NCBI RefSeq assembly: GCF_000027125.1
Contig: NC_017626.1
Strand: one strand, 5' to 3'
Length of the DNA stretch: 64,000 nt
DNA from: Escherichia coli 042
Lineage (GTDB): Bacteria > Pseudomonadota > Gammaproteobacteria > Enterobacterales > Enterobacteriaceae
Numbering within the stretch: the first letter of the stretch is position 1; every line of letters starts with the position of its first letter. The notes under the pieces were generated by a model, which worked only from the letters and a program-made list of their open reading frames with translations, ran no database searches and was not told where the DNA came from. This document shows positions 1 through 64,000 of the stretch, piece by piece. The position numbers and the translations under genes are program-made.

Positions 1-469
1 TACAGGGTTCGGTGATGGTATAGCGGTATTTGTGTGCGCCTGTGCGTTCCGGTACAACACACCCCGGCGCATAAGGATGAAGTGATTTTGGCTGCCCGTC
101 CTGCCCCCACTCAATAACCGCATAGGCGTTACCGTTCAGCAGACAGTGACGCATCATTGTGCGTTTAAACTGGTAAGGTGTCTGGCACGAATTAGGCTGC
201 TCATTCAGCAGAATATCTACCGGATGACTGTCCAGCCATTCCCGCGCCTCCCTGCCCTTGTCATTACGTACCAGATACAGATAACACGGCATCGTGGCCA
301 CCGCCTCAGCGATGACAGAAACCGCGTTCATCACAGCAGGCAATGATTCAGCCGTCCCGGCAGAAACATATTCTCCGGATCCGGTATTCGGTACGCCGGA
401 CAGCGCCAGAAAATCATCAATGGACAGGTTACGTTGCTCGCTTTTTTTACGACTAAAAGGCCACCACAT
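1..469 (-). CDS. phage portal protein, HK97-type (N-terminal part only; gene continues beyond window start)
   Basis: Hand translation of minus strand from ATG at 469-467 gives MWWPFSRKKSEQRNLSIDDFLAL..., an N-terminus typical of HK97-family portals; start overlaps protease stop (ATGA). Absent from ORF track because the stop lies outside the window. Confidence 0.5.
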   Translation of the reverse strand, partial: MWWPFSRKKSEQRNLSIDDFLALSGVPNTGSGEYVSAGTAESLPAVMNAVSVIAEAVATMPCYLYLVRNDKGREAREWLDSHPVDILLNEQPNSCQTPYQFKRTMMRHCLLNGNAYAVIEWGQDGQPKSLHPYAPGCVVPERTGAHKYRYTITEPC

Positions 470-470
470 A

Positions 471-1031
471 TCACAACCCCGCCAGTTCAGCCCAGCGATG
501 ACGATTATTTCCTGCCGGGCGTAATTCAGGGTGCTGTGCAAACAACGAACGGTGGGCAATCTCCACGCCAGATTCTGGATAAGCAGGCATCGACGTTATT
601 GTGATTTCTCGGAGTTCAGCGGCGGTTACGGTACGCAAATACGGTTTTTGCGCGATATTCCATTCTTCGCATAATGCGCGAAAGCCAAAGCTCATTCCTG
701 TAATGTCGCCACGCGACACCAGCGTGAGCACATCTTTTCCAAGCTGGGTATCAGGCGGTGTCAGTTCAAAACGTAGCCCGGTGTTGTCCCCAGTCAGTAC
801 CAGAGTGCCGGATTTGGTGCGCCCCAGCAGTTGGGTATAGTCATGCTCATACAGGCAGCGCACATCATTACCCGCCGCCAGATAGTCAGCAAAAGCCCCC
901 GGCGTGAACTGTTCGCGGAATTCGTCCCAGATAATTTCTGAAAGGCTGTTCCAGCGAACGGCATACCCCACCAGCTTTTTATTGCTGGCGGTCAGTTCAG
1001 ATGTGCGGATTTCAAAATCGGTGTTTTTCAT
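471..1031 (-). CDS. HK97-family prohead maturation protease (S78)
   Basis: 186 aa; motif pattern VGYA..WN...D.F.E.F.PGAF......HD...LGRT.SGTL.L..D..GL.F......GD..G.SFGF typical of prohead proteases. Confidence 0.8.
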   Translation of the reverse strand: MKNTDFEIRTSELTASNKKLVGYAVRWNSLSEIIWDEFREQFTPGAFADYLAAGNDVRCLYEHDYTQLLGRTKSGTLVLTGDNTGLRFELTPPDTQLGKDVLTLVSRGDITGMSFGFRALCEEWNIAQKPYLRTVTAAELREITITSMPAYPESGVEIAHRSLFAQHPELRPAGNNRHRWAELAGL

Positions 1032-1085
1032 CGGTGTACTCCATAAAGCTGAAAAAGGAGGCCGCAGCCTCCTCCTTACTCATGA

Positions 1086-2255
1086 CTAGCCAGCTTTCAT
1101 TTCCAGAATTTTGATGGCGTTTGAATCCACCACACCACCGCCCAGATATTTATCCGTGTGGACCTTGTAGAATCCGGGTTCAGTAATGTTGTCCGGTCGG
1201 GTGCGAATCCCTGTTACATGATCAACGATGAAATAACCACGACTGAAATCGCCAACCGCTAGCGGTGCTTTTCCTGCGCCGATGTCCGGCATGGACTCCA
1301 GGCAGAAAACAGGACGACCAAGCAACATATCCGGCGCACCTTCTTTAAGGCTGTCGCGCCAGATATAATCGCCATTCTCATTTTTCAGCTTCTGTAGTGT
1401 CCCTGCCGTGCCCGAGTTCATCACCCAGACGGCATTTTTGCGGTATTTCGCTTTCAGCTTGTAGAGAATGTCGATCAGTTCGTCCGCTGTAATGGCGGTT
1501 CCACTTGCCGCTACCACTTTTTCAATGGTGCCAAAAGCGCGGGTTTTGTCACTGGTCGCCGCACGGGTGTAAGCCATGAAGCCTTTCGGCTTGCCGTTAC
1601 CGTCGCCATTAACAAAATCATCCTCTTCGGTGCTGGCGAACGTGTCGGCAATTTCGGAGGATAACCAGCCCAGAATATCCACCTCTGAAAAATCCAGGAT
1701 TTCCTGCGTGGTTTTCGGGTAGGCGTAGATCGGATTCAGCTTGATGGTTACACGTTCAATTTTCGGGGTGTTGGTTTCACTACGTGCGCTGCCTTCTGTG
1801 CCTCGTCCTACAGTTGCGCCGCCAGTGGAAACCAGTTTCTGAAACTCATTTGATTTTGCGGTCTTCACGGTCGCGATCACGCGCATAACACTGTCATCCT
1901 GTAGCTGGCGCATGACTTCGCGATCAAGCTCAGGAATTACGGTATATCCGCCATCCCTGCCGCTGTCAGTGCTGGTGGTCAGTGATCGCACATCTCCGGT
2001 TACGATGTAGTTACGCAATTCATCAGATGATAATTTCTGGATGCCCGTTCCTGGCTTGCTGCGTTCTTCATCAGCCACAGACTCGAGGCGGGAAATTTCT
2101 GTGTCGAGGGAATCGGCTTTTGCACGCAGTTCATCAAACTGTTTGCCCTCGTCATCGTTCAGGCTGCGGTTTTCACTGTCGGCTTTTTCCAGCAGGGATC
2201 GCATCTGGTTTTTCAGGGCGGTTTTTTGCTGGCGGAGTTCGATTAATTTCTTCAT
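1086..2255 (-). CDS. HK97-type major capsid protein with N-terminal coiled-coil delta/scaffold domain
   Basis: 389 aa; charged coiled-coil N-terminus then FVNGDGNG...NSGT...GDYIW pattern characteristic of HK97-fold capsid proteins. Confidence 0.85.
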   Translation of the reverse strand: MKKLIELRQQKTALKNQMRSLLEKADSENRSLNDDEGKQFDELRAKADSLDTEISRLESVADEERSKPGTGIQKLSSDELRNYIVTGDVRSLTTSTDSGRDGGYTVIPELDREVMRQLQDDSVMRVIATVKTAKSNEFQKLVSTGGATVGRGTEGSARSETNTPKIERVTIKLNPIYAYPKTTQEILDFSEVDILGWLSSEIADTFASTEEDDFVNGDGNGKPKGFMAYTRAATSDKTRAFGTIEKVVAASGTAITADELIDILYKLKAKYRKNAVWVMNSGTAGTLQKLKNENGDYIWRDSLKEGAPDMLLGRPVFCLESMPDIGAGKAPLAVGDFSRGYFIVDHVTGIRTRPDNITEPGFYKVHTDKYLGGGVVDSNAIKILEMKAG

Positions 2256-2541
2256 GAAGGTTTTCTCGTATTGGTTAAGATTCAGGACGTGAAACCAACA
2301 CGGAGGGAGCGCCGCCCGACACTCTCGGCATCTCGCAGATCAACCCGGCATCGCGCAGGGGGTCAGGCGGCATTGTGGCGGCTCACGTCTGAGTGCCACA
2401 CGCCAACATATACATAAAAATCAGTATGTAAACACCTGTCAGTAAGGCCGAACAACCACGAAAAAACACGAACAAATAATTTACAAAAGAAGTAAACCAT
2501 GGCCTATTATTGCTACCTCTGACTACAACAAAGGACGCATC

Positions 2542-3048
2542 ATGAATTTAAGCGCAATGGTATACCCTGATACTTTCATAATTAATGGCGAATCATTTAA
2601 AGGTAAAAGAAACGCAAAAGAAAACAAGGTATTAATTCCATATACAAATGAACCGGAAGTAACTATTGGTCAACACATTATCCAGTGTGTCGGTAAAAAC
2701 GAGATAAATCTAAAAATTATAGATATGAAGTTGCTTCCCAATGGAACCCTCAGACAGGGAACCAACCATCCAAATATGTTGACGCTCTATATTGAAAATA
2801 TCACGGGAAATGAACATATGACGCCACCTAAAAGTAATACATTTAACATTGGTTCAATTAGTGGTAATCAAGTGCAGATAGGTGAGCATAACCATATGCT
2901 GGTAAACATCAGCATCACTGAACTGGTTGAAAAAGTCTCTAAATCGGGGGATGTACAAGCCAAATCAGTATTAAAGCAGTTACTGGAAAACAGTACCGTT
3001 GCCAGCATTGTTGGGGCTGGCGCAAGTGCCTTAATAGGCTTACTGTAA
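2542..3048 (+). CDS. hypothetical protein, AT-rich orphan cargo gene in satellite island
   Basis: 168 aa ORF with AAAGGA RBS upstream; only sizeable plus-strand gene in a minus-strand block; strongly AT-rich codon usage; hydrophobic Gly/Ala-rich C-terminus (VASIVGAGASALIGLL); no recognisable family. Confidence 0.55.
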   Translation: MNLSAMVYPDTFIINGESFKGKRNAKENKVLIPYTNEPEVTIGQHIIQCVGKNEINLKIIDMKLLPNGTLRQGTNHPNMLTLYIENITGNEHMTPPKSNTFNIGSISGNQVQIGEHNHMLVNISITELVEKVSKSGDVQAKSVLKQLLENSTVASIVGAGASALIGLL

Positions 3049-3083
3049 AAAAATGGCCTGGATTTTACCAGGCCTTTATCATT

Positions 3084-3371
3084 TTACCGTTTCACGGGAT
3101 CCCGCATTCTGCTTCTTAGTTTCCACAGGTATTCGATCATCGCTTCCACCTGCTCACGGTTGGTTGCGAAAATTTCCCCGGTCAGTGAGCTGCGCAGAAA
3201 ATCATGATGATCCACAACAAACAACGCATCGGAAGAAAGCAGACGGCGATATTTTTTTGCTGTCGTGGTTTCCAGATCATCAAAACCATGAAACTTTTTA
3301 TGTTGCTGAACTTCTTCAAATGTCACAGGCATGTTTCCTCCTGCTACCACGATACCAGAAACAGTTAACAA
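3084..3371 (-). CDS. hypothetical protein
   Basis: 95 aa ORF co-oriented with island replication genes; no recognisable motif. Confidence 0.35.
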   Translation of the reverse strand: MLTVSGIVVAGGNMPVTFEEVQQHKKFHGFDDLETTTAKKYRRLLSSDALFVVDHHDFLRSSLTGEIFATNREQVEAMIEYLWKLRSRMRDPVKR

Positions 3372-3673
3372 CCGTTATCAATTATCCCCTTTTTTTTCGG
3401 GTAGTTCCTGAACATCTCACCGCCAGGTTTCTGTAAGCCCATCCCGGTATGTGTGCGGTTTATGGCCTCTTTCAGTATTCCGAAATTATCCGGTATGACT
3501 GGTTGGCGCGCTGCCTTACGGATACATTCCGCGCGACGCTTTGCCACCTGTTCGCGCTCCTTGTCAGTGCTCACCAGCCACATAACATCAGCCCAACGTG
3601 CCGCCGCTCTCCGGTACAGCCCTTTAGCCTCCAGTTCTTCCGCTTTGCTGTCTTTAATCATGCTGTACCTCAC
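3365..3673 (-). CDS. PerC-family transcriptional activator-like protein
   Basis: 102 aa; MIKDSKAEELEAKGLYRRAAARWADVM resembles PerC-family N-terminus. Confidence 0.5.
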   Translation of the reverse strand: MRYSMIKDSKAEELEAKGLYRRAAARWADVMWLVSTDKEREQVAKRRAECIRKAARQPVIPDNFGILKEAINRTHTGMGLQKPGGEMFRNYPKKKGIIDNGC

Positions 3674-3676
3674 TGC

Positions 3677-4102
3677 TTAAAACGGTATCCCGTCCCCGTA
3701 CGGATCATCGTGCTGGCCTGTCTGTTGTTTTGCCCTGTTCAGTGCGTCAGTAGCCTGGCCCTGCTGGCCTTTTTTGCCGCCCGGTCGCGCCGTTCGCGCA
3801 CTGATTACGCTGTCTGCGATGACCTGCCAGCCCTGCCGCATTTCGCCGTTCTGGCCTGTCCACTGGCTTACCTGCATGTTACCCGCCACACTCACCAGTT
3901 CGCCTTTCTGGTGTTTTGCCAGTGCATCGGCCTGTCTGCCAAACGCCAGGACGGATAACCACATCGTCGCCGTTCCGTCATCTGCCTGGCTGCACGGCAG
4001 GGGAACCGCCATACTCGCCATAGCCATTTGTGTCCCCTTGCTGGTGGTCTTTAACTGCGGGTCAGCCACCAGCCGCCCGTAAGCCGCTATCTGTGCTGTC
4101 AT
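3677..4102 (-). CDS. single-stranded DNA-binding protein-like (OB-fold)
   Basis: 141 aa; OB-fold-like core followed by Gly/Gln-rich tail and acidic C-terminal end (DDPYGDGIPF) as in SSB proteins. Confidence 0.55.
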   Translation of the reverse strand: MTAQIAAYGRLVADPQLKTTSKGTQMAMASMAVPLPCSQADDGTATMWLSVLAFGRQADALAKHQKGELVSVAGNMQVSQWTGQNGEMRQGWQVIADSVISARTARPGGKKGQQGQATDALNRAKQQTGQHDDPYGDGIPF

Positions 4103-4312
4103 GCTGTCTGTTCTCCGGTTTTAACGTTGATTGTTACGCTTGTTTACACCCTTACGGTGAAATTCTGCGGGTTATAATCGCACTTTTGCGGGTTATAACT
4201 GCCGTTTTGCGGGTTACGTGCGGGTTACTGATTTCCTTTTTATTCATACAGTTAATGCACTTATACACAGGATAACCCGCATAACCCGCAACTTTTCACC
4301 TCACACAGGGGG

Positions 4313-6433
4313 TTAATCTTCTGCCTCAGGCTGGAACATCAGCACGTAAAAAACATGCTGCTTCCCCCCAATTTTGCCGAGCGCCTTTTTCTTGTAACGG
4401 CGATCGTTACCCGCTTCCAGCATTCCGGCAGCACTCAACGCGCGGGCAAAGTGAGACGGATTAAATCCCTGTGCTATCTCACCCTCAAATACATGCGGGA
4501 ACGTGTAAAAACGGAACTCGTCATCTTCGTTTCTGATACTCCCCTTTCTGTATCCGGCAAGCTCTTTAATCGGTAAATCACGCTCGTCGGTGTTGGGCCA
4601 CGGAAGGTATCTGCTGAATCCGAACGACGCTAAAAAAGCCTCTGCCTGTTCAACCATCTGTTTAAACTCCCTGTTACCCGTGCCGAACTCCTTCACCCAG
4701 GCATTAAAATTATGCTGAATGGCATCGCGGCACGCCTGAACATCCCAACCAGTAATATGGACGGAAAGCACCAGCGCCGACTCCAGCATGGCGAATCGTT
4801 CCCCCACACGGTGAACCTGTTCGCCGTAACTCTCCGGTATCAGGTTGCGCCACCGTTCACGGCATGCCCTTACCGTATCCTTTGCCTCCTGCTGGTGGTC
4901 TGCCAGCCATTTAACCCATTCACGCCCCGCCGCCCCGTGATTTTCTGTCCAGGCATCCTTTAACGCGTCTGCGTGTGCCTTTCCGGTGCTGTATTCGTGA
5001 AACTGCGTGGCTTTTTCCATTGGCACGTTAAGCAGGCGGACAAGCTGCCCCGCCTTGACTTTTATCCCCTCCGTTTTGAGGAATGTCTCAACGTCCATTT
5101 CTCCGGTGCTGATTGCCACCGTGCGCCAGTGTTTGATCTCCCTGTTGCCGCCGTCCTTCGCCCCCTGTAATTTCCCCGAACCGTTAAACAGCGTATAAGC
5201 CGACGTGGACACTTCCCGCGCGTTTCCGGCCTGACCTATTTCATCCAGGGGTAATAGCCCGTCATTGTGCGCCTCTGCCTCGTTGGCGATGCCTAACGCT
5301 GTACCGTACCAGGTCAGCCGTTGCGCGTCCGGCTCTCCCCATAAACTGGATGCGATGTTCTGTGTGGTGGTTTTCCCTGCCGATGACTGTTCGAAAAGAT
5401 GTACCCCGAAGCCGTCAGCACCCACCAGCCCGATTAATGGTGCGGATAACGATACCGCCACACCCAGCATCATGGACGGATTACCACCAGCCAGCCGCGC
5501 AACGGTATCGCGCCAGCCCTCCGCCGTTCCTGCCACAGAATAGCCATTAACGGCAGCCGTTTTTCCGGTAAACAGGATCGGTTTTTCAGACTCACCAATG
5601 ACTGAACCGTCCGGCATGATGTACGCACCAAAATGCCAGCCCGTTGTTGTGCTTAACTGCCATTCCTCATGGTTTCCGCTTAACTGCATCCAGTCAGCCA
5701 GGATAGCCCTGTATTTGCCGTTAGTTGTTACGTTAAGGCCGTGGTCTTTCAGCAACCGCCAGCCGTCACGGTCGCCAATGCCCCCGCACGGAACCGCCAT
5801 TGTGATGACTTCATGGTTTGCGGGTTTCTTCCAGCGCATCACGCGGTAATGCTCTTTGCCGATTGTCCCCGTTCCCAGTAGTTCAAGCGGGGAACATAAC
5901 CACGTCTCAGGCCGGATAATTTCGCCTGACTGCTTGTCAACTTTGGGCGTTACCCAGAAAACACCATCGGCGCGACTTTCAACGCGGGGCTTTAATTCAT
6001 CATCGCCCTGGCTTTCTGTGATTTTTTTCTTTAAGGGCAACACCAGACTTTCCCCGCGCTCGTATTCGTCTTTCAGCCGGGCAAGCTGCGGTGTCCAGTC
6101 CTCCAGTAGTTCACCGTTCTCGTCACAAAAACTGGCTTCCTTAACACCAGCCACTGCCAGCAGGGTTTCAATCTGTAACGCCTGTCTGTCATCCAGCTTT
6201 CCGGCACGTCTGACCATGGCGCGTAACCGTCCATCATCCACAATACGCAGGTTTTCCAGATTACCCAGGTCACGCCGCCCGAGATAAACAGGTGGTATTT
6301 TGTCGCCGCGCTTTCTGGCTTCTCCGCCCTGCATGTAATGCTCTGCGTGGCTGTATGCGTCATCCCCCGCAAAAATCACTGCATCCTCGCCTTTATCTTT
6401 CGGTAACAGTTTTACGTTCGGTGCCAGTTTCAT
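4313..6433 (-). CDS. satellite/P4-family primase-helicase-like replication protein (DUF927/Toprim-like)
   Basis: 706 aa; central Walker A-like SSAGKTT; size and position after int/alpA match replication proteins of P4-like and PICI elements. Confidence 0.6.
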   Translation of the reverse strand: MKLAPNVKLLPKDKGEDAVIFAGDDAYSHAEHYMQGGEARKRGDKIPPVYLGRRDLGNLENLRIVDDGRLRAMVRRAGKLDDRQALQIETLLAVAGVKEASFCDENGELLEDWTPQLARLKDEYERGESLVLPLKKKITESQGDDELKPRVESRADGVFWVTPKVDKQSGEIIRPETWLCSPLELLGTGTIGKEHYRVMRWKKPANHEVITMAVPCGGIGDRDGWRLLKDHGLNVTTNGKYRAILADWMQLSGNHEEWQLSTTTGWHFGAYIMPDGSVIGESEKPILFTGKTAAVNGYSVAGTAEGWRDTVARLAGGNPSMMLGVAVSLSAPLIGLVGADGFGVHLFEQSSAGKTTTQNIASSLWGEPDAQRLTWYGTALGIANEAEAHNDGLLPLDEIGQAGNAREVSTSAYTLFNGSGKLQGAKDGGNREIKHWRTVAISTGEMDVETFLKTEGIKVKAGQLVRLLNVPMEKATQFHEYSTGKAHADALKDAWTENHGAAGREWVKWLADHQQEAKDTVRACRERWRNLIPESYGEQVHRVGERFAMLESALVLSVHITGWDVQACRDAIQHNFNAWVKEFGTGNREFKQMVEQAEAFLASFGFSRYLPWPNTDERDLPIKELAGYRKGSIRNEDDEFRFYTFPHVFEGEIAQGFNPSHFARALSAAGMLEAGNDRRYKKKALGKIGGKQHVFYVLMFQPEAED

Positions 6434-6729
6434 TTTTTACCTCTGGATGCGCTGAGCATGCTTTTTATTTTCTTAATATTTTCCCGTGCTTTTTCCCTGC
6501 TGGTGGGCTTACCGCGTGTTGCGTTCTGTACCAGAGAAAAATCACGCCGGAACTGATAAACAGGCATCACGCAGTCATAGCCGTACCCATCACGGCGGTA
6601 AGTAACGCACCGTCCCGCCACGCTTTTAATCGTTACCGTGCCGCCGTAGTTATCCCGGAAAATATCGCCGGGGCGGATTTCAGGCCGAGCGGGGCCGCTG
6701 GCAGTAAAGCCAGAAATTTTCTGTTTCAT
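6430..6729 (-). CDS. hypothetical protein
   Basis: 99 aa ORF, stop overlaps primase start; basic C-terminus. Confidence 0.4.
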   Translation of the reverse strand: MKQKISGFTASGPARPEIRPGDIFRDNYGGTVTIKSVAGRCVTYRRDGYGYDCVMPVYQFRRDFSLVQNATRGKPTSREKARENIKKIKSMLSASRGKK

Positions 6730-6734
6730 GGTTT

Positions 6735-6968
6735 TTATTTCCCGGTGTGTTGCTCTTTATATCTGTCGTGCAAGATGTCTATTTCTTGCAGTTCATTTAT
6801 TACAGGCTCAAGAAGCGTTATTAATGCTGTTGCAATATTGCTGTTGCGTTTATCTCTTTCATTATCGCCAAGCGTTTCAAGCCATAAGCGCAATATTTCA
6901 AGCATGTTTTCACTGTAAGCAAGTGCGCTGTATGCATGATCTACTGTGTCATTGTAAATATCATGCAT
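6735..6968 (-). CDS. hypothetical protein
   Basis: 77 aa ORF tightly packed in operon. Confidence 0.35.
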   Translation of the reverse strand: MHDIYNDTVDHAYSALAYSENMLEILRLWLETLGDNERDKRNSNIATALITLLEPVINELQEIDILHDRYKEQHTGK

Positions 6969-6971
6969 GGC

Positions 6972-7172
6972 TCACCCCCCCTGAATATTCGCGTTAATCA
7001 TTCCGACACGCTCTGCGAGTTCCTGTAATGATTCCCTTGTTGCGACAATTGCTTCATCTGGCAGGTGGTAATTACTCACCACGCGACCTTTATCCACATT
7101 GACTAGCAACTGCCCGGTGAATTTCTCACGAAACTGGATGCGGTTAAGGTCGGTAAGTGACAGGTTAATCAT
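6972..7172 (-). CDS. hypothetical protein
   Basis: 66 aa ORF, first gene after regulatory region. Confidence 0.35.
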   Translation of the reverse strand: MINLSLTDLNRIQFREKFTGQLLVNVDKGRVVSNYHLPDEAIVATRESLQELAERVGMINANIQGG

Positions 7173-7445
7173 GGTGTACCCCCTGACGAATACGGGCGGC
7201 GAATACCATCACGCAGCCAGCCGGGGATTGCTGGCGTGCTTCCTGTTCGCTGGTGGCCTCAATGGTAATCACGCGCGGTTGTGCCGTGCTCAGGGCGATA
7301 AAACGCCAGATATATTTATTCAGGTTGTGCGAGTCCCGCCCTTGCGGGTGTGTGGTATGATTTCTCATAGCTACCTCGATACTCTTGCTATCGTTGGTGG
7401 TTAGACGCCCTGCATGTGTTGCGAGCACTGCGGGGCGTTGCTTAA

Positions 7446-7556
7446 TTTGAGTGACAAAACTCAAACTGTGCGCACAGATTAAAATCATGTGTGCGCACAT
7501 GTCAATACTTAACATCTCATTTTTTTTGCTGTATTGTGTGCGCCCATAAAGTCCAT
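7446..7556. promoter_or_regulatory. candidate operator/switch region of the satellite island
   Basis: Perfect palindrome TGTGCGCACA at 7467-7476 and 7490-7499 (23 bp centre-to-centre), half-site TGTGCGCC at 7547; inverted repeat TTTGAGT-N6-ACTCAAA at 7446-7465; lies between oppositely oriented gene blocks. Confidence 0.5.
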
Positions 7557-7573
7557 TTAAGTGAGGTGCATCA

Positions 7574-7771
7574 ATGTCTAGCGGTAACACAAACAACAAA
7601 TCAGCAAAGAAAAATATTCGATTCCCACATGAGCTTATAGATGGGATTGATGCCAGCGTTGAACAAGAAAAATTAACTAATCCTAGTGCTAATTTTTCCG
7701 CATGGGTCTTAGATGCCTGTGGACGCAAATTAAAATATGAACAGCGCCGGAAGGCCAAAGAATCAGAATAA
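7574..7771 (+). CDS. small DNA-binding protein, possibly ribbon-helix-helix (candidate island regulator)
   Basis: 65 aa ORF immediately downstream of palindrome cluster; fold assignment is a guess. Confidence 0.4.
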   Translation: MSSGNTNNKSAKKNIRFPHELIDGIDASVEQEKLTNPSANFSAWVLDACGRKLKYEQRRKAKESE

Positions 7772-7813
7772 TCACTATCAGCGCCGTGGTGTGAGTAACT
7801 ACGGCGCATTGCT

Positions 7814-8002
7814 ATGCAGGACAACACAATGACCGATAAAGAATTGACCAAAACATTATCACCGACACGGAAAAGACGGCGCAGAAAGATAGAGCATGAA
7901 TCAGAAAGATTCGCACCTTGTTCGTTTGCTCTTGAGAAATTCCTTAAAGAGCGCAGGAAAAAGCTCTCGTTGCAAACCTTGGAACGAACCAAATCTGACT
8001 GA
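7814..8002 (+). CDS. hypothetical small basic protein
   Basis: 62 aa ORF, Arg/Lys-rich. Confidence 0.3.
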   Translation: MQDNTMTDKELTKTLSPTRKRRRRKIEHESERFAPCSFALEKFLKERRKKLSLQTLERTKSD

Positions 8003-8382
8003 TCACATTGCCCACCAGCCGCAAATGTGGCATTGTTGGTGATGCTTTTGTTTTCCCTTGTTCCCACTGGCGACCCTTTTGCGGTCGCCTTTGTTTTGCC
8101 TGTTATCCGGCAATAGTGGCGCTTCGTCACCTGTCTGATATAATTCCACAGCTTATATTCATTTTTTGCGCAGTAGGTTAATTGTTCGCAAGGGCGCTCC
8201 GGCAACGGGGCGCTTTTTGTTTTTACCCACCAGCACAATAAAAATCTTCATTTTCCATTTTTGTAAAATTTCATGCTTTCCGGACGACTGGTCATATGTC
8301 ATTTTTTAGCAGAAGATTTTGCCTTGCTGGTGGGTAGCTTCCCGGTCAACACGATGTACCGTATAATCAACACCGCGTGTGG

Positions 8383-8961
8383 TTACTGAATACGCTCACC
8401 AAAGTAAAACTCAGGCTGGTATTCACGTATCAGCCTTTTTTCTTCTTCCTCCAGCTCACGCTTTTTGCGCTTACATGCCTGTAGCTCCCTCCCCTTCTCA
8501 CTGGCACTTATCTGGTATTGCTCTTTGCGGCGGGAAAAATCCTGTAATGCGCCCCACGGGATACCATAAGCCCCCGTTTTTCTGATACCCGGTATCACAT
8601 TTCTGAATACCCAGTTACTGAAACGATGAGCAAATGTGCCAGGCGTCGTTGCTTTGCGGCTGCGGGCTATTAGTTTGTAGAAACCTGATTCGGAGATAAT
8701 GCTCATATTCTGATTTCCTCCGGGGGTGTAAGTTAAATTTACTCCCTTTTCGTCATCATCAAGCATCTGCAACGCCGTACGCGAATTGGTCAGTTCCAGC
8801 GCAGCACAAACATCCTTTGCAACAAACCACGGATCGCCGTTTAGATACACCACACGAACATCCACGCCATCAAAGCGCAGAACGACCAGATCACGAATAT
8901 CACAGAATTTTTTCACATGACGTGCGTCACCCTTGCCCGTCACGGCAATATTTTTATTCAT
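8383..8961 (-). CDS. Bro-N domain protein (phage antirepressor-like)
   Basis: 192 aa; N-terminal region with WFVAKDVCAALEL motif typical of BRO-N/antirepressor domains. Confidence 0.6.
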   Translation of the reverse strand: MNKNIAVTGKGDARHVKKFCDIRDLVVLRFDGVDVRVVYLNGDPWFVAKDVCAALELTNSRTALQMLDDDEKGVNLTYTPGGNQNMSIISESGFYKLIARSRKATTPGTFAHRFSNWVFRNVIPGIRKTGAYGIPWGALQDFSRRKEQYQISASEKGRELQACKRKKRELEEEEKRLIREYQPEFYFGERIQ

Positions 8962-9018
8962 TGCTTTTTACCTCACATACAAAAAACCCCGCATTGCGTG
9001 GTGCGGGGTTGTCGGTAA

Positions 9019-9327
9019 TTACTTATTGGCGTTTTTGTATGGGCTGTTTACTTCCTTTACTCCTGGCGGATGCATAACCCACCAGAGCACATCAGAGAGC
9101 AACCAGGAAACAGACACTTTCCCTAAATGAGCACGAGCAGGAAATGCTCCCTCCTGTTCAAGTACCCAACGTCTGCTTCTTGAAAGCCCGGTACGATTGG
9201 CACACTCATGTTCGCGTATACGGCGATCATACGGTTCGCCATGATCTTTCAGAATCTGAATGCGTTCTTCGGGTGTAGGATAAATAAATTTTTGCATAAA
9301 AATATCACCTATAAAAAAACCCGCCAA
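9019..9327 (-). CDS. AlpA-like transcriptional regulator
   Basis: 102 aa; GLSRSRRWVLEQEGAFPAR pattern similar to AlpA/phage regulatory family. Confidence 0.5.
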   Translation of the reverse strand: MAGFFIGDIFMQKFIYPTPEERIQILKDHGEPYDRRIREHECANRTGLSRSRRWVLEQEGAFPARAHLGKVSVSWLLSDVLWWVMHPPGVKEVNSPYKNANK

Positions 9328-9360
9328 AAGACGGGTTGATTATATCTCATTTAATTTAGC

Positions 9361-9594
9361 TCAGGGTTTCCATTCACCTTTTACCCATTCCAGCACCTCA
9401 GATAAGCGCCAGACTTTTGTTTGTGGGCCAATACATATTTTTCGTGGAAATTTTCCTTCCTTTTCAAGTAACGATCTGTGTCTCCTGCCAAGAGCGGTTA
9501 ACCATGCACATTCATCTTCCTTAATCATCCTGTCGATTGTTTCATCATTTTCAAGTTCTTCACGCGTAACTATTTGAATCATTACTGTCACCAC
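9361..9594 (-). CDS. alpA: AlpA-family prophage regulatory protein
   Basis: 77 aa; HTH then FPRKICIGPQTKVWRLSEVLEWV, classic AlpA signature; directly downstream of integrase. Confidence 0.65.
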   Translation of the reverse strand: MVTVMIQIVTREELENDETIDRMIKEDECAWLTALGRRHRSLLEKEGKFPRKICIGPQTKVWRLSEVLEWVKGEWKP

Positions 9595-18239: not shown

Positions 18240-19289
18240 TTACCCAAGCACGCCAGTTGCAAAGGCGTGATCAAGAAAACGAAAAATTAAATCAACCTGA
18301 GAACCATGCTTTTCTTCGAACGCCAGCGGATCCGCATGAAGCTCGTTGTGATGCTCCCGACACAGCGGTAGCGTGAAAATATCGTGAGATTTTGTCCCCA
18401 TTCCGCCCTGACCATGACCAATCAGGTGATGGGGATCGTCGGCTGGCTTACCACAACACGCACACGGCTGTGTCTTCACCCAGCGTGTGTATTTCTCGTT
18501 AACCCAGCGGCGACGTTTAGGTCGTTTCATGAAAGATTCCGGAGACTCAGGATCAACGGCAATGCTGACCACCGTCTTTTCCTGTGGTGGGTTCTGTTGC
18601 TGGTGGGCGTGAGGCAGCGGCGCAAGATTTTTTGTGCGCTGTTTCAGTATGCTGGTGGCGGTCTGCTCTCCCGGTACGATGTCGCTTTCACGGTACATTG
18701 AGCGGATTTTTTCCGCACGCAACCCCAGCGAACGACGTAATACCGCTTCCGGTAGCGCGTCCGCCACCTGATTGCGGACCGCCCACCAGGATAATTCAGC
18801 CAGAGATAATTCACGCTCCTGCGTACCGCTTATTGCGTGACCGATGACGTCAATCATCCATGCTGACAGGTTTTGATGAGCAAGTTGCTCGAGTGATTCG
18901 GATGTCTGGTCACGCAGCTGGTTGTCGCAGTGCCAGCACAACACCATTGCGCCGGTACCATAACGGTGAATGACGGTTTCGCTGTGATGATAATCGCCGT
19001 GTGGCCACTGGCAGGATTTAATATGGCGCAACAGCCAGTCAGACAATGCACCAGCACCACCAGCAGCACGAATCACCCGTGCGTTACTGAAAAACGGCAG
19101 CAATGTTTTGTCTTCCACCAGCGGCTGGCGAGCGGCAGGAACGACCCCGGACGGCAGATTACGCATGCTTTTCGGTTCCGGCTCCACCAGTAACCGGGTA
19201 TTGTGGAATACCGGCATGGATTCACGGCCCGGCTTAACGATCACCAGCCCGAGTTCCGGTACCAGAACAGGTCGAAGTAATACCCGCAC
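18240..19289 (-). CDS. DUF968-like prophage protein with C-terminal HNH-like zinc finger
   Basis: 349 aa; C-terminal CACCGKPADDPHHL...CREHHNELH; same size and position as Qin YdfU. Confidence 0.6.
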   Translation of the reverse strand: MRVLLRPVLVPELGLVIVKPGRESMPVFHNTRLLVEPEPKSMRNLPSGVVPAARQPLVEDKTLLPFFSNARVIRAAGGAGALSDWLLRHIKSCQWPHGDYHHSETVIHRYGTGAMVLCWHCDNQLRDQTSESLEQLAHQNLSAWMIDVIGHAISGTQERELSLAELSWWAVRNQVADALPEAVLRRSLGLRAEKIRSMYRESDIVPGEQTATSILKQRTKNLAPLPHAHQQQNPPQEKTVVSIAVDPESPESFMKRPKRRRWVNEKYTRWVKTQPCACCGKPADDPHHLIGHGQGGMGTKSHDIFTLPLCREHHNELHADPLAFEEKHGSQVDLIFRFLDHAFATGVLG

Positions 19290-19290
19290 G

Positions 19291-19569
19291 TTACCTCCAG
19301 ATGCGTTGCTGGAATGTGCGGGACGGACGCGGTGGGCGTTCGGAGTGAGGCAATCTGACTGAGATTATCCAGTGACGGTAGTCGAGGCTAAGGGCTTTTT
19401 TAACCTCGTATCCGCGCCTGCGGTAACACTGAATTATCCATTCAGCCTGCTCTTCAGTGCATGGTGGATGCTGGAACCAGTCCGATTTGAATGCATGAAA
19501 ACGCCGTCCGCACCTGCTGGCAAAGACGGCAGAATCATCAGAATTGTGTAATTTGGTATCGTGCGCCAT
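19291..19569 (-). CDS. hypothetical prophage protein (Rem-like)
   Basis: ORF 19291-19650; likely start at internal Met (MAHDTKLHNSDD). Confidence 0.4.
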   Translation of the reverse strand: MAHDTKLHNSDDSAVFASRCGRRFHAFKSDWFQHPPCTEEQAEWIIQCYRRRGYEVKKALSLDYRHWIISVRLPHSERPPRPSRTFQQRIWR

Positions 19570-19865
19570 CGGTTGTCTCTGCTGGCGCAGCAGGTGCCAG
19601 TTGTTCAGGCTGGCGTGCGAATTGTAAACCAGAATGCCAGGAAAAAACAAAACCCGCCGAAGCGGGTATGCTAAAACAAACTGAAAGTAATATACCGGAC
19701 TTGTAAAGGAACGATAGAATAATTATTGGATTAAACCCTGACTCAATCCAGATTTCATAGGCAACAACTACGGACTAATCATCACAGTCATGTTTGATAG
19801 GCTTAGTCCACATTGGGTGAGGGTTTACGGCGTTTTCACTAATAATTTATCGTCCAAGCTATACA

Positions 19866-20258
19866 CTACTGCCCTGTTTTAACGAAGTTTTTAAAGGAAA
19901 CAACTGCCTGATAGGGGTTTGGTTGACAGCCAAACATATTATCGCAAAAAGGCTTGATGAAAATTCTTGAGGATCCATCTTCATTTGGCATTTTACTCAC
20001 TTGATAAGCGAGGAATGGACTATTTGGAGAGGGATTATAAGTGGAAATTAGCGTGTCTGTCGCCGTTTGAATTTTCCATGAGGAATTATTAGCCAACCAG
20101 AATTGCGCTCGTTTCCAATAAAAGTCACATTGCTTTTCATCATTACATGTTAGTGGCTTCATTGCTTCTGCTTTCAACGCTGGATCGACCTTTGCTGCAC
20201 ACCCTCCCAACATTACTGTTGCAATCATTACACCTGCGACTAAAACAAGTTTCTTCAT
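19866..20258 (-). CDS. putative lipoprotein (prophage moron)
   Basis: 130 aa; signal peptide with lipobox LGGC. Confidence 0.55.
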   Translation of the reverse strand: MKKLVLVAGVMIATVMLGGCAAKVDPALKAEAMKPLTCNDEKQCDFYWKRAQFWLANNSSWKIQTATDTLISTYNPSPNSPFLAYQVSKMPNEDGSSRIFIKPFCDNMFGCQPNPYQAVVSFKNFVKTGQ

Positions 20259-20401
20259 CTCCCTGCCCCATCAATAAAAGTTCGGTTCTCTAATAACTAG
20301 AGTTAATCAACGGAAAAAACGCCGAAGCGGGTTAAGTGCGGGTGCGTTGAGGATGCCTGACACATCAGAGGTGGCGAGGGATTTCTCCCCCGCCAGGTCT
20401 C

Positions 20402-20557
20402 TTACTCCTCAGGTTCGTAAGCTGTGAAGACAGCGACCTCCGTCTGGCCGGTTCGGATTCGTACCTCGCAGAGGTCTTTCCTCGTTACCAGTGCCGTCAC
20501 AATGACGGTTAAACAGATGACGATCAGGGCGATTAGCATCGCCTTTTGCTGCTTCAT
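20402..20557 (-). CDS. hokD: Hok/Gef-family type I toxin
   Basis: MKQQKAMLIALIVICLTVIVTALVTRKDLCEVRIRTGQTEVAVFTAYEPEE, Hok-family 51-aa toxin; longer overlapping frame to 20614 is Mok-like leader. Confidence 0.8.
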   Translation of the reverse strand: MKQQKAMLIALIVICLTVIVTALVTRKDLCEVRIRTGQTEVAVFTAYEPEE

Positions 20558-20848
20558 AGCCTGCTTCTCCTTGCCTTTCGGCGCGTAAGAGGCTAACCTA
20601 GATTTGCCGTTCATAGATTGAGCCTCAGATTAATGTTAAGCGTCTTGCAGGACGCGTAATGTTAACTGGGGCTTTTCTCTATCTGCCTTTTGGTGTTCAT
20701 GCCTGAGACAGATAGCCTCAAGCACCCGCTGCAATTCTACTTAACTCTCCTTTTCCCGCAAACCGTTTTTATCCCCAGCGGCAAATCGAATACACCACCA
20801 GCGCCACCGCCATCGCAATTCCTACCGTTGTTAATGCTTCAGGCCAGC

Positions 20849-21751
20849 TCATTGATTCACCTCCTGCGGCGGTTCTGGTAGCGGCATCCAGTGTGACGGT
20901 TTCCACGACGCACCAGGAATTATCCACCCATCATTAGCGTCAGGATGCCCGGGGATGTAAGTAGCCCATTTCATTCGCCAGTCACCTTTCCTGTCAAACT
21001 CCACGGCAACAAGAACGGCTGTTTTGGTATTCGGCATTCGCTCACTACAGCTTATCCAACCATCCGGAGTTGCCGGAGAGTTGCCCGATAGTGCATTCTG
21101 CTCCAGTGATGCTTTTACAAACCACGCTGCCTGAACTATAACGCCATGAATCCAGCGCAAATCAGCATCGCGATCTTTCTTTTTCATCTTTTCGCCACTT
21201 AAGGCCTTGCTTATGTGGCTGCGTACCAGGTCTTCATGTAATTCCTTCGCCTCCTCAATGGTGAAACCACCAGGCAGAAGAGCCGGAGTTACCGGAGAGC
21301 TGGTTGACGCTTCCGGGATTTCCCGAAAATTATTGGTTGACGAATTCTTGCTTTCCCGAAAGTTTCCGGACTGAAGCATGGCGGTGCGGCAGGCGTTCCA
21401 TATTTCGGCAGCAATATCGCGCTCGCTATCGGTTAATTTGTACGTGGAAACATAGCCAGAGAGCATTTCTACGTTTTCCGGAGTTGCTTCTTCCGGCACT
21501 ACCGGCGCTGGCGGGGCGATGCGTCCAAGCAACTTATTTACCTCTTTCGCCATCGCGTCATATTTATCTAAATGGCGATTAGCTTCTAAGCAGACTCGGC
21601 GCATCTGATCTGAGTTAACTCGTTTAACTGGATCTGCTTCCAGCGATGCCAGCGCAATCCGTGCCAGTTCCATTTGTTCACCACGGGTAAGCCCGTTTTC
21701 AAGCGGATTTTTAATGAACAATTCAATACGTTCTTTGGTAATAGTGGTCAT
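20849..21751 (-). CDS. DUF551 domain-containing prophage protein
   Basis: 300 aa; C-terminal W-rich DUF551-like region (DGWISCSERMP...GWIIPGASWKPSHWMPLPEPP). Confidence 0.55.
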   Translation of the reverse strand: MTTITKERIELFIKNPLENGLTRGEQMELARIALASLEADPVKRVNSDQMRRVCLEANRHLDKYDAMAKEVNKLLGRIAPPAPVVPEEATPENVEMLSGYVSTYKLTDSERDIAAEIWNACRTAMLQSGNFRESKNSSTNNFREIPEASTSSPVTPALLPGGFTIEEAKELHEDLVRSHISKALSGEKMKKKDRDADLRWIHGVIVQAAWFVKASLEQNALSGNSPATPDGWISCSERMPNTKTAVLVAVEFDRKGDWRMKWATYIPGHPDANDGWIIPGASWKPSHWMPLPEPPQEVNQ

Positions 21752-21761
21752 GTGTTACTCC

Positions 21762-22025
21762 TTAACCCGCAGTGCTTTCAACTGATGAGGGGAACAAAAT
21801 CTTTTCATCAAACCCTGCATTCATATCATGAACAGCAACACACCAATCCATCGACGAACGATTATCAAGAGCCTCCATGATTTCATCCATGCGGCGTAGG
21901 TCATACAGGTAAATGCTTTTATCGCCAATGGTGTAAAAACCAATTTTTTTCGGTGATGGGCAGCGATCAAGAACGTCCTGTAATTCGTTCAACCATGCCC
22001 GTTCTTTTTTTGTCAAAGTTGCCAT
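21762..22025 (-). CDS. hypothetical prophage protein
   Basis: 87 aa ORF in nin-like region. Confidence 0.4.
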   Translation of the reverse strand: MATLTKKERAWLNELQDVLDRCPSPKKIGFYTIGDKSIYLYDLRRMDEIMEALDNRSSMDWCVAVHDMNAGFDEKILFPSSVESTAG

Positions 22026-22026
22026 A

Positions 22027-22518
22027 TCACTCTCCTTTGATGCGAATACCAGTGGTACTCATTATCCTGATTTCCCAGAGCACACGAGGAACACCACCGT
22101 TTCCGACTGGATCGCGTTTACTCCGCAGGGCGACGCTTGATTCCGCCCAGCTTTTTCTTGGAGGAAGCTCTTTCACACGAACAAAACCAGCTGCGCGAAG
22201 AGATGCTCCTGATTCATCTGCCCGGGTGTACGTAATACAACGTTGATAACCCATAGCTTTTGCTGCCCGCCAGACAGCACCATAAAGCGCGCTGTTAGCG
22301 TTGCGTTCTCCTGTGGTACATGTGCGATTTACTTCAAGCGTTAATCCATCGTCCAAATGTCGTGCAACAGGTCTACCGGCTGTCGCCACACCTATCAATT
22401 CTCCGGCATCATTTCTCAGACCAATGCTGAATTTATGCCCCACCGGGGGTTTATTGTGTCGGTGATGTCTGGATATAAACGCCTTCGCAACACGAAGAGT
22501 AACCGGTGAAATTTGCAT
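22027..22518 (-). CDS. hypothetical prophage protein
   Basis: ORF 22027-22557; probable start at MQISPVTL. Confidence 0.4.
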   Translation of the reverse strand: MQISPVTLRVAKAFISRHHRHNKPPVGHKFSIGLRNDAGELIGVATAGRPVARHLDDGLTLEVNRTCTTGERNANSALYGAVWRAAKAMGYQRCITYTRADESGASLRAAGFVRVKELPPRKSWAESSVALRSKRDPVGNGGVPRVLWEIRIMSTTGIRIKGE

Positions 22519-22520
22519 TC

Positions 22521-22880
22521 TCACTCTCCTTTGATGCCAATGTTTACAGACTGGCAAGCCTCTTTGAGCACCCAGTCAACAGCGTCTTTCCATGCTCCGG
22601 TTTCGACTGGCGGATTCTCACGCTTTACCTGTTCATAGAAACGCACTGCTTTAATCAATCCTTCTGGTGTCAGTGGCACAGGCGGGGCAGTGAATAACGC
22701 CTGAATTTCATAGTTCGGTCTGTCGTTGCAATCCTCTTTTGTCGGTACATATTTCCAGTCACCAACCCACTGCTTCCCCTGAAAGTCTGTAACGCCTTTT
22801 TTCACGTAGCGATATCGCCATGCCACTGGTTTTGCCTGCCCTGCCTTTTCATGCCCTTCCTGATAATTAATCTCGCTCAT
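22521..22880 (-). CDS. hypothetical prophage protein
   Basis: 119 aa ORF. Confidence 0.4.
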   Translation of the reverse strand: MSEINYQEGHEKAGQAKPVAWRYRYVKKGVTDFQGKQWVGDWKYVPTKEDCNDRPNYEIQALFTAPPVPLTPEGLIKAVRFYEQVKRENPPVETGAWKDAVDWVLKEACQSVNIGIKGE

Positions 22881-23356
22881 TCATCGCCCCACTCATCACA
22901 ATATGCTTCGACCGGTGTTTTCCCTGCTTCATAATCATCACGCCATGCTTCAGCATCAGCGGCACTTCCACCGCGTAACTCTGCATAATCCATTAACAGT
23001 TCATGCCATTCTTCAAAACTGGCGTTATATTTAGTTGAACCAAAATCAGCCATTTTGTTCTTCCTCTTCGTCTTTTATTTCGTGGTATGAGTAATTGCAG
23101 TAGTTAAAGAAAATATCTTTAGCTTCATCCTGTATTTCATCTGGTGTTGCATCATCATCCACTTCGAATTCATCCTCGAAATCTCCACCGGCTATTCCCG
23201 TTTCAATAATTATTTTGAATTTTCGCATTTCACTACCGCCCTTTCGGACGGCCTCCTGATGTTCTGAGGGTGCAGGAATCCCTCCGGTTAAGGATTTAAT
23301 AAAAATCGTTTCTGATTTAAATCTTCGGTATTTAGTTGTTAGTCGGTTTATAGCCT

Positions 23357-23668
23357 TTATGCTTCGGCCTTATTTCTCAGCCATACACAAACCGGGCCAT
23401 CTTCGGTGTCATGTATTGAACCAATAAACCATCCATTGCCCTCTGGTCGTTCCGGTTCCCATGCAGAAATATCAGCATCACACGCATCAAGGTCAGCACA
23501 TCCTTCATCTCTGAAGCAGAGGACGTATTGAAGATTATTTTCCTCCATCCAGGCGTTAAACTCTTCCGTTGAAATATATTCCCGACCGTCACAGAATTTT
23601 TCATATTCAGGATGCGTCCAGCAGCCATATTCATCACGTACTACTGGTATTTCTTTAATTTCATTCAT
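23357..23668 (-). CDS. hypothetical prophage protein
   Basis: 103 aa acidic ORF. Confidence 0.35.
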   Translation of the reverse strand: MNEIKEIPVVRDEYGCWTHPEYEKFCDGREYISTEEFNAWMEENNLQYVLCFRDEGCADLDACDADISAWEPERPEGNGWFIGSIHDTEDGPVCVWLRNKAEA

Positions 23669-23915
23669 TTCTGTTCTCCCACGTTTTCAGACTTTCACCA
23701 CAGAACGGACAAAATGAAACCCGAACTGGTAATTTAGAAAATTCACCGGAACGCAACATCACAAAATCAGGACCGCGAGTTAAACTCTCATTCCAGATTT
23801 TGTATATCAGCAGACCTTTTCGCATCGTGTATTCAGCATCACGCTCAAGGGACTTTGCCAGTGCTGCACATGGTTCTATCTTGTTGCCATTAACCTGGCA
23901 TTTTGATTCACTCAC
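23661..23915 (-). CDS. hypothetical protein with zinc-ribbon-like Cys pairs
   Basis: 84 aa; CPFC motif near C-terminus. Confidence 0.35.
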   Translation of the reverse strand: MSESKCQVNGNKIEPCAALAKSLERDAEYTMRKGLLIYKIWNESLTRGPDFVMLRSGEFSKLPVRVSFCPFCGESLKTWENRNE

Positions 23916-24334
23916 CGCACCACCTCCTCAAAATTCCCCTGATAAAACGCCAGTACACGCTGCATAGCTTCACTCTTCCGGCACTCGCGACAGATTATGT
24001 TTAGGCGCCTGTCGTAGCGGCGTATTTCGCCGTCTGGTAATAGCCAGATAAGGTCCGGATCAACCACAGATGGTTTCTTCAGCTTTGCCCTTGAGAGTTT
24101 TTTGCGGGCGTTTTGCCAGTCCTTGCGCGCCTGCTCAGACGGGAATACTCCGTAACCGGAATTGTAAACATCACCACTGGCGGCCAGCTCCATGCATAAA
24201 CGACCGACAGACGTATGACTGACACCAATTTCATCCGATAACTGCCGAATCGTGCCTCGTCCGTTAAGGCGTACGAATTCCACGATCAGCCCTTTAATTT
24301 TTTCCCGCTCTTCTTGTGTAAAAACTTTTGCCAC
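23912..24334 (-). CDS. prophage replication-associated protein (HTH-containing)
   Basis: 140 aa, translationally coupled downstream of replication initiator. Confidence 0.4.
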   Translation of the reverse strand: MAKVFTQEEREKIKGLIVEFVRLNGRGTIRQLSDEIGVSHTSVGRLCMELAASGDVYNSGYGVFPSEQARKDWQNARKKLSRAKLKKPSVVDPDLIWLLPDGEIRRYDRRLNIICRECRKSEAMQRVLAFYQGNFEEVVR

Positions 24335-24374
24335 AAGCCCTCCTGAAAATTACCTCATGACCAGAAATTAACAC

Positions 24375-25352
24375 TTACCCCCTGAAGCCCGGCGGAATTT
24401 CAGTGTCCGGTTCAGAAATGTGATTCACGCAACGCTGCGCAGGCGAACGCCCCAGGCGGATAACCAGTTCATCCCATTTTTCCCGGAGTTTTGCCGGACT
24501 CATGATGTTTTTTACCCAGAACGAATCCCGCTGGAGACGCCCAAACATTTCACAAATTTGTCTGTGAGTTCTGCCATCCAGCATCCGCATTGTGCGAACG
24601 TCATTGGCCCATGCTGTCCAGTTGGGTTCTTTCGGTCTAGTGATCTCGCCATCATCGCTGGCCGCCTGCTCGTAAAGACTCACGATTCGTCCCCAGATCC
24701 ACTGTGCGCACACCAAATCTTCCTGACTTCCCCACTGGCGTTTTTTCGCACTGAACACAACCGCGTCAGGGTGTCGGGTTAAAAAATCCTGTTCAGCCGT
24801 CTGCGGGTCCGGTTGCGAAGCGTCCGGACAAGAAGATCTTTTATCTGACGGATCAGGTTTTAATACTGACGGATCGGGGTCAATCATCGCCCCCCTAATC
24901 GGCAGTTTTTTATCAACGGTTGATCCATCAAAATTTGACGGGTCAACCGTTGAGGGGTCAATATTTGACGGGTCAACTGTTAACGGGTCATTTTTTGCCG
25001 GGCTAATTTTTCTTTTCGGTTTATATGACTCACGCGCCGCCGCCGCAGCTGCTTCGAGTTTTTCCACATTAAGCCGATAGATATTGCTTACATTACGCCC
25101 ACCGACCTTACGCTCTTCCTTCGTCAGCCAGCCCTCTTTCGCCAGTTCTGCAATAGCCGATTTCACTGTGGATTCACTTCTTGCACCGATCTGACGCCGG
25201 ATAGTTTCAATGGCAGGCCATGACACGCCCTCGTCATTGCTGTAGTCTGCAAGACGGGCCATAACCGCCACCCTGGATAAGATCATGCCGGTGAAGGCGC
25301 ACCCTTCCCAGACAAGACCATGAAGCTTGCTGCTCATAAAACCCCCGAACAC
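24375..25352 (-). CDS. phage replication initiation protein (O-like, N-terminal HTH)
   Basis: 325 aa; N-terminal HTH region, Pro/Asp-rich repeat linker (DPSNIDPSTVDPSNFDGSTVD); follows cro/ydaT. Confidence 0.6.
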   Translation of the reverse strand: MFGGFMSSKLHGLVWEGCAFTGMILSRVAVMARLADYSNDEGVSWPAIETIRRQIGARSESTVKSAIAELAKEGWLTKEERKVGGRNVSNIYRLNVEKLEAAAAAARESYKPKRKISPAKNDPLTVDPSNIDPSTVDPSNFDGSTVDKKLPIRGAMIDPDPSVLKPDPSDKRSSCPDASQPDPQTAEQDFLTRHPDAVVFSAKKRQWGSQEDLVCAQWIWGRIVSLYEQAASDDGEITRPKEPNWTAWANDVRTMRMLDGRTHRQICEMFGRLQRDSFWVKNIMSPAKLREKWDELVIRLGRSPAQRCVNHISEPDTEIPPGFRG

Positions 25353-25359
25353 CGTGCTT

Positions 25360-25785
25360 TTAGTGCATCACCACAGCATTCCCTGCCGGGCCGCCGCGAT
25401 TCATCTGGTCATACAAAACAACCGCTGACGCAACAAAATCATCGACATCCTTCACCAGCCGATCCCTCCGTTCGACGATCTCACGGTAATATTCAGAACT
25501 GTGGCTGCGCATACGGGCCACCAGCAAAGGCGGCATCGCCTTTTCGATCGCCGGTAACAGAGCCTGCATTTTTTCAACAGCATCAGGGGTGTCTTTATCC
25601 AGCCAACGGAAAATTTTCTGGGTATTACGGGCCAGGGCTTCCGGATGGCTGTCGTCATACAGTTCCGGGAACGTCATTCCCAGCTCGAAATACGCTTTGG
25701 TAATTTTCGCAGCCGGTACTTTTTCGCCGTCCGGATGCGCCCAGGCATTCATCGCCATGCGGATGTGTTCATGCTTGATTTTCAT
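25360..25785 (-). CDS. YdaT-family protein
   Basis: Internal start MKIKHEHI... and C-terminus ...VVMH match Rac YdaT family. Confidence 0.65.
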   Translation of the reverse strand: MKIKHEHIRMAMNAWAHPDGEKVPAAKITKAYFELGMTFPELYDDSHPEALARNTQKIFRWLDKDTPDAVEKMQALLPAIEKAMPPLLVARMRSHSSEYYREIVERRDRLVKDVDDFVASAVVLYDQMNRGGPAGNAVVMH

Positions 25786-26011
25786 GAATCCCCCCTTGGT
25801 TAGAAGGCGGATTATGATCAGAACCGGGAATGACAACCGTCGGTATGTGTAACTCATATTTGAGCGCCCCGGCAGTGACTGCCTGAATTAGCAACGCCCA
25901 TTTCCACGGAACCTCTTCCCCCCACATGCTGACTGTGGTTTTTGACGTTCCTAGAGCTGCGGCTGTTTTAACAACTCCGCCAAAATAGCCTAATACTTCT
26001 GATTTTTTCAT
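25769..26011 (-). CDS. Cro-like HTH regulator (DicC/YdaS family)
   Basis: MKKSEVLGYFGG..KTAAALG...S.W pattern as DicC/YdaS; divergent from CI-like gene. Confidence 0.6.
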   Translation of the reverse strand: MKKSEVLGYFGGVVKTAAALGTSKTTVSMWGEEVPWKWALLIQAVTAGALKYELHIPTVVIPGSDHNPPSNQGGIHENQA

Positions 26012-26102
26012 GAGTCGCTCCATAAAACTGAACGTCAAAAGTTTAATAATCAAAACCAAAGAAAGTCAAGAAACAAAACCATCTGTGTTTTAAAATCAAA
26101 AC

Positions 26103-26741
26103 ATGAGCAAGCAAACTATATCTGAACGCATAACCCAACGTATGCATGCGCTAAACCTGAAAGGCAAAGACCTTGTCAATGGCACTGGCGCATCAAAAGG
26201 CTCCGTAAGTCAATGGATGAACGGTGGAGGAGCGCCGTCCTCGCGTTACATAAGTTCCCTGGCAAAAATATTGAAAGTAAACGAAAATTGGCTTCTTAAT
26301 GGAGGAGAGTTAAATACAGGTGATTCGCTTGATCTATCTTTACCGCCGATAAAAACGGTTCCGCTACTATCACTTCAGCAGGCAGCAAGCTGGAGTGATT
26401 ATATGAAAAATTCCTCAATAACCTCTTGTGTGCAGCTTGTCGGAGAAATCCCGGTCAATACCTTTGCAGTTGTTCTAGAGAGTGACAGTATGTCAACATC
26501 TGGTGGGGGAGTTTCCATCCCAAATGGTTCAACAGTTTTTGTTGATCCCGATCGAACCGTACAACCAGGAAATATTGTCCTTGCCTTACCCAAAGGGACC
26601 ACAACACCTGTCATTCGTAAACTGGAGATAGAAGGGCCGGATATTCTTTTAGTCCCCACGAATCCTCGCTACCCTTCAATTATGCTGGATGATCTATCTT
26701 GCATATTGGGCGTATGCTTTAAAATTCAACAAGATATTTAA
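26103..26741 (+). CDS. CI-like prophage repressor (HTH plus S24 LexA-like peptidase domain)
   Basis: 212 aa; N-terminal HTH; C-terminal VLESDSM...VFVDP...VIRKL S24 autoprotease motifs. Confidence 0.8.
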   Translation: MSKQTISERITQRMHALNLKGKDLVNGTGASKGSVSQWMNGGGAPSSRYISSLAKILKVNENWLLNGGELNTGDSLDLSLPPIKTVPLLSLQQAASWSDYMKNSSITSCVQLVGEIPVNTFAVVLESDSMSTSGGGVSIPNGSTVFVDPDRTVQPGNIVLALPKGTTTPVIRKLEIEGPDILLVPTNPRYPSIMLDDLSCILGVCFKIQQDI

Positions 26742-27033
26742 CCAACCTCATCTATTTGATTAACTGTATGCCATCGTGGTGATGGCTTAACAGCTGCCTG
26801 CTTAAAATGTTTTGATAAAAAAACATTGACCTGAAAAGTTCGTTTTTCTAAACTTCATTCATTCCCTCACCCCATCCTACAGAATGCAGGGCAATACTTC
26901 GAGTTACCAGGCAGTGGTCAGGGGTTAAGTAGCCAGCCCGAGGCGTAAGAACATGACGGCAGGGTTCAACTTTAATAACTATGCAGCAGGTTTTTGTTCC
27001 GCTACCCCGGCGTTAAGGGGAAATGAGGTCAGC

Positions 27034-27189
27034 ATGGATACTATCGATCTTGGCAACAACGAATCTCTGGTGTACGGCGTGTTTCCCAACCAGGACGGCA
27101 CGTTCACCGCGATGACGTATACCAAAAGCAAAACGTTTAAAACCGAAAATGGTGCCCGTCGCTGGCTGGAAAGAAACTCAGGTGAGTGA
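27034..27189 (+). CDS. YdfA-like small protein
   Basis: 51 aa from internal Met (MDTIDLGNNES...); position after repressor matches Qin ydfA. Confidence 0.5.
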   Translation: MDTIDLGNNESLVYGVFPNQDGTFTAMTYTKSKTFKTENGARRWLERNSGE

Positions 27190-27190
27190 T

Positions 27191-27319
27191 ATGGATTTCG
27201 ACACAATCATGGAAAAGGCTTACGAAGAATACTTCGAAGACCTTGCCGAAGGCGAAGAAGCTCTCAGCTTCAGTGAGTTTAAACAGGCGCTTTCCAGCTC
27301 GGCAAAATCTAACGGCTGA
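27191..27319 (+). CDS. YdfB-like small acidic protein
   Basis: 42-aa ORF MDFDTIMEKAYEEYFEDLAEGEEALSFSEFKQALSSSAKSNG, missed by ORF track (below 60 aa). Confidence 0.5.
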   Translation: MDFDTIMEKAYEEYFEDLAEGEEALSFSEFKQALSSSAKSNG

Positions 27320-27348
27320 TAAGCGAAGTAGCACCGCGAGGAATCAGT

Positions 27349-27567
27349 ATGCAGAAACGAGAACCCGTCATAATCGCGCCAGACTATACCGATGATGAAC
27401 TTTATGAGTGGATGCGCCAGAAAATTAATGCAGCGCAGGATCTGAAATGGGCTAATGAAGCCAGGGCTAAGCAGGCTGAAAATCTGTCCGCTCTGGAGCA
27501 GGATATCACCAATCTGGAAAAAGCAGCGGCATTAAGCATTGCCAGAATGATTACATACCCGCGTTAA
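27349..27567 (+). CDS. YdfC-like protein
   Basis: 72 aa ORF in dicB operon position. Confidence 0.5.
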   Translation: MQKREPVIIAPDYTDDELYEWMRQKINAAQDLKWANEARAKQAENLSALEQDITNLEKAAALSIARMITYPR

Positions 27568-27907
27568 TAGCTAACCAACGAAGCTAAGGTTGGTAATTAA
27601 GGAGTTCTCCACGGGTGAGGTGGAGTGCGTGCGCCGGACACGGGTGAGCATCCGGCACTGACAGTTTACTGAAAGGATATTTCCCTGAAAAGTCAGACCA
27701 TAACGCGAAAGCGCACGGCGAGGTAGCTGGTTCATAGATAGCCTGTCGTTAAATTTTCGTCGACCGTGCGCTTCCGGTTGTGGCAATCCGCGAAATGGCG
27801 CGGCGGTAAGTATGGCGGGGTTATTCCTTCCCCGTTGAGGACACCGGGTTGTCAGGTTGACCATACGCTTAAGTGACAACCCCGCTGCAACGCCCTCTGT
27901 TATCAAT

Positions 27908-27965
27908 TTTCTGGTGACGTTTGGCGGTATCAGTTTTACTCCGTGACTGCTCTGCCGCCCTTTTT
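27908..27965 (+). ncRNA. dicF: DicF small RNA (ftsZ-targeting sRNA of dicB operon)
   Basis: TTTCTGGTGACGTTTGGCGGTATCAGTTTTACTCCGTGACTGCTCTGCCGCCC + TTTTT matches the DicF sRNA with its terminator; sits between ydfC-like gene and dicB. Confidence 0.85.
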
Positions 27966-28134
27966 AAAGTGAATTTTGTGATGCGGTGAATGCGGCTAAG
28001 CGCACGCGGAACAGTTAAAACCAAAAACAGTGTTATGGGTGGATTCTCTGTATCCGGCGTTAATTGTTAACTGGTTAACGTCACCTGGAGGCACCAGGCA
28101 CCGCATCACAAAACTCATTGTTGAGGGCGCGATA

Positions 28135-28323
28135 ATGAAAACGTTATTACCAAACGTTAATACGTCTGAAGGTTGTTTTGAAATTGGTGTCACTATCAGT
28201 AATCCTGTATTTACTGAAGATGCCATTAACAAAAGAAAACACGAACGGGAGTTATTAAATAAAGTATGCATTGTTTCAATGCTGGCCCGTTTACGTCTGA
28301 TGCCAAAAGGATGTGCACAATGA
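28135..28323 (+). CDS. dicB: cell division inhibitor DicB
   Basis: 62 aa from internal Met: MKTLLPNVNTSEGCFEIGVTISNPVFTEDAINKRK...LARLRLMPKGCAQ. Confidence 0.8.
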   Translation: MKTLLPNVNTSEGCFEIGVTISNPVFTEDAINKRKHERELLNKVCIVSMLARLRLMPKGCAQ

Positions 28324-37772: not shown

Positions 37773-39567
37773 GCACCCACTCTCCAGACGCGGAACCCCC
37801 GTCGTCGCGCCACACGCGCGCGGCCATTTGCGCCTGCCACAGCGCCTGATAACGTCCATGATGTGAGAGCAATTGCGCATGAGTACCCTGCTCAACCACC
37901 TGTCCCTCTTCCATCACCAGAATGTTTCCGGCCCCGGCGATGGTGGATAAACGGTGAGCGATGATAATCACCGTCCGGTTGTGAACCAGGTTATCGATCG
38001 CTTTTTGCACCGCCAGCTCGCTTTCAATATCCAGCGCGGCAGTCGGTTCATCGAGAATGACGACCGGCGCGTTTTTCAATAACGCTCTGGCAATGGAAAT
38101 CCGCTGGCGCTCGCCGCCCGATAGCTGGCCGCCCATCTCTCCCATTGGCGTCAGCCAGCCTTGCGGAAGACGGGAAATAAACTCAAGGCACTGCGCCGCG
38201 CGGGCGGCCTCTTCTACCTCCTGCCGCGTCGCCTGTGGGCGCGCGATACGGATATTCGCCAGCAGCGTGTCATCAAACAGCCAGACATCCTGGAAAACAA
38301 CAGAAATCAGGCTATTGAGCTGTTCCGGCGTCAGGCGGCGAATATCGACGCCGCCAATAGAAATCTGCCCTTGCTGCGGATCGGCATAGCGCATTAACAG
38401 TTTGGTGACGGTAGTTTTGCCTGCGCCGGAGGCACCCACCAGCGCGCTCATACTGGCTGCCGGGAACGTCAAAGAAACATGATTAAGCGCGTGGCCGTCG
38501 CCTTCTTCGTAGCGATAGCTGACGTTGTCAAAGCGGATATCGTAACGTTCCGGCATCTCGCTTTGCTCTGCGACGGGAAGCGGTGCTATCGCCATAAACT
38601 GCTCAATCCGTTGCAGGGCGCTGGCGATCAGTTCCACAACCGAGGTGTAGCTGATAAACATCGCCATCGGTTCTGCGAAGCGCATAATCATCGCGACGGC
38701 GGCAATCAAAAAGGCGAGGTTCAGAGTGCCCGTCACTACCCAGACGATCCCGGATAACACCACCACCTGTAGGCCCAACTCCACGACGCTGGCGATCAGC
38801 ATCGTCGCGCCAGCGCCCTGACGGTGAGTGCGGGTCTGTAAGTTTTCCAGCGCATTGAAATGCGCCAGCAGCGCCCGGCTTTTATCGGCATCGCTGCCGC
38901 AGGTGCGCAATACCATCATCCCCTGAGCAAATTCAACGATATCGCCGCTCAGACGCTGGTGCGCTTCCCCCAGCGTCTGCATTTGTCGCCGCATCGCCGG
39001 GCGGCGCCAGTAATAAAACGGCACCAGCAGAGGGAAGATCAGCAACATCACCAGCCCCAGCCGCCAGTCTATCCACAATGTCGCCAGCGACGCCGTCAGC
39101 GGCGTGACAATGGTGAGCAGCAAAATATTGGCTATCGCAATAACATAATTGAGGTTTTCATCCACGCTGCCCAGCAGCAAGGCGTTCATTTCACCCGCCC
39201 TGCCGCGCTGGAGCTTCTCCAGCGGCACGCGGCGTAACTGCTCGCCAAGTCGCAGGCGCAACTCATGGGTAGCCTGCGCCAGATGACCACGGTATTCAAA
39301 GCCCAGGCCATACCAGCGTAGCACCAGCGTCACAATTGCGGCGACGCTGAAGGCCATAGCCCAGTTAAGAAGTTGCGGCGCGTCTCCCCGTAACAGCGCA
39401 TCAATGATCGGATAAAGACAGGCAAAGGCGATCCCCTGCATGAATGCCGCCAGCAACAGCGCCAGCATACTGCGTCGCAGCATCCTGGCCTGACTGCCAA
39501 CGCTGGAGATAAGCTGGCGCCAGATGACGCGCCAGGCCAGGTTATCCGCAGGATTATTGTCTTTCAT
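37765..39567 (-). CDS. ybtQ: yersiniabactin ABC transporter permease/ATPase YbtQ (Irp7)
   Basis: ~600 aa fused TMD-NBD ABC exporter (Walker A GASGAGKTT, signature LSGGERQR); ORF 37765-39594. Confidence 0.9.
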   Translation of the reverse strand: MKDNNPADNLAWRVIWRQLISSVGSQARMLRRSMLALLLAAFMQGIAFACLYPIIDALLRGDAPQLLNWAMAFSVAAIVTLVLRWYGLGFEYRGHLAQATHELRLRLGEQLRRVPLEKLQRGRAGEMNALLLGSVDENLNYVIAIANILLLTIVTPLTASLATLWIDWRLGLVMLLIFPLLVPFYYWRRPAMRRQMQTLGEAHQRLSGDIVEFAQGMMVLRTCGSDADKSRALLAHFNALENLQTRTHRQGAGATMLIASVVELGLQVVVLSGIVWVVTGTLNLAFLIAAVAMIMRFAEPMAMFISYTSVVELIASALQRIEQFMAIAPLPVAEQSEMPERYDIRFDNVSYRYEEGDGHALNHVSLTFPAASMSALVGASGAGKTTVTKLLMRYADPQQGQISIGGVDIRRLTPEQLNSLISVVFQDVWLFDDTLLANIRIARPQATRQEVEEAARAAQCLEFISRLPQGWLTPMGEMGGQLSGGERQRISIARALLKNAPVVILDEPTAALDIESELAVQKAIDNLVHNRTVIIIAHRLSTIAGAGNILVMEEGQVVEQGTHAQLLSHHGRYQALWQAQMAARVWRDDGGSASGEWVHE

Positions 39568-41356
39568 TTTCCACCACCTCTTCCTGTGTTCCACCCGGCA
39601 CCCAATGCTGCGCCTGCTGATAGTGTTGCCAGAGCCGTTGATACAGGCCGCCCTGCGCCAACAGTTGCGTATGGTTCCCCATTTCCCTGAGCTGTCCGTC
39701 GGAAAACAGCAATATCACATCGGCCTGAGTCACCATTGAGAGACGATGCGCGACCATGATGACCGTCCGGCCACGCATGGCCGCCGCGAGCGCCTTGATA
39801 AGCGCCGCTTCGTTTTCCGGGTCAGCAAACGCCGTCGCCTCATCGAGCACCAGGATGGGGCGATCCTGCAAAAGCGCCCGGGCGATAGTAATGCGCTGCC
39901 GCTGGCCGCCGGAGAGAAATACCCCACGTTCCCCGACTCGAGTGTTGTAACCTTCTGGCAGAGCGCTAATAAAATCATGGGCCTGCGCCACTCTGGCCGC
40001 CGCTATAACCGCCTCCAGCGGCGTATCCGGCGCGCCCAGACGAATGTTATTGGCTATCGTGTCGGCAAAAAGGAAGTTGTCCTGAAACACAAACGAGAGT
40101 TGCTTCATCAGGGTGTCCGTCTGCATATCACGCAGATCCACGCCGCCAATACGGATATGGCCTTTGTCCGGGTCGGCGTAACGCAGCAGCAAGCGCGCCA
40201 CGGTGCTTTTTCCGGCGCCGCTTGGCCCGACCAGCGCCACAATTTGCCCGGCAGGCACATGAAAGCTCACCTCCTGCAACGCGGCGCCAGTACGCGCTTG
40301 CGGATAATGAAAGCTCACCTGCTCAAAGGTAATGCTCGCCTCTTGCGGCTGCTGGTCAGACTGCGGCAGCGATAACTCCGGCATCGCGAGAACCTGATAA
40401 ATACGCTGAATGCTTAAACGCGTTTGCGCGACCAGGTTATTGAGCATCATCATTGGCATTACGGCTTCGGCCATTCCGCTGCCCAGCAGTAAAACGGCCA
40501 CCCACGCGATAAAATCGAAACTGCCATAGTGCAACAGGCCGTATCCCGACCAGATCAGGACAAACAGGGTCGGGAGAGGATTCAGAATCGAGAAGGAAAA
40601 ACGCGCTGAAAAACCGGCTTTGCGATACCAGGTTTTGAGCACATCGACCCACTCTTCAAGGGCGCGTTGATAGCGCAAAAAACTGGTGCTGCCGCTATCA
40701 AACGTTCTCACCACGGGCATGGCCTGCACGAACTCAATAACCGCCGCGCTAACCTGCTCGCGCGCCTTATGATAACGCTGAGCCATATTTTCCGAACGCT
40801 GGCGGGCGAGCACGAGAACAACCGATCCAAACGCCAGTACCCCCAGCGTCGCGATTGCCAGCCGCCAGTCCAGCCAGAACAAGATAACGATTGTCGCCAG
40901 CGGCATGATGATCGCGCGGGCATAGAGCGGCGTGCTGTCGGCCACAAAAATATGTAACGACTTCACGTCATCCAGCATCACTTTCGCCACTGACCCGCTG
41001 CCCATTTGCTGTAACACGCCAGGCGGAAGCTGCAATGCTTTACGGGCTAACCTGCTGCGCAGAATGTTCTCCAGATGAAAAGCCGCGTAATGAGAGGTGT
41101 TGAACGCCTGTAAGCGCAGAACAAAAGTTAAGACCACGCAGCCGATCACGCCGCCCAGCGGCCAGGCCGGAATAGCGTCAGGCGTCGCGCGAATGTCACG
41201 CAGGCTCCACGCCAGAAAAAGGAGCGCCCCCAGGCTGGTTAATGCCGCCAGCCCCGCCAGCGCCATAGCTAAAATAACCTTCCTGCGAACCGGTGTAATC
41301 ACCTGCCAGAGAGGAAATCGGGACAGCGATTCAGTATTGGATGATTGAGATGACAT
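39554..41356 (-). CDS. ybtP: yersiniabactin ABC transporter permease/ATPase YbtP (Irp6)
   Basis: 600 aa fused TMD-NBD ABC protein (GPSGAGKST, LSGGQRQR). Confidence 0.9.
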   Translation of the reverse strand: MSSQSSNTESLSRFPLWQVITPVRRKVILAMALAGLAALTSLGALLFLAWSLRDIRATPDAIPAWPLGGVIGCVVLTFVLRLQAFNTSHYAAFHLENILRSRLARKALQLPPGVLQQMGSGSVAKVMLDDVKSLHIFVADSTPLYARAIIMPLATIVILFWLDWRLAIATLGVLAFGSVVLVLARQRSENMAQRYHKAREQVSAAVIEFVQAMPVVRTFDSGSTSFLRYQRALEEWVDVLKTWYRKAGFSARFSFSILNPLPTLFVLIWSGYGLLHYGSFDFIAWVAVLLLGSGMAEAVMPMMMLNNLVAQTRLSIQRIYQVLAMPELSLPQSDQQPQEASITFEQVSFHYPQARTGAALQEVSFHVPAGQIVALVGPSGAGKSTVARLLLRYADPDKGHIRIGGVDLRDMQTDTLMKQLSFVFQDNFLFADTIANNIRLGAPDTPLEAVIAAARVAQAHDFISALPEGYNTRVGERGVFLSGGQRQRITIARALLQDRPILVLDEATAFADPENEAALIKALAAAMRGRTVIMVAHRLSMVTQADVILLFSDGQLREMGNHTQLLAQGGLYQRLWQHYQQAQHWVPGGTQEEVVENERQ

Positions 41357-41434
41357 GGGAGTAACTGAATTTCCTGATGAATTTTTACGGACGCCAAAAA
41401 CGACAATTCAGGGTGGCGTTCTGAGAATTAATGT

Positions 41435-41451
41435 GAATAATAACCATTATC
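41435..41451. promoter_or_regulatory. Fur box-like site in ybtP-ybtA divergent promoter region
   Basis: GAATAATAACCATTATC resembles Fur consensus GATAATGATAATCATTATC. Confidence 0.6.
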
Positions 41452-41522
41452 AATAACTCATCTACCCCATTCGGTTCTATTTATACCCGCATTGGTCTAA
41501 GCCACAGGGAGATAACCAGGTC

Positions 41523-42482
41523 ATGACGGAGTCACCGCAAACGCAATCTGAAATCTCTATTCACCAGTTGGTGGTCGGGAAACCTGCAAACGATGGCAAT
41601 ATTCCTGCTCAGTGTGAACTGCTGCGCTGTTCGTTGCAGGAAGGTATGGATATTTTGCTCTGGAGGGGCCATTTTGCGCGGCCAGAGACGTTGCAGCTAC
41701 ACGACGATCTGGGCAGGATTAACTTCTCGTGCATCCTGGAAGGCACATCGCGCTTTGCGATTCAGGGACTCCGGCGCCACACCGACTGGGAGCTTGCGCG
41801 CAATCGCCATTACATTACCCATACGCCAGACTGTCGCGGCAGCGCCTCCTATTGTGGCCGATTCGAGAGCATTACCCTCTCCTTCAGCCCTGAAACCCTC
41901 GCGCTGTGGGTGCCGGATATTAGCGCGGTCATTAAGAATAAGATCGACTCCCACTGCTGTTGCCAGCAGCAGCGTTGTAATGCTGAAACCCACTTAACGG
42001 CTCAGGCCTTGCGTCACGCGCTGATGCGCATGCACGGCGGCTTCAGTCATGAACAAAAGCCGTCGACGCTATGGTTGCAGGGGCAAAGTCTGGTCATGCT
42101 CAGCCTGGTGCTGGATGAACATCGCGAAGACGCCAGTTGCCTCTCCTGCCACTTCAACCCGATGGAACGCCAGAAACTGCTGCGGGCGAAGGATCTGCTG
42201 CTGGCTGATCTGACGCAAGCGCCGGGCGTCGCGGAGCTGGCCAGAGAGTCCGGTCTGAGCGTTCTCAAAATTAAGCGAGGCTTCCGCGTTCTGTTCAACA
42301 ACAGCGTCTATGGCCTGTTTCAGGCTGAACGAATGCAGGAAGCCAGAAGACGCCTGGCCAACGGCAATACCTCCGTCATGACGGTGGCGGCCGATCTGGG
42401 CTATGCCAACGCCAGCCATTTCTCTGCCGCCTTCCAGAAACAGTTTGGCGTAACTCCTTCGACCTTTAAACGCGGGATGTAA
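41523..42482 (+). CDS. ybtA: AraC-family transcriptional activator YbtA
   Basis: 319 aa; C-terminal AraC HTH; divergent from ybtP. Confidence 0.9.
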   Translation: MTESPQTQSEISIHQLVVGKPANDGNIPAQCELLRCSLQEGMDILLWRGHFARPETLQLHDDLGRINFSCILEGTSRFAIQGLRRHTDWELARNRHYITHTPDCRGSASYCGRFESITLSFSPETLALWVPDISAVIKNKIDSHCCCQQQRCNAETHLTAQALRHALMRMHGGFSHEQKPSTLWLQGQSLVMLSLVLDEHREDASCLSCHFNPMERQKLLRAKDLLLADLTQAPGVAELARESGLSVLKIKRGFRVLFNNSVYGLFQAERMQEARRRLANGNTSVMTVAADLGYANASHFSAAFQKQFGVTPSTFKRGM

Positions 42483-42573
42483 CCGGGGTCGCGCCCCCCT
42501 AAACTCCTCCCTGACAGAGGCCCGGATACCCCATCCGGGCCTCTGTTCTTTCCGTCTGTTACCAACCCGAAAC

Positions 42574-42640
42574 GGGCATAAATAAACCCGTTTCGGGTAG
42601 CATCCAATTGTTAATAATTATTATTCTCATATGAGTAATG
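42574..42640. promoter_or_regulatory. irp2 promoter: YbtA-binding inverted repeat plus AT-rich Fur-like box
   Basis: CCCGAAACGGG...AACCCGTTTCGGGTAG inverted repeat (42576-42610) followed by TTAATAATTATTATTCTCAT; same repeat upstream of fyuA. Confidence 0.65.
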
Positions 42641-42672
42641 CTTTTCGGTAAGACGTGCCATCAGGAGGAAGA

Positions 42673-45600
42673 ATGATTTCTGGCGCACCATCTCAGGATT
42701 CGCTGTTACCGGACAACCGCCACGCGGCTGATTACCAACAATTACGCGAGCGGCTCATACAGGAACTGAATTTAACGCCGCAGCAGTTACATGAAGAGAG
42801 CAACCTGATCCAGGCCGGCCTGGATTCCATAAGATTGATGAGATGGTTACACTGGTTTCGTAAAAATGGCTACCGCCTTACCCTTCGCGAGCTGTATGCC
42901 GCCCCCACGCTGGCGGCATGGAACCAGTTAATGCTCAGCCGGTCGCCGGAGAACGCGGAAGAAGAAACGCCGCCCGACGAATCATCCTGGCCGAACATGA
43001 CCGAAAGTACCCCCTTCCCATTGACGCCAGTACAGCACGCCTACCTGACGGGCCGCATGCCGGGGCAGACGCTTGGCGGCGTGGGTTGCCACCTGTATCA
43101 GGAGTTTGAAGGCCATTGTCTGACGGCGTCGCAGCTGGAGCAGGCCATCACGACCTTGCTGCAACGCCACCCAATGCTGCATATCGCCTTTCGCCCCGAC
43201 GGGCAGCAGGTCTGGCTACCGCAACCTTACTGGAACGGCGTCACCGTTCATGATTTACGCCATAACGACGCTGAAAGCCGCCAGGCCTATCTGGACGCAC
43301 TGCGCCAGCGCCTGAGCCACCGTCTTTTACGCGTGGAAATCGGCGAAACGTTTGATTTTCAGCTGACGCTCTTGCCGGACAATCGCCACCGCCTCCATGT
43401 CAATATTGACCTGCTGATTATGGATGCCTCCAGCTTTACGCTTTTCTTCGATGAGCTTAACGCCCTGCTGGCCGGAGAATCGCTGCCGGCTATCGACACC
43501 CGCTATGATTTCCGCTCGTATTTGCTGCACCAGCAGAAGATCAATCAACCACTGAGAGACGACGCGCGCGCTTACTGGCTGGCGAAAGCATCGACGCTTC
43601 CCCCCGCGCCCGTCTTGCCGCTGGCCTGCGAACCCGCCACGCTATGTGAAGTCCGTAATACCCGACGCCGCATGATTGTCCCGGCAACACGCTGGCACGC
43701 CTTTAGCAACCGGGCCGGCGAGTATGGCGTGACGCCGACAATGGCACTGGCGACCTGTTTTTCTGCCGTGCTGGCTCGCTGGGGCGGCCTGACGCGTCTG
43801 CTGCTTAACATCACCTTATTCGACCGCCAGCCGCTGCACCCGGCGGTTGGCGCGATGCTTGCCGACTTCACCAATATTCTTCTGCTGGATACCGCCTGCG
43901 ATGGCGATACCGTCAGCAACCTGGCGCGTAAAAACCAGCTCACGTTTACGGAGGACTGGGAGCATCGCCACTGGTCCGGCGTCGAATTACTCCGTGAACT
44001 CAAACGCCAGCAGCGCTACCCCCACGGCGCCCCGGTGGTATTTACCAGCAATCTGGGGCGTTCCCTCTACAGCAGCCGCGCAGAATCGCCGTTGGGCGAG
44101 CCGGAATGGGGCATCTCGCAAACGCCGCAGGTCTGGATAGATCATCTGGCGTTCGAGCATCACGGCGAGGTCTGGCTACAATGGGACAGCAACGACGCGC
44201 TGTTCCCTCCGGCGTTAGTCGAAACATTGTTCGACGCCTACTGCCAGTTGATTAACCAACTCTGCGATGACGAAAGCGCCTGGCAAAAGTCGTTCGCAGA
44301 TATGATGCCCGCCAGCCAGCGCGCGATACGCGAACGGGTCAACGCCACCGGCGCCCCCATTCCCGAAGGCTTGCTGCATGAAGGCATTTTCCGTATCGCT
44401 CTGCAACAGCCGCAGGCGCTGGCGGTAACGGACATGCGTTATCAGTGGAATTATCATGAGCTGACAGACTATGCCCGCCGTTGCGCGGGCAGGTTAATCG
44501 AGTGCGGGGTTCAGCCCGGCGATAATGTGGCTATCACGATGTCGAAAGGCGCAGGACAACTTGTTGCGGTTCTGGCCGTCCTGCTGGCCGGGGCGGTTTA
44601 CGTTCCGGTTTCGCTGGATCAGCCTGCCGCACGGCGCGAGAAAATCTACGCTGACGCCAGCGTCCGGCTGGTGCTCATTTGTCAGCACGACGCCAGCGCC
44701 GGGTCAGACGATATTCCCGTCCTTGCCTGGCAGCAGGCCATTGAGGCGGAGCCGATCGCCAACCCGGTAGTACGCGCCCCCACGCAACCGGCCTACATTA
44801 TCTACACCTCCGGCTCTACCGGTACGCCGAAAGGGGTAGTCATTTCTCACCGGGGAGCGCTTAACACCTGTTGCGATATCAATACCCGCTATCAGGTTGG
44901 CCCGCATGACAGGGTGCTGGCCCTCTCCGCCCTACATTTTGATTTATCGGTTTACGACATTTTTGGCGTACTGCGCGCGGGCGGCGCGCTGGTGATGGTG
45001 ATGGAAAATCAACGGCGCGATCCTCACGCATGGTGTGAGCTGATCCAGCGCCATCAGGTCACGCTCTGGAACAGCGTCCCGGCGCTGTTCGATATGCTGC
45101 TGACCTGGTGTGAAGGTTTCGCCGACGCCACGCCGGAAAACCTGCGCGCAGTGATGCTTTCCGGCGACTGGATCGGGCTTGACCTCCCCGCCCGTTATCG
45201 GGCCTTCCGGCCACAAGGACAATTTATCGCGATGGGCGGTGCCACCGAGGCGTCTATCTGGTCTAACGCCTGCGAAATTCACGACGTCCCCGCCCACTGG
45301 CGCTCCATCCCTTACGGTTTTCCGCTAACCAACCAACGCTACCGGGTGGTGGATGAACAGGGCCGGGACTGCCCTGACTGGGTGCCGGGTGAATTATGGA
45401 TTGGCGGCATTGGGGTCGCGGAAGGCTATTTCAACGATCCCCTGCGTAGCGAGCAGCAATTTTTGACGCTCCCGGACGAGCGCTGGTATCGCACCGGCGA
45501 TCTCGGCTGCTACTGGCCAGATGGCACAATCGAGTTCCTCGGTCGTCGCGACAAGCAGGTCAAAGTCGGAGGATATCGCATCGAGCTGGGCGAAATCGAA

Positions 45601-48600
45601 AGCGCGCTCAGCCAGCTGGCGGGGGTGAAACAAGCAACCGTTCTGGCGATCGGCGAAAAAGAAAAAACGCTGGCGGCATACGTTGTTCCTCAGGGCGAGG
45701 CTTTTTGCGTTACCGATCATCGGAACCCGGCACTGCCGCAGGCGTGGCACACGCTTGCGGGAACGTTGCCCTGTTGCGCCATCTCGCCAGAGATCTCCGC
45801 AGAACAGGTAGCCGATTTCCTTCAGCATCGCCTGCTAAAACTGAAGCCGGGTCACACCGCTGGCGCCGATCCTCTCCCCCTGATGAACTCACTCGCTATC
45901 CAGCCGCGCTGGCAGGCCGTGGTGGAACGCTGGTTAGCATTTCTGGTGACACAACGGCGACTGAAGCCCGCTGCTGAAGGTTATCAGGTCTGCGCTGGTG
46001 AAGAACGCGAGGATGAGCACCCGCACTTCAGCGGACATGATTTAACGTTATCGCAAATTCTTCGCGGTGCCCGTAACGAACTGTCGTTACTGAACGACGC
46101 GCAGTGGTCGCCAGAAAGCCTGGCCTTTAACCATCCGGCCAGCGCCCCGTATATTCAGGAACTGGCGACAATTTGCCAACAGCTTGCACAGCGCTTACAG
46201 CGCCCGGTGCGCCTGCTTGAGGTGGGAACCCGCACTGGCCGCGCCGCAGAATCGCTGTTAGCACAGCTCAACGCCGGACAGATTGAGTATGTCGGGCTTG
46301 AGCAGAGCCAGGAGATGCTGCTGAGCGCCCGGCAGAGGCTCGCCCCCTGGCCTGGCGCCCGTCTGTCCCTCTGGAATGCAGACACGCTGGCGGCGCACGC
46401 TCACTCGGCGGACATTATCTGGCTTAATAACGCCCTGCATCGTCTGCTGCCGGAAGATCCCGGGCTCCTTGCGACATTACAACAGCTTGCCGTTCCCGGC
46501 GCGCTGCTCTACGTGATGGAGTTTCGCCAGTTAACGCCGTCCGCCCTACTCAGCACGCTCCTGTTAACCAATGGGCAGCCGGAGGCCTTGCTGCATAACA
46601 GCGCCGACTGGGCGGCATTATTTAGCGCGGCCGCCTTCAACTGTCAGCATGGCGATGAGGTCGCGGGGTTACAACGCTTCCTCGTACAATGTCCTGACAG
46701 GCAGGTGCGCCGCGATCCCCGTCAACTTCAGGCCGCCCTCGCCGGGCGTCTGCCGGGGTGGATGGTGCCGCAACGGATCGTCTTCCTCGACGCCTTACCG
46801 CTGACGGCTAACGGGAAAATTGACTACCAGGCGCTGAAGCGTCGTCATACCCCTGAAGCGGAAAACCCGGCCGAAGCGGATTTACCCCAGGGCGACATTG
46901 AAAAACAGGTTGCCGCCCTCTGGCAGCAACTCTTATCAACTGGCAATGTCACCAGAGAAACCGACTTCTTCCAGCAAGGCGGCGATAGCCTGCTGGCGAC
47001 CCGTCTGACCGGGCAACTTCATCAGGCAGGTTATGAAGCGCAATTAAGCGACCTGTTTAATCATCCCCGGCTGGCGGATTTTGCCGCCACGCTGCGGAAA
47101 ACCGACGTCCCGGTCGAACAACCATTCGTCCACTCCCCTGAAGATCGCTACCAGCCCTTTGCGCTTACCGACGTGCAGCAGGCTTACCTGGTGGGGCGTC
47201 AGCCGGGCTTTGCCCTGGGCGGCGTCGGCTCACATTTCTTTGTTGAATTTGAAATTGCCGATCTGGATCTCACCCGGTTGGAGACGGTCTGGAACCGATT
47301 AATCGCCCGCCACGATATGCTACGCGCCGTCGTGCGTGATGGACAGCAACAGGTGCTCGAACAGACGCCTCGCTGGGTAATACCCGCACACATCCTCCAT
47401 ACGCCTGAAGAGGCGTTGCAGGTGCGCGAAAAACTGGCCCATCAGGTACTCAACCCCGAAGTCTGGCCGGTATTCGATCTCCAGGTCGGTTACGTTGACG
47501 GGATGCCCGCCCGCCTGTGGCTGTGTCTGGATAACCTGTTACTTGACGGGCTGAGCATGCAGATTCTGTTGGCGGAGCTGGAGCACGGCTACCGCTACCC
47601 GCAACAGCTGCTTCCGCCGCTGCCCGTCACCTTCAGGGATTATCTGCAACAACCCTCGCTACAGTCGCCCAATCCAGATTCTCTGGCATGGTGGCAGGCG
47701 CAGCTTGATGATATTCCTCCGGCGCCTGCGTTGCCGCTGCGCTGCTTGCCTCAGGAGGTTGAAACACCGCGCTTCGCCCGCCTGAACGGCGCACTGGACA
47801 GCACGCGCTGGCATCGGCTGAAAAAACGGGCGGCTGACGCCCATCTCACCCCGTCGGCCGTACTGTTGTCGGTGTGGTCAACGGTTCTCTCTGCATGGAG
47901 TGCACAGCCTGAGTTCACGCTTAACCTTACGCTTTTCGACAGGCGACCGCTGCACCCGCAAATCAACCAGATTCTGGGCGATTTCACCTCGCTGATGCTG
48001 CTGAGCTGGCATCCCGGCGAAAGCTGGCTGCACAGCGCGCAGTCACTACAGCAGCGGCTGAGCCAGAACCTCAACCACCGCGATGTGTCAGCCATCCGCG
48101 TGATGCGTCAACTGGCGCAACGGCAAAACGTGCCTGCCGTTCCGATGCCCGTCGTCTTTACCAGCGCACTGGGCTTTGAGCAGGATAACTTCCTCGCCCG
48201 GCGTAATCTGCTCAAACCGGTCTGGGGCATCTCCCAGACGCCGCAGGTCTGGCTCGATCACCAGATTTATGAATCCGAAGGCGAACTGCGCTTTAACTGG
48301 GATTTTGTCGCCGCGCTGTTTCCTGCCGGGCAGGTGGAGCGCCAGTTTGAACAGTATTGCGCATTGCTAAACCGAATGGCCGAGGATGAAAGCGGCTGGC
48401 AACTGCCGCTCGCCGCGCTGGTGCCTCCCGTTAAACACGCAGGGCAATGCGCAGAGCGCTCACCGCGCGTATGCCCTGAGCACTCTCAGCCACACATTGC
48501 GGCGGACGAGAGCACCGTCAGCCTGATTTGCGACGCCTTCCGCGAGGTGGTTGGCGAGTCTGTCACGCCCGCAGAAAACTTCTTTGAGGCGGGCGCAACG

Positions 48601-48780
48601 TCGCTGAATCTGGTGCAACTGCACGTTTTGTTACAACGTCACGAATTTTCCACCCTGACGTTGCTTGACCTCTTCACCCACCCTTCTCCTGCTGCCCTGG
48701 CCGATTATCTGGCCGGCGTCGCCACGGTGGAGAAAACAAAACGACCTCGCCCTGTTCGCCGTCGTCAGCGGCGGATATAG
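42673..48780 (+). CDS. irp2: yersiniabactin NRPS HMWP2
   Basis: ~2035 aa; ArCP, cyclisation domains, adenylation domain (SGSTGTPKG), embedded methyltransferase, PCP domains; ORF 42655-48780. Confidence 0.9.
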
Positions 48781-48867
48781 CGCGAAGCAAACTGATTTTC
48801 CCCGGAACGCCATCGCGAACGCATGGCGTTCCATTGACTTTGTGAATCTTAGGAAACGGGACCGATT

Positions 48868-51800
48868 ATGGATAACTTGCGCTTCTCTTCTGCGCCGACA
48901 GCAGATTCCATTGATGCATCGATCGTTCAACACTACCCGGACTGCGAACCTGTCGCGGTTATCGGCTACGCCTGCCATTTTCCTGAATCGCCGGATGGCG
49001 AAACGTTCTGGCAAAATCTGCTGGAAGGTCGTGAATGCAGCCGACGCTTTACGCGCGAAGAGCTTCTGGCCGTCGGTCTGGATGCCGCCATCATTGACGA
49101 TCCTCATTATGTCAATATCGGTACGGTGTTAGACAACGCCGACTGCTTCGACGCCACCCTGTTTGGCTATTCGCGACAGGAAGCGGAGTCGATGGACCCG
49201 CAGCAGCGCCTGTTTTTGCAGGCGGTCTGGCATGCGCTGGAACATGCCGGTTATGCCCCCGGCGCCGTCCCCCATAAGACCGGCGTTTTCGCCTCTTCCC
49301 GGATGAGTACCTACCCCGGTCGCGAAGCATTGAACGTGACAGAAGTCGCGCAGGTAAAAGGTCTGCAATCTCTGATGGGCAATGATAAAGACTATATTGC
49401 CACCCGCGCCGCGTACAAACTCAACCTGCACGGCCCGGCGTTATCGGTACAGACCGCCTGCTCCAGCTCGCTGGTTGCCGTGCATCTGGCCTGTGAAAGC
49501 CTGCGCGCAGGCGAATCCGATATGGCGGTTGCCGGCGGCGTGGCGCTCTCTTTCCCCCAGCAGGCAGGCTACCGCTACCAGCCCGGAATGATTTTCTCTC
49601 CTGATGGTCACTGTCGTCCCTTTGACGCCTCGGCTGAGGGCACCTGGGCCGGTAACGGTCTCGGCTGCGTGGTGCTGCGTCGCCTGAGAGACGCGCTGCT
49701 GTCAGGCGATCCGATTATCTCGGTGATCCTCTCCAGCGCGGTCAACAACGACGGCAACAGAAAGGTCGGCTATACCGCCCCTTCCGTCGCAGGGCAACAG
49801 GCAGTCATCGAAGAGGCGTTAATGCTGGCGGCCATCGACGACAGGCAGGTAGGTTACATTGAAACCCACGGCACCGGCACACCGCTGGGCGACGCGATTG
49901 AAATTGAAGCGTTACGCAACGTCTATGCGCCTCGCCCGCAGGATCAGCGCTGTGCGCTCGGTTCCGTGAAAAGTAACATGGGCCATCTGGATACCGCGGC
50001 GGGCATTGCCGGACTGCTGAAAACCGTTCTGGCAGTCAGTCGCGGGCAAATTCCTCCCTTACTGAATTTTCACACCCCCAACCCGGCGCTGAAACTTGAA
50101 GAGAGCCCCTTTACCATACCGGTGTCGGCACAGGCATGGCAGGACGAAATGCGCTATGCGGGCGTCTCCTCCTTTGGTATTGGCGGCACCAACTGCCATA
50201 TGATCGTCGCCTCGCTGCCCGACGCGCTCAACGCGCGCCTCCCCAATACGGATAGCGGCAGAAAAAGTACCGCGCTGCTGCTCAGCGCCGCCAGCGACAG
50301 CGCGTTGCGGCGGCTGGCGACGGATTATGCCGGGGCGCTGAGAGAGAATGCGGATGCCAGCTCTCTGGCCTTCACAGCCCTGCACGCGCGCCGTCTCGAT
50401 CTCCCCTTCCGCCTGGCGGCGCCATTAAACCGTGAAACCGCCGAGGCGCTCAGCGCCTGGGCCGGTGAGAAATCGGGGGCGCTGGTTTACAGCGGCCACG
50501 GCGCCAGCGGCAAGCAGGTGTGGCTGTTTACCGGCCAGGGCTCGCACTGGCGCACTATGGGTCAAACGATGTACCATCACTCAACGGCGTTTGCCGACAC
50601 GCTGGATCGCTGTTTTTCCGCCTGTAGCGAAATGCTCACGCCGTCACTGCGCGAAGCGATGTTTAACCCCGATTCGGCGCAGCTGGACAATATGGCCTGG
50701 GCGCAGCCGGCGATTGTCGCGTTTGAAATCGCGATGGCGGCGCACTGGCGTGCTGAAGGACTGAAGCCAGACTTCGCCATTGGGCATTCCGTCGGTGAAT
50801 TTGCCGCTGCCGTTGTCTGCGGACACTATACGATTGAACAGGTCATGCCACTGGTTTGTCGGCGCGGCGCGCTAATGCAGCAGTGCGCAAGCGGCGCGAT
50901 GGTGGCGGTATTTGCAGACGAAGACACGCTGATGCCGCTGGCTCGCCAGTTTGAGCTGGATCTCGCCGCCAACAACGGTACGCAACATACGGTATTTTCC
51001 GGGCCGGAAGCCCGTCTCGCGGTATTTTGCGCCACGCTCTCGCAGCATGACATTAACTATCGTCGCCTGAGCGTAACCGGTGCGGCGCACTCCGCTTTAC
51101 TGGAGCCGATACTCGATCGGTTCCAGGACGCCTGCGCGGGACTGCACGCGGAGCCGGGGCAAATACCGATTATTTCCACGCTCACCGCCGACGTCATTGA
51201 TGAGTCAACGCTCAACCAGGCGGATTACTGGCGCCGACACATGCGCCAGCCGGTGCGTTTTATCCAGAGTATTCAGGTGGCGCATCAGCTCGGCGCCCGC
51301 GTTTTTCTGGAGATGGGGCCCGATGCCCAGTTGGTTGCTTGCGGGCAGCGCGAATACCGCGATAACGCATACTGGATAGCCAGCGCCCGGCGTAACAAAG
51401 AGGCGAGCGATGTCCTCAATCAGGCCCTGCTCCAGCTTTACGCTGCCGGCGTCGCCCTACCGTGGGCCGACCTGCTGGCGGGCGATGGACAACGTATCGC
51501 TGCGCCATGTTATCCGTTTGATACTGAACGTTACTGGAAAGAGCGCGTCTCCCCGGCCTGCGAGCCTGCCGACGCAGCGCTGTCTGCCGGGCTGGAGGTG
51601 GCGAGTCGCGCCGCGACAGCGCTCGATCTCCCTCGCCTGGAAGCGCTTAAACAGTGCGCCACGCGACTGCACGCCATCTACGTCGATCAACTGGTACAAC
51701 GCTGTACCGGCGATGCCATTGAGAACGGCGTGGACGCCATGACCATCATGCGCCGTGGACGTCTGCTGCCCCGCTACCAGCAGCTACTCCAGCGCCTGCT

Positions 51801-54800
51801 GAATAACTGCGTGGTCGACGGCGATTACCGCTGCACCGACGGGCGATACGTCCGCGCCCGCCCCATTGAACATCAACAGCGGGAATCACTGCTGACGGAA
51901 CTTGCCGGTTATTGTGAAGGTTTTCAGGCTATTCCCGACACCATCGCCCGTGCCGGCGATCGGTTATATGAAATGATGAGCGGCGCGGAAGAACCGGTGG
52001 CGATTATCTTCCCGCAAAGCGCCTCCGACGGCGTGGAAGTGCTGTATCAGGAATTCAGCTTTGGCCGCTATTTCAACCAAATCGCCGCCGGGGTATTACG
52101 CGGCATTGTCCAGACGCGTCAGCCCCGCCAGCCGTTGCGTATTCTTGAAGTTGGCGGCGGAACCGGCGGCACCACCGCGTGGCTGCTGCCGGAACTCAAC
52201 GGCGTTCCGGCACTGGAGTACCATTTCACCGATATCTCGGCGCTGTTCACCCGTCGCGCCCAGCAGAAATTCGCCGACTACGATTTTGTGAAGTATAGCG
52301 AGCTGGATCTCGAAAAAGAGGCGCAGTCTCAGGGTTTCCAGGCACAGTCTTACGATCTTATCGTGGCAGCGAACGTGATTCACGCCACCCGCCATATTGG
52401 CCGCACGCTCGATAATCTGCGCCCCCTGCTCAAGCCGGGCGGGCGCCTGCTGATGCGCGAAATCACCCAGCCAATGCGTCTGTTTGACTTCGTTTTCGGC
52501 CCGCTGGTTCTTCCGCTACAGGATCTCGACGCCCGCGAAGGTGAGTTATTCCTCACCACCGCTCAGTGGCAACAACAGTGCCGCCACGCCGGATTCAGCA
52601 AAGTGGCGTGGCTACCGCAGGATGGCAGCCCGAACGCCGGGATGAGCGAACATATCATTCTCGCCACGCTGCCCGGTCAGGCGGTTAGCGCCGTAACATT
52701 CACCGCGCCATCAGAACCCGTGTTGGGGCAGGCGCTGACGGATAACGGTGATTATCTCGCCGACTGGTCTGATTGCGCAGGTCAGCCCGAACAGTTTAAC
52801 GCCCGCTGGCAGGAGGCATGGCGTCTGCTTTCACAGCGTCATGGCGACGCTCTGCCTGTGGAACCGCCCCCCGTCGCCGCCCCGGAGTGGCTGGGGAAGG
52901 TTCGCTTAAGCTGGCAAAACGAAGCCTTTTCCCGCGGTCAGATGCGCGTTGAAGCCCGTCATCCTGCTGGCGAGTGGCTGCCGCTATCGCCCGCCGCGCC
53001 TCTTCCTGCGCCGCAAACGCATTATCAATGGCGCTGGACGCCCCTCAACGTCGCCAGCATTGACCATCCGCTTACCTTTAGCTTCAGCGCCGGTACGCTT
53101 GCGCGCAGCGACGAGCTGGCGCAATACGGCATCATTCACGATCCGCACGCCTCTTCACGACTGATGATTGTTGAGGAGAGCGAGGATACGCTGGCCTTAG
53201 CGGAGAAAGTGATAGCAGCGCTCACCGCCAGCGCAGCCGGATTGATTGTGGTTACTCGCCGCGCGTGGCGAGTCGAGGAAAATGAAGCACTCTCTGCATC
53301 CCATCACGCGCTATGGGCCTTGCTTCGCGTCGCGGCCAACGAACAGCCGGAACGGTTGCTTGCCGCCATCGATCTCGCCGAAAACACCCCGTGGGAAACG
53401 CTGCATCAAGGGTTGAGCGCAGTCTCACTATCACAGCGCTGGCTCGCCGCACGGGGTGACACCCTTTGGCTTCCTTCACTGTCGCCCAATACGGGATGCG
53501 CCGCTGAATTACCGGCAAACGTGTTTACCGGCGATAGCCGCTGGCATCTGGTGACCGGAGCGTTTGGCGGATTAGGCCGCCTTGCCGTGAACTGGCTCAG
53601 AGAAAAAGGGGCGCGACGCATCGCCCTGCTGGCGCCGCGCGTGGATGAGTCATGGCTACGCGACGTGGAGGGCGGGCAGACGCGCGTCTGCCGTTGTGAT
53701 GTGGGCGATGCCGGGCAACTGGCCACGGTTCTTGACGATCTGGCGGCCAACGGCGGCATTGCCGGAGCGATTCATGCCGCTGGCGTATTGGCTGACGCGC
53801 CCTTGCAGGAGCTTGATGACCACCAGCTGGCTGCCGTTTTCGCGGTAAAAGCGCAGGCGGCAAGCCAGCTGTTGCAAACCCTGCGCAACCACGACGGACG
53901 CTATCTTATTCTCTACTCTTCCGCTGCCGCCACCCTCGGCGCGCCGGGTCAGAGCGCCCATGCGCTGGCCTGCGGCTACCTGGACGGGCTGGCCCAGCAG
54001 TTTTCCACCCTTGATGCGCCGAAAACGCTCTCTGTCGCCTGGGGCGCATGGGGAGAAAGCGGTCGGGCGGCCACGCCGGAAATGCTGGCGACGCTCGCCA
54101 GCCGAGGTATGGGCGCGTTAAGCGATGCCGAAGGCTGCTGGCACCTGGAACAGGCGGTGATGCGCGGCGCCCCGTGGCGACTGGCGATGCGCGTTTTTAC
54201 CGACAAAATGCCCCCGTTACAACAGGCTCTGTTTAACATCAGCGCCACAGAAAAAGCCGCAACGCCGGTCATTCCTCCTGCTGATGACAACGCCTTTAAC
54301 GGCAGCCTGAGCGATGAAACAGCGGTGATGGCATGGCTGAAAAAGCGGATTGCGGTTCAGCTAAGGCTGAGCGATCCGGCGTCACTGCATCCAAACCAGG
54401 ATCTGTTGCAACTCGGCATGGACTCGCTGCTCTTCCTTGAACTCAGTAGCGATATTCAGCACTACCTGGGTGTACGCATCAATGCGGAACGGGCGTGGCA
54501 GGATCTGTCTCCTCATGGACTCACGCAGCTTATCTGTTCTAAGCCAGAGGCGACGCCTGCCGCTTCGCAGCCGGAAGTGTTGCGGCACGACGCCGACGAG
54601 CGTTATGCGCCCTTCCCTTTGACGCCCATTCAGCACGCCTACTGGCTGGGGCGAACCCACCTCATTGGCTATGGCGGCGTCGCCTGTCACGTCCTGTTTG
54701 AGTGGGATAAACGCCACGATGAGTTCGATCTCGCCATACTGGAGAAAGCATGGAACCAGCTCATCGCACGCCACGATATGTTGCGTATGGTGGTTGATGC

Positions 54801-57800
54801 CGACGGGCAGCAGCGAATCCTGGCGACAACGCCGGAGTATCACATCCCGCGTGACGATCTGCGCGCGCTTTCCCCGGAAGAACAGCGCATCGCGCTGGAA
54901 AAACGGCGGCATGAACTGAGCTATCGCGTTTTGCCTGCCGACCAGTGGCCTCTTTTTGAGCTGGTGGTCAGCGAAATCGACGATTGCCATTACCGTCTGC
55001 ATATGAACCTCGACCTTTTGCAGTTTGATGTGCAGAGTTTTAAAGTCATGATGGACGACCTGGCGCAGGTCTGGCGCGGTGAAACGCTGGCACCGCTCGT
55101 TATTACCTTCCGTGATTATGTGATGGCTGAACAGGCGCGCCGACAGACATCGGCATGGCACGATGCCTGGGATTACTGGCAGGAAAAACTGCCGCAACTG
55201 CCCTTAGCGCCAGAGCTGCCGGTGGTTGAGACGCCCCCGGAAACGCCACACTTCACCACCTTCAAATCGACGATCGGCAAGACAGAATGGCAGGCCGTGA
55301 AACAGCGCTGGCAGCAGCAAGGCGTCACACCGTCTGCCGCGCTGCTCACGCTGTTTGCCGCCACCCTTGAGCGCTGGAGCCGTACCACAACATTTACGCT
55401 GAACCTGACGTTCTTCAATCGCCAGCCGATCCATCCGCAAATCAACCAGTTGATTGGTGATTTTACCTCCGTCACGCTGGTTGATTTTAACTTCTCAGCG
55501 CCGGTGACGTTGCAAGAGCAGATGCAACAGACCCAACAGCGCCTCTGGCAAAACATGGCGCACAGTGAAATGAACGGTGTTGAGGTGATCCGTGAGCTGG
55601 GCCGCCTGCGCGGATCACAACGTCAACCGCTGATGCCGGTAGTGTTTACCAGTATGCTGGGGATGACGCTGGAAGGCATGACTATCGATCAGGCGATGAG
55701 CCATCTGTTCGGCGAACCCTGCTATGTATTCACGCAAACGCCGCAGGTCTGGCTGGATCATCAGGTCATGGAGAGCGACGGCGAGTTGATGTTTAGCTGG
55801 TACTGCATGGACAACGTGCTGGAACCCGGCGCTGCCGAGGCGATGTTTAATGACTATTGCGCCATCCTGCAAGCCGTCATCGCCGCCCCTGAAAGCCTGA
55901 AGACTCTCGCCAGCGGCATCGCCAGGCACATTCCCCGCCGACGCTGGCCGCTGAACGCGCAGGCGGACTACGACCTGCGGGATATTGAGCAGGCGACGCT
56001 CGAATACCCCGGCATCCGGCAGGCCAGAGCGGAAATAACCGAACAGGGCGCGTTGACGCTGGATATCGTGATGGCCGACGATCCTTCGCCATCAGCGGCG
56101 ATGCCTGATGAGCACGAACTTACCCAACTGGCGCTGCCGTTGCCTGAGCAGGCGCAGCTTGATGAGCTGGAGGCGACCTGGCGCTGGCTGGAGGCGCGTG
56201 CGCTACAGGGGATCGCGGCTACGCTAAATCGTCACGGCCTGTTTACCACGCCGGAGATCGCCCATCGCTTTAGCGCAATAGTACAGGCGCTGTCCTCGCA
56301 AGCATCTCACCAGCGTCTGCTGCGCCAGTGGCTACAGTGTCTGACGGAAAGAGAGTGGTTAATCCGCGAAGGTGAAAGCTGGCGCTGCCGCATTCCGCTC
56401 AGCGAGATTCCTGAGCCTCAGGAAGCGTGCCCGCAAAGCCAATGGAGCCAGGCGCTGGCGCAGTATCTGGAAACCTGCATCGCCCGGCACGACGCCCTCT
56501 TCTCCGGGCAGTGTTCTCCGCTGGAATTGCTGTTCAACGAGCAGCATCGCGTTACCGACGCGCTGTATCGCGACAACCCCGCCAGCGCCTGTCTGAATCG
56601 CTATACCGCGCAGATTGCCGCCTTGTGCAGCGCAGAACGGATTCTGGAGGTTGGCGCCGGAACCGCAGCCACTACCGCGCCGGTGCTGAAGGCCACGCGG
56701 AACACGCGACAGTCGTACCACTTCACGGACGTCTCCGCGCAGTTCCTCAATGACGCCAGAGCCCGTTTCCATGATGAATCGCAGGTGTCTTATGCCTTGT
56801 TCGACATCAACCAGCCGCTGGATTTCACCGCCCACCCGGAGGCGGGTTACGACCTGATCGTTGCCGTCAATGTGCTCCACGACGCCAGCCATGTCGTCCA
56901 GACGTTGCGCAGATTAAAACTGTTGCTGAAAGCCGGCGGACGTTTGCTGATCGTTGAAGCGACGGAGCGAAACAGCGTATTCCAGCTGGCGAGCGTGGGC
57001 TTTATTGAGGGATTAAGCGGATACCGCGATTTCCGCCGCCGGGATGAGAAACCGATGCTCACCCGCTCCGCATGGCAGGAGGTTCTCGTTCAGGCCGGGT
57101 TTGCAAACGAGCTGGCGTGGCCCGCGCAGGAATCGTCGCCGCTGCGCCAGCATCTGCTGGTAGCGCGTTCGCCTGGCGTAAATCGCCCGGATAAAAAAGC
57201 CGTGAGCCGCTATTTACAGCAGCGCTTTGGCACCGGTCTGCCCATTTTACAGATCCGGCAAAGAGAAGCGTTATTTACGCCGCTGCATGCCCCGTCTGAT
57301 GCGCCGACTGAGCCAGCCAAACCCACGCCAGTTGCCGGGGGGAATCCGGCACTGGAAAAACAGGTGGCTGAACTCTGGCAATCGCTGCTGTCTCGCCCCG
57401 TGGCAAGGCATCACGACTTTTTCGAACTGGGCGGCGACAGCCTGATGGCGACAAGGATGGTCGCGCAGCTAAACCGGAGAGGGATTGCCAGGGCTAACCT
57501 TCAGGATCTGTTCAGCCATTCGACGCTGAGCGACTTCTGCGCCCATCTACAGGCGGCTACGTCAGGAGAGGACAACCCGATACCCCTTTGCCAGGGCGAC
57601 GGTGAGGAAACCCTGTTTGTCTTCCACGCTTCAGACGGCGATATCAGCGCCTGGCTGCCGCTCGCTAGCGCGTTGAACAGGCGCGTTTTCGGCCTGCAAG
57701 CAAAATCGCCGCAGCGCCTTGCCACGCTCGACCAGATGATCGATGAGTATGTCGGGTGCATCCGTCGTCAGCAGCCTCACGGCCCTTATGTGCTGGCGGG

Positions 57801-58359
57801 TTGGTCGTATGGCGCGTTTCTTGCGGCGGGCGCCGCACAACGCCTGTACGCCAAAGGCGAGCAGGTTCGGATGGTGTTAATCGATCCCGTGTGCCGACAG
57901 GATTTCTGTTGCGAAAACCGGGCGGCCCTGCTGCGCCTGTTAGCCGAAGGACAAACGCCTCTGGCACTGCCCGAACATTTCGACCAGCAGACGCCCGACA
58001 GCCAGCTTGCCGACTTTATCAGCCTCGCTAAAACGGCCGGTATGGTGTCGCAAAACCTGACGCTGCAAGCGGCAGAAACGTGGCTCGACAACATCGCGCA
58101 TCTGCTGCGTTTACTGACTGAGCATACGCCGGGCGAAAGCGTTCCGGTCCCCTGTCTCATGGTGTATGCCGCCGGGAGACCCGCGCACTGGACGCCAGCA
58201 GAAACCGAGTGGCAGGGCTGGATAAACAACGCCGACGACGCTGTGATTGAAGCCAGCCACTGGCAAATCATGATGGAAGCCCCCCACGTTCAGGCTTGTG
58301 CGCAACACATTACGCGCTGGCTTTGCGCAACCTCAACGCAACCGGAGAACACGTTATGA
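48868..58359 (+). CDS. irp1: yersiniabactin PKS/NRPS hybrid HMWP1
   Basis: 3163 aa; KS (TACSSSL), AT (GHSVGE), MT, KR, ACP then NRPS cyclisation, MT, PCP and C-terminal thioesterase (GWSYG). Confidence 0.9.
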   Translation: MDNLRFSSAPTADSIDASIVQHYPDCEPVAVIGYACHFPESPDGETFWQNLLEGRECSRRFTREELLAVGLDAAIIDDPHYVNIGTVLDNADCFDATLFGYSRQEAESMDPQQRLFLQAVWHALEHAGYAPGAVPHKTGVFASSRMSTYPGREALNVTEVAQVKGLQSLMGNDKDYIATRAAYKLNLHGPALSVQTACSSSLVAVHLACESLRAGESDMAVAGGVALSFPQQAGYRYQPGMIFSPDGHCRPFDASAEGTWAGNGLGCVVLRRLRDALLSGDPIISVILSSAVNNDGNRKVGYTAPSVAGQQAVIEEALMLAAIDDRQVGYIETHGTGTPLGDAIEIEALRNVYAPRPQDQRCALGSVKSNMGHLDTAAGIAGLLKTVLAVSRGQIPPLLNFHTPNPALKLEESPFTIPVSAQAWQDEMRYAGVSSFGIGGTNCHMIVASLPDALNARLPNTDSGRKSTALLLSAASDSALRRLATDYAGALRENADASSLAFTALHARRLDLPFRLAAPLNRETAEALSAWAGEKSGALVYSGHGASGKQVWLFTGQGSHWRTMGQTMYHHSTAFADTLDRCFSACSEMLTPSLREAMFNPDSAQLDNMAWAQPAIVAFEIAMAAHWRAEGLKPDFAIGHSVGEFAAAVVCGHYTIEQVMPLVCRRGALMQQCASGAMVAVFADEDTLMPLARQFELDLAANNGTQHTVFSGPEARLAVFCATLSQHDINYRRLSVTGAAHSALLEPILDRFQDACAGLHAEPGQIPIISTLTADVIDESTLNQADYWRRHMRQPVRFIQSIQVAHQLGARVFLEMGPDAQLVACGQREYRDNAYWIASARRNKEASDVLNQALLQLYAAGVALPWADLLAGDGQRIAAPCYPFDTERYWKERVSPACEPADAALSAGLEVASRAATALDLPRLEALKQCATRLHAIYVDQLVQRCTGDAIENGVDAMTIMRRGRLLPRYQQLLQRLLNNCVVDGDYRCTDGRYVRARPIEHQQRESLLTELAGYCEGFQAIPDTIARAGDRLYEMMSGAEEPVAIIFPQSASDGVEVLYQEFSFGRYFNQIAAGVLRGIVQTRQPRQPLRILEVGGGTGGTTAWLLPELNGVPALEYHFTDISALFTRRAQQKFADYDFVKYSELDLEKEAQSQGFQAQSYDLIVAANVIHATRHIGRTLDNLRPLLKPGGRLLMREITQPMRLFDFVFGPLVLPLQDLDAREGELFLTTAQWQQQCRHAGFSKVAWLPQDGSPNAGMSEHIILATLPGQAVSAVTFTAPSEPVLGQALTDNGDYLADWSDCAGQPEQFNARWQEAWRLLSQRHGDALPVEPPPVAAPEWLGKVRLSWQNEAFSRGQMRVEARHPAGEWLPLSPAAPLPAPQTHYQWRWTPLNVASIDHPLTFSFSAGTLARSDELAQYGIIHDPHASSRLMIVEESEDTLALAEKVIAALTASAAGLIVVTRRAWRVEENEALSASHHALWALLRVAANEQPERLLAAIDLAENTPWETLHQGLSAVSLSQRWLAARGDTLWLPSLSPNTGCAAELPANVFTGDSRWHLVTGAFGGLGRLAVNWLREKGARRIALLAPRVDESWLRDVEGGQTRVCRCDVGDAGQLATVLDDLAANGGIAGAIHAAGVLADAPLQELDDHQLAAVFAVKAQAASQLLQTLRNHDGRYLILYSSAAATLGAPGQSAHALACGYLDGLAQQFSTLDAPKTLSVAWGAWGESGRAATPEMLATLASRGMGALSDAEGCWHLEQAVMRGAPWRLAMRVFTDKMPPLQQALFNISATEKAATPVIPPADDNAFNGSLSDETAVMAWLKKRIAVQLRLSDPASLHPNQDLLQLGMDSLLFLELSSDIQHYLGVRINAERAWQDLSPHGLTQLICSKPEATPAASQPEVLRHDADERYAPFPLTPIQHAYWLGRTHLIGYGGVACHVLFEWDKRHDEFDLAILEKAWNQLIARHDMLRMVVDADGQQRILATTPEYHIPRDDLRALSPEEQRIALEKRRHELSYRVLPADQWPLFELVVSEIDDCHYRLHMNLDLLQFDVQSFKVMMDDLAQVWRGETLAPLVITFRDYVMAEQARRQTSAWHDAWDYWQEKLPQLPLAPELPVVETPPETPHFTTFKSTIGKTEWQAVKQRWQQQGVTPSAALLTLFAATLERWSRTTTFTLNLTFFNRQPIHPQINQLIGDFTSVTLVDFNFSAPVTLQEQMQQTQQRLWQNMAHSEMNGVEVIRELGRLRGSQRQPLMPVVFTSMLGMTLEGMTIDQAMSHLFGEPCYVFTQTPQVWLDHQVMESDGELMFSWYCMDNVLEPGAAEAMFNDYCAILQAVIAAPESLKTLASGIARHIPRRRWPLNAQADYDLRDIEQATLEYPGIRQARAEITEQGALTLDIVMADDPSPSAAMPDEHELTQLALPLPEQAQLDELEATWRWLEARALQGIAATLNRHGLFTTPEIAHRFSAIVQALSSQASHQRLLRQWLQCLTEREWLIREGESWRCRIPLSEIPEPQEACPQSQWSQALAQYLETCIARHDALFSGQCSPLELLFNEQHRVTDALYRDNPASACLNRYTAQIAALCSAERILEVGAGTAATTAPVLKATRNTRQSYHFTDVSAQFLNDARARFHDESQVSYALFDINQPLDFTAHPEAGYDLIVAVNVLHDASHVVQTLRRLKLLLKAGGRLLIVEATERNSVFQLASVGFIEGLSGYRDFRRRDEKPMLTRSAWQEVLVQAGFANELAWPAQESSPLRQHLLVARSPGVNRPDKKAVSRYLQQRFGTGLPILQIRQREALFTPLHAPSDAPTEPAKPTPVAGGNPALEKQVAELWQSLLSRPVARHHDFFELGGDSLMATRMVAQLNRRGIARANLQDLFSHSTLSDFCAHLQAATSGEDNPIPLCQGDGEETLFVFHASDGDISAWLPLASALNRRVFGLQAKSPQRLATLDQMIDEYVGCIRRQQPHGPYVLAGWSYGAFLAAGAAQRLYAKGEQVRMVLIDPVCRQDFCCENRAALLRLLAEGQTPLALPEHFDQQTPDSQLADFISLAKTAGMVSQNLTLQAAETWLDNIAHLLRLLTEHTPGESVPVPCLMVYAAGRPAHWTPAETEWQGWINNADDAVIEASHWQIMMEAPHVQACAQHITRWLCATSTQPENTL

Positions 58360-59456
58360 TGCCGTCCGCCTCCCCAAAACAACGCGTACTGATTGTGGGC
58401 GCCAAATTTGGCGAAATGTACCTGAATGCCTTTATGCAGCCCCCGGAGGGGCTGGAACTGGTCGGCCTGCTGGCGCAGGGAAGCGCCCGTTCAAGAGAGC
58501 TGGCTCATGCGTTTGGCATTCCGCTGTATACCTCGCCGGAACAGATAACCAGGATGCCGGATATCGCCTGTATTGTCGTGCGTTCGACCGTCGCCGGAGG
58601 AACCGGTACGCAGCTTGCCAGACACTTTCTGACGCGCGGCGTACACGTCATTCAGGAGCATCCCCTCCACCCGGATGACATCAGTTCCTTACAAACGCTG
58701 GCGCAGGAACAGGGCTGCTGCTATTGGGTAAACACGTTTTATCCGCATACGCGCGCGGGACGCACATGGCTTCGCGATGCGCAGCAGCTGCGTCGCTGTC
58801 TGGCTAAGACGCCGCAGGTGGTCCACGCCACCACCAGCCGACAGTTGCTCTACTCCACTCTGGATTTGTTGTTGCTGGCTCTGGGCGTTGATGCCGTCGC
58901 CGTGGAGTGCGACGTGGTTGGCAGCTTTAGCGATTTTCACTGTCTGAGACTCTTCTGGCCGGAGGGAGAAGCCTGCCTGCTGCTTCAGCGCTATCTCGAT
59001 CCTGACGATCCAGATATGCATAGCCTTATCATGCACCGCCTGCTGCTGGGCTGGCCGGAAGGTCATCTTTCGCTGGAGGCGAGCTACGGCCCCGTCATCT
59101 GGTCATCCAGCCTGTTTGTCGCAGACCATCAGGAGAACGCCCACAGCCTCTACCGCAGACCGGAGATCCTGCGCGATCTGCCGGGTCTGACGCGCAGCGC
59201 GGCGCCCCTGAGCTGGCGCGACTGCTGCGAAACCGTCGGGCCGGAGGGCGTCAGCTGGTTGCTACACCAGTTGCGCAGCCATCTGGCGGGCGAACATCCA
59301 CCAGCGGCCTGCCAAAGCGTACATCAGATCGCGTTATCACGTTTATGGCAGCAGATTTTACGTAAGACCGGCAATGCGGAGATCAGACGCCTGACGCCGC
59401 CGCACCACGACCGGTTAGCCGGTTTCTACAACGATGATGATAAGGAGGCGCTGTGA
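58356..59456 (+). CDS. ybtU: thiazolinyl imide reductase YbtU
   Basis: ~366 aa from MMPSASPKQRVLIVGAKFGEMYL (Rossmann N-terminus); start overlaps irp1 stop. Confidence 0.85.
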   Translation: MMPSASPKQRVLIVGAKFGEMYLNAFMQPPEGLELVGLLAQGSARSRELAHAFGIPLYTSPEQITRMPDIACIVVRSTVAGGTGTQLARHFLTRGVHVIQEHPLHPDDISSLQTLAQEQGCCYWVNTFYPHTRAGRTWLRDAQQLRRCLAKTPQVVHATTSRQLLYSTLDLLLLALGVDAVAVECDVVGSFSDFHCLRLFWPEGEACLLLQRYLDPDDPDMHSLIMHRLLLGWPEGHLSLEASYGPVIWSSSLFVADHQENAHSLYRRPEILRDLPGLTRSAAPLSWRDCCETVGPEGVSWLLHQLRSHLAGEHPPAACQSVHQIALSRLWQQILRKTGNAEIRRLTPPHHDRLAGFYNDDDKEAL

Positions 59457-60256
59457 CGCAATCTGCAATGTGCATACCGCTGTGGCCCGCCCGGAACGGC
59501 AATACTGCGCATCTGGTCATGTGCCCTTTCGCTGGCGGCAGCAGTAGCGCGTTTCGCCACTGGCAAGCTGAGCAACTGGCTGATTGCGCGCTTTCTCTGG
59601 TGACCTGGCCGGGGCGCGATCGCCTTCGCCATCTGGAACCGCTCAGAAGCATTACACAACTGGCGGCACTGCTGGCGAACGAGCTGGAAGCATCCGTATC
59701 GCCTGACACGCCGCTTTTACTCGCCGGGCACAGCATGGGGGCGCAGGTGGCGTTTGAAACCTGCCGACTTCTGGAGCAACGGGGGCTTGCGCCACAAGGA
59801 CTGATTATTTCCGGGTGCCATGCCCCGCATCTGCATTCTGAACGCCAGCTCAGCCATCGCGATGATGCCGACTTTATCGCTGAGCTGATAGACATTGGCG
59901 GATGTTCTCCTGAACTGCGGGAAAACCAGGAATTAATGTCGCTGTTTCTTCCTCTTCTGCGCGCTGATTTTTACGCCACCGAGAGCTATCACTACGACTC
60001 GCCCGACGTCTGTCCGCCGCTGCGCACGCCTGCGCTGTTATTGTGCGGCAGCCACGATCGCGAAGCCTCCTGGCAGCAGGTCGATGCCTGGCGTCAGTGG
60101 CTGAGCCACGTTACAGGCCCGGTGGTGATTGACGGCGATCATTTCTATCCCATTCAACAAGCCCGGTCCTTTTTTACGCAGATTGTCCGCCATTTTCCCC
60201 ACGCATTTTCTGCAATGACCGCGTTGCAAAAACAGCCCAGTACTTCAGAAAGGTGA
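59453..60256 (+). CDS. ybtT: type II thioesterase YbtT
   Basis: 267 aa alpha/beta hydrolase with GHSMG motif. Confidence 0.85.
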   Translation: MTQSAMCIPLWPARNGNTAHLVMCPFAGGSSSAFRHWQAEQLADCALSLVTWPGRDRLRHLEPLRSITQLAALLANELEASVSPDTPLLLAGHSMGAQVAFETCRLLEQRGLAPQGLIISGCHAPHLHSERQLSHRDDADFIAELIDIGGCSPELRENQELMSLFLPLLRADFYATESYHYDSPDVCPPLRTPALLLCGSHDREASWQQVDAWRQWLSHVTGPVVIDGDHFYPIQQARSFFTQIVRHFPHAFSAMTALQKQPSTSER

Positions 60257-60259
60257 CGC

Positions 60260-61837
60260 ATGAATTCTTCCTTTGAATCTCTGATTGAACAGTATCCCTT
60301 ACCCATTGCCGAACAGTTGCGCCACTGGGCGGCCCGTTATGCCTCGCGAATTGCCGTCGTTGATGCAAAGGGGTCGTTAACCTACAGCGCGCTTGATGCA
60401 CAAGTTGACGAACTTGCCGCAGGTCTGTCATCACTGGGTTTGCGTTCGGGGGAGCATGTAATTGTGCAGCTTCCCAACGACAACGCGTTTGTTACCCTGC
60501 TGTTCGCCTTGTTAAGACTGGGCGTTATCCCCGTGCTGGCGATGCCCTCGCAACGGGCGCTGGATATCGACGCGCTGATTGAGCTGGCGCAACCCGTCGC
60601 TTACGTTATTCACGGGGAAAACCACGCAGAGCTGGCCCGACAGATGGCGCACAAACACGCCTGCTTGCGTCATGTTCTGGTCGCTGGAGAGACCGTGAGC
60701 GACGATTTTACGCCGCTCTTCTCCCTTCACGGTGAGCGACAGGCATGGCCGCAGCCTGATGTTTCCGCCACCGCGTTGTTGTTGCTCTCAGGCGGCACAA
60801 CCGGCACGCCAAAACTCATCCCGCGCCGACATGCCGACTATAGCTATAACTTCAGCGCTTCTGCTGAACTGTGCGGCATCAGCCAACAGAGCGTGTATCT
60901 CGCCGTCCTCCCGGTGGCGCATAACTTTCCGCTGGCCTGCCCCGGTATTCTGGGAACGCTTGCCTGCGGCGGAAAAGTGGTGCTGACCGACAGCGCCAGC
61001 TGTGATGAGGTGATGCCTTTAATCGCGCAGGAAAGAGTGACTCACGTCGCCCTGGTTCCGGCGCTGGCGCAATTATGGGTGCAGGCCAGGGAGTGGGAAG
61101 ACAGCGACCTTTCGTCGCTGCGCGTCATTCAGGCAGGCGGCGCCCGGCTCGCCCCGACGCTTGCTGAGCAGGTTATCGCCACCTTTGACTGTACCCTGCA
61201 ACAGGTTTTCGGTATGGCGGAAGGCCTGCTCTGTTTTACCCGGCTGGACGATCCGCATGCCACCATTCTCCACAGCCAGGGGCGCCCGTTGTCCCCTCTG
61301 GATGAAATCCGCATCGTTGATCAAGACGAGAACGACGTCGCGCCGGGCGAAACCGGGCAATTGTTAACGCGCGGCCCTTATACCATTTCGGGCTATTACC
61401 GCGCCCCTGCCCACAACGCGCAGGCCTTTACCGCGCAAGGGTTTTACCGCACAGGCGACAATGTCAGGCTGGATGAGGTGGGGAACCTGCACGTTGAGGG
61501 ACGCATAAAAGAGCAGATCAACCGCGCCGGAGAAAAAATAGCCGCGGCTGAAGTGGAATCGGCACTGCTGCGTTTAGCGGAAGTGCAAGATTGCGCGGTG
61601 GTCGCCGCGCCGGACACGCTGCTTGGCGAGCGGATTTGCGCGTTTATCATCGCGCAGCAGGTGCCAACTGACTATCAGCAGTTGCGTCAACAACTGACCC
61701 GTATGGGGCTCAGCGCGTGGAAAATTCCTGACCAAATCGAGTTTCTGGACCACTGGCCGCTCACCGCCGTCGGCAAGATAGACAAAAAACGCCTGACGGC
61801 TCTCGCCGTCGACCGTTATCGCCATTCTGCCCAATAA
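60260..61837 (+). CDS. ybtE: salicyl-AMP ligase YbtE
   Basis: 525 aa stand-alone adenylation enzyme (LSGGTTGTPK, YRTGD motifs). Confidence 0.9.
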   Translation: MNSSFESLIEQYPLPIAEQLRHWAARYASRIAVVDAKGSLTYSALDAQVDELAAGLSSLGLRSGEHVIVQLPNDNAFVTLLFALLRLGVIPVLAMPSQRALDIDALIELAQPVAYVIHGENHAELARQMAHKHACLRHVLVAGETVSDDFTPLFSLHGERQAWPQPDVSATALLLLSGGTTGTPKLIPRRHADYSYNFSASAELCGISQQSVYLAVLPVAHNFPLACPGILGTLACGGKVVLTDSASCDEVMPLIAQERVTHVALVPALAQLWVQAREWEDSDLSSLRVIQAGGARLAPTLAEQVIATFDCTLQQVFGMAEGLLCFTRLDDPHATILHSQGRPLSPLDEIRIVDQDENDVAPGETGQLLTRGPYTISGYYRAPAHNAQAFTAQGFYRTGDNVRLDEVGNLHVEGRIKEQINRAGEKIAAAEVESALLRLAEVQDCAVVAAPDTLLGERICAFIIAQQVPTDYQQLRQQLTRMGLSAWKIPDQIEFLDHWPLTAVGKIDKKRLTALAVDRYRHSAQ

Positions 61838-61844
61838 GCGCAAA

Positions 61845-61912
61845 CCGACCCGAAACAGGTTGAAATAAACCCGTTTCGGGTAGCACTACTATTAGAAATA
61901 GTTATCATTTTC
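61845..61912. promoter_or_regulatory. fyuA promoter: YbtA-binding repeat plus Fur box
   Basis: ACCCGAAACAGG...AAACCCGTTTCGGGTAGCA (61847-61885) then GAAATAGTTATCATTTTC (61895-61912). Confidence 0.65.
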
Positions 61913-61967
61913 AATTCACCATTGTCGGTATTTTTGGCGTTTCGCCGTCTTACAGGGACTCACAACA

Positions 61968-63989
61968 ATGAAAATGACACGGCTTTATCCTCTGGCCTTG
62001 GGGGGATTATTGCTCCCCGCCATTGCTAATGCCCAGACTTCACAGCAAGACGAAAGCACGCTGGTGGTTACCGCCAGTAAACAATCTTCCCGCTCGGCAT
62101 CAGCCAACAACGTCTCGTCTACTGTTGTCAGCGCGCCGGAATTAAGCGACGCCGGCGTCACCGCCAGCGACAAACTCCCCAGAGTCTTGCCCGGGCTCAA
62201 TATTGAAAATAGCGGCAACATGCTTTTTTCGACGATCTCGCTACGCGGCGTCTCTTCAGCGCAGGACTTCTATAACCCCGCCGTCACCCTGTATGTCGAT
62301 GGCGTCCCTCAGCTTTCCACCAACACCATCCAGGCGCTTACCGATGTGCAAAGCGTGGAGTTGCTGCGAGGCCCACAGGGAACGTTATATGGCAAAAGCG
62401 CTCAGGGCGGGATCATCAACATCGTCACCCAGCAGCCGGACAGCACGCCGCGCGGCTATATTGAAGGCGGCGTCAGTAGCCGCGACAGTTATCGAAGTAA
62501 GTTCAACCTGAGCGGCCCCATTCAGGATGGCCTGCTGTACGGCAGCGTCACCCTGTTACGCCAGGTTGATGACGGCGACATGATTAACCCCGCGACGGGA
62601 AGCGATGACTTAGGCGGCACCCGCGCCAGCATAGGGAATGTGAAACTGCGTCTGGCGCCGGACGATCAGCCCTGGGAAATGGGCTTTGCCGCCTCACGCG
62701 AATGTACCCGCGCCACCCAGGACGCCTATGTGGGATGGAATGATATTAAGGGCCGTAAGCTGTCGATCAGCGATGGTTCACCAGACCCGTACATGCGGCG
62801 CTGCACTGACAGCCAGACCCTGAGTGGGAAATACACCACCGATGACTGGGTTTTCAACCTGATCAGCGCCTGGCAGCAGCAGCATTATTCGCGCACCTTC
62901 CCTTCCGGTTCGTTAATCGTCAATATGCCTCAGCGCTGGAATCAGGATGTGCAGGAGCTGCGCGCCGCAACCCTGGGCGATGCGCGTACCGTTGATATGG
63001 TGTTTGGGCTGTACCGGCAGAACACCCGCGAGAAGTTAAATTCAGCCTACGACATGCCGACAATGCCTTATTTAAGCAGTACCGGCTATACCACCGCTGA
63101 AACGCTGGCCGCATACAGTGACCTGACCTGGCATTTAACCGATCGTTTTGATATCGGCGGCGGCGTGCGCTTCTCGCATGATAAATCCAGTACACAATAT
63201 CACGGCAGCATGCTCGGCAACCCGTTTGGCGACCAGGGTAAGAGCAATGACGATCAGGTGCTCGGGCAGCTATCCGCAGGCTATATGCTGACCGATGACT
63301 GGAGAGTGTATACCCGTGTAGCCCAGGGATATAAACCTTCCGGGTACAACATCGTGCCTACTGCGGGTCTTGATGCCAAACCGTTCGTCGCCGAGAAATC
63401 CATCAACTATGAACTTGGCACCCGCTACGAAACCGCTGACGTCACGCTGCAAGCCGCGACGTTTTATACCCACACCAAAGACATGCAGCTTTACTCTGGC
63501 CCGGTCGGGATGAAGACATTAAGCAATGCGGGTAAAGCCGACGCCACCGGCGTTGAGCTTGAAGCGAAGTGGCGGTTTGCGCCAGGCTGGTCATGGGATA
63601 TCAATGGCAACGTGATCCGTTCCGAATTCACCAATGACAGTGAGTTGTATCACGGTAACCGGGTGCCGTTCGTACCACGTTATGGCGCGGGAAGCAGCGT
63701 GAACGGCGTGATTGATACGCGCTATGGCGCACTGATGCCCCGACTGGCGGTTAATCTGGTCGGGCCGCATTATTTCGATGGCGACAACCAGTTGCGGCAA
63801 GGCACCTATGCCACCCTGGACAGCAGCCTGGGCTGGCAGGCGACTGAACGGATGAACATTTCCGTCTATGTCGATAACCTGTTCGACCGTCGTTACCGTA
63901 CCTATGGCTACATGAACGGCAGCAGCGCCGTCGCGCAGGTCAATATGGGTCGCACCGTCGGTATCAATACGCGAATTGATTTCTTCTGA
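61968..63989 (+). CDS. fyuA: TonB-dependent yersiniabactin/pesticin receptor FyuA (Psn)
   Basis: 673 aa; signal peptide, TonB box region, C-terminal beta-barrel ending ...RIDFF. Confidence 0.9.
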   Translation: MKMTRLYPLALGGLLLPAIANAQTSQQDESTLVVTASKQSSRSASANNVSSTVVSAPELSDAGVTASDKLPRVLPGLNIENSGNMLFSTISLRGVSSAQDFYNPAVTLYVDGVPQLSTNTIQALTDVQSVELLRGPQGTLYGKSAQGGIINIVTQQPDSTPRGYIEGGVSSRDSYRSKFNLSGPIQDGLLYGSVTLLRQVDDGDMINPATGSDDLGGTRASIGNVKLRLAPDDQPWEMGFAASRECTRATQDAYVGWNDIKGRKLSISDGSPDPYMRRCTDSQTLSGKYTTDDWVFNLISAWQQQHYSRTFPSGSLIVNMPQRWNQDVQELRAATLGDARTVDMVFGLYRQNTREKLNSAYDMPTMPYLSSTGYTTAETLAAYSDLTWHLTDRFDIGGGVRFSHDKSSTQYHGSMLGNPFGDQGKSNDDQVLGQLSAGYMLTDDWRVYTRVAQGYKPSGYNIVPTAGLDAKPFVAEKSINYELGTRYETADVTLQAATFYTHTKDMQLYSGPVGMKTLSNAGKADATGVELEAKWRFAPGWSWDINGNVIRSEFTNDSELYHGNRVPFVPRYGAGSSVNGVIDTRYGALMPRLAVNLVGPHYFDGDNQLRQGTYATLDSSLGWQATERMNISVYVDNLFDRRYRTYGYMNGSSAVAQVNMGRTVGINTRIDFF

Positions 63990-64000
63990 TTATTGTAAAA

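Follow-up and report, generated by a model that had tools for sequence, protein, structure and literature searches.

Capsid-first head genes at one end of an Escherichia coli 042 window very probably belong to a capsid-forming satellite nested in a helper terminase gene

The stretch of DNA analysed (the window; 64,000 nucleotides of Escherichia coli 042) begins within a block of three phage head genes on the minus strand, whose coordinates are collected with those of the other features in Table 1. The proteins were assigned by profile search. The capsid ORF matched TIGR01554 (major_cap_HK97, E 8e-102) and phrog_10 (E 1.5e-92), and the protease ORF matched TIGR01543 (E 4.8e-38, above the cutoff) and phrog_80 (E 1.4e-57). 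The portal fragment matched the portal family phrog_12 (E 5e-37); against TIGR01537 (portal_HK97) it scored 65.7 bits (E 3.8e-18), under the 112-bit cutoff, and covered model positions 1-111 of 343, because the protein is cut by the end of the window. E-values of this size exclude chance for all three genes. The portal fragment also shared 98.7% identity with the N-terminal part of an annotated full-length portal (404 aa, WP_000270255.1) from the related E. coli locus L001, and the full-length relative matched solved portal structures (e.g. 9lbn, E 3e-45). None of the three reading frames is interrupted: the capsid and protease genes are present in full, and the portal frame stays open up to the window edge. 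The identities, strand and coordinates given for these genes in the original prediction were confirmed, and the ORF at 469..1, which had been singled out for checking, is a portal gene.

Along the minus strand the genes are read capsid, protease, portal N-terminus, as had been predicted. In locus L001, which is 98.5% identical, the same strand continues through the portal into a head-tail connector, HNH, TerS and TerL. The portal remainder and these four genes are assigned to the element from its relatives, the window itself holding 156 portal codons. All 82 related loci checked kept the seven-gene order from capsid to TerL within the reach of their contigs, at capsid identities spanning 75% to 100%, and the order recurred in Pasteurella Pmp8 (capsid 61% identical). 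Of 5426 complete E. coli genomes, 173 carried the head block, annotated every time as capsid, protease, portal. Genes beyond the window might have restored the canonical order on the opposite strand; in the relatives they stay on the same strand and the canonical order is not restored. That order, given in the original prediction as portal-protease-capsid for HK97-type modules, was seen in the helper prophage described below and in phages ST64B, phiP27 and D14E. Relative to it the three head genes are reversed here, with connector, HNH, TerS and TerL downstream and without tail genes, and the arrangement of an HK97-like prophage module (TerS-TerL-portal-protease-capsid, then head-tail and tail genes) is not found. 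Circular permutation of the phage order was considered and rejected, as on reasoning it would yield portal-protease-capsid-adaptor-HNH-TerS-TerL, unlike the order observed.

Both junctions within the block were read directly from the sequence. The ATGA overlap that had been proposed is absent: the protease stop codon (473..471) and the portal ATG (469..467) are separated by a 1-nt spacer, and stop-T-ATG (TGATATG or TAATATG) was found at 84 of the 85 protease-portal junctions read from related loci. Translation of the portal is probably coupled to that of the protease through this junction. The capsid-protease spacer of 54 nt contains a predicted GC-rich hairpin with a U-run, and the protease's own Shine-Dalgarno sequence (GGAG) sits downstream of it. 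Folded individually, all 25 distinct spacer variants had a hairpin and T-run at the equivalent place, with stems of differing sequence (GGAGGC/GCCUCC, GGGGC/GCCCC, GGGGCU/AGCCCC and GGGCUA/UAGCCC). A simple terminator scan of the window did not call the hairpin, and single-sequence folding z-scores were weak (-1.76 for the hairpin, -1.65 for the leader described below). In its predicted fold it resembles an intrinsic terminator or attenuator, and it may act as one.

Upstream of the capsid gene, which lacks a canonical Shine-Dalgarno sequence, lies a conserved region with an invariant box, sigma70-like elements and three predicted hairpins, which may serve as promoter and leader. Direct repeats of 10-11 bp that are lineage-specific lie upstream of the -35 element. 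The basal helix of hairpin 2 covaries; hairpins 1 and 3 vary so little that their covariation statistics are weak. The 25-nt leader motif was found 120-150 nt upstream of a capsid gene of the capsid-forming satellite (cf-PICI) type in 108 of 109 usable IMG/VR hits, and the sole motif without a capsid gene (IMG/VR locus L138) lies in a truncated remnant adjoining another integrase. Alignment folding of the post-capsid spacer and the whole leader (MAFFT and RNAalifold) mis-registered the variable stems and recovered only leader hairpin 1; per-sequence folding was the more informative for the hairpins of both regions. A search of window positions 1-13000 against Rfam (E<=0.1) returned zero matches, which places the leader and the hairpins outside every curated RNA family. 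No further copies of the leader motifs occurred in the 64-kb window, helper late region included, so that the window gives no indication of a helper site mimicked by the satellite leader.

Table 1. Coordinates of features at the left end of the window.
Feature	Position	Strand	Remarks
HK97-family portal, 5' part	469..1	-	frame open, cut by window edge
Protease-portal junction, TGA-T-ATG	467..473	-	read directly from sequence; 1-nt spacer
HK97-family prohead (head maturation) protease	1031..471	-	186 aa
GC-rich hairpin and U-run, AAGGAGGAGGC-UGCG-GCCUCCUUUUU	1052..1077	-	fold prediction, within capsid-protease spacer
Major capsid protein, HK97-fold	2255..1086	-	389 aa; opens morphogenesis-packaging operon
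Promoter and leader region, conserved	2256..2487	-	putative function
Leader hairpin 3	about 2304..2264	-	3' arm stops a few nt short of capsid ATG
Leader hairpin 2, long	about 2371..2311	-	leader region
Leader hairpin 1, near-invariant GTGGCACTCAGACGTGAGCCGCCAC	2399..2375	-	leader region
Sigma70-like -35 and -10 elements	2432..2405	-	leader region
Invariant box TTTGTAAATTATTTGT	2487..2472	-	leader region
Accessory ORF, 168 aa	2542..3048	+	between replication zone and capsid operon; opposite orientation
Bidirectional terminator-like hairpin	3055..3074		after 168-aa ORF; terminator scan
Satellite replication zone	3084..6729	-	includes small hypothetical ORF
PerC-family or activator-like protein	3365..3673	-	replication zone
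SSB	3677..4102	-	replication zone
DUF927 primase-helicase	4313..6433	-	replication zone; primase annotation in relative, helicase-like domain match
DUF4222 protein	6430..6729	-	replication zone
Bro-N domain protein	8383..8961	-	phrog_2593, E 7e-86
AlpA-like excisionase/transcriptional regulator	9019..9327	-	phrog_2790, E 1.5e-34; RefSeq annotation of relative
Satellite tyrosine integrase	9560..10783	-	probable start M401 (MALNKLSDKK...) of 807-aa frame 11983..9560
attL core TTACCAA	10956..10962	-	junction of helper terL 5' fragment and satellite
Helper prophage DNA	10963..12465	-	terL 5' fragment and TerS
Helper TerS, P27-family	11983..12465	-	TIGR01558, E 1e-30

The accessory ORF of 168 aa matched phrog_5789 (unknown function, E 3.5e-86) and gave nothing significant against Pfam, PADLOC or NCBIfam. 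At the other end of the element, the integrase domain (NF007246, generic P4-type) covers residues 406-798 of the 807-aa ORF. A 343-codon 5' fragment of the interrupted helper terL immediately precedes int, shares its strand and reads in frame into the satellite. In L001 the terL 3' fragment lies beyond the satellite, the rejoined frame reads ...ARVNFFTK/HMNVWV..., and TTACCAA is common to both element junctions. From att to att the element in L001 measures ~15.3 kb (7716..22996), within the about 10-18 kb of cf-PICIs, and the window contains about 10.96 kb of the element. The PICI-type set of int, alpA and primase is present (integrase domain, phrog_2790 and DUF927). Neither lysis genes nor a complete tail module were found between attL and attR in L001 or in window positions 1..10962. 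The site is inside a prophage terL and not chromosomal, and no prophage integrates there; the search of Alqurainy et al. called for an att site that belongs to the element alone and that prophages never use, and did not envisage the terL configuration. The helper's own head module in L001 is separate and in canonical order. Its head proteins are 25-38% identical to those of the satellite, and the satellite connector gave no match at all to the helper connector. The proposal that the reversed module is not the helper prophage's own thus held. While the element is embedded, a terminator after the capsid gene could be overridden by read-through of a helper late transcript under antitermination.

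From these comparisons we conclude with high confidence that the morphogenesis-packaging operon of an enterobacterial cf-PICI, lying in a helper terL, begins in window positions 1..2255. The complete element would carry on one strand, over ~15.3 kb, int, AlpA-like, Bro-N, primase, SSB, capsid, protease, portal, connector, HNH, TerS and TerL genes, and would interrupt, at TTACCAA, the gene for the large terminase of an HK97/phiP27-like prophage. The content and order of a cf-PICI module were found in the window part, in L001 and in the 82 loci as far as their contigs reach. Both suggestions made for the unusual order proved sound. The arrangement is satellite-specific, in that the module lies in an element with int, AlpA, Bro-N, primase and SSB bounded by attL in a prophage terL. 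It also marks a distinct lineage: in a collection of 50,697 phage records, four satellite-like 'phage' records had capsids at least 61% identical, and true phages, which have the canonical order, reached 37% at most. Judged from sequence, capsid-protease-portal is the fixed order of a satellite lineage, neither a local rearrangement nor the helper's own module.

The same order was reported by Alqurainy et al. (2023, Cell Host Microbe; bioRxiv 10.1101/2022.09.08.507074) as the conserved organisation of proteobacterial cf-PICIs, and He et al. (bioRxiv 10.1101/2025.02.11.637232) used it as a search criterion and described a T=4 capsid of 240 copies. The prototype E. coli cf-PICI, EcCIEDL933, is likewise about 15 kb, carries capsid, protease, portal, connectors, HNH, TerS and TerL, and has neither tail nor lysis genes. 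Its capsid (PDB 9GYI) is 64.6% identical to that of the present element over the full length (E 2.9e-155), a divergence of about 35%; packaging proteins of cf-PICIs are expected to be 50-90% similar to those of EcCIEDL933, and judged on the capsid this is so here. EcCIEDL933 differs in its integration site, the present element lying in a prophage terL, and by implication in its integrase. Its int, alpA and rep have been described as 'identical' to those of the classical chromosomal PICIs EcCICFT073 and EcCIED1a, which sets it apart by description, and the replication protein here is a DUF927-type primase, unlike the rep described for EcCIEDL933. Formation of own small T=4 capsids and transfer with helper tails have been shown experimentally for EcCIEDL933 and a few other elements only.

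Integration in a prophage terL at TTACCAA indicates a helper-embedded PICI (HE-PICI), and the element appears, from its sequence, to be a member of site group A:Terminase_1:246 (Tommasini, Mageeney & Williams 2023, PMC10111431). The supplement of that paper gives 'ttaccaa' for the Eco*.15.A_Terminase_1_246 elements, and the attL and attR flanks match those found here. The group shares the prophage terL target, co-orientation with the late gene, the four-zone organisation and a similar size (~14.6 kb, against ~15.3 kb in L001), and in-frame fusion of a late-gene fragment to int was noted in the same paper. No difference from the group was found at the level tested. The authors hold that the late zone consists of late genes taken from helpers, and the terms 'cf-PICI' and 'capsid-forming' are absent from the searched text of PMC10111431.

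Modules of the HK97/phiP27/ST64B type share P27-family TerS, TerL, HK97 portal, protease, major capsid protein and HNH with the satellite; the phage examined has its cos site between HNH and terS. Their order is HNH, TerS, TerL, portal, protease, capsid, adaptor, tail, with the capsid last of the three head genes, and their portal and protease genes overlap, unlike those of the satellite; identity to the satellite does not exceed 37% (capsid) or 48% (protease). Firmicutes cf-PICIs of groups 1 and 2 (Alqurainy et al.) are alike in gene content and own small capsids, but by description are arranged otherwise, the operon of group 2 opening with HNH-TerS-TerL, and independent origins have been proposed for these groups (10.1101/2022.09.08.507074). 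Classical PICIs, SaPIs and P4 share helper dependence, the backbone of int, AlpA and primase and the Bro/immunity zone. Unlike the present element, they remodel helper capsids with CpmAB, Ccm, Sid or Rpp and do not have the full set of capsid, protease, portal and terminase genes.

Other explanations of the locus were weighed. The block could be a decaying or locally rearranged HK97-like prophage whose order is a strain-specific scramble without function, as its proteins are of the HK97 phage family, it lies inside a prophage and relatives have pseudogenes nearby. The frames are open, however, and the order is the same in the 82 loci (75% to 100% identity) and in the Pasteurella element (61%); satellite att sites flank the block, int, AlpA and primase accompany it, and the helper has a head module of its own. 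Such conserved synteny, with capsid, protease, portal in every one of the 173 carriers among 5426 complete E. coli genomes, contradicts a scramble and makes this explanation extremely unlikely. Recent capture of the late genes from the current helper, with an order that reflects the capture mechanism, follows from the model of Tommasini et al., in which late zones of PICIs are captured from helper prophages; PMC10111431 includes one case of two captured segments reversed relative to the prophage. Against it stand the 25-38% identity of satellite and helper head proteins, the unmatched connector, and the finding that no capsid in the 50,697 phage records, satellite-like records aside, exceeds 37% identity. 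The order is moreover fixed across genera, the acquisition of the head genes was concluded to be ancient in the founding paper (10.1101/2022.09.08.507074), and on reasoning a single event with two flanks cannot turn portal-protease-capsid into capsid-protease-portal. We regard recent capture as scarcely credible.

A very small autonomous temperate phage is a very unlikely reading. Relatives have been deposited as phages (vB_KppS-Ant, 16.5 kb; Pasteurella phage Pmp8, 15.3 kb), and GenBank phage records at 73% nucleotide and 61-76% capsid identity include one labelled 'induced prophage'. Yet the tail annotation of Pmp8 is a single 'tail terminator' CDS, and vB_KppS-Ant has one CDS labelled 'tail length tape measure protein' (label only). 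The att-bounded element of ~15 kb in L001 is without a tail module and without lysis genes, it sits within a complete tailed prophage, which it interrupts, and the homologous EcCIEDL933 depends on helper-phage tails and on induction of alpA by the helper (10.1101/2022.09.08.507074).

For a cf-PICI at this site, the head genes would, by homology to EcCIEDL933, build small T=4 capsids. These would package satellite DNA only, via the satellite's own HNH-TerS-TerL, and once filled would take helper-phage tails. The operon would have its own promoter and a structured leader, with the capsid gene first; the conserved hairpin after it would lower or uncouple expression of the protease and portal, of which far fewer copies are needed, and stop-T-ATG would couple portal to protease translation. 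On this model transcription would begin near 2398-2404 (minus strand), and part of the 3' ends would fall at about 1052.

The observation made in the original prediction is real and its interpretation correct, but both are already known, as a published account takes this order to define the organisation of proteobacterial cf-PICIs. In the cf-PICI texts searched, no mention was found of the terminator-like hairpin after the capsid gene or of the three-hairpin leader. We tentatively raise the possibility, which we think rather doubtful, that the capsid-first order is part of a dedicated cis-regulatory design, absent from those texts, that combines the leader, the post-capsid hairpin and stop-T-ATG. 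A conserved leader of ~150 nt may form one part of such a design, with hairpin 3 occupying the ribosome-binding region of the capsid gene. The design could time capsid synthesis and set the stoichiometry of capsid to protease to portal, and the leader could be a target of a late regulator of helper or satellite, or a cis antiterminator.

The left end of the window should be annotated as a capsid-forming satellite nested in a helper terminase gene and not as a scrambled prophage. It is established in the literature that cf-PICIs can move between species, since they make capsids of their own and need phages only for tails. The regulatory features are the only possibly new material. The leader and the post-capsid hairpin could explain the first place of the capsid gene and how a small operon yields 240 capsid subunits for every 12 of the portal. 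If confirmed, this would extend the biology of cf-PICIs usefully but incrementally.

The genes at the left end of the window were checked by ORF listing and translation, and capsid, protease and portal were confirmed as three co-oriented minus-strand genes (see table). The ATGA overlap that had been described for the protease and portal genes is absent; the junction reads TGA-T-ATG. Capsid and protease genes are separated by a 54-nt spacer. The frame running off the window edge was a portal as claimed, with matches to portal families; its TIGR01537 score was under the cutoff, and coverage was low (111 of 343 model positions, the first ones) because the window edge cuts the protein.

Features of the satellite and its junction with the helper prophage
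Feature	Coordinates	Strand	Evidence
Portal, 156 codons, open frame leaving window	469..1	-	phrog_12 E 5e-37
HK97 prohead protease, 186 aa	1031..471	-	TIGR01543 E 4.8e-38; phrog_80 1.4e-57
Terminator-like hairpin and U-run	1052..1077	-	
Major capsid protein, HK97-family, 389 aa	2255..1086	-	TIGR01554 E 8e-102; phrog_10 1.5e-92
Capsid leader	2256..2487	-	strongly conserved
Invariant box TTTGTAAATTATTTGT	within 2256..2487	-	conserved among related loci
Sigma70-like promoter, -35 and -10 elements	within 2256..2487	-	
Direct repeats, 10-11-bp, lineage-specific, between box and hairpins	within 2256..2487	-	sequence
Hairpin 1, near-invariant 25-mer GTGGCACTCAGACGTGAGCCGCCAC	within 2256..2487	-	
168-aa ORF, opposite orientation, between replication zone and capsid leader	2542..3048	+	phrog_5789
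PerC-family transcriptional-activator-like protein	3365..3673	-	phrog_994, phrog_10396
TerL-integrase open frame, 807 aa	9560..11983	-	
Junction core TTACCAA	10956..10962		
P27-family TerS	11983..12465	-	family match

Solved structures were searched with the window capsid, and the top match was PDB 9GYI (E 2.9e-155, 64.6% identity, full length). This is the capsid of EcCIEDL933, the prototype E. coli capsid-forming phage-inducible chromosomal island (cf-PICI); its shell is T=4, with 240 MCP copies, 47.5 nm across, and is without decoration protein or covalent crosslinks (He et al., bioRxiv 10.1101/2025.02.11.637232). The same study used the identical module order as a search criterion for cf-PICIs. 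The next solved structures were the gene transfer agent capsid proteins of Rhodobacter capsulatus (6tb9 and 6tba, E ~1e-55), which ranked above every phage capsid in PDB.

Genes beyond the window edge were read from locus L001 (NZ_OZ501612.1), obtained by megablast of window positions 1-9000 against complete E. coli genomes (98.5% identity across the 89% of the query that aligned). Identity of L001 to the window counterparts is 100% for capsid, 98.9% for protease and 98.7% for the portal N-terminus. In RefSeq the protease is followed on the same strand by a complete 404-aa portal, a head-tail connector, an HNH endonuclease, a small ORF, a P27-family TerS and TerL; canonical order is not restored off the window. 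Upstream of the head genes lie int, two HTH regulators, Bro-N, a DUF927 primase, SSB and a PerC-like protein. The element (~15.3 kb) interrupts a prophage terL pseudogene, one half of which lies on either side. The helper prophage has a separate set in canonical order (TerS, the interrupted terL, portal, protease, capsid, connector, tail genes), and its proteins are only distantly related to those of the satellite (capsid 25%, protease 38%, portal 30%, TerL ~30-33% identity; no match between connectors). The head module is thus not the helper's own, in agreement with the original prediction.

At the integration junction in the window, a single open frame carries the N-terminal 343 residues of helper TerL (residues 1-343) fused in frame to the satellite integrase, with its P4-type integrase domain at 406-798; the integrase likely starts at M401. 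When the L001 terL halves were joined across the core a continuous frame was obtained, ...ARVNFFTK being directly followed by HMNVWV.... Fusions of int with upstream late-gene fragments arise on integration and are an annotation artefact needing curation, and helper-embedded PICIs (HE-PICIs) occupy 14 sites in prophage late genes (Tommasini et al., PMC10111431). The supplement of that paper gives the att identity 'ttaccaa' for E. coli elements Eco*.15.A_Terminase_1_246, whose published attL and attR flanks match those of the present element. From the 9GYI match, the published module order and the att core and flank match, the element therefore belongs to two described, overlapping categories, the cf-PICIs and the A_Terminase_1_246 HE-PICIs.

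A capsid-based scan of IMG/VR gave 80 loci (capsids 75-100% identical), and seven L001 module proteins were searched by tblastn against 82 loci. Capsid, protease, portal, connector, HNH, TerS and TerL were on one strand in every locus, shortened only at contig ends. About 10 of the 82 have the helper-embedded pattern, in which part of a terL lies upstream and another portal-protease-capsid set, in canonical order, follows downstream. The identical order and a 1-nt protease-portal spacer were found in Pasteurella 'phage' Pmp8 (15.3 kb record, capsid 61% identical). Within a 50,697-record phage collection capsid identity drops from 76-61% to 37% or less, the higher values coming from four satellite-like records (vB_KppS-Ant, S.Kent 1-2-1, P12620-1 and Pmp8), all with capsid before protease; protease identity has a parallel gap, with values of 60% or more on one side and 48% or less on the other. 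Unlike the satellite, the three true phages inspected (ST64B, phiP27 and Pseudomonas D14E) have the order (HNH)-TerS-TerL-portal-protease-capsid-adaptor-tail. The fixed order, and the low capsid identity of true phages that keep the canonical one, uphold the proposed distinct satellite lineage.

The intact genes and the synteny conserved across the 82 loci and Pmp8 exclude a scrambled prophage remnant, and of 5426 complete E. coli genomes 173 carry the head block. Recent capture of the late genes from the present helper is likewise excluded, given satellite-helper identities of 25-38% and no close phage homologue in the 50,697 records. That the element is a tiny autonomous phage is unlikely: in L001 it is att-bounded, without tail module or lysis genes, and EcCIEDL933 depends on a helper (Alqurainy et al., bioRxiv 10.1101/2022.09.08.507074). 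The related 'phage' records vB_KppS-Ant and Pmp8 have one isolated tail-related annotation each.

Several GenBank 'phage' records (LR881103.1, OR544139.1, OR850982.1 and PQ569648.1; loci L002, L083 and L085) resemble or contain cf-PICIs. Two are 15-16.5 kb, in satellite order and without a tail module, each with a single tail-related annotation; in vB_KppS-Ant a 765-aa CDS after terL is annotated 'tape measure protein'. A 106 kb Klebsiella record has the cf-PICI block at its extreme end and is possibly a chimeric assembly.

Upstream of the capsid ATG ~235 nt are strongly conserved, and the flanking accessory DNA is not. With each sequence folded singly, three leader hairpins recur in most lineages; they were not shown by L031, the most divergent sequence folded. 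Hairpins 1 and 3 have little covariation because they are too invariant. In hairpin 2 the basal helix, at least 10 bp long, covaries: its complementary arms occur in 24 different pairs, a count qualified by the fact that the arms were chosen by folding. Hairpin 3 stops a few nt short of the capsid ATG, which has no Shine-Dalgarno sequence. In 108 of 109 usable IMG/VR matches the hairpin 1 25-mer precedes a cf-PICI-type capsid gene by 120-150 nt, and these include capsids only ~65% identical; the 25-mer had no Rfam match and no second copy within the 64-kb window. The sole IMG/VR locus with the 25-mer but without a following capsid gene is L138 (976..1000), where the element appears truncated and lies next to an unrelated pair of integrase and repressor genes.

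The DNA upstream of the leader is completely different between lineages, and therefore suggests an accessory-gene hotspot. The 168-aa ORF had no Pfam, PADLOC or NCBIfam match; the Klebsiella relative L085 has an opposite-strand ORF at the equivalent position (11225..11737). The PerC-family protein, whose gene closely precedes the capsid operon, is a candidate for regulating the capsid promoter. In pathogenic E. coli, PerC homologues are also known to regulate virulence.

The capsid-protease spacer contains a terminator-like GC-rich hairpin followed by a U-run, at the equivalent place in 25 of 25 distinct variants from E. coli, Klebsiella-type and Pasteurella elements, with varying stems (GGAGGC/GCCUCC, GGGGC/GCCCC, GGGGCU/AGCCCC, GGGCUA/UAGCCC). 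The protease has its own ribosome-binding site, GGAG, 3' of this hairpin, and stop-T-ATG was found at 84 of the 85 protease-portal junctions read. The spacer hairpin was absent from the output of a simple terminator scan, and the folding z-scores giving thermodynamic support for the expression model were weak (-1.76 and -1.65).

The capsid-protease-portal order is a published family hallmark, set out for proteobacterial cf-PICIs by Alqurainy et al. (bioRxiv 10.1101/2022.09.08.507074), and both arrangement and element type have already been described; the original observation was real and rightly interpreted, and is not new. What may still be new is the conserved leader, together with the hairpin that follows the capsid gene. 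Neither 'promoter' nor 'terminator' occurs in the cf-PICI texts searched; two papers matched both EcCIEDL933 and promoter in full text.

By homology, capsid, protease and portal would form small T=4 procapsids, connector proteins would finish the neck, and HNH, TerS and TerL would cut and package satellite DNA, with helper tails attached afterwards. In the model of Tommasini et al. (PMC10111431) satellite excision is needed before the helper makes its own terminase, because the element interrupts helper terL. The capsid operon would have its own regulated promoter and leader, with capsid, presumably the most abundant product, encoded first; the post-capsid hairpin may attenuate or uncouple expression downstream, and portal may be coupled to protease. 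Tentatively, and less likely than not, a dedicated cis-regulatory design might underlie the capsid-first order.

What the first reader, a model, noticed from the sequence alone, without database searches (positions are those of the whole stretch)
7440..7560. Palindromic operator cluster at the satellite's regulatory switch
Two perfect copies of TGTGCGCACA spaced 23 bp apart plus a half-site and a separate TTTGAGT-N6-ACTCAAA inverted repeat lie in the only intergenic region that separates oppositely oriented genes in the island, directly upstream of a small putative ribbon-helix-helix gene. This looks like the repressor-operator switch controlling island induction.
Basis: seen in the sequence. 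Interest (0 to 1): 0.45.

Follow-up and report, generated by a model that had tools for sequence, protein, structure and literature searches.

The report
Repressor-operator switch of a phage satellite
Three copies of a 10-bp palindrome sit on two back-to-back promoters of an E. coli phage satellite, next to a small ribbon-helix-helix gene, and related satellites change the sites and the protein together, which points to a repressor that the literature on Gram-negative satellites has not identified.

Summary
TGTGCGCACA occurs exactly at 7467-7476 and 7490-7499, 23 bp apart. A 9/10 copy lies at 7537-7546, and TTTGAGT-N6-ACTCAAA at 7446-7465.

The island is an EcCICFT073-like PICI embedded in a prophage terminase gene. 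The sites overlap two back-to-back promoters:
- **Leftward:** drives Icd-like...primase. O2 lies in the spacer and O1 at the predicted start.
- **Rightward:** drives the 65-aa gene. O3 follows the -10.

Across 80 related loci plus Yersinia, Klebsiella and Dickeya islands, about 15 alleles of this protein each carry their own motif. The motif is usually repeated three times at the same offsets (23 and 47 bp). Icd, orf62 and AlpA do not track the motif.

Best reading: an allele-specific RHH repressor that shuts the replication operon and autoregulates. Binding, promoter activity and any role in induction are untested. The published inducer is AlpA.

Corrections: the separate inverted repeat behaves as a leader-RNA hairpin, not an operator, and this is not the only divergent junction in the island.

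No paper found describes this module.

The parts
7467..7476 (.). O1: exact palindrome TGTGCGCACA, just downstream of the -10 and at the predicted start of the leftward promoter
   Evidence: positional equivalents in other alleles
7490..7499 (.). O2: exact palindrome TGTGCGCACA, inside the 16-nt spacer of the leftward promoter and abutting its -35
7537..7546 (.). O3: TGTGCGCCCA (9/10), starting at the last base of the rightward -10; predicted weaker autoregulatory site
7478..7505 (-). Predicted leftward sigma-70 promoter: -35 TTGACA (7505..7500), 16-nt spacer, -10 TTTAAT (7483..7478); matches 11 of 12 consensus positions; start near 7471
   Evidence: read; scored. The same -35 position, TTGA[CA][AG], is kept in nearly all alleles. 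The built-in scan missed it because that scan requires A at position 2 of the -10. No transcript data.
7509..7537 (+). Predicted rightward promoter: -35 TTAACA (7509-7514), 17-nt spacer, -10 TATTGT (7532-7537)
   Evidence: most other alleles have TATACT at the same place
7446..7465 (-). Inverted repeat TTTGAGT-N6-ACTCAAA; probably a 5' stem-loop of the leftward leader RNA (about +6 to +25), not an operator
   Evidence: 6 substitutions in a 27-genome variant keep pairing only in minus-strand RNA, through G.U pairs
7405..7438 (-). G+C-rich leader hairpin upstream of the Icd-like gene, kept across alleles with compensatory changes
7574..7771 (+). 65-aa YlcI/YnfO (DUF3950) protein with a predicted ribbon-helix-helix fold; candidate repressor
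7814..8002 (+). 62-aa basic protein of unknown function, probably co-transcribed; present with many operator alleles and absent from others
8069..8217 (+). Two terminator-like hairpins (8069-8089 and 8190-8217) that would end the rightward unit
7165..7368 (-). Icd-like gene, first gene of the leftward operon; the operon continues through small ORFs to the primase (6433..4313), SSB and a PerC-like gene

Best explanation
The region is the regulatory switch of an EcCICFT073-like Gram-negative PICI. Two back-to-back sigma-70 promoters fire in opposite directions. The leftward one drives the Icd-like...primase/SSB replication operon. The rightward one drives the 65-aa ribbon-helix-helix gene plus orf62.

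The RHH protein, as a dimer or higher oligomer, binds three copies of an allele-specific 10-12 bp site. O2 fills the leftward spacer, O1 covers the leftward start, and the weaker O3 sits at the rightward start.

Occupied O1 and O2 would exclude RNA polymerase and keep the replication operon, with its Icd-like first gene (a family named for host cell-division inhibition), silent while the island is quiescent. O3 would limit the repressor's own synthesis.

Shown here: the sites, their geometry, their concerted allele-specific variation with the protein, and the RHH fold of the model.

Inferred: binding, promoter activity, the sign of regulation, and any link to induction. AlpA-driven read-through from upstream, a Bro-N anti-repressor or a helper protein could each lift repression; none was tested.
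For: - **Site positions.** O1 to O3 lie on promoter elements.
- **Allele-specific motifs.** 80 loci anchored on a 93-100% identical Icd gene fall into about 15 alleles of the small protein, most carrying their own repeated motif; in 9 of the 15 representatives it recurs three or more times (10-mer, up to 1 mismatch). Examples: GTGTTGAACAC, GGTGTCAGCCAC, GTGTGTTTCA, GTGAATCGCAC. CFT073 has GGTGTGGCCCAC twice plus a weaker third. The offsets are usually the same: about +120, +144 and +190 from the anchor.
- **Other genera.** Yersinia islands have GGTGTGTAGA three times at spacings of 23 and 47 bp, as in the window. Klebsiella and Dickeya islands have GTGTTTAAA-type sites 23 bp apart. Gene order is the same: int, alpA, DUF3950, primase.
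- **Conservation profile.** Identity across alleles is 93-97% in the leader, 31-41% over O1/O2, 63-66% over the promoter core, 38-46% over O3, and 84-90% at the gene's 3' end.
- **Other candidates do not track the motif.** Icd, orf62 and the AlpA type assort independently of it. One strand sequence goes with one O2 motif.
- **Shared strands, shared half-sites.** QQLNARFP goes with GTGAAT; S[AI]YKGIRFP goes with GTGTTTAAA.
- **Within the window allele.** 12 intergenic substitutions in a 27-genome variant miss all 30 operator positions.
Against: - There are no binding, transcript or reporter data of any kind.
- Operators and the protein's N-terminus are physically linked, so their co-variation is partly co-inheritance. 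A Mantel test gives r=0.65 for strand versus O2, but the rest of the protein and flanking DNA give similar values.
- Sequence-level links to known RHH families are not significant: Arc E=1.2, Foldseek E>1.
- Published work makes AlpA, an activator, necessary and sufficient for induction of EcCICFT073 and does not involve this region (PMC6092414).
- A few alleles show only two clear sites or a different layout (L026, L030, L041, L049, L058).
- YlcI and YnfO of E. coli K-12 lie in prophage late regions (my own knowledge, not checked here), so family membership alone does not imply this role.
Confidence: 0.68

Rival explanations
1. The RHH protein binds these sites but follows a different logic. 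It could be a Cro-like or late shut-off factor made after induction. Or it could autoregulate only, with the leftward operon transcribed mainly by AlpA-dependent read-through from the alpA promoter.
For: AlpA alone induces excision and replication of EcCICFT073 (PMC6092414). Strong intrinsic terminators follow each alpA-like gene, which is compatible with an antiterminator model. No terminator on the minus strand separates bro from the switch.
Against: The two exact sites cover the spacer and the start of a near-consensus leftward promoter that keeps its position across alleles. The weakest site is the one on the protein's own promoter.
Confidence: 0.12
2. The RHH gene and orf62 form a toxin-antitoxin or addiction pair. 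The palindromes would then be the usual autoregulatory operator of an RHH antitoxin and unrelated to the replication operon.
Against: orf62 matches no Pfam, NCBIfam or PADLOC family. It is missing from many loci that keep the RHH gene and the operators. The strongest sites lie on the opposite promoter.
Confidence: 0.07
3. Another factor binds the sites: AlpA, the Icd-like protein, orf62, a host protein or a helper-phage protein.
For: PHROGs labels Icd-like families 'transcriptional repressor'. AlpA is a DNA-binding regulator (PMC6092414).
Against: Icd is 93-100% identical across loci whose operators are unrelated. The same AlpA type occurs with several operator alleles, and the same operator allele with several AlpA types. 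orf62 is conserved or absent. A host or helper factor would not require about 15 different motifs.
Confidence: 0.06
4. The palindromes act as nucleic-acid structure (a terminator or hairpin in read-through RNA, or a cruciform), serve as replication iterons, or are chance.
For: The scan lists O2 plus its flanks as a weak terminator-like hairpin on the minus strand. O1 and O2 with their flanks form a 13-nt inverted repeat.
Against: In several alleles the repeated element is asymmetric and present in direct orientation (GGTGTCAGCCAC, GTGAATCGCAC), so no hairpin is conserved. O3 lies in a different transcript. The published EcCICFT073 ori was cloned together with the rep gene, so it is near rep rather than here (PMC6092414).
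Confidence: 0.03

Closest known systems
Phage P22 immI region: ribbon-helix-helix repressors Arc and Mnt on the divergent Pant/Pmnt promoters (from my own knowledge)
   Same: Small RHH repressors bind palindromic operators that overlap divergent promoters of an accessory immunity region. The profile alignment places R16, N14 and K12 opposite Arc positions 13, 11 and 9, which are, from my own knowledge, Arc's base-contacting residues R13, N11 and Q9.
   Different: Sequence similarity is not significant (E 1.2). There are three sites with 23/47-bp geometry rather than one operator per repressor. The controlled operon is Icd-like plus replication genes of a satellite, not ant. The specificity is hypervariable.
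Stl/Str (Rpr) divergent regulatory module of SaPIs and other Gram-positive PICIs (PMC6092414)
   Same: It sits in the same place in the island, between the int side and the replication module. The candidate repressor gene points toward int and the replication operon points away. Many alleles exist.
   Different: Stl proteins are not detectable homologs of this protein. Derepression by a helper protein is not shown here. For Gram-negative PICIs the literature names only the activator AlpA and calls a global repressor 'unclear'.
Lambda OR tripartite operator with PR/PRM (from my own knowledge)
   Same: Three related sites with a weak third site on the repressor's own promoter, about 23 bp centre to centre, within a mosaic immunity cassette flanked by conserved DNA.
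   Different: The fold is RHH, not helix-turn-helix. The promoters are back-to-back rather than overlapping. There is no evidence for positive autoregulation or SOS cleavage.
Plasmid copy-control RHH repressors (CopG of pMV158, omega of pSM19035) and RHH antitoxins
   Different: The genetic context is different. There is no partner toxin or ParA, and the operators lie on a divergent promoter pair.
P4 CI RNA and P1 C4 RNA immunity upstream of icd/kil-type genes
   Same: An Icd-like first gene preceded by a structured leader. Some Gram-negative PICIs are reported to carry C4/isrK-like RNAs (PMC10111431).
   Different: No C4 or isrK match here at the gathering threshold, or at E<=10 in 7100-9700. 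Here the specificity determinant is a protein with DNA sites.

Membership tests
YlcI/YnfO family (NCBIfam NF041551; Pfam PF13132 DUF3950) | Match to the family model above the curated cut-off | tested here: met
   59 bits against a cut-off of 30; DUF3950 E 1.6e-6; 115 homologs across Enterobacterales, most carrying PF13132 and most of the source-named ones called YlcI/YnfO or DUF3950
Ribbon-helix-helix (Arc/MetJ/CopG) superfamily | Strand-helix-helix fold | tested here: met
Ribbon-helix-helix (Arc/MetJ/CopG) superfamily | Intertwined dimer whose two N-terminal strands form the DNA-reading ribbon | tested here: inconclusive
   An artificial linked-dimer AF2 model forms strands at 10-18 and 95-103 with pLDDT near 90. 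Strand pairing was not inspected. Its best Foldseek hit, a 104-residue chain of the F-plasmid relaxosome, is not significant (E 1.9).
Ribbon-helix-helix (Arc/MetJ/CopG) superfamily | Significant sequence-profile similarity to a known RHH family | tested here: not met
   Best PDB profile hit is Arc at E 1.2. Pfam gives only HicB_lk_antitox at E 0.25.
Ribbon-helix-helix (Arc/MetJ/CopG) superfamily | Sequence-specific binding to repeated or palindromic operator DNA | not testable with these tools
   Only indirect support: concerted allele-specific repeats beside the gene
Gram-negative PICI (EcCICFT073 type) | int, alpA and primase in the canonical order; DNA homology to the prototype | tested here: met
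   Int 397-801 of the 807-aa ORF; two AlpA-like genes and a primase; megablast hit to CFT073 1380007-1381043, inside the int...capsid island
Gram-negative PICI (EcCICFT073 type) | Induction and packaging by a helper phage | not testable with these tools
   -
Helper-embedded PICI (PMC10111431) | [quoted passage not shown] | tested here: met
   The TerL N-terminus (residues 1-348) runs in frame into the integrase. TerS and HNH lie upstream on the same strand. The same arrangement is seen in strain SCU-125. The left end of the island lies outside the window.
SaPI-type Stl master repressor | Homology to Stl/Rpr proteins; derepression by a helper protein | not tested
   No dedicated comparison with Stl/Rpr sequences was run; the only family hits were YlcI/DUF3950. 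Derepression cannot be tested here. The resemblance is positional only.
P4/P1-type antisense-RNA immunity (Rfam C4, isrK) | Match to the covariance models | tested here: not met
   No match at the gathering threshold in the window, nor at E<=10 in 7100-9700
Type II toxin-antitoxin module | Recognisable toxin partner that is always linked to the antitoxin | tested here: not met
   orf62 has no Pfam, NCBIfam or PADLOC match and is absent from many loci that keep the RHH gene. Toxicity was not tested.

The most novel reading that the evidence does not exclude
YlcI/YnfO (DUF3950) ribbon-helix-helix proteins are the missing master repressors of Gram-negative PICIs, the functional counterpart of Stl. 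Their hypervariable strand-plus-operator cassettes would define immunity or specificity groups that let several satellites coexist in one cell. They would also be the point at which AlpA read-through, Bro-type anti-repressors or helper proteins trigger the satellite cycle.
Probability: 0.35. Interest if true: 0.75.

Novelty: new member of a known kind. Interest (0 to 1): 0.6.

Why it matters
PICIs move virulence and defence genes and interfere with phages. For Gram-positive PICIs the master repressor Stl explains how a helper phage switches the satellite on.

For Gram-negative PICIs the founding paper states that a global repressor is 'unclear', and only the activator AlpA is known (PMC6092414). 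A conserved, allele-diverse RHH/operator cassette at the equivalent position gives a concrete candidate that is cheap to test. It would also assign a function to DUF3950.

It could explain how the replication operon, which starts with an Icd-like gene (a family named for inhibiting host cell division), is kept silent. It also offers a set of about 15 natural, probably orthogonal, repressor/operator pairs. Whether they are orthogonal is untested.

I found no description of this module in the searched library. That library lacks most subscription-journal papers.

Tried and rejected
- **Phage collection.** A distant blastn search with 6900-8300 found nothing.
- **Rfam.** The gathering and E-value scans gave no C4/isrK or other credible RNA family in the switch.
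- **phmmer against PDB.** The single sequence gave only noise.
- **Mantel test.** Strand versus operator distance gives r 0.65, but the rest of the protein and flanking DNA correlate as well. I therefore do not count it as independent evidence.
- **Shuffle test of repeat families.** It is weak because T-runs create spurious families. It is significant for most alleles but not all.
- **Immunity-exclusion test.** I asked whether one genome avoids two satellites with the same allele.
  - The window allele occurs once in each of 68 genomes.
  - The commonest allele has 504 places in 493 genomes.
  - Another allele has 265 places in 260 genomes.
  - My rough expectation suggests some depletion for the commonest allele only. 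Clonality and one amplified genome confound it, so the test is inconclusive.
- **Fourth exact palindrome** in the prophage O-like gene: a single site, with no partner at up to 2 mismatches nearby. I treat it as possibly chance.
- **orf62 as the specific binder:** rejected.
- **The TTTGAGT repeat as an operator:** rejected in favour of an RNA hairpin.

Full report
**1. What is in the sequence**

The 206-bp gap between the Icd-like gene (7368..7165, minus strand) and a 65-aa ORF (7574-7771, plus strand) holds these elements:
- TGTGCGCACA at 7467-7476 (O1) and at 7490-7499 (O2), both exact and 23 bp apart.
- TGTGCGCCCA at 7537-7546 (O3), a 9/10 copy 47 bp further on.
- TTTGAGT-N6-ACTCAAA at 7446-7465.
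- A G+C-rich hairpin at 7405-7438.

Outside this 80-bp cluster the window has one more exact copy (24703) and one 1-mismatch copy. The chance expectation is 3.4 at up to 1 mismatch. Nothing clusters at up to 2 mismatches. The 'half-site' is a nearly complete third site.

**2. Context**

The island is a Gram-negative PICI.
- A megablast search with 6900-8300 hits 1766 of 5426 complete E. coli genomes. These include CFT073 at 1.380 Mb, inside an int-alpA...primase-SSB-PerC-capsid island.
- The window's order on the minus strand is as follows:
  - the TerL N-terminus fused in frame to the integrase (11983..9560);
  - two AlpA-like genes;
  - a Bro-N 'anti-repressor'-type gene;
  - the two plus-strand genes (65 aa and 62 aa);
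  - Icd-like, three small ORFs, primase, SSB and PerC-like;
  - a plus-strand accessory gene (2542-3048);
  - capsid and protease.
- Insertion into, and co-orientation with, a prophage terminase gene is the published 'helper-embedded PICI' configuration (PMC10111431). Strain SCU-125 shows the same arrangement.
- Because 2542-3048 is a real plus-strand gene, the switch is not the only divergent junction in the island.

**3. Promoters (predicted, not measured)**

On the minus strand the sequence reads TTGACA (7505..7500), a 16-nt spacer, then TTTAAT (7483..7478). That matches 11 of 12 consensus positions. The built-in scan missed it because it requires A at position 2 of the -10.
- O2 fills the spacer up to the -35.
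- O1 starts one base downstream of the -10 and covers the expected start near 7471.

On the plus strand the sequence reads TTAACA (7509-7514), a 17-nt spacer, then TATTGT (7532-7537). O3 begins at the last base of the -10. The two -35 hexamers are 3 bp apart, back to back.

**4. The protein**

- The 65-aa product passes the NCBIfam YlcI_YnfO_N model: 59 bits against a cut-off of 30.
- It matches Pfam DUF3950 and phrog_949, of unknown function.
- It has 115 homologs across Enterobacterales, all unnamed or unstudied. I found no paper on the family's function.
- An AF2 model (pLDDT 82.7) has helices at 19-35 and 41-64.
- A profile search of PDB puts Arc first. The hit is not significant (E 1.2). 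It aligns R16, N14 and K12 with Arc positions 13, 11 and 9.
- R16 is the only invariant residue in the family alignment.
- A glycine-linked tandem copy models with strands at residues 10-18 in both halves.
- Sequence-level membership in a known RHH family is therefore not shown. Fold-level membership is supported.

**5. Comparative evidence (the main argument)**

I anchored 80 IMG/VR loci on the Icd-like protein, which is 93-100% identical among them.
- The divergent small protein falls into about 15 alleles.
- Most alleles have their own 10-12 bp element. In 9 of the 15 representatives it recurs three or more times (10-mer, up to 1 mismatch). The usual offsets from the anchor are about +120, +144 and +190. 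Examples:
  - GTGTTGAACAC;
  - GGTGTCAGCCAC;
  - GTGTGTTTCA, with O1 inverted relative to O2 and O3;
  - TGGTATTCAC;
  - GTGAATCGCAC;
  - GTGTATTTCAC;
  - GTGCAAGTCAC;
  - TGGTACGTACCA;
  - CFT073 has GGTGTGGCCCAC twice, 23 bp apart, plus a weaker third copy.
- Many of the elements fit the form GTG-N5-CAC.
- The best leftward promoter candidate falls at the same place in nearly all alleles, with -35 TTGA[CA][AG] abutting O2.
- Identity across alleles varies along the region:

| Segment | Identity |
|---|---|
| Leader | 93-97% |
| IR, O1 and O2 | 31-41% |
| Promoter core | 63-66% |
| O3 and ribosome-binding site | 38-46% |
| 3' end of the gene | 84-90% |

That profile is the mosaic expected of an immunity cassette.

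Islands in other genera keep the gene order and the geometry with yet other motifs:
- Yersinia: GGTGTGTAGA three times, at spacings of 23 and 47 bp.
- Klebsiella: AAGGTGTTTAAAT twice, 23 bp apart.
- Dickeya: TGTTTAAACAC three times, at spacings of 23 and 24 bp.

Concerted change of all copies within a locus cannot be explained by linkage alone. It implies one allele-specific reader. The other candidates do not fit:
- Icd is constant.
- orf62 is 80-100% conserved, or absent.
- AlpA types are shuffled relative to the motif.
- The N-terminal strand of the small protein maps one-to-one to the O2 sequence.
- Alleles or genera that share a strand share a half-site. QQLNARFP goes with GTGAAT. S[AI]YKGIRFP goes with GTGTTTAAA.

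The window protein and the Dickeya protein are 73% identical. Three of their eight differences in residues 8-52 fall in residues 11-14, read.

A caveat applies. A Mantel test is significant, but equally so for the rest of the protein and for flanking DNA. It adds nothing beyond cassette co-inheritance.

**6. Within the window allele**

- The allele is present in 68 of 5426 E. coli genomes, once in each.
- A variant in 27 of these genomes has 12 substitutions in the intergenic region. None falls in the 30 operator positions; my estimate for that is p about 0.05.
- Six of the 12 lie in the TTTGAGT/ACTCAAA repeat. They turn it into TTTGAGC...ACCCAAA, which still pairs fully in the minus-strand RNA through G.U pairs but not in DNA or plus-strand RNA.
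- With the predicted start near 7471, this element is a stem-loop close to the 5' end of the leftward leader (folds it). It is not an operator.
- The next hairpin (7405-7438) is also kept, with compensatory variants.
- A decayed island with an Icd pseudogene has changes in both O2 and the -35.

**7. Mechanism and its limits**

The most economical reading is an RHH repressor that blocks the leftward replication operon at O1 and O2 and limits its own promoter at the weaker O3.

How this connects to induction is unknown. The literature shows that AlpA is an activator required and sufficient for EcCICFT073 induction. It also says a global repressor is 'unclear' (PMC6092414). Neither the helper-embedded PICI paper nor the capsid-forming PICI preprint mentions DUF3950 or a repressor at this site.

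Strong terminators follow both alpA-like genes. No minus-strand terminator lies between bro and the switch. AlpA-dependent read-through across the switch, convergent with the repressor gene, is therefore a reasonable but untested link.

**8. Verdict**

The 'repressor-operator switch' reading is well supported by comparison but not by experiment. 'Controls induction', the role of the second inverted repeat, the 62-aa protein as a binder, and 'only divergent region' are not supported.

In kind this is an ordinary RHH operator system. Its interest lies in supplying a specific, testable candidate for a missing regulator of Gram-negative PICIs and a function for DUF3950.

Noticed in passing
window 9560-12465: The PICI is embedded in the prophage terminase large-subunit gene. 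An 807-aa ORF joins the TerL N-terminus (residues 1-348) in frame to the PICI integrase (397-801). TerS and HNH lie upstream on the same strand. This is the published helper-embedded PICI configuration, and strain SCU-125 has it too (L002).
   Followed up: partly
window 8975-9594: Two AlpA-like genes lie in tandem (9594..9361 and about 9297..9019). Each is followed on the minus strand by a strong intrinsic-terminator-like hairpin with a U-run (about 9311-9340 and about 8975-9010). This is compatible with AlpA acting by antitermination or read-through.
   Followed up: no
window 24703-24712: A fourth exact TGTGCGCACA lies inside the helper prophage's O-like replication initiator gene (24375-25352, minus strand). 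It is a single site with no partner, and chance is not excluded.
   Followed up: partly
window 7405-7438 and 7369-7404: The leader of the Icd-like operon has a G+C-rich hairpin whose sequence differs between alleles while pairing is kept (for example ACGCCCC/GGGGCGT against GAGGCTG/CAGCCTC). An invariant stretch, UCUAACCACCAACGAUA...UAUCGAGGU, follows up to the start codon.
   Followed up: partly
window 7781-7807: A hairpin, GCGCCGT...ACGGCGC, lies between the RHH gene and orf62. The same sequence is present in CFT073 and SCU-125. Its function is unknown.
   Followed up: no
window 2542-3048: A plus-strand 168-aa accessory gene (full-length match to phrog_5789, unknown function, no PADLOC hit) lies between the island's capsid and PerC-like genes. 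It creates a second divergent junction.
   Followed up: partly
window 8383-8961: A Bro-N domain protein matching 'anti-repressor' PHROGs lies between the alpA genes and the switch. It is a candidate anti-repressor for the RHH protein or for the helper's repressor. CFT073 lacks it.
   Followed up: no
L016, L030, L034, L059 and related loci: Some alleles of the small protein are 101 aa long. They carry an insertion of about 42 residues (AEGSGENPL...EELQ) in the basic C-terminal tail, possibly an added oligomerisation helix.
   Followed up: no
L041, L058, L049, L026: A second group of small-protein alleles ends in GIEPKG instead of RRQRRKAKE. These loci have shorter intergenic regions and differently placed palindromes, for example ATGGTAATTACCAT twice, with one copy covering the start codon.
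   Followed up: no
L088 4826-6224; L085 7820-8204: A Dickeya PICI carries a Kiwa defence pair (KwaA/KwaB) between int and alpA. A Klebsiella PICI abuts a phage portal gene, which may be another helper-embedded insertion.
   Followed up: no
window 15753-15942, 20552-20727, 27909-27960, 33467-34966: In the prophage, Rfam finds STnc100, sok and DicF. A second integrase (33923-34966) lies beside tRNA-Asn, just beyond the prophage's own integrase and tRNA-Ser.
   Followed up: no

Follow-up and report, generated by a model that had tools for sequence, protein, structure and literature searches.

Hok/sok is the textbook type I toxin-antitoxin system, and a Hok-like reading frame inside a prophage of Escherichia coli 042 raises the question of whether that frame belongs to a complete module, with its own antisense RNA and refolding messenger, and what such a module would do for the phage that carries it. 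The window analyzed here is a stretch of 64,000 nucleotides (contig NC_017626.1), in which an earlier sequence-only reading had noticed a 51-amino-acid Hok/Gef-family toxin with a longer, overlapping Mok-like frame at 20402-20620 and had expected a Sok-type antisense RNA in the leader. The system is already known; that observation is confirmed here, and its interpretation is supported and completed. At a probability of roughly 0.88, we consider that the window carries a complete type I toxin-antitoxin module, hok/mok/sok, belonging to the hokD/hokW lineage, in the form of a self-contained prophage cassette of about 450 bp. This reading draws on sequence elements, two alternative predicted folds, their conservation, and identity or near-identity to characterized loci, all of which were observed directly. 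Transcription starts, 3' processing and RNA half-lives at the window locus we infer by analogy.

The toxin gene and its reading frames

The locus lies on the minus strand, which the earlier reading had left unstated. A 70-amino-acid open reading frame in the ORF listing (mok, 20402..20614) translates as MNGKSRLASYAPKGKEKQA-MKQQKAMLIALIVICLTVIVTALVTRKDLCEVRIRTGQTEVAVFTAYEPEE, and an ATG inside it at 20557 begins the 51-amino-acid Hok MKQQKAMLIALIVICLTVIVTALVTRKDLCEVRIRTGQTEVAVFTAYEPEE, encoded by the hokD-type toxin gene hok at 20402..20557 (51 amino acids plus stop). The reading frame is intact, and its product matches the Pfam family HOK_GEF (PF01848) over profile positions 1-42 of 42 (E=3e-23, 81.6 bits, gathering score 22) and is identical to HokD/RelF of E. 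coli K-12; in near-identical loci the gene is named HokD by RefSeq. Judged from its sequence, the window protein is a Hok/Gef-family toxin, and the Pfam match together with the identity to HokD bears out the earlier assignment. The NCBIfam Hok subfamily models also match the protein, with scores below their curated cut-offs (48.5 vs 73), and these matches were left out of the membership assignment. An N-terminal hydrophobic helix (LIALIVICLTVIVTALV) and the cysteines Cys15 and Cys30 can be read directly from the sequence, while the position of the third Hok cysteine is occupied by Tyr47 (UAC), as in hokC/D/E. This codon (20417..20419, minus strand, in the context UUACGAA) corresponds to the reported TadA A-to-I site (Tyr to Cys) of hokC/D/E, where the cysteine is reportedly supplied by RNA editing, with 6% of hokD mRNA being edited (PMC12214031). 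Toxicity in the 042 host and depolarization of the membrane would be expected by analogy with the homologue HokW, which is toxic and identical at 47 of 51 residues.

The longer Mok-like frame is likewise present and has a GAGG Shine-Dalgarno (SD) sequence of its own, and it can now be described more precisely as a 19-codon N-terminal extension in frame with hok; it is not an out-of-frame overlap of the plasmid R1 kind. The interval 20402-20620 does contain these ORFs, but it covers just the two reading frames, whereas the functional unit spans about 20762..20314. These limits were taken from relatives of the locus, collected from viral contigs (IMG/VR) by a pattern in the conserved 5' element, of which 88 distinct hokD-type copies were aligned. 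Homology among the 88 begins near 20762 and ends near 20321, just within a small terminal hairpin, and the module is therefore delimited as a cassette of about 450 bp.

Leader elements, the Sok gene and a predicted RNA switch

The candidate hok promoter (20734..20762, minus strand) consists of a -10 hexamer TAGAAT (20739..20734) and a -35-like sequence TTGCGG/TTTGCG (20762..20756) separated by 16-17 nt, with +1 predicted at G20727. Its -10 region is kept in the 88 relatives and aligns with the TATAAT of K-12 hokC. A strict consensus scan for promoters and terminators over 20200-20900 returned no match, the hok promoter included. Applied to an R1-type locus, the same scan called the hok promoter and missed the established Sok promoter, and the Sok promoters of the window and of the R1-type locus each agree with the consensus at just 7 of 12 positions. 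The negative scan is therefore uninformative with regard to promoters, because it misses an established one. Expression of hok solely by read-through from upstream phage genes, as for K-12 relBEF, was considered and rejected in view of its own conserved promoter and 5' tac element.

From this start the full-length hok mRNA would measure about 414 nt (20314..20727, minus strand), its ends being placed by position 1 of the Rfam model, the distance from the -10 and the U-run after a small hairpin. That 3' terminal hairpin with its U-run (20314..20329, minus strand; CGC-UUCG-GCG-UUUUUU) is weakened in the window (GCGUUUUUU vs GCGGGUUUU): most relatives and K-12 have CCCGC-UUCG-GCGGG-UUUU, and the weakened terminal form GCGTTTTTT occurs in 6 of 91 aligned sequences, the window included. 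Such a degenerate hairpin could alter termination or 3' processing. It is within this hairpin that homology with other loci breaks off, and read-through into the lipoprotein gene downstream is conceivable.

The 5' portion of the mRNA is matched end to end by Rfam RF01794 (20727..20552, 111 bits, gathering score 59, E=1e-25), far more than chance would give. This family bears the name 'sok antitoxin', but it matches 20552-20727 on the hok-sense (minus) strand, with a consensus that begins at tac and extends as far as the hok AUG, so that what it recognizes is the hok leader and not antisense Sok. As proof of an antisense RNA the match was accordingly rejected, and Sok was set instead by alignment to sokC and sokW; strand calls derived from RF01794 would mis-orient Sok.

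All the leader elements of a hok mRNA can be located on the minus strand. The translational activator element, tac (GGGUGCUUGAGG, 20716..20727), lies at the very 5' end; its partner is fbi in the full-length fold, and ucb once the 3' end has been truncated. The fold-back inhibition element, fbi (CCUCAA(C)GCACCC, 20340..20352), lies in the 3' UTR and pairs with tac. The upstream complementary box, ucb, an anti-SD sequence (AGCCCC, 20668..20673) able to pair with either the mok SD or tac, is invariant in a three-way alignment of the window, R1-type hok and K-12 hokC. The mok SD itself (GAGGCU, 20621..20626) has its core GAGG at 20626..20623, 7-8 nt 5' of the mok AUG, and the mok SD of R1 is the same GAGG motif (PMC9841398). 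The downstream complementary box, dcb (AGCCUC, 20589..20594), is the partner of the mok SD both in the truncated fold and in the Rfam consensus structure, and is invariant among the relatives. A search of the leader for fbi/tac fold-back elements had been proposed when the locus was first noticed, and it recovers tac/fbi, ucb and dcb, all conserved. Neither of the two refuting conditions named at that time, a disrupted ORF or a leader lacking its conserved structures, applies.

The predicted folds of this RNA suggest a switch. The full-length 414-nt molecule has a minimum free energy (MFE) of -161.3 kcal/mol (z=-5.98), with tac/fbi as its outermost helix and the mok SD paired to ucb. When 42 nt are taken off the 3' end, leaving 372 nt, the MFE structure flips to tac/ucb plus SD/dcb, and the SD/dcb hairpin carries the mok AUG; this open form is the same as the Rfam consensus structure. 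A closed-to-open switch has been described for the hok mRNA of R1 (PMC9841398), and the modelled exchange of ucb/SD for tac/ucb plus SD/dcb agrees with the R1-type pattern.

With 12 bp, one bulge and an energy of -21.5 kcal/mol, the tac/fbi duplex is the best partnership available to tac anywhere in the mRNA, and 1.2% of 3000 shuffles reach its energy in the window (p≈0.012). An alignment-free test of the duplex gave a better energy than all 50 shuffles at 57 of 104 loci. Energy by itself is thus moderately significant, and the argument for tac/fbi rests for that reason on position and conservation. Mapped on 91 relatives, the full-length fold has standard pairs in 93.9% of its pair cells, a share that drops to 35-42% when partners are slid, and double-sided changes affect 30 pairs as compared with 8.9±2.3 in shuffles; in the 5' hairpin, for example, an A-U pair is swapped for G-C (75 vs 14 sequences). 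For tac/fbi, 97.1% of cells are paired across the relatives, with single changes of the G·U type tolerated in paired bases. No double-sided covariation was found in tac/fbi among the 91 relatives, where compensatory changes are unavailable because tac is invariant in the family and was fixed by the search pattern. Where the duplex stays unchanged, variants of fbi differ at the bulge (C, U or A) or just 3' of the element, with rarer variants hitting a paired base, and in otherwise identical copies of fbi it is the bulged base alone that varies (C/U/A).

On the opposite strand, the expected Sok-type antisense gene can be placed. A plus-strand promoter (20571..20599) combines a -35 TTGCCT (20571-20576) and a -10 TAACCT (20594-20599) over a 17-nt spacer. 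The -10 agrees with the consensus at three of six positions; the promoter is nevertheless kept in the 88 relatives, and both hexamers are those of sokW in phages 933W and Sp5. In the R1-type locus the Sok promoter TTGCGC-17-TATCCT sits at the same position. Takada et al. inactivated sokW by altering the -10 TAACCT, as can be deduced from their mutagenic primer YO-421 (PMC8621323), and this inactivation unleashed HokW toxicity (PMC8621323). The predicted RNA, of about 71-77 nt (20606..20682, plus strand), would start at G20606 and end at about 20677-20682, as mapped from the annotated ends of K-12 sokC and 933W sokW. Its predicted fold (-33 kcal/mol, z=-5.8) leaves the 5' tail (20606-20619) free, followed by a hairpin of 55 nt (20620-20674) and a U-rich 3' end. 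The tail reads GCCGUUCAUAGAUU and is complementary to the region of the mok AUG. What had been anticipated as a Sok-type RNA with an antisense promoter in the leader therefore takes the form of a plus-strand gene that aligns to annotated sokC and sokW, with -35 and -10 hexamers identical to those of sokW: a predicted cis-antisense Sok gene covering the mok start and equipped with a promoter and a terminator-like hairpin.

Between the mok SD and the Sok -10 lies a hypervariable stretch of 22 nt (20600..20621) that serves both strands, comprising the mok SD-AUG spacer and mok codons 1-5 on one and the Sok 5' tail on the other. Pairs of loci differ there by 0.347 per site on average, some nine times the value of about 0.04 found in the flanks. 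The 88 loci show 22 alleles, the window allele being that with the Sok tail given above, and each allele keeps the SD/dcb hairpin at -11 to -16 kcal/mol. We tentatively suggest that this stretch may be a specificity ('immunity-type') determinant, by which modules diversify at the first contact between Sok and its target so that co-resident prophages would not cross-protect one another, although we would not yet give this idea even odds. When the target loop was inspected by eye for a YUNR U-turn motif, several alleles had one, and the window allele did not obviously do so.

Prophage setting, proposed mechanism and role

The module was described from the outset as lying inside a prophage, and its surroundings agree. 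The prophage is lambdoid; the locus occupies its early-right (nin) region and is co-directional with the genes there. A replication O-like gene (25352..24375, minus strand) lies upstream, and the gene for a DUF551 protein (21751..20849, minus strand) immediately precedes hok/sok in gene order. Directly downstream of hok is the gene for a predicted 130-amino-acid lipoprotein (20258..19866, minus strand) with a signal peptide ending in LGGC; the protein matches no Pfam or NCBIfam model and corresponds to phrog_16082, of unknown function, and its gene is probably a moron. There follow on the minus strand a DUF968/HNH protein, the Q antiterminator (17856..17035, minus strand), two tRNAs, an endolysin and the terminase, while the integrase gene (31308-32333) abuts a tRNA-Ser. 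The two tRNAs downstream of Q are tRNA-Arg(tct) and tRNA-Met(cat) (16639-16891, minus strand); in related prophages Ile, Lys, Thr and Gly tRNAs are found there.

An integrase-bearing island of about 15.3 kb is inserted site-specifically inside the prophage terL (window 1-10969, junction 10956-10969). When an intact terL from a related prophage is aligned, its two parts fall on either side of the island and overlap by 14 bp, TTGGTAAAAAAATT; on this basis the ORF at 11983..9560 is a terL(1-344)::integrase chimera. In a relative, where the whole island can be seen, it encodes an integrase, HTH regulators, BRO-N, an Icd-like protein, a DUF927 primase, SSB and PerC together with its own capsid, protease, portal, connector, HNH, TerS and TerL. 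It looks like a capsid-forming satellite of the PICI type residing in the packaging gene of a potential helper. Of 5,426 E. coli genomes, just 18 contain at least 80% of window 1-12500. Beyond the right end of the prophage (32386-64000) are tRNA-Ser(cga), mtfA, tRNA-Asn, a second integrase (33923-34966) and ORFs of 2041 and 3163 amino acids; since ybtS follows the corresponding integrase in a related genome, this region looks like the yersiniabactin High-Pathogenicity Island at asnT.

DNA similar to the module is widespread, being found in 4,938 of 5,426 complete E. coli genomes, and at least 80% of a 511-nt query is covered in 3,817 of the 5,426, in which the gene is annotated as hokD. The number of homologous places per E. 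coli genome has a median of 2 and reaches 9. Decayed copies also occur among the IMG/VR relatives: L026:4287-4863 is a partial tandem duplication of the hok leader with two tac copies 163 nt apart, and in L046, L049, L073 and L006 unrelated DNA replaces or interrupts hok just past its SD or ATG.

A mechanism can be proposed by homology with hok/sok of R1 and hokW/sokW of Sp5. The TAGAAT promoter would give rise to the hok mRNA of about 414 nt, closed by tac/fbi and with ucb hiding the mok SD, and in this full-length state the messenger would be neither translated nor bound by Sok. Slow trimming from the 3' end would remove fbi, whereupon tac would pair with ucb and the mok SD and AUG would enter the SD/dcb hairpin. 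On the open form ribosomes would start at mok, and the in-frame mok would deliver Hok or couple translation to it; alternatively, Sok of about 75 nt would capture the open form, its 5' tail binding over the mok start, and the resulting duplex would be destroyed. In the paradigm, the Sok/hok duplex is destroyed by RNase III. Sok would be made from the stronger promoter and be abundant yet short-lived, so that a halt in its transcription would leave the stored hok mRNA free for translation. Induction or loss of the prophage, or shut-off of the host by another phage, would bring such a halt about, and the 51-amino-acid Hok would then insert in the inner membrane and depolarize the cell.

By analogy with hokW, the most likely role of the module is to assist lysis and phage release upon induction. 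This role is favored because of the hokW experiments, in which hokW-sokW was demonstrated to be a toxin with an RNA antitoxin and mitomycin C induction led to loss of sokW and production of HokW (PMC8621323). That an active module would mainly serve prophage maintenance, by killing cells from which the prophage has been lost, or defense by abortive infection, rather than lysis, is a serious alternative that we hold at somewhat under even odds. The annotation of 933W labels hokW 'prophage maintenance', hok/sok of R1 partly excludes T4 according to papers citing the original study (Pecota and Wood, 1996), and hok genes are about four-fold enriched in prophages (bioRxiv 10.1101/2025.08.07.668861). 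Against it, hok is not enriched beside defense systems (bioRxiv 10.1101/2025.08.07.668861), and the sole experiment on a close prophage-borne relative is the deletion of hokW-sokW, which halves phage release (PMC8621323); the sequence itself does not discriminate among maintenance, defense and lysis assistance.

A second alternative is that the 70-amino-acid in-frame Mok is toxic in its own right, as an N-terminally extended Hok, instead of a mere leader frame coupled to hok. Because mok and hok have a common frame and stop codon, a ribosome starting at the mok AUG would make a protein that includes all of Hok, and Hok is preceded, in almost every relative, by a conserved block, RLASYxPKGKEKQA. 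This block, however, overlaps the Sok promoter, dcb and the hok SD, so that its conservation is explained by RNA and DNA signals. The first five Mok codons are hypervariable, hok retains its own SD (AAGGAG) and its own ATG, and HokW was detected and studied as the 51-amino-acid form (PMC8621323). We regard a toxic Mok as doubtful.

That the module is a structurally intact, physiologically silent relic, carried along with the prophage and never yielding Hok at effective levels, is unlikely given the pattern of constraint. In favor of a relic, the intact hokA (E. coli C), hokB (K-12) and hokC (ECOR24) gave no post-segregational killing or rifampicin activation in the work of Pedersen and Gerdes, as summarized in a later study (bioRxiv 10.1101/2025.08.07.668861), the terminal hairpin is degenerate in the window, and insertions or rearrangements have visibly disrupted several phage-contig relatives (L046, L049, L073, L006). 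Against it, the regulatory elements are all intact and constrained, with paired bases kept where the bulge varies and hypervariable alleles preserving the hairpin, the Hok protein is conserved with differences from K-12 that are all synonymous, and hokW/sokW, 92.8% identical to the window locus, is active in the prophage to which it belongs.

Comparison with known hok/sok systems

As a discovery the locus carries little weight, given that hokW/sokW of Stx phages is characterized, that the enrichment of hok in prophages has been reported and that RefSeq annotates HokD in thousands of genomes. Its uses are minor ones. Annotation pipelines label the toxin CDS alone, and the Mok frame and the Sok RNA are unannotated in the RefSeq genomes inspected. 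Moreover, the hypervariability of the Sok tail could offer a way to examine if toxin-antitoxin modules of co-resident prophages are mutually insulated.

The closest characterized system is hokW/mokW/sokW of the Stx2 phages 933W and VT2-Sakai (Sp5), whose DNA is 92.8% identical to the window locus across 441 nt. The two hok promoter regions differ by 1 mismatch and have the same -10; tac, ucb, dcb and the -35 and -10 hexamers of Sok are likewise identical, and the Sok hairpin differs from that of sokW by 1 nt, in the loop. Like the window mok, mokW is in frame and 70 amino acids long. The differences concern the C-terminus of Hok, which is TAYEPEE in the window and VDYESEK in HokW, and the Sok 5' tail together with mok codons 2-5 (GCCGUUCAUAG in the window, GUUCAGCAUGG in sokW). 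In 933W there is no terminal hairpin after fbi, whereas the window has one. A partial dependence of hokW-sokW on RNase III and Hfq was also reported (PMC8621323). The 933W locus is near the end of the deposited record (at about 58.5 kb of 61.7 kb) and not between the replication and Q genes as in the window, and because 933W thus carries the same cassette elsewhere in its genome, hok/sok behaves as a movable moron.

Plasmid R1 hok/mok/sok (parB) contains the same set of elements in the same order (tac, ucb, mok SD GAGG, dcb, hok SD and fbi), with the Sok promoter at the same place and the same logic of full-length and truncated refolding, in spite of a DNA identity to the window of about 50%; HokW, the close homologue of the window Hok, is 44% identical to R1 Hok. 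By our own reading of the R1-type sequence its mok is out of frame with hok, whereas the window mok is in frame. R1 hok/sok is borne by a plasmid and has a role in post-segregational killing, in contrast to the window locus in its prophage.

Closer in architecture is hokC (gef)/mokC/sokC of K-12, in which mok is likewise in frame with 19 extra codons and Sok overlaps the first 9 nt of mok. Its tac and ucb sequences are nearly identical to those of the window, and the aligned locus is about 81% identical overall. The window Sok hairpin differs by an extra 18-nt GC-rich apical insertion relative to sokC, and K-12 hokC is disrupted on its 3' side by IS186.

The most telling comparison is with hokD (relF) of K-12, the third gene of relBE-hokD in the cryptic prophage Qin, so that both copies reside in lambdoid prophages or their remnants. 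The coding DNA differs from that of the window Hok solely by synonymous changes, and the DNA is about 99% identical, but just from about 16 nt 5' of the ATG through fbi and the terminator. Upstream of this point K-12 hokD is joined to relE and is without the hok promoter, tac, ucb, the mok start, the Sok RNA-coding sequence and the Sok -10. No relBE genes were found upstream of the window hok, and the K-12 relBE-hokD layout is not matched there; the name HokD is thus fair for the protein and not for the locus architecture. K-12 hokD is viewed as inactivated by rearrangement (PMC12214031), and the missing leader and Sok explain why it is regarded as inactive. Alignment to hokD/relF, proposed at the start as a check on the toxin, accordingly yields more than an identical protein. 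Every leader part missing from K-12 hokD is in the window copy, and judged by sequence K-12 hokD is a truncated version of the locus that the window preserves whole. The window copy is in this respect a clean example of the ancestral hokD/relF, complete in all its parts.

Follow-up and report, generated by a model that had tools for sequence, protein, structure and literature searches.

Composite RS and Fur box modules at the three YbtA-activated operons of the Escherichia coli high-pathogenicity island

The window analysed here, a 64-kb stretch of DNA (64,000 nucleotides) from Escherichia coli 042, is the E. coli Yersinia high-pathogenicity island (HPI), 100% identical to strain 118UI, and the RefSeq annotation agrees with the gene names ybtP, ybtA, irp2 and fyuA. 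The regulator that reads the modules described below is YbtA, annotated in RefSeq as a 319-aa ORF (ybtA, 41523-42482, + strand); its Pfam domains, HTH_18 (residues 239-317) and HTH_AraC, indicate that an intact AraC-type regulator is encoded in the locus. The ATG codons of irp2 and fyuA lie at 42673 and 61968, and ybtE ends with a stop at 61837. Three YbtA-activated operons, ybtPQXS, irp2-irp1-ybtUTE and fyuA, each have a module of their own. The YbtA "repeated sequences" RS1, RS2 and RS3, together with Fur sites, are known at psn/fyuA, irp2 and ybtA-irp6/ybtP (PMC5634559, PMC8725597 and PMC11225919, summarising Fetherston 1996 and Anisimov 2005), and PMC8725597 still terms the YbtA sites "putative" or "predicted".

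The exact 17-mer AAACCCGTTTCGGGTAG is found twice, at 42584-42600 and 61867-61883, with an imperfect reverse-complement partner 21 nt upstream at both irp2 and fyuA; at up to three mismatches it has 4 matches, compared with 0.06 expected from shuffles. It is part of a 36-nt block common to the two promoters, namely the irp2 module at 42565-42600 (+ strand, ACCCGAAACGGGCATAAATAAACCCGTTTCGGGTAG) and the fyuA module at 61848-61883 (+ strand, ACCCGAAACAGGTTGAAATAAACCCGTTTCGGGTAG). An earlier note on this DNA had pointed to a shared repeat upstream of irp2 and fyuA, and the repeat is real, with 32 of the 36 positions identical; its placement at 61847-61885 was correct for fyuA, while that for irp2, 42574-42610, was about 9 nt too far right. 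The same note spoke of an inverted repeat, which holds for these two copies: the irp2 copy has 12-nt arms around a 10-nt gap, the fyuA copy 14-nt arms around a 6-nt gap. However, every module consists of two 11-bp self-palindromic cores, CCCG-N3-CGGG, arranged as direct repeats with a constant centre-to-centre spacing of 21 bp (42566-42576 and 42587-42597 at irp2; 61849-61859 and 61870-61880 at fyuA). The conserved unit is thus a self-palindromic core present as two direct copies of fixed polarity, and the term "inverted repeat" fits just those two HPI copies in which the central triplets are by chance AAA/TTT. The promoter-proximal core ends GGGTAG, its last base being the first base of the hexamer GTAGNN, and a -35-like GTAGCA is accordingly predicted at 42597-42602 for irp2 and at 61880-61885 for fyuA, both on the + strand.

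Between ybtP and ybtA, the earlier note had placed only a Fur-like site, at 41435-41451. That site exists, although the Fur-only reading was incomplete, as a full RS module at 41462-41497 on the - strand (GACCAATGCGGGTATAAATAGAACCGAATGGGGTAG) had been overlooked. Its distal element occupies 41484-41497 and its proximal element 41463-41476, and, while more degenerate than the irp2 and fyuA copies, it aligns to both without gaps. Each of the three modules is oriented toward its own operon, irp2, fyuA or ybtP. The ybtP-facing module is kept in Klebsiella copies, and in some plasmids an ERIC-like element of ~200 bp has been inserted into this copy. In the literature three RS are counted in the ybtA/ybtP region, and the construct order is RS3 - Fur box - RS1 - RS2 - ybtA (PMC5634559); the two RS that we find between the Fur box and ybtA agree in position with these published reporter constructs. 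A single-element PWM run across this divergent region gave no third RS (best score -1.6 bits), and a conserved block at 41389-41421 (GGACGCCA-N17-TGGCGTTC) is just a candidate for it.

The motif scan that the earlier note had proposed bears these assignments out. A 36-nt module PWM, whose training set was confined to Pectobacterium and Serratia marcescens sites adjoining YbtA homologues (52-56% identity), recovers exactly three sites in the 64 kb, all at 35-39 bits: the ybtP-facing module (38.9 bits, the top match), the irp2 module (36.7 bits) and the fyuA module (35.4 bits). The next unrelated match scores 7.6 bits, and the best null matches average 8.6 bits with a maximum of 20.2. The module is present beside YbtA homologues (52-97% identity) in 6 of 7 loci; in the S. 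symbiotica locus the elements are decayed and irp2 is a pseudogene. Beside the Pectobacterium and S. marcescens homologues we find the same layout, RS-RS-GGGTAG followed by 10 nt, a Fur box and TATYAT, preceding ABC, MFS and TonB-receptor genes, and these clusters are uptake-only, with an ABC pair, an MFS transporter and a TonB receptor and no synthetase within 10 kb. The repeats are also conserved in other HPI and ybt-like loci, as the earlier note would have expected, with 7 of 110 alignment columns variable inside the elements versus 70 of 246 outside (p=7e-7). The irp2 module is kept in K. oxytoca, K. michiganensis and one Salmonella plasmid, and the fyuA module in K. indica and in plasmid copies. 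Among 5,426 E. coli genomes the module is confined to the 2,266 that are HPI-positive, at a median of two places per genome; an "80% identical" E. coli module (H58) was considered as a divergent lineage and rejected, since it is the fyuA copy on a plasmid. In the YbtA homologues of Pectobacterium and S. marcescens, the C-terminal DNA-binding region is 76-79% identical, compared with just 38-44% in the N-terminal region.

Fur boxes were scored with a 19-bp consensus (GATAATGATAATCATTATC), with the 7-1-7 ChIP-exo consensus (TGAnAATnATTcTCA) and with a cross-genus Fur-box PWM. The divergent ybtA and ybtP promoters have a Fur-box cluster in common at 41422-41457, in which three overlapping 15-mers match the ChIP-exo consensus at 10/13 or better and the core 19-mer, at 41433-41451, reads GTGAATAATAACCATTATC on the + strand (15/19) and GATAATGGTTATTATTCAC on the - strand (14/19). 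The irp2 box at 42610-42628 (+ strand, GTTAATAATTATTATTCTC) scores 15/19 (- strand) or 14/19 (+ strand) against the 19-bp consensus and 11/13 against the ChIP-exo consensus. These two boxes, each at 15/19, rank first and second of the ~128,000 positions in the window. The earlier note had seen a Fur-like box after each repeat, and at fyuA a box is indeed present in the same register, at 61894-61912 (+ strand, AGAAATAGTTATCATTTTC), though weak, with 13/19 on the - strand and less than 10/13 on the 7-1-7 consensus. Taken alone it is marginal, as it ties with ~25 other window positions on the plain consensus, and general Fur models place this predicted box clearly below the other two; by the cross-genus PWM it is nevertheless the third-ranked locus, at 18.7 bits. 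At all three promoters, fyuA included, the Fur box starts 9-10 nt past the module. Since just 13 of ~64,000 plus-strand positions reach 13/19, three boxes at this fixed offset from three modules are far beyond chance. By our reading of the sequences, in 9 of 9 Fur-box-bearing modules from three genera the box encloses a TATYAT hexamer that follows GTAGNN at a distance of 16-17 bp, and the predicted -10 elements in the window are TATTAT at 41437-41442 for ybtP (- strand, inside the Fur core), TATTAT at 42619-42624 for irp2 and TATCAT at 61903-61908 for fyuA (both + strand).

Gel-shift experiments from the literature bear directly on two of these boxes: in EMSA, Fur bound an irp2 box with the same sequence as 42610-42628 and a ybtA box that differs by 1 nt from that of the window; the published ybtA transcription start lies 5 bp downstream of the Fur box (PMC11225919). 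According to a review (PMC3521224, citing Gao 2008), both Fur and YbtA act directly on all four ybt operons of Y. pestis. A search of the text of the supplements to the Fur ChIP-exo pan-regulon paper found no entries for fyuA, ybtA, irp2 or ybtP. The reading of these elements in the earlier note, as the expected YbtA and Fur regulatory sites, is supported by the gene annotation, by the EMSA on the irp2 and ybtA boxes, by the motif scans and by the conservation in other loci.

We consider it very likely that a composite directional module, RS plus Fur box, controls each of the three YbtA-activated operons through a mechanism of the following kind. Two direct RS elements 21 bp apart, i.e. two helical turns, would present YbtA on the promoter, the proximal one overlapping the weak -35-like hexamer GTAGNN, with a spacer of 16-17 bp leading from there to the TATYAT -10 inside the Fur box. 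In the presence of iron, Fur-Fe2+ would sit on the box and occlude the -10. In the absence of iron, Fur would leave, and YbtA, probably as a dimer charged with yersiniabactin, would occupy both RS elements and touch RNA polymerase from about -40 and -61 in the manner of a class II AraC/XylS-type activator. If Fur release and yersiniabactin-charged YbtA are both required, then expression would need both low iron and the siderophore signal. With respect to the ybtA transcript, the ybtP-facing module spans about +6 to +41, and the same bound YbtA could therefore activate ybtP and repress ybtA. The autorepression part of the model would, however, be context-dependent, because YbtA is reported, in PMC5634559, to activate rather than repress PybtA in HPI-negative hosts. 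What we observed directly are the sequences, their geometry and significance, the cross-genus conservation and the co-conservation with the YbtA DNA-binding domain, and published work has shown that Fur binds the boxes of irp2 and ybtA and that the four operons depend on YbtA and Fur; we infer the -35 and -10 assignments, the YbtA stoichiometry and the class II contact. A simple sigma-70 consensus scan at the three sites passed no promoter, which we do not count against the model, as activator-dependent promoters have poor -35 elements.

The weakness of the fyuA box allows for a different interpretation of that promoter, in which the AT-rich stretch past the repeat is a -10 region only and iron control of fyuA is indirect, through the Fur-controlled ybtA. 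Besides the 13/19 match tied with ~25 window positions and the poor 7-1-7 score, it can be argued for this that the EMSA data cover the ybtA and irp2 boxes and not fyuA (PMC11225919), and that the Fur box is separable from the RS, because one S. marcescens module (L007, 10934-10969) is without any Fur box. But the fyuA box stands at the 10-nt offset seen in every other copy and is third-ranked by a Fur-box PWM built from distant loci, the receptor-gene promoters of Pectobacterium and S. marcescens carry better Fur boxes at the equivalent place, and all four ybt operons, in the review cited above, are direct Fur targets in Y. pestis; we therefore regard indirect control as unlikely. Less probable still is that the repeats act mainly, or additionally, at the RNA level, as terminators or 3'-end stabilisers of the upstream ybtA and ybtE transcripts. 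The irp2 and fyuA copies do fold strongly as RNA (-23.0 kcal/mol, z -5.6, and -20.2 kcal/mol, z -4.5), each is located just downstream of a co-directional gene (ybtA and ybtE, respectively), and the + strand between the ybtE stop and fyuA holds no other terminator-like structure. These hairpins, however, have no T-run on the + strand, where they are followed by AGCAUCC and AGCACUA, and for that reason a terminator scan misses them there; its calls fall on the minus strand alone, on which the T-run comes from the spacer. Moreover, ybtA already has a canonical terminator at 42514-42546 (+ strand), a perfect inverted repeat with 14-bp arms and a 5-nt loop followed by TTCTTTCC (-29.3 kcal/mol, z -6.6), which is predicted to set the ybtA transcript apart from the irp2 promoter. 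The ybtP copy is without hairpin potential (z 0 and -0.7), the Pectobacterium and S. marcescens modules give z -1.0 and -1.5 even though the sequence module is conserved, and the central triplets are non-complementary in the distant loci. An Rfam gathering scan at the sites returned no RNA family. With no + strand U-tract and with the fold absent from the ybtP and distant copies, we rejected a hairpin or terminator as the conserved function.

It is hardly credible that the repeats lack a regulatory role and are instead remnants or copies of some small mobile or repetitive element (REP, ERIC or MITE-like) or sites of recombination. Two near-identical copies do lie 19 kb apart, the ybtP-side copy carries the ERIC-like insertion in some plasmids, and in a Klebsiella indica lineage irp2-ybtE is deleted with the natural junction inside the repeat. 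Yet the sequence is island-confined and occurs nowhere else in the 5,426 E. coli genomes, its polarity and its distance to the Fur box, the -10 and the YbtA-activated gene are always the same, and it co-occurs with YbtA homologues across genera. The K. indica deletion itself is a recombination between the irp2 and fyuA repeats. A promoter fusion of this type is absent from all 2,266 HPI-positive E. coli genomes and from all 198 plasmids examined, which also speaks against a role as recombination sites only; one metagenome contig has the irp2-fyuA fusion, but it is 99% identical to the K. indica lineage and hence is not an independent deletion event. Returning to the RS-Fur module as an operator, we suggest tentatively, at slightly less than even confidence, that it serves a wider family of YbtA-type regulators including those of uptake-only ("piracy") clusters, and that the HPI copies are at the same time recombination substrates able to excise the 19.3-kb biosynthesis operon precisely. 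If so, the excision would leave a YbtA- and Fur-regulated receptor-only locus, as in K. indica, and thus a ready-made route to siderophore "cheaters".

The sites themselves are already known and ordinary, and confirming them adds no new biology. They would set the low-iron AND siderophore-present logic of the control of yersiniabactin, which is important for the virulence and fitness of extraintestinal E. coli, Klebsiella and Yersinia as a major factor. What has been added is the exact coordinates of three modules that are unannotated in the RefSeq records inspected, a clearer picture of the operator, with two direct, self-palindromic cores whose polarity is fixed and which keep a constant register to the Fur box and -10, and a cross-genus motif usable for finding YbtA-type regulons elsewhere.

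Compared with the Yersinia HPI promoters, there is no substantive difference, the island, genes and promoters being the same as in the window, except that our PWM recognises two RS in the divergent region, against three in the Yersinia literature. The arrangement resembles the sites of AraC/XylS class II activators, such as araI1-I2 and those of RhaS, XylS and MelR, in its two direct half-sites, which are spaced by 21 bp and of which the proximal overlaps a poor -35, and these regulators, like YbtA with its HTH_18 domain, have a C-terminal double-HTH domain. The YbtA elements differ in being internally palindromic (CCCG-N3-CGGG), which is unusual among AraC-family half-sites, and the -35 overlap in the YbtA module is predicted from geometry and not from mapped E. 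coli starts. The PchR box of the Pseudomonas aeruginosa pyochelin genes offers another parallel. As proposed for YbtA, PchR is a regulator of the AraC type that is charged with its siderophore, switches on the operons for biosynthesis and for the receptor, and represses its own gene. Its operator likewise pairs Fur boxes with a repeated motif located beside the -35 or overlapping it; the operator sequence is a different one, and the effector is pyochelin. The PchR box was reportedly described by Michel in 2005 (cited in PMC8639528), and YbtA, PchR and AlcR cluster together phylogenetically (PMC7600106). In the FoxR-foxA system of Salmonella, FoxR is, like YbtA, an AraC-like regulator of a siderophore receptor; it binds two direct repeats upstream of its target promoter, where a Fur box and the -10 overlap (PMC9804782). 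That system is xenosiderophore-only, has one target promoter and uses unrelated repeat sequences, whereas the uptake-only clusters of Pectobacterium and Serratia combine a FoxR-foxA-like logic with a YbtA-type operator.

The 17-mer AAACCCGTTTCGGGTAG occurs exactly at 42584-42600 and 61867-61883, upstream of irp2 and fyuA respectively, and each copy is preceded, 21 nt upstream, by an imperfect reverse complement of itself. With up to 3 mismatches allowed, 4 matches to it were found against 0.06 expected. A repeat finder returned inverted-repeat arms of 12 nt with a gap of 10 at irp2 and of 14 nt with a gap of 6 at fyuA, and the block common to both promoters spans 36 nt on the plus strand (42565-42600 and 61848-61883), with 32 of 36 positions identical. 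The earlier note, which had described this repeat, was essentially right about its fyuA position, while its irp2 coordinates (42574-42610) were about 9 nt off. In the ybtP/ybtA intergenic region it had reported a Fur site, which is indeed there, and had overlooked a complete module of YbtA-binding repeated sequences (RS). The minus strand of this region, reading towards ybtP, aligns gap-free to the irp2 and fyuA promoters, and the module at 41462-41497 reads GACCAATGCGGGTATAAATAGAACCGAATGGGGTAG and, 10 nt on, GATAATGGTTATTATTCAC. It is the more degenerate copy, and a strict core search missed it because only 12 of the 16 core positions match.

Relatives were chosen by their YbtA protein and not by the repeat, and one genome per species was scanned. 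YbtA is 97% identical in K. oxytoca, K. indica and K. michiganensis; elsewhere identity is 75% in Serratia symbiotica, 55-56% in two Pectobacterium and 52% in S. marcescens. The clusters of Pectobacterium (L005 and L006, 8000-15000) and S. marcescens (L007, 6200-14900) are uptake-only: an AraC-type regulator with two ABC permease/ATPase genes diverging from it, then an MFS gene of the RhtX/FptX type and a TonB-dependent siderophore receptor, with no synthetase genes within their 10-kb flanks. Their ABC, MFS and receptor promoters carry a core, a 10-nt A-rich spacer, a second core that ends in GGGTAG, 10 nt and a Fur box. A 36-nt module PWM trained only on six of these Pectobacterium and S. marcescens sites gave exactly three strong matches in the E. 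coli window, namely the ybtP-facing (38.9 bits, minus strand), irp2 (36.7 bits) and fyuA (35.4 bits) modules. The next matches, at 17 bits, are the opposite strands of two of the three sites, the best unrelated position scored 7.6, and 200 local-composition shuffles gave a best score of 8.6 on average and 20.2 at most. The motif scan that had been suggested for these sites, here with a cross-genus matrix, thus picks all three far above the null, and there are therefore three modules, one per YbtA-activated operon and each aimed at its own operon. One Pectobacterium receptor (L005) is possibly a pseudogene, since it is broken into separate ORFs at 12927-13769 and 13863-14933. A further S. marcescens RS module, downstream of the ybtA homologue (10934-10969), lacks a Fur box, and inspection shows TATGCT, resembling a -10, in the customary position; a YbtA operator thus need not come with a Fur box.

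Each module consists of two internally palindromic cores, CCCG-N3-CGGG, 21 bp apart from centre to centre and separated by an A-rich spacer with a consensus near yAnAAATArA. TAG follows only the promoter-proximal element, so the module has polarity and its elements are direct repeats. The description as an inverted repeat holds at irp2 and fyuA, which look like one long inverted repeat because the cores are self-complementary and the central triplets there are AAA and TTT, but it does not extend to the modules in general, the triplets being non-complementary in the ybtP copy (ATG/AAT) and in most distant copies. In every module that bears a Fur box, inspection reveals GTAGNN, then 17 bp (16 at irp2), then TATYAT within the box. 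GTAGNN would be a weak -35 and TATYAT the -10, which is predicted at 42619-42624 for irp2 (TATTAT, plus strand), 61903-61908 for fyuA (TATCAT, plus strand) and 41442-41437 for ybtP (TATTAT, minus strand). With this assignment the cores would fall near positions -40 and -61, as is standard for class II AraC/XylS activators. A simple promoter scan called no promoter at the three sites, as is expected because activator-dependent promoters should fail such a scan.

The AT-rich boxes noted behind both repeats lie at 42610-42628 and 61894-61912, and the Fur-like site of the divergent region at 41433-41451. When a 19-mer Fur consensus was scored at every window position on both strands, the best two matches in the 64 kb were 41433-41451 and 42610-42628, both 15/19. 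The fyuA box scored 13/19, tied with about 25 other positions; on each strand, no more than roughly 2 positions in 10,000 reach 13/19 or better. A ChIP-exo consensus, TGAnAATnATTcTCA (PMC10164565), gave overlapping clusters of at least 10/13 at ybtA/ybtP (41422-41452) and irp2 (42609-42629) and no match at 10/13 in the fyuA region. With a PWM derived from five Fur boxes of distant genera, the three boxes were the top three loci of the window, at 22.1, 20.5 and 18.7 bits, each score alone being within the range of local-composition shuffles (maximum 23.3). The decisive argument is the fixed register to the module, the 19-mer beginning 10, 9 and 10 nt after it in the three promoters. In EMSA, purified Fur bound the irp2 box GTTAATAATTATTATTCTC, which the window matches exactly, as well as the ybtA box GTGAATAATAAGCATTATC, from which the window differs by one base (PMC11225919), and a review citing Gao 2008 (PMC3521224) counts all four ybt operons of Y. 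pestis among the direct targets of Fur and YbtA.

In pESI the reported ybtA start is a C, 5 bp downstream of the Fur box; from there to the ATG are 266 bp, an interval that carries a 201-bp insertion in pESI (PMC11225919). The corresponding window position is about 41457, with 66 nt to the ATG, and the RS module at 41462-41497, which faces ybtP, spans approximately +6 to +41 of the ybtA transcript. From this position YbtA would turn on ybtP while obstructing ybtA, in agreement with the reported irp6/ybtP activation and ybtA autorepression (PMC5634559, PMC3521224). In HPI-negative hosts YbtA stimulated PybtA, and strong PybtA activity came from the longest construct only (PMC5634559), so that the ybtA circuit is only partly understood. 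On a simple reading, the truncated constructs would miss the ybtA -35 and the region upstream, which may be located at the left edge of the Fur cluster or further out. Published accounts place three RS in this region and, by construct order, put RS3 between the Fur box and ybtP; the RS PWM found no third RS-like element on that side. Upstream of the Fur box relative to ybtA, a conserved block within the ybtP leader (41389-41421) forms an imperfect inverted repeat, GGACGCCA-N17-TGGCGTTC, and is kept even in S. symbiotica, with no match to the RS PWM. It is the only RS3 candidate, and may be either the RS3 of the literature or a leader RNA structure. The start of ybtP is ambiguous between 41356 (the 600-aa longest ORF, also annotated on a Salmonella plasmid) and 41266 (the 570-aa RefSeq form), a choice that alters the leader behind its promoter by 90 nt.

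That the irp2 and fyuA repeats act mainly as RNA hairpins with a terminator or 3'-end role, instead of or beside an operator role, seems to us very unlikely. Both copies fold strongly (irp2 -23.0 kcal/mol, z -5.6; fyuA -20.2 kcal/mol, z -4.5), and the fyuA copy is the sole structure after ybtE (end 61837), where a secondary hairpin role may exist. However, neither hairpin is followed by a U-tract, and ybtA (41523-42482) has its own terminator right after its stop codon, a perfect hairpin with 14-bp arms and a T-rich tail (42514-42546; -29.3 kcal/mol, z -6.6), which insulates the irp2 promoter from ybtA. Moreover, the ybtP copy and the distant modules lack hairpin potential (z 0 to -1.5), so what is conserved is not the ability to form a hairpin. 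Elsewhere in the window, gathering-level Rfam matches were STnc100 sRNA, the sok antitoxin RNA (hok/sok), DicF RNA and four tRNAs (15753-15942, 20552-20727, 27909-27960, 16642-16891, 32389-32475 and 33467-33539); the tRNA at 33467-33539, just ahead of the island, is consistent with the tRNA-Asn annotated beside the integrase in E. coli 118UI.

The reading as YbtA and Fur operators also draws on conservation among copies of the island. Window positions 41000-43000 are 100% identical to the 118UI chromosome and present in 2,267 of 5,426 complete E. coli genomes. The RefSeq annotation of 118UI has the classical Yersinia HPI order, with int and ybtS-ybtX-ybtQ-ybtP on one strand and ybtA, irp2 (start at 42673 in the window), irp1, ybtU, ybtT, ybtE and fyuA (start at 61968) on the other. 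The E. coli module is confined to the 2,266 HPI-positive genomes, typically two per genome, with no annotated feature under it among the matches listed. In an alignment of two intergenic regions from E. coli, three Klebsiella and one Salmonella plasmid copy, 7 of 110 columns within RS and Fur elements are variable, compared with 70 of 246 elsewhere in these regions (p = 7e-7), so the elements are conserved in other HPI copies, as had been proposed for checking. The S. symbiotica locus (L008, 9750-10000 and 10830-10900) is a decaying island: irp2 has in-frame stops, the RS elements are degraded by substitutions and an indel in the proximal RS, and the Fur-like boxes are still AT-rich. In the Pectobacterium and Serratia homologues the C-terminal HTH region of YbtA (Pfam HTH_18, residues 239-317) is 76-79% identical, whereas the N-terminal region is only 38-44% identical, a pattern that fits a conserved operator and a diverged ligand.

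The modules also mark rearrangements. In K. indica (L003, 4268-4340) an intact 673-aa fyuA directly follows ybtA, and the junction combines an irp2-type left flank and distal RS, the common proximal RS, and a fyuA-type Fur box and leader. This hybrid promoter implies that recombination within or between repeat modules removed irp2-irp1-ybtUTE precisely, a loss of 19.3 kb. The same junction was seen once more, in a metagenome contig of that lineage (L010, 11086-11140; 99% identity), and in none of the 2,266 HPI-positive E. coli genomes or 198 plasmids. In a Salmonella IncC plasmid (L009, NZ_CP022063, about 905-1105) and in L010 (12207-12402), the distal RS of the module that faces ybtP is interrupted at one and the same point by an insertion of about 200 bp, 98% identical between the two; it contains an ERIC-like core, by match to an ERIC consensus, and is the counterpart of the 201-bp insertion described in pESI (PMC11225919). 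A 156-kb E. coli plasmid (EC22 p1, 4765-8147) carries, among IS fragments, an orphan fyuA with its own RS and Fur module adjoining a 5'-truncated ybtE, with no ybtA in that stretch.

The observation is thus confirmed, and the YbtA/Fur interpretation of these putative operators is supported by the motif scans, cross-genus conservation and the published Fur EMSA (PMC11225919). What is added here are corrected coordinates, the third module, the description as direct repeats in fixed register, and the cross-genus support. The feature itself is already known and ordinary: by gene and position, the modules are the RS and Fur sites of the HPI promoters of Yersinia and E. coli (PMC5634559, PMC8725597, PMC11225919 and the primary literature cited there), the only mismatch being the third RS of the ybtA/ybtP region, and the system groups with the siderophore-responsive AraC-type regulators PchR, AlcR, DesR/FoxR and PbtA (PMC7600106, PMC8639528, PMC9804782).
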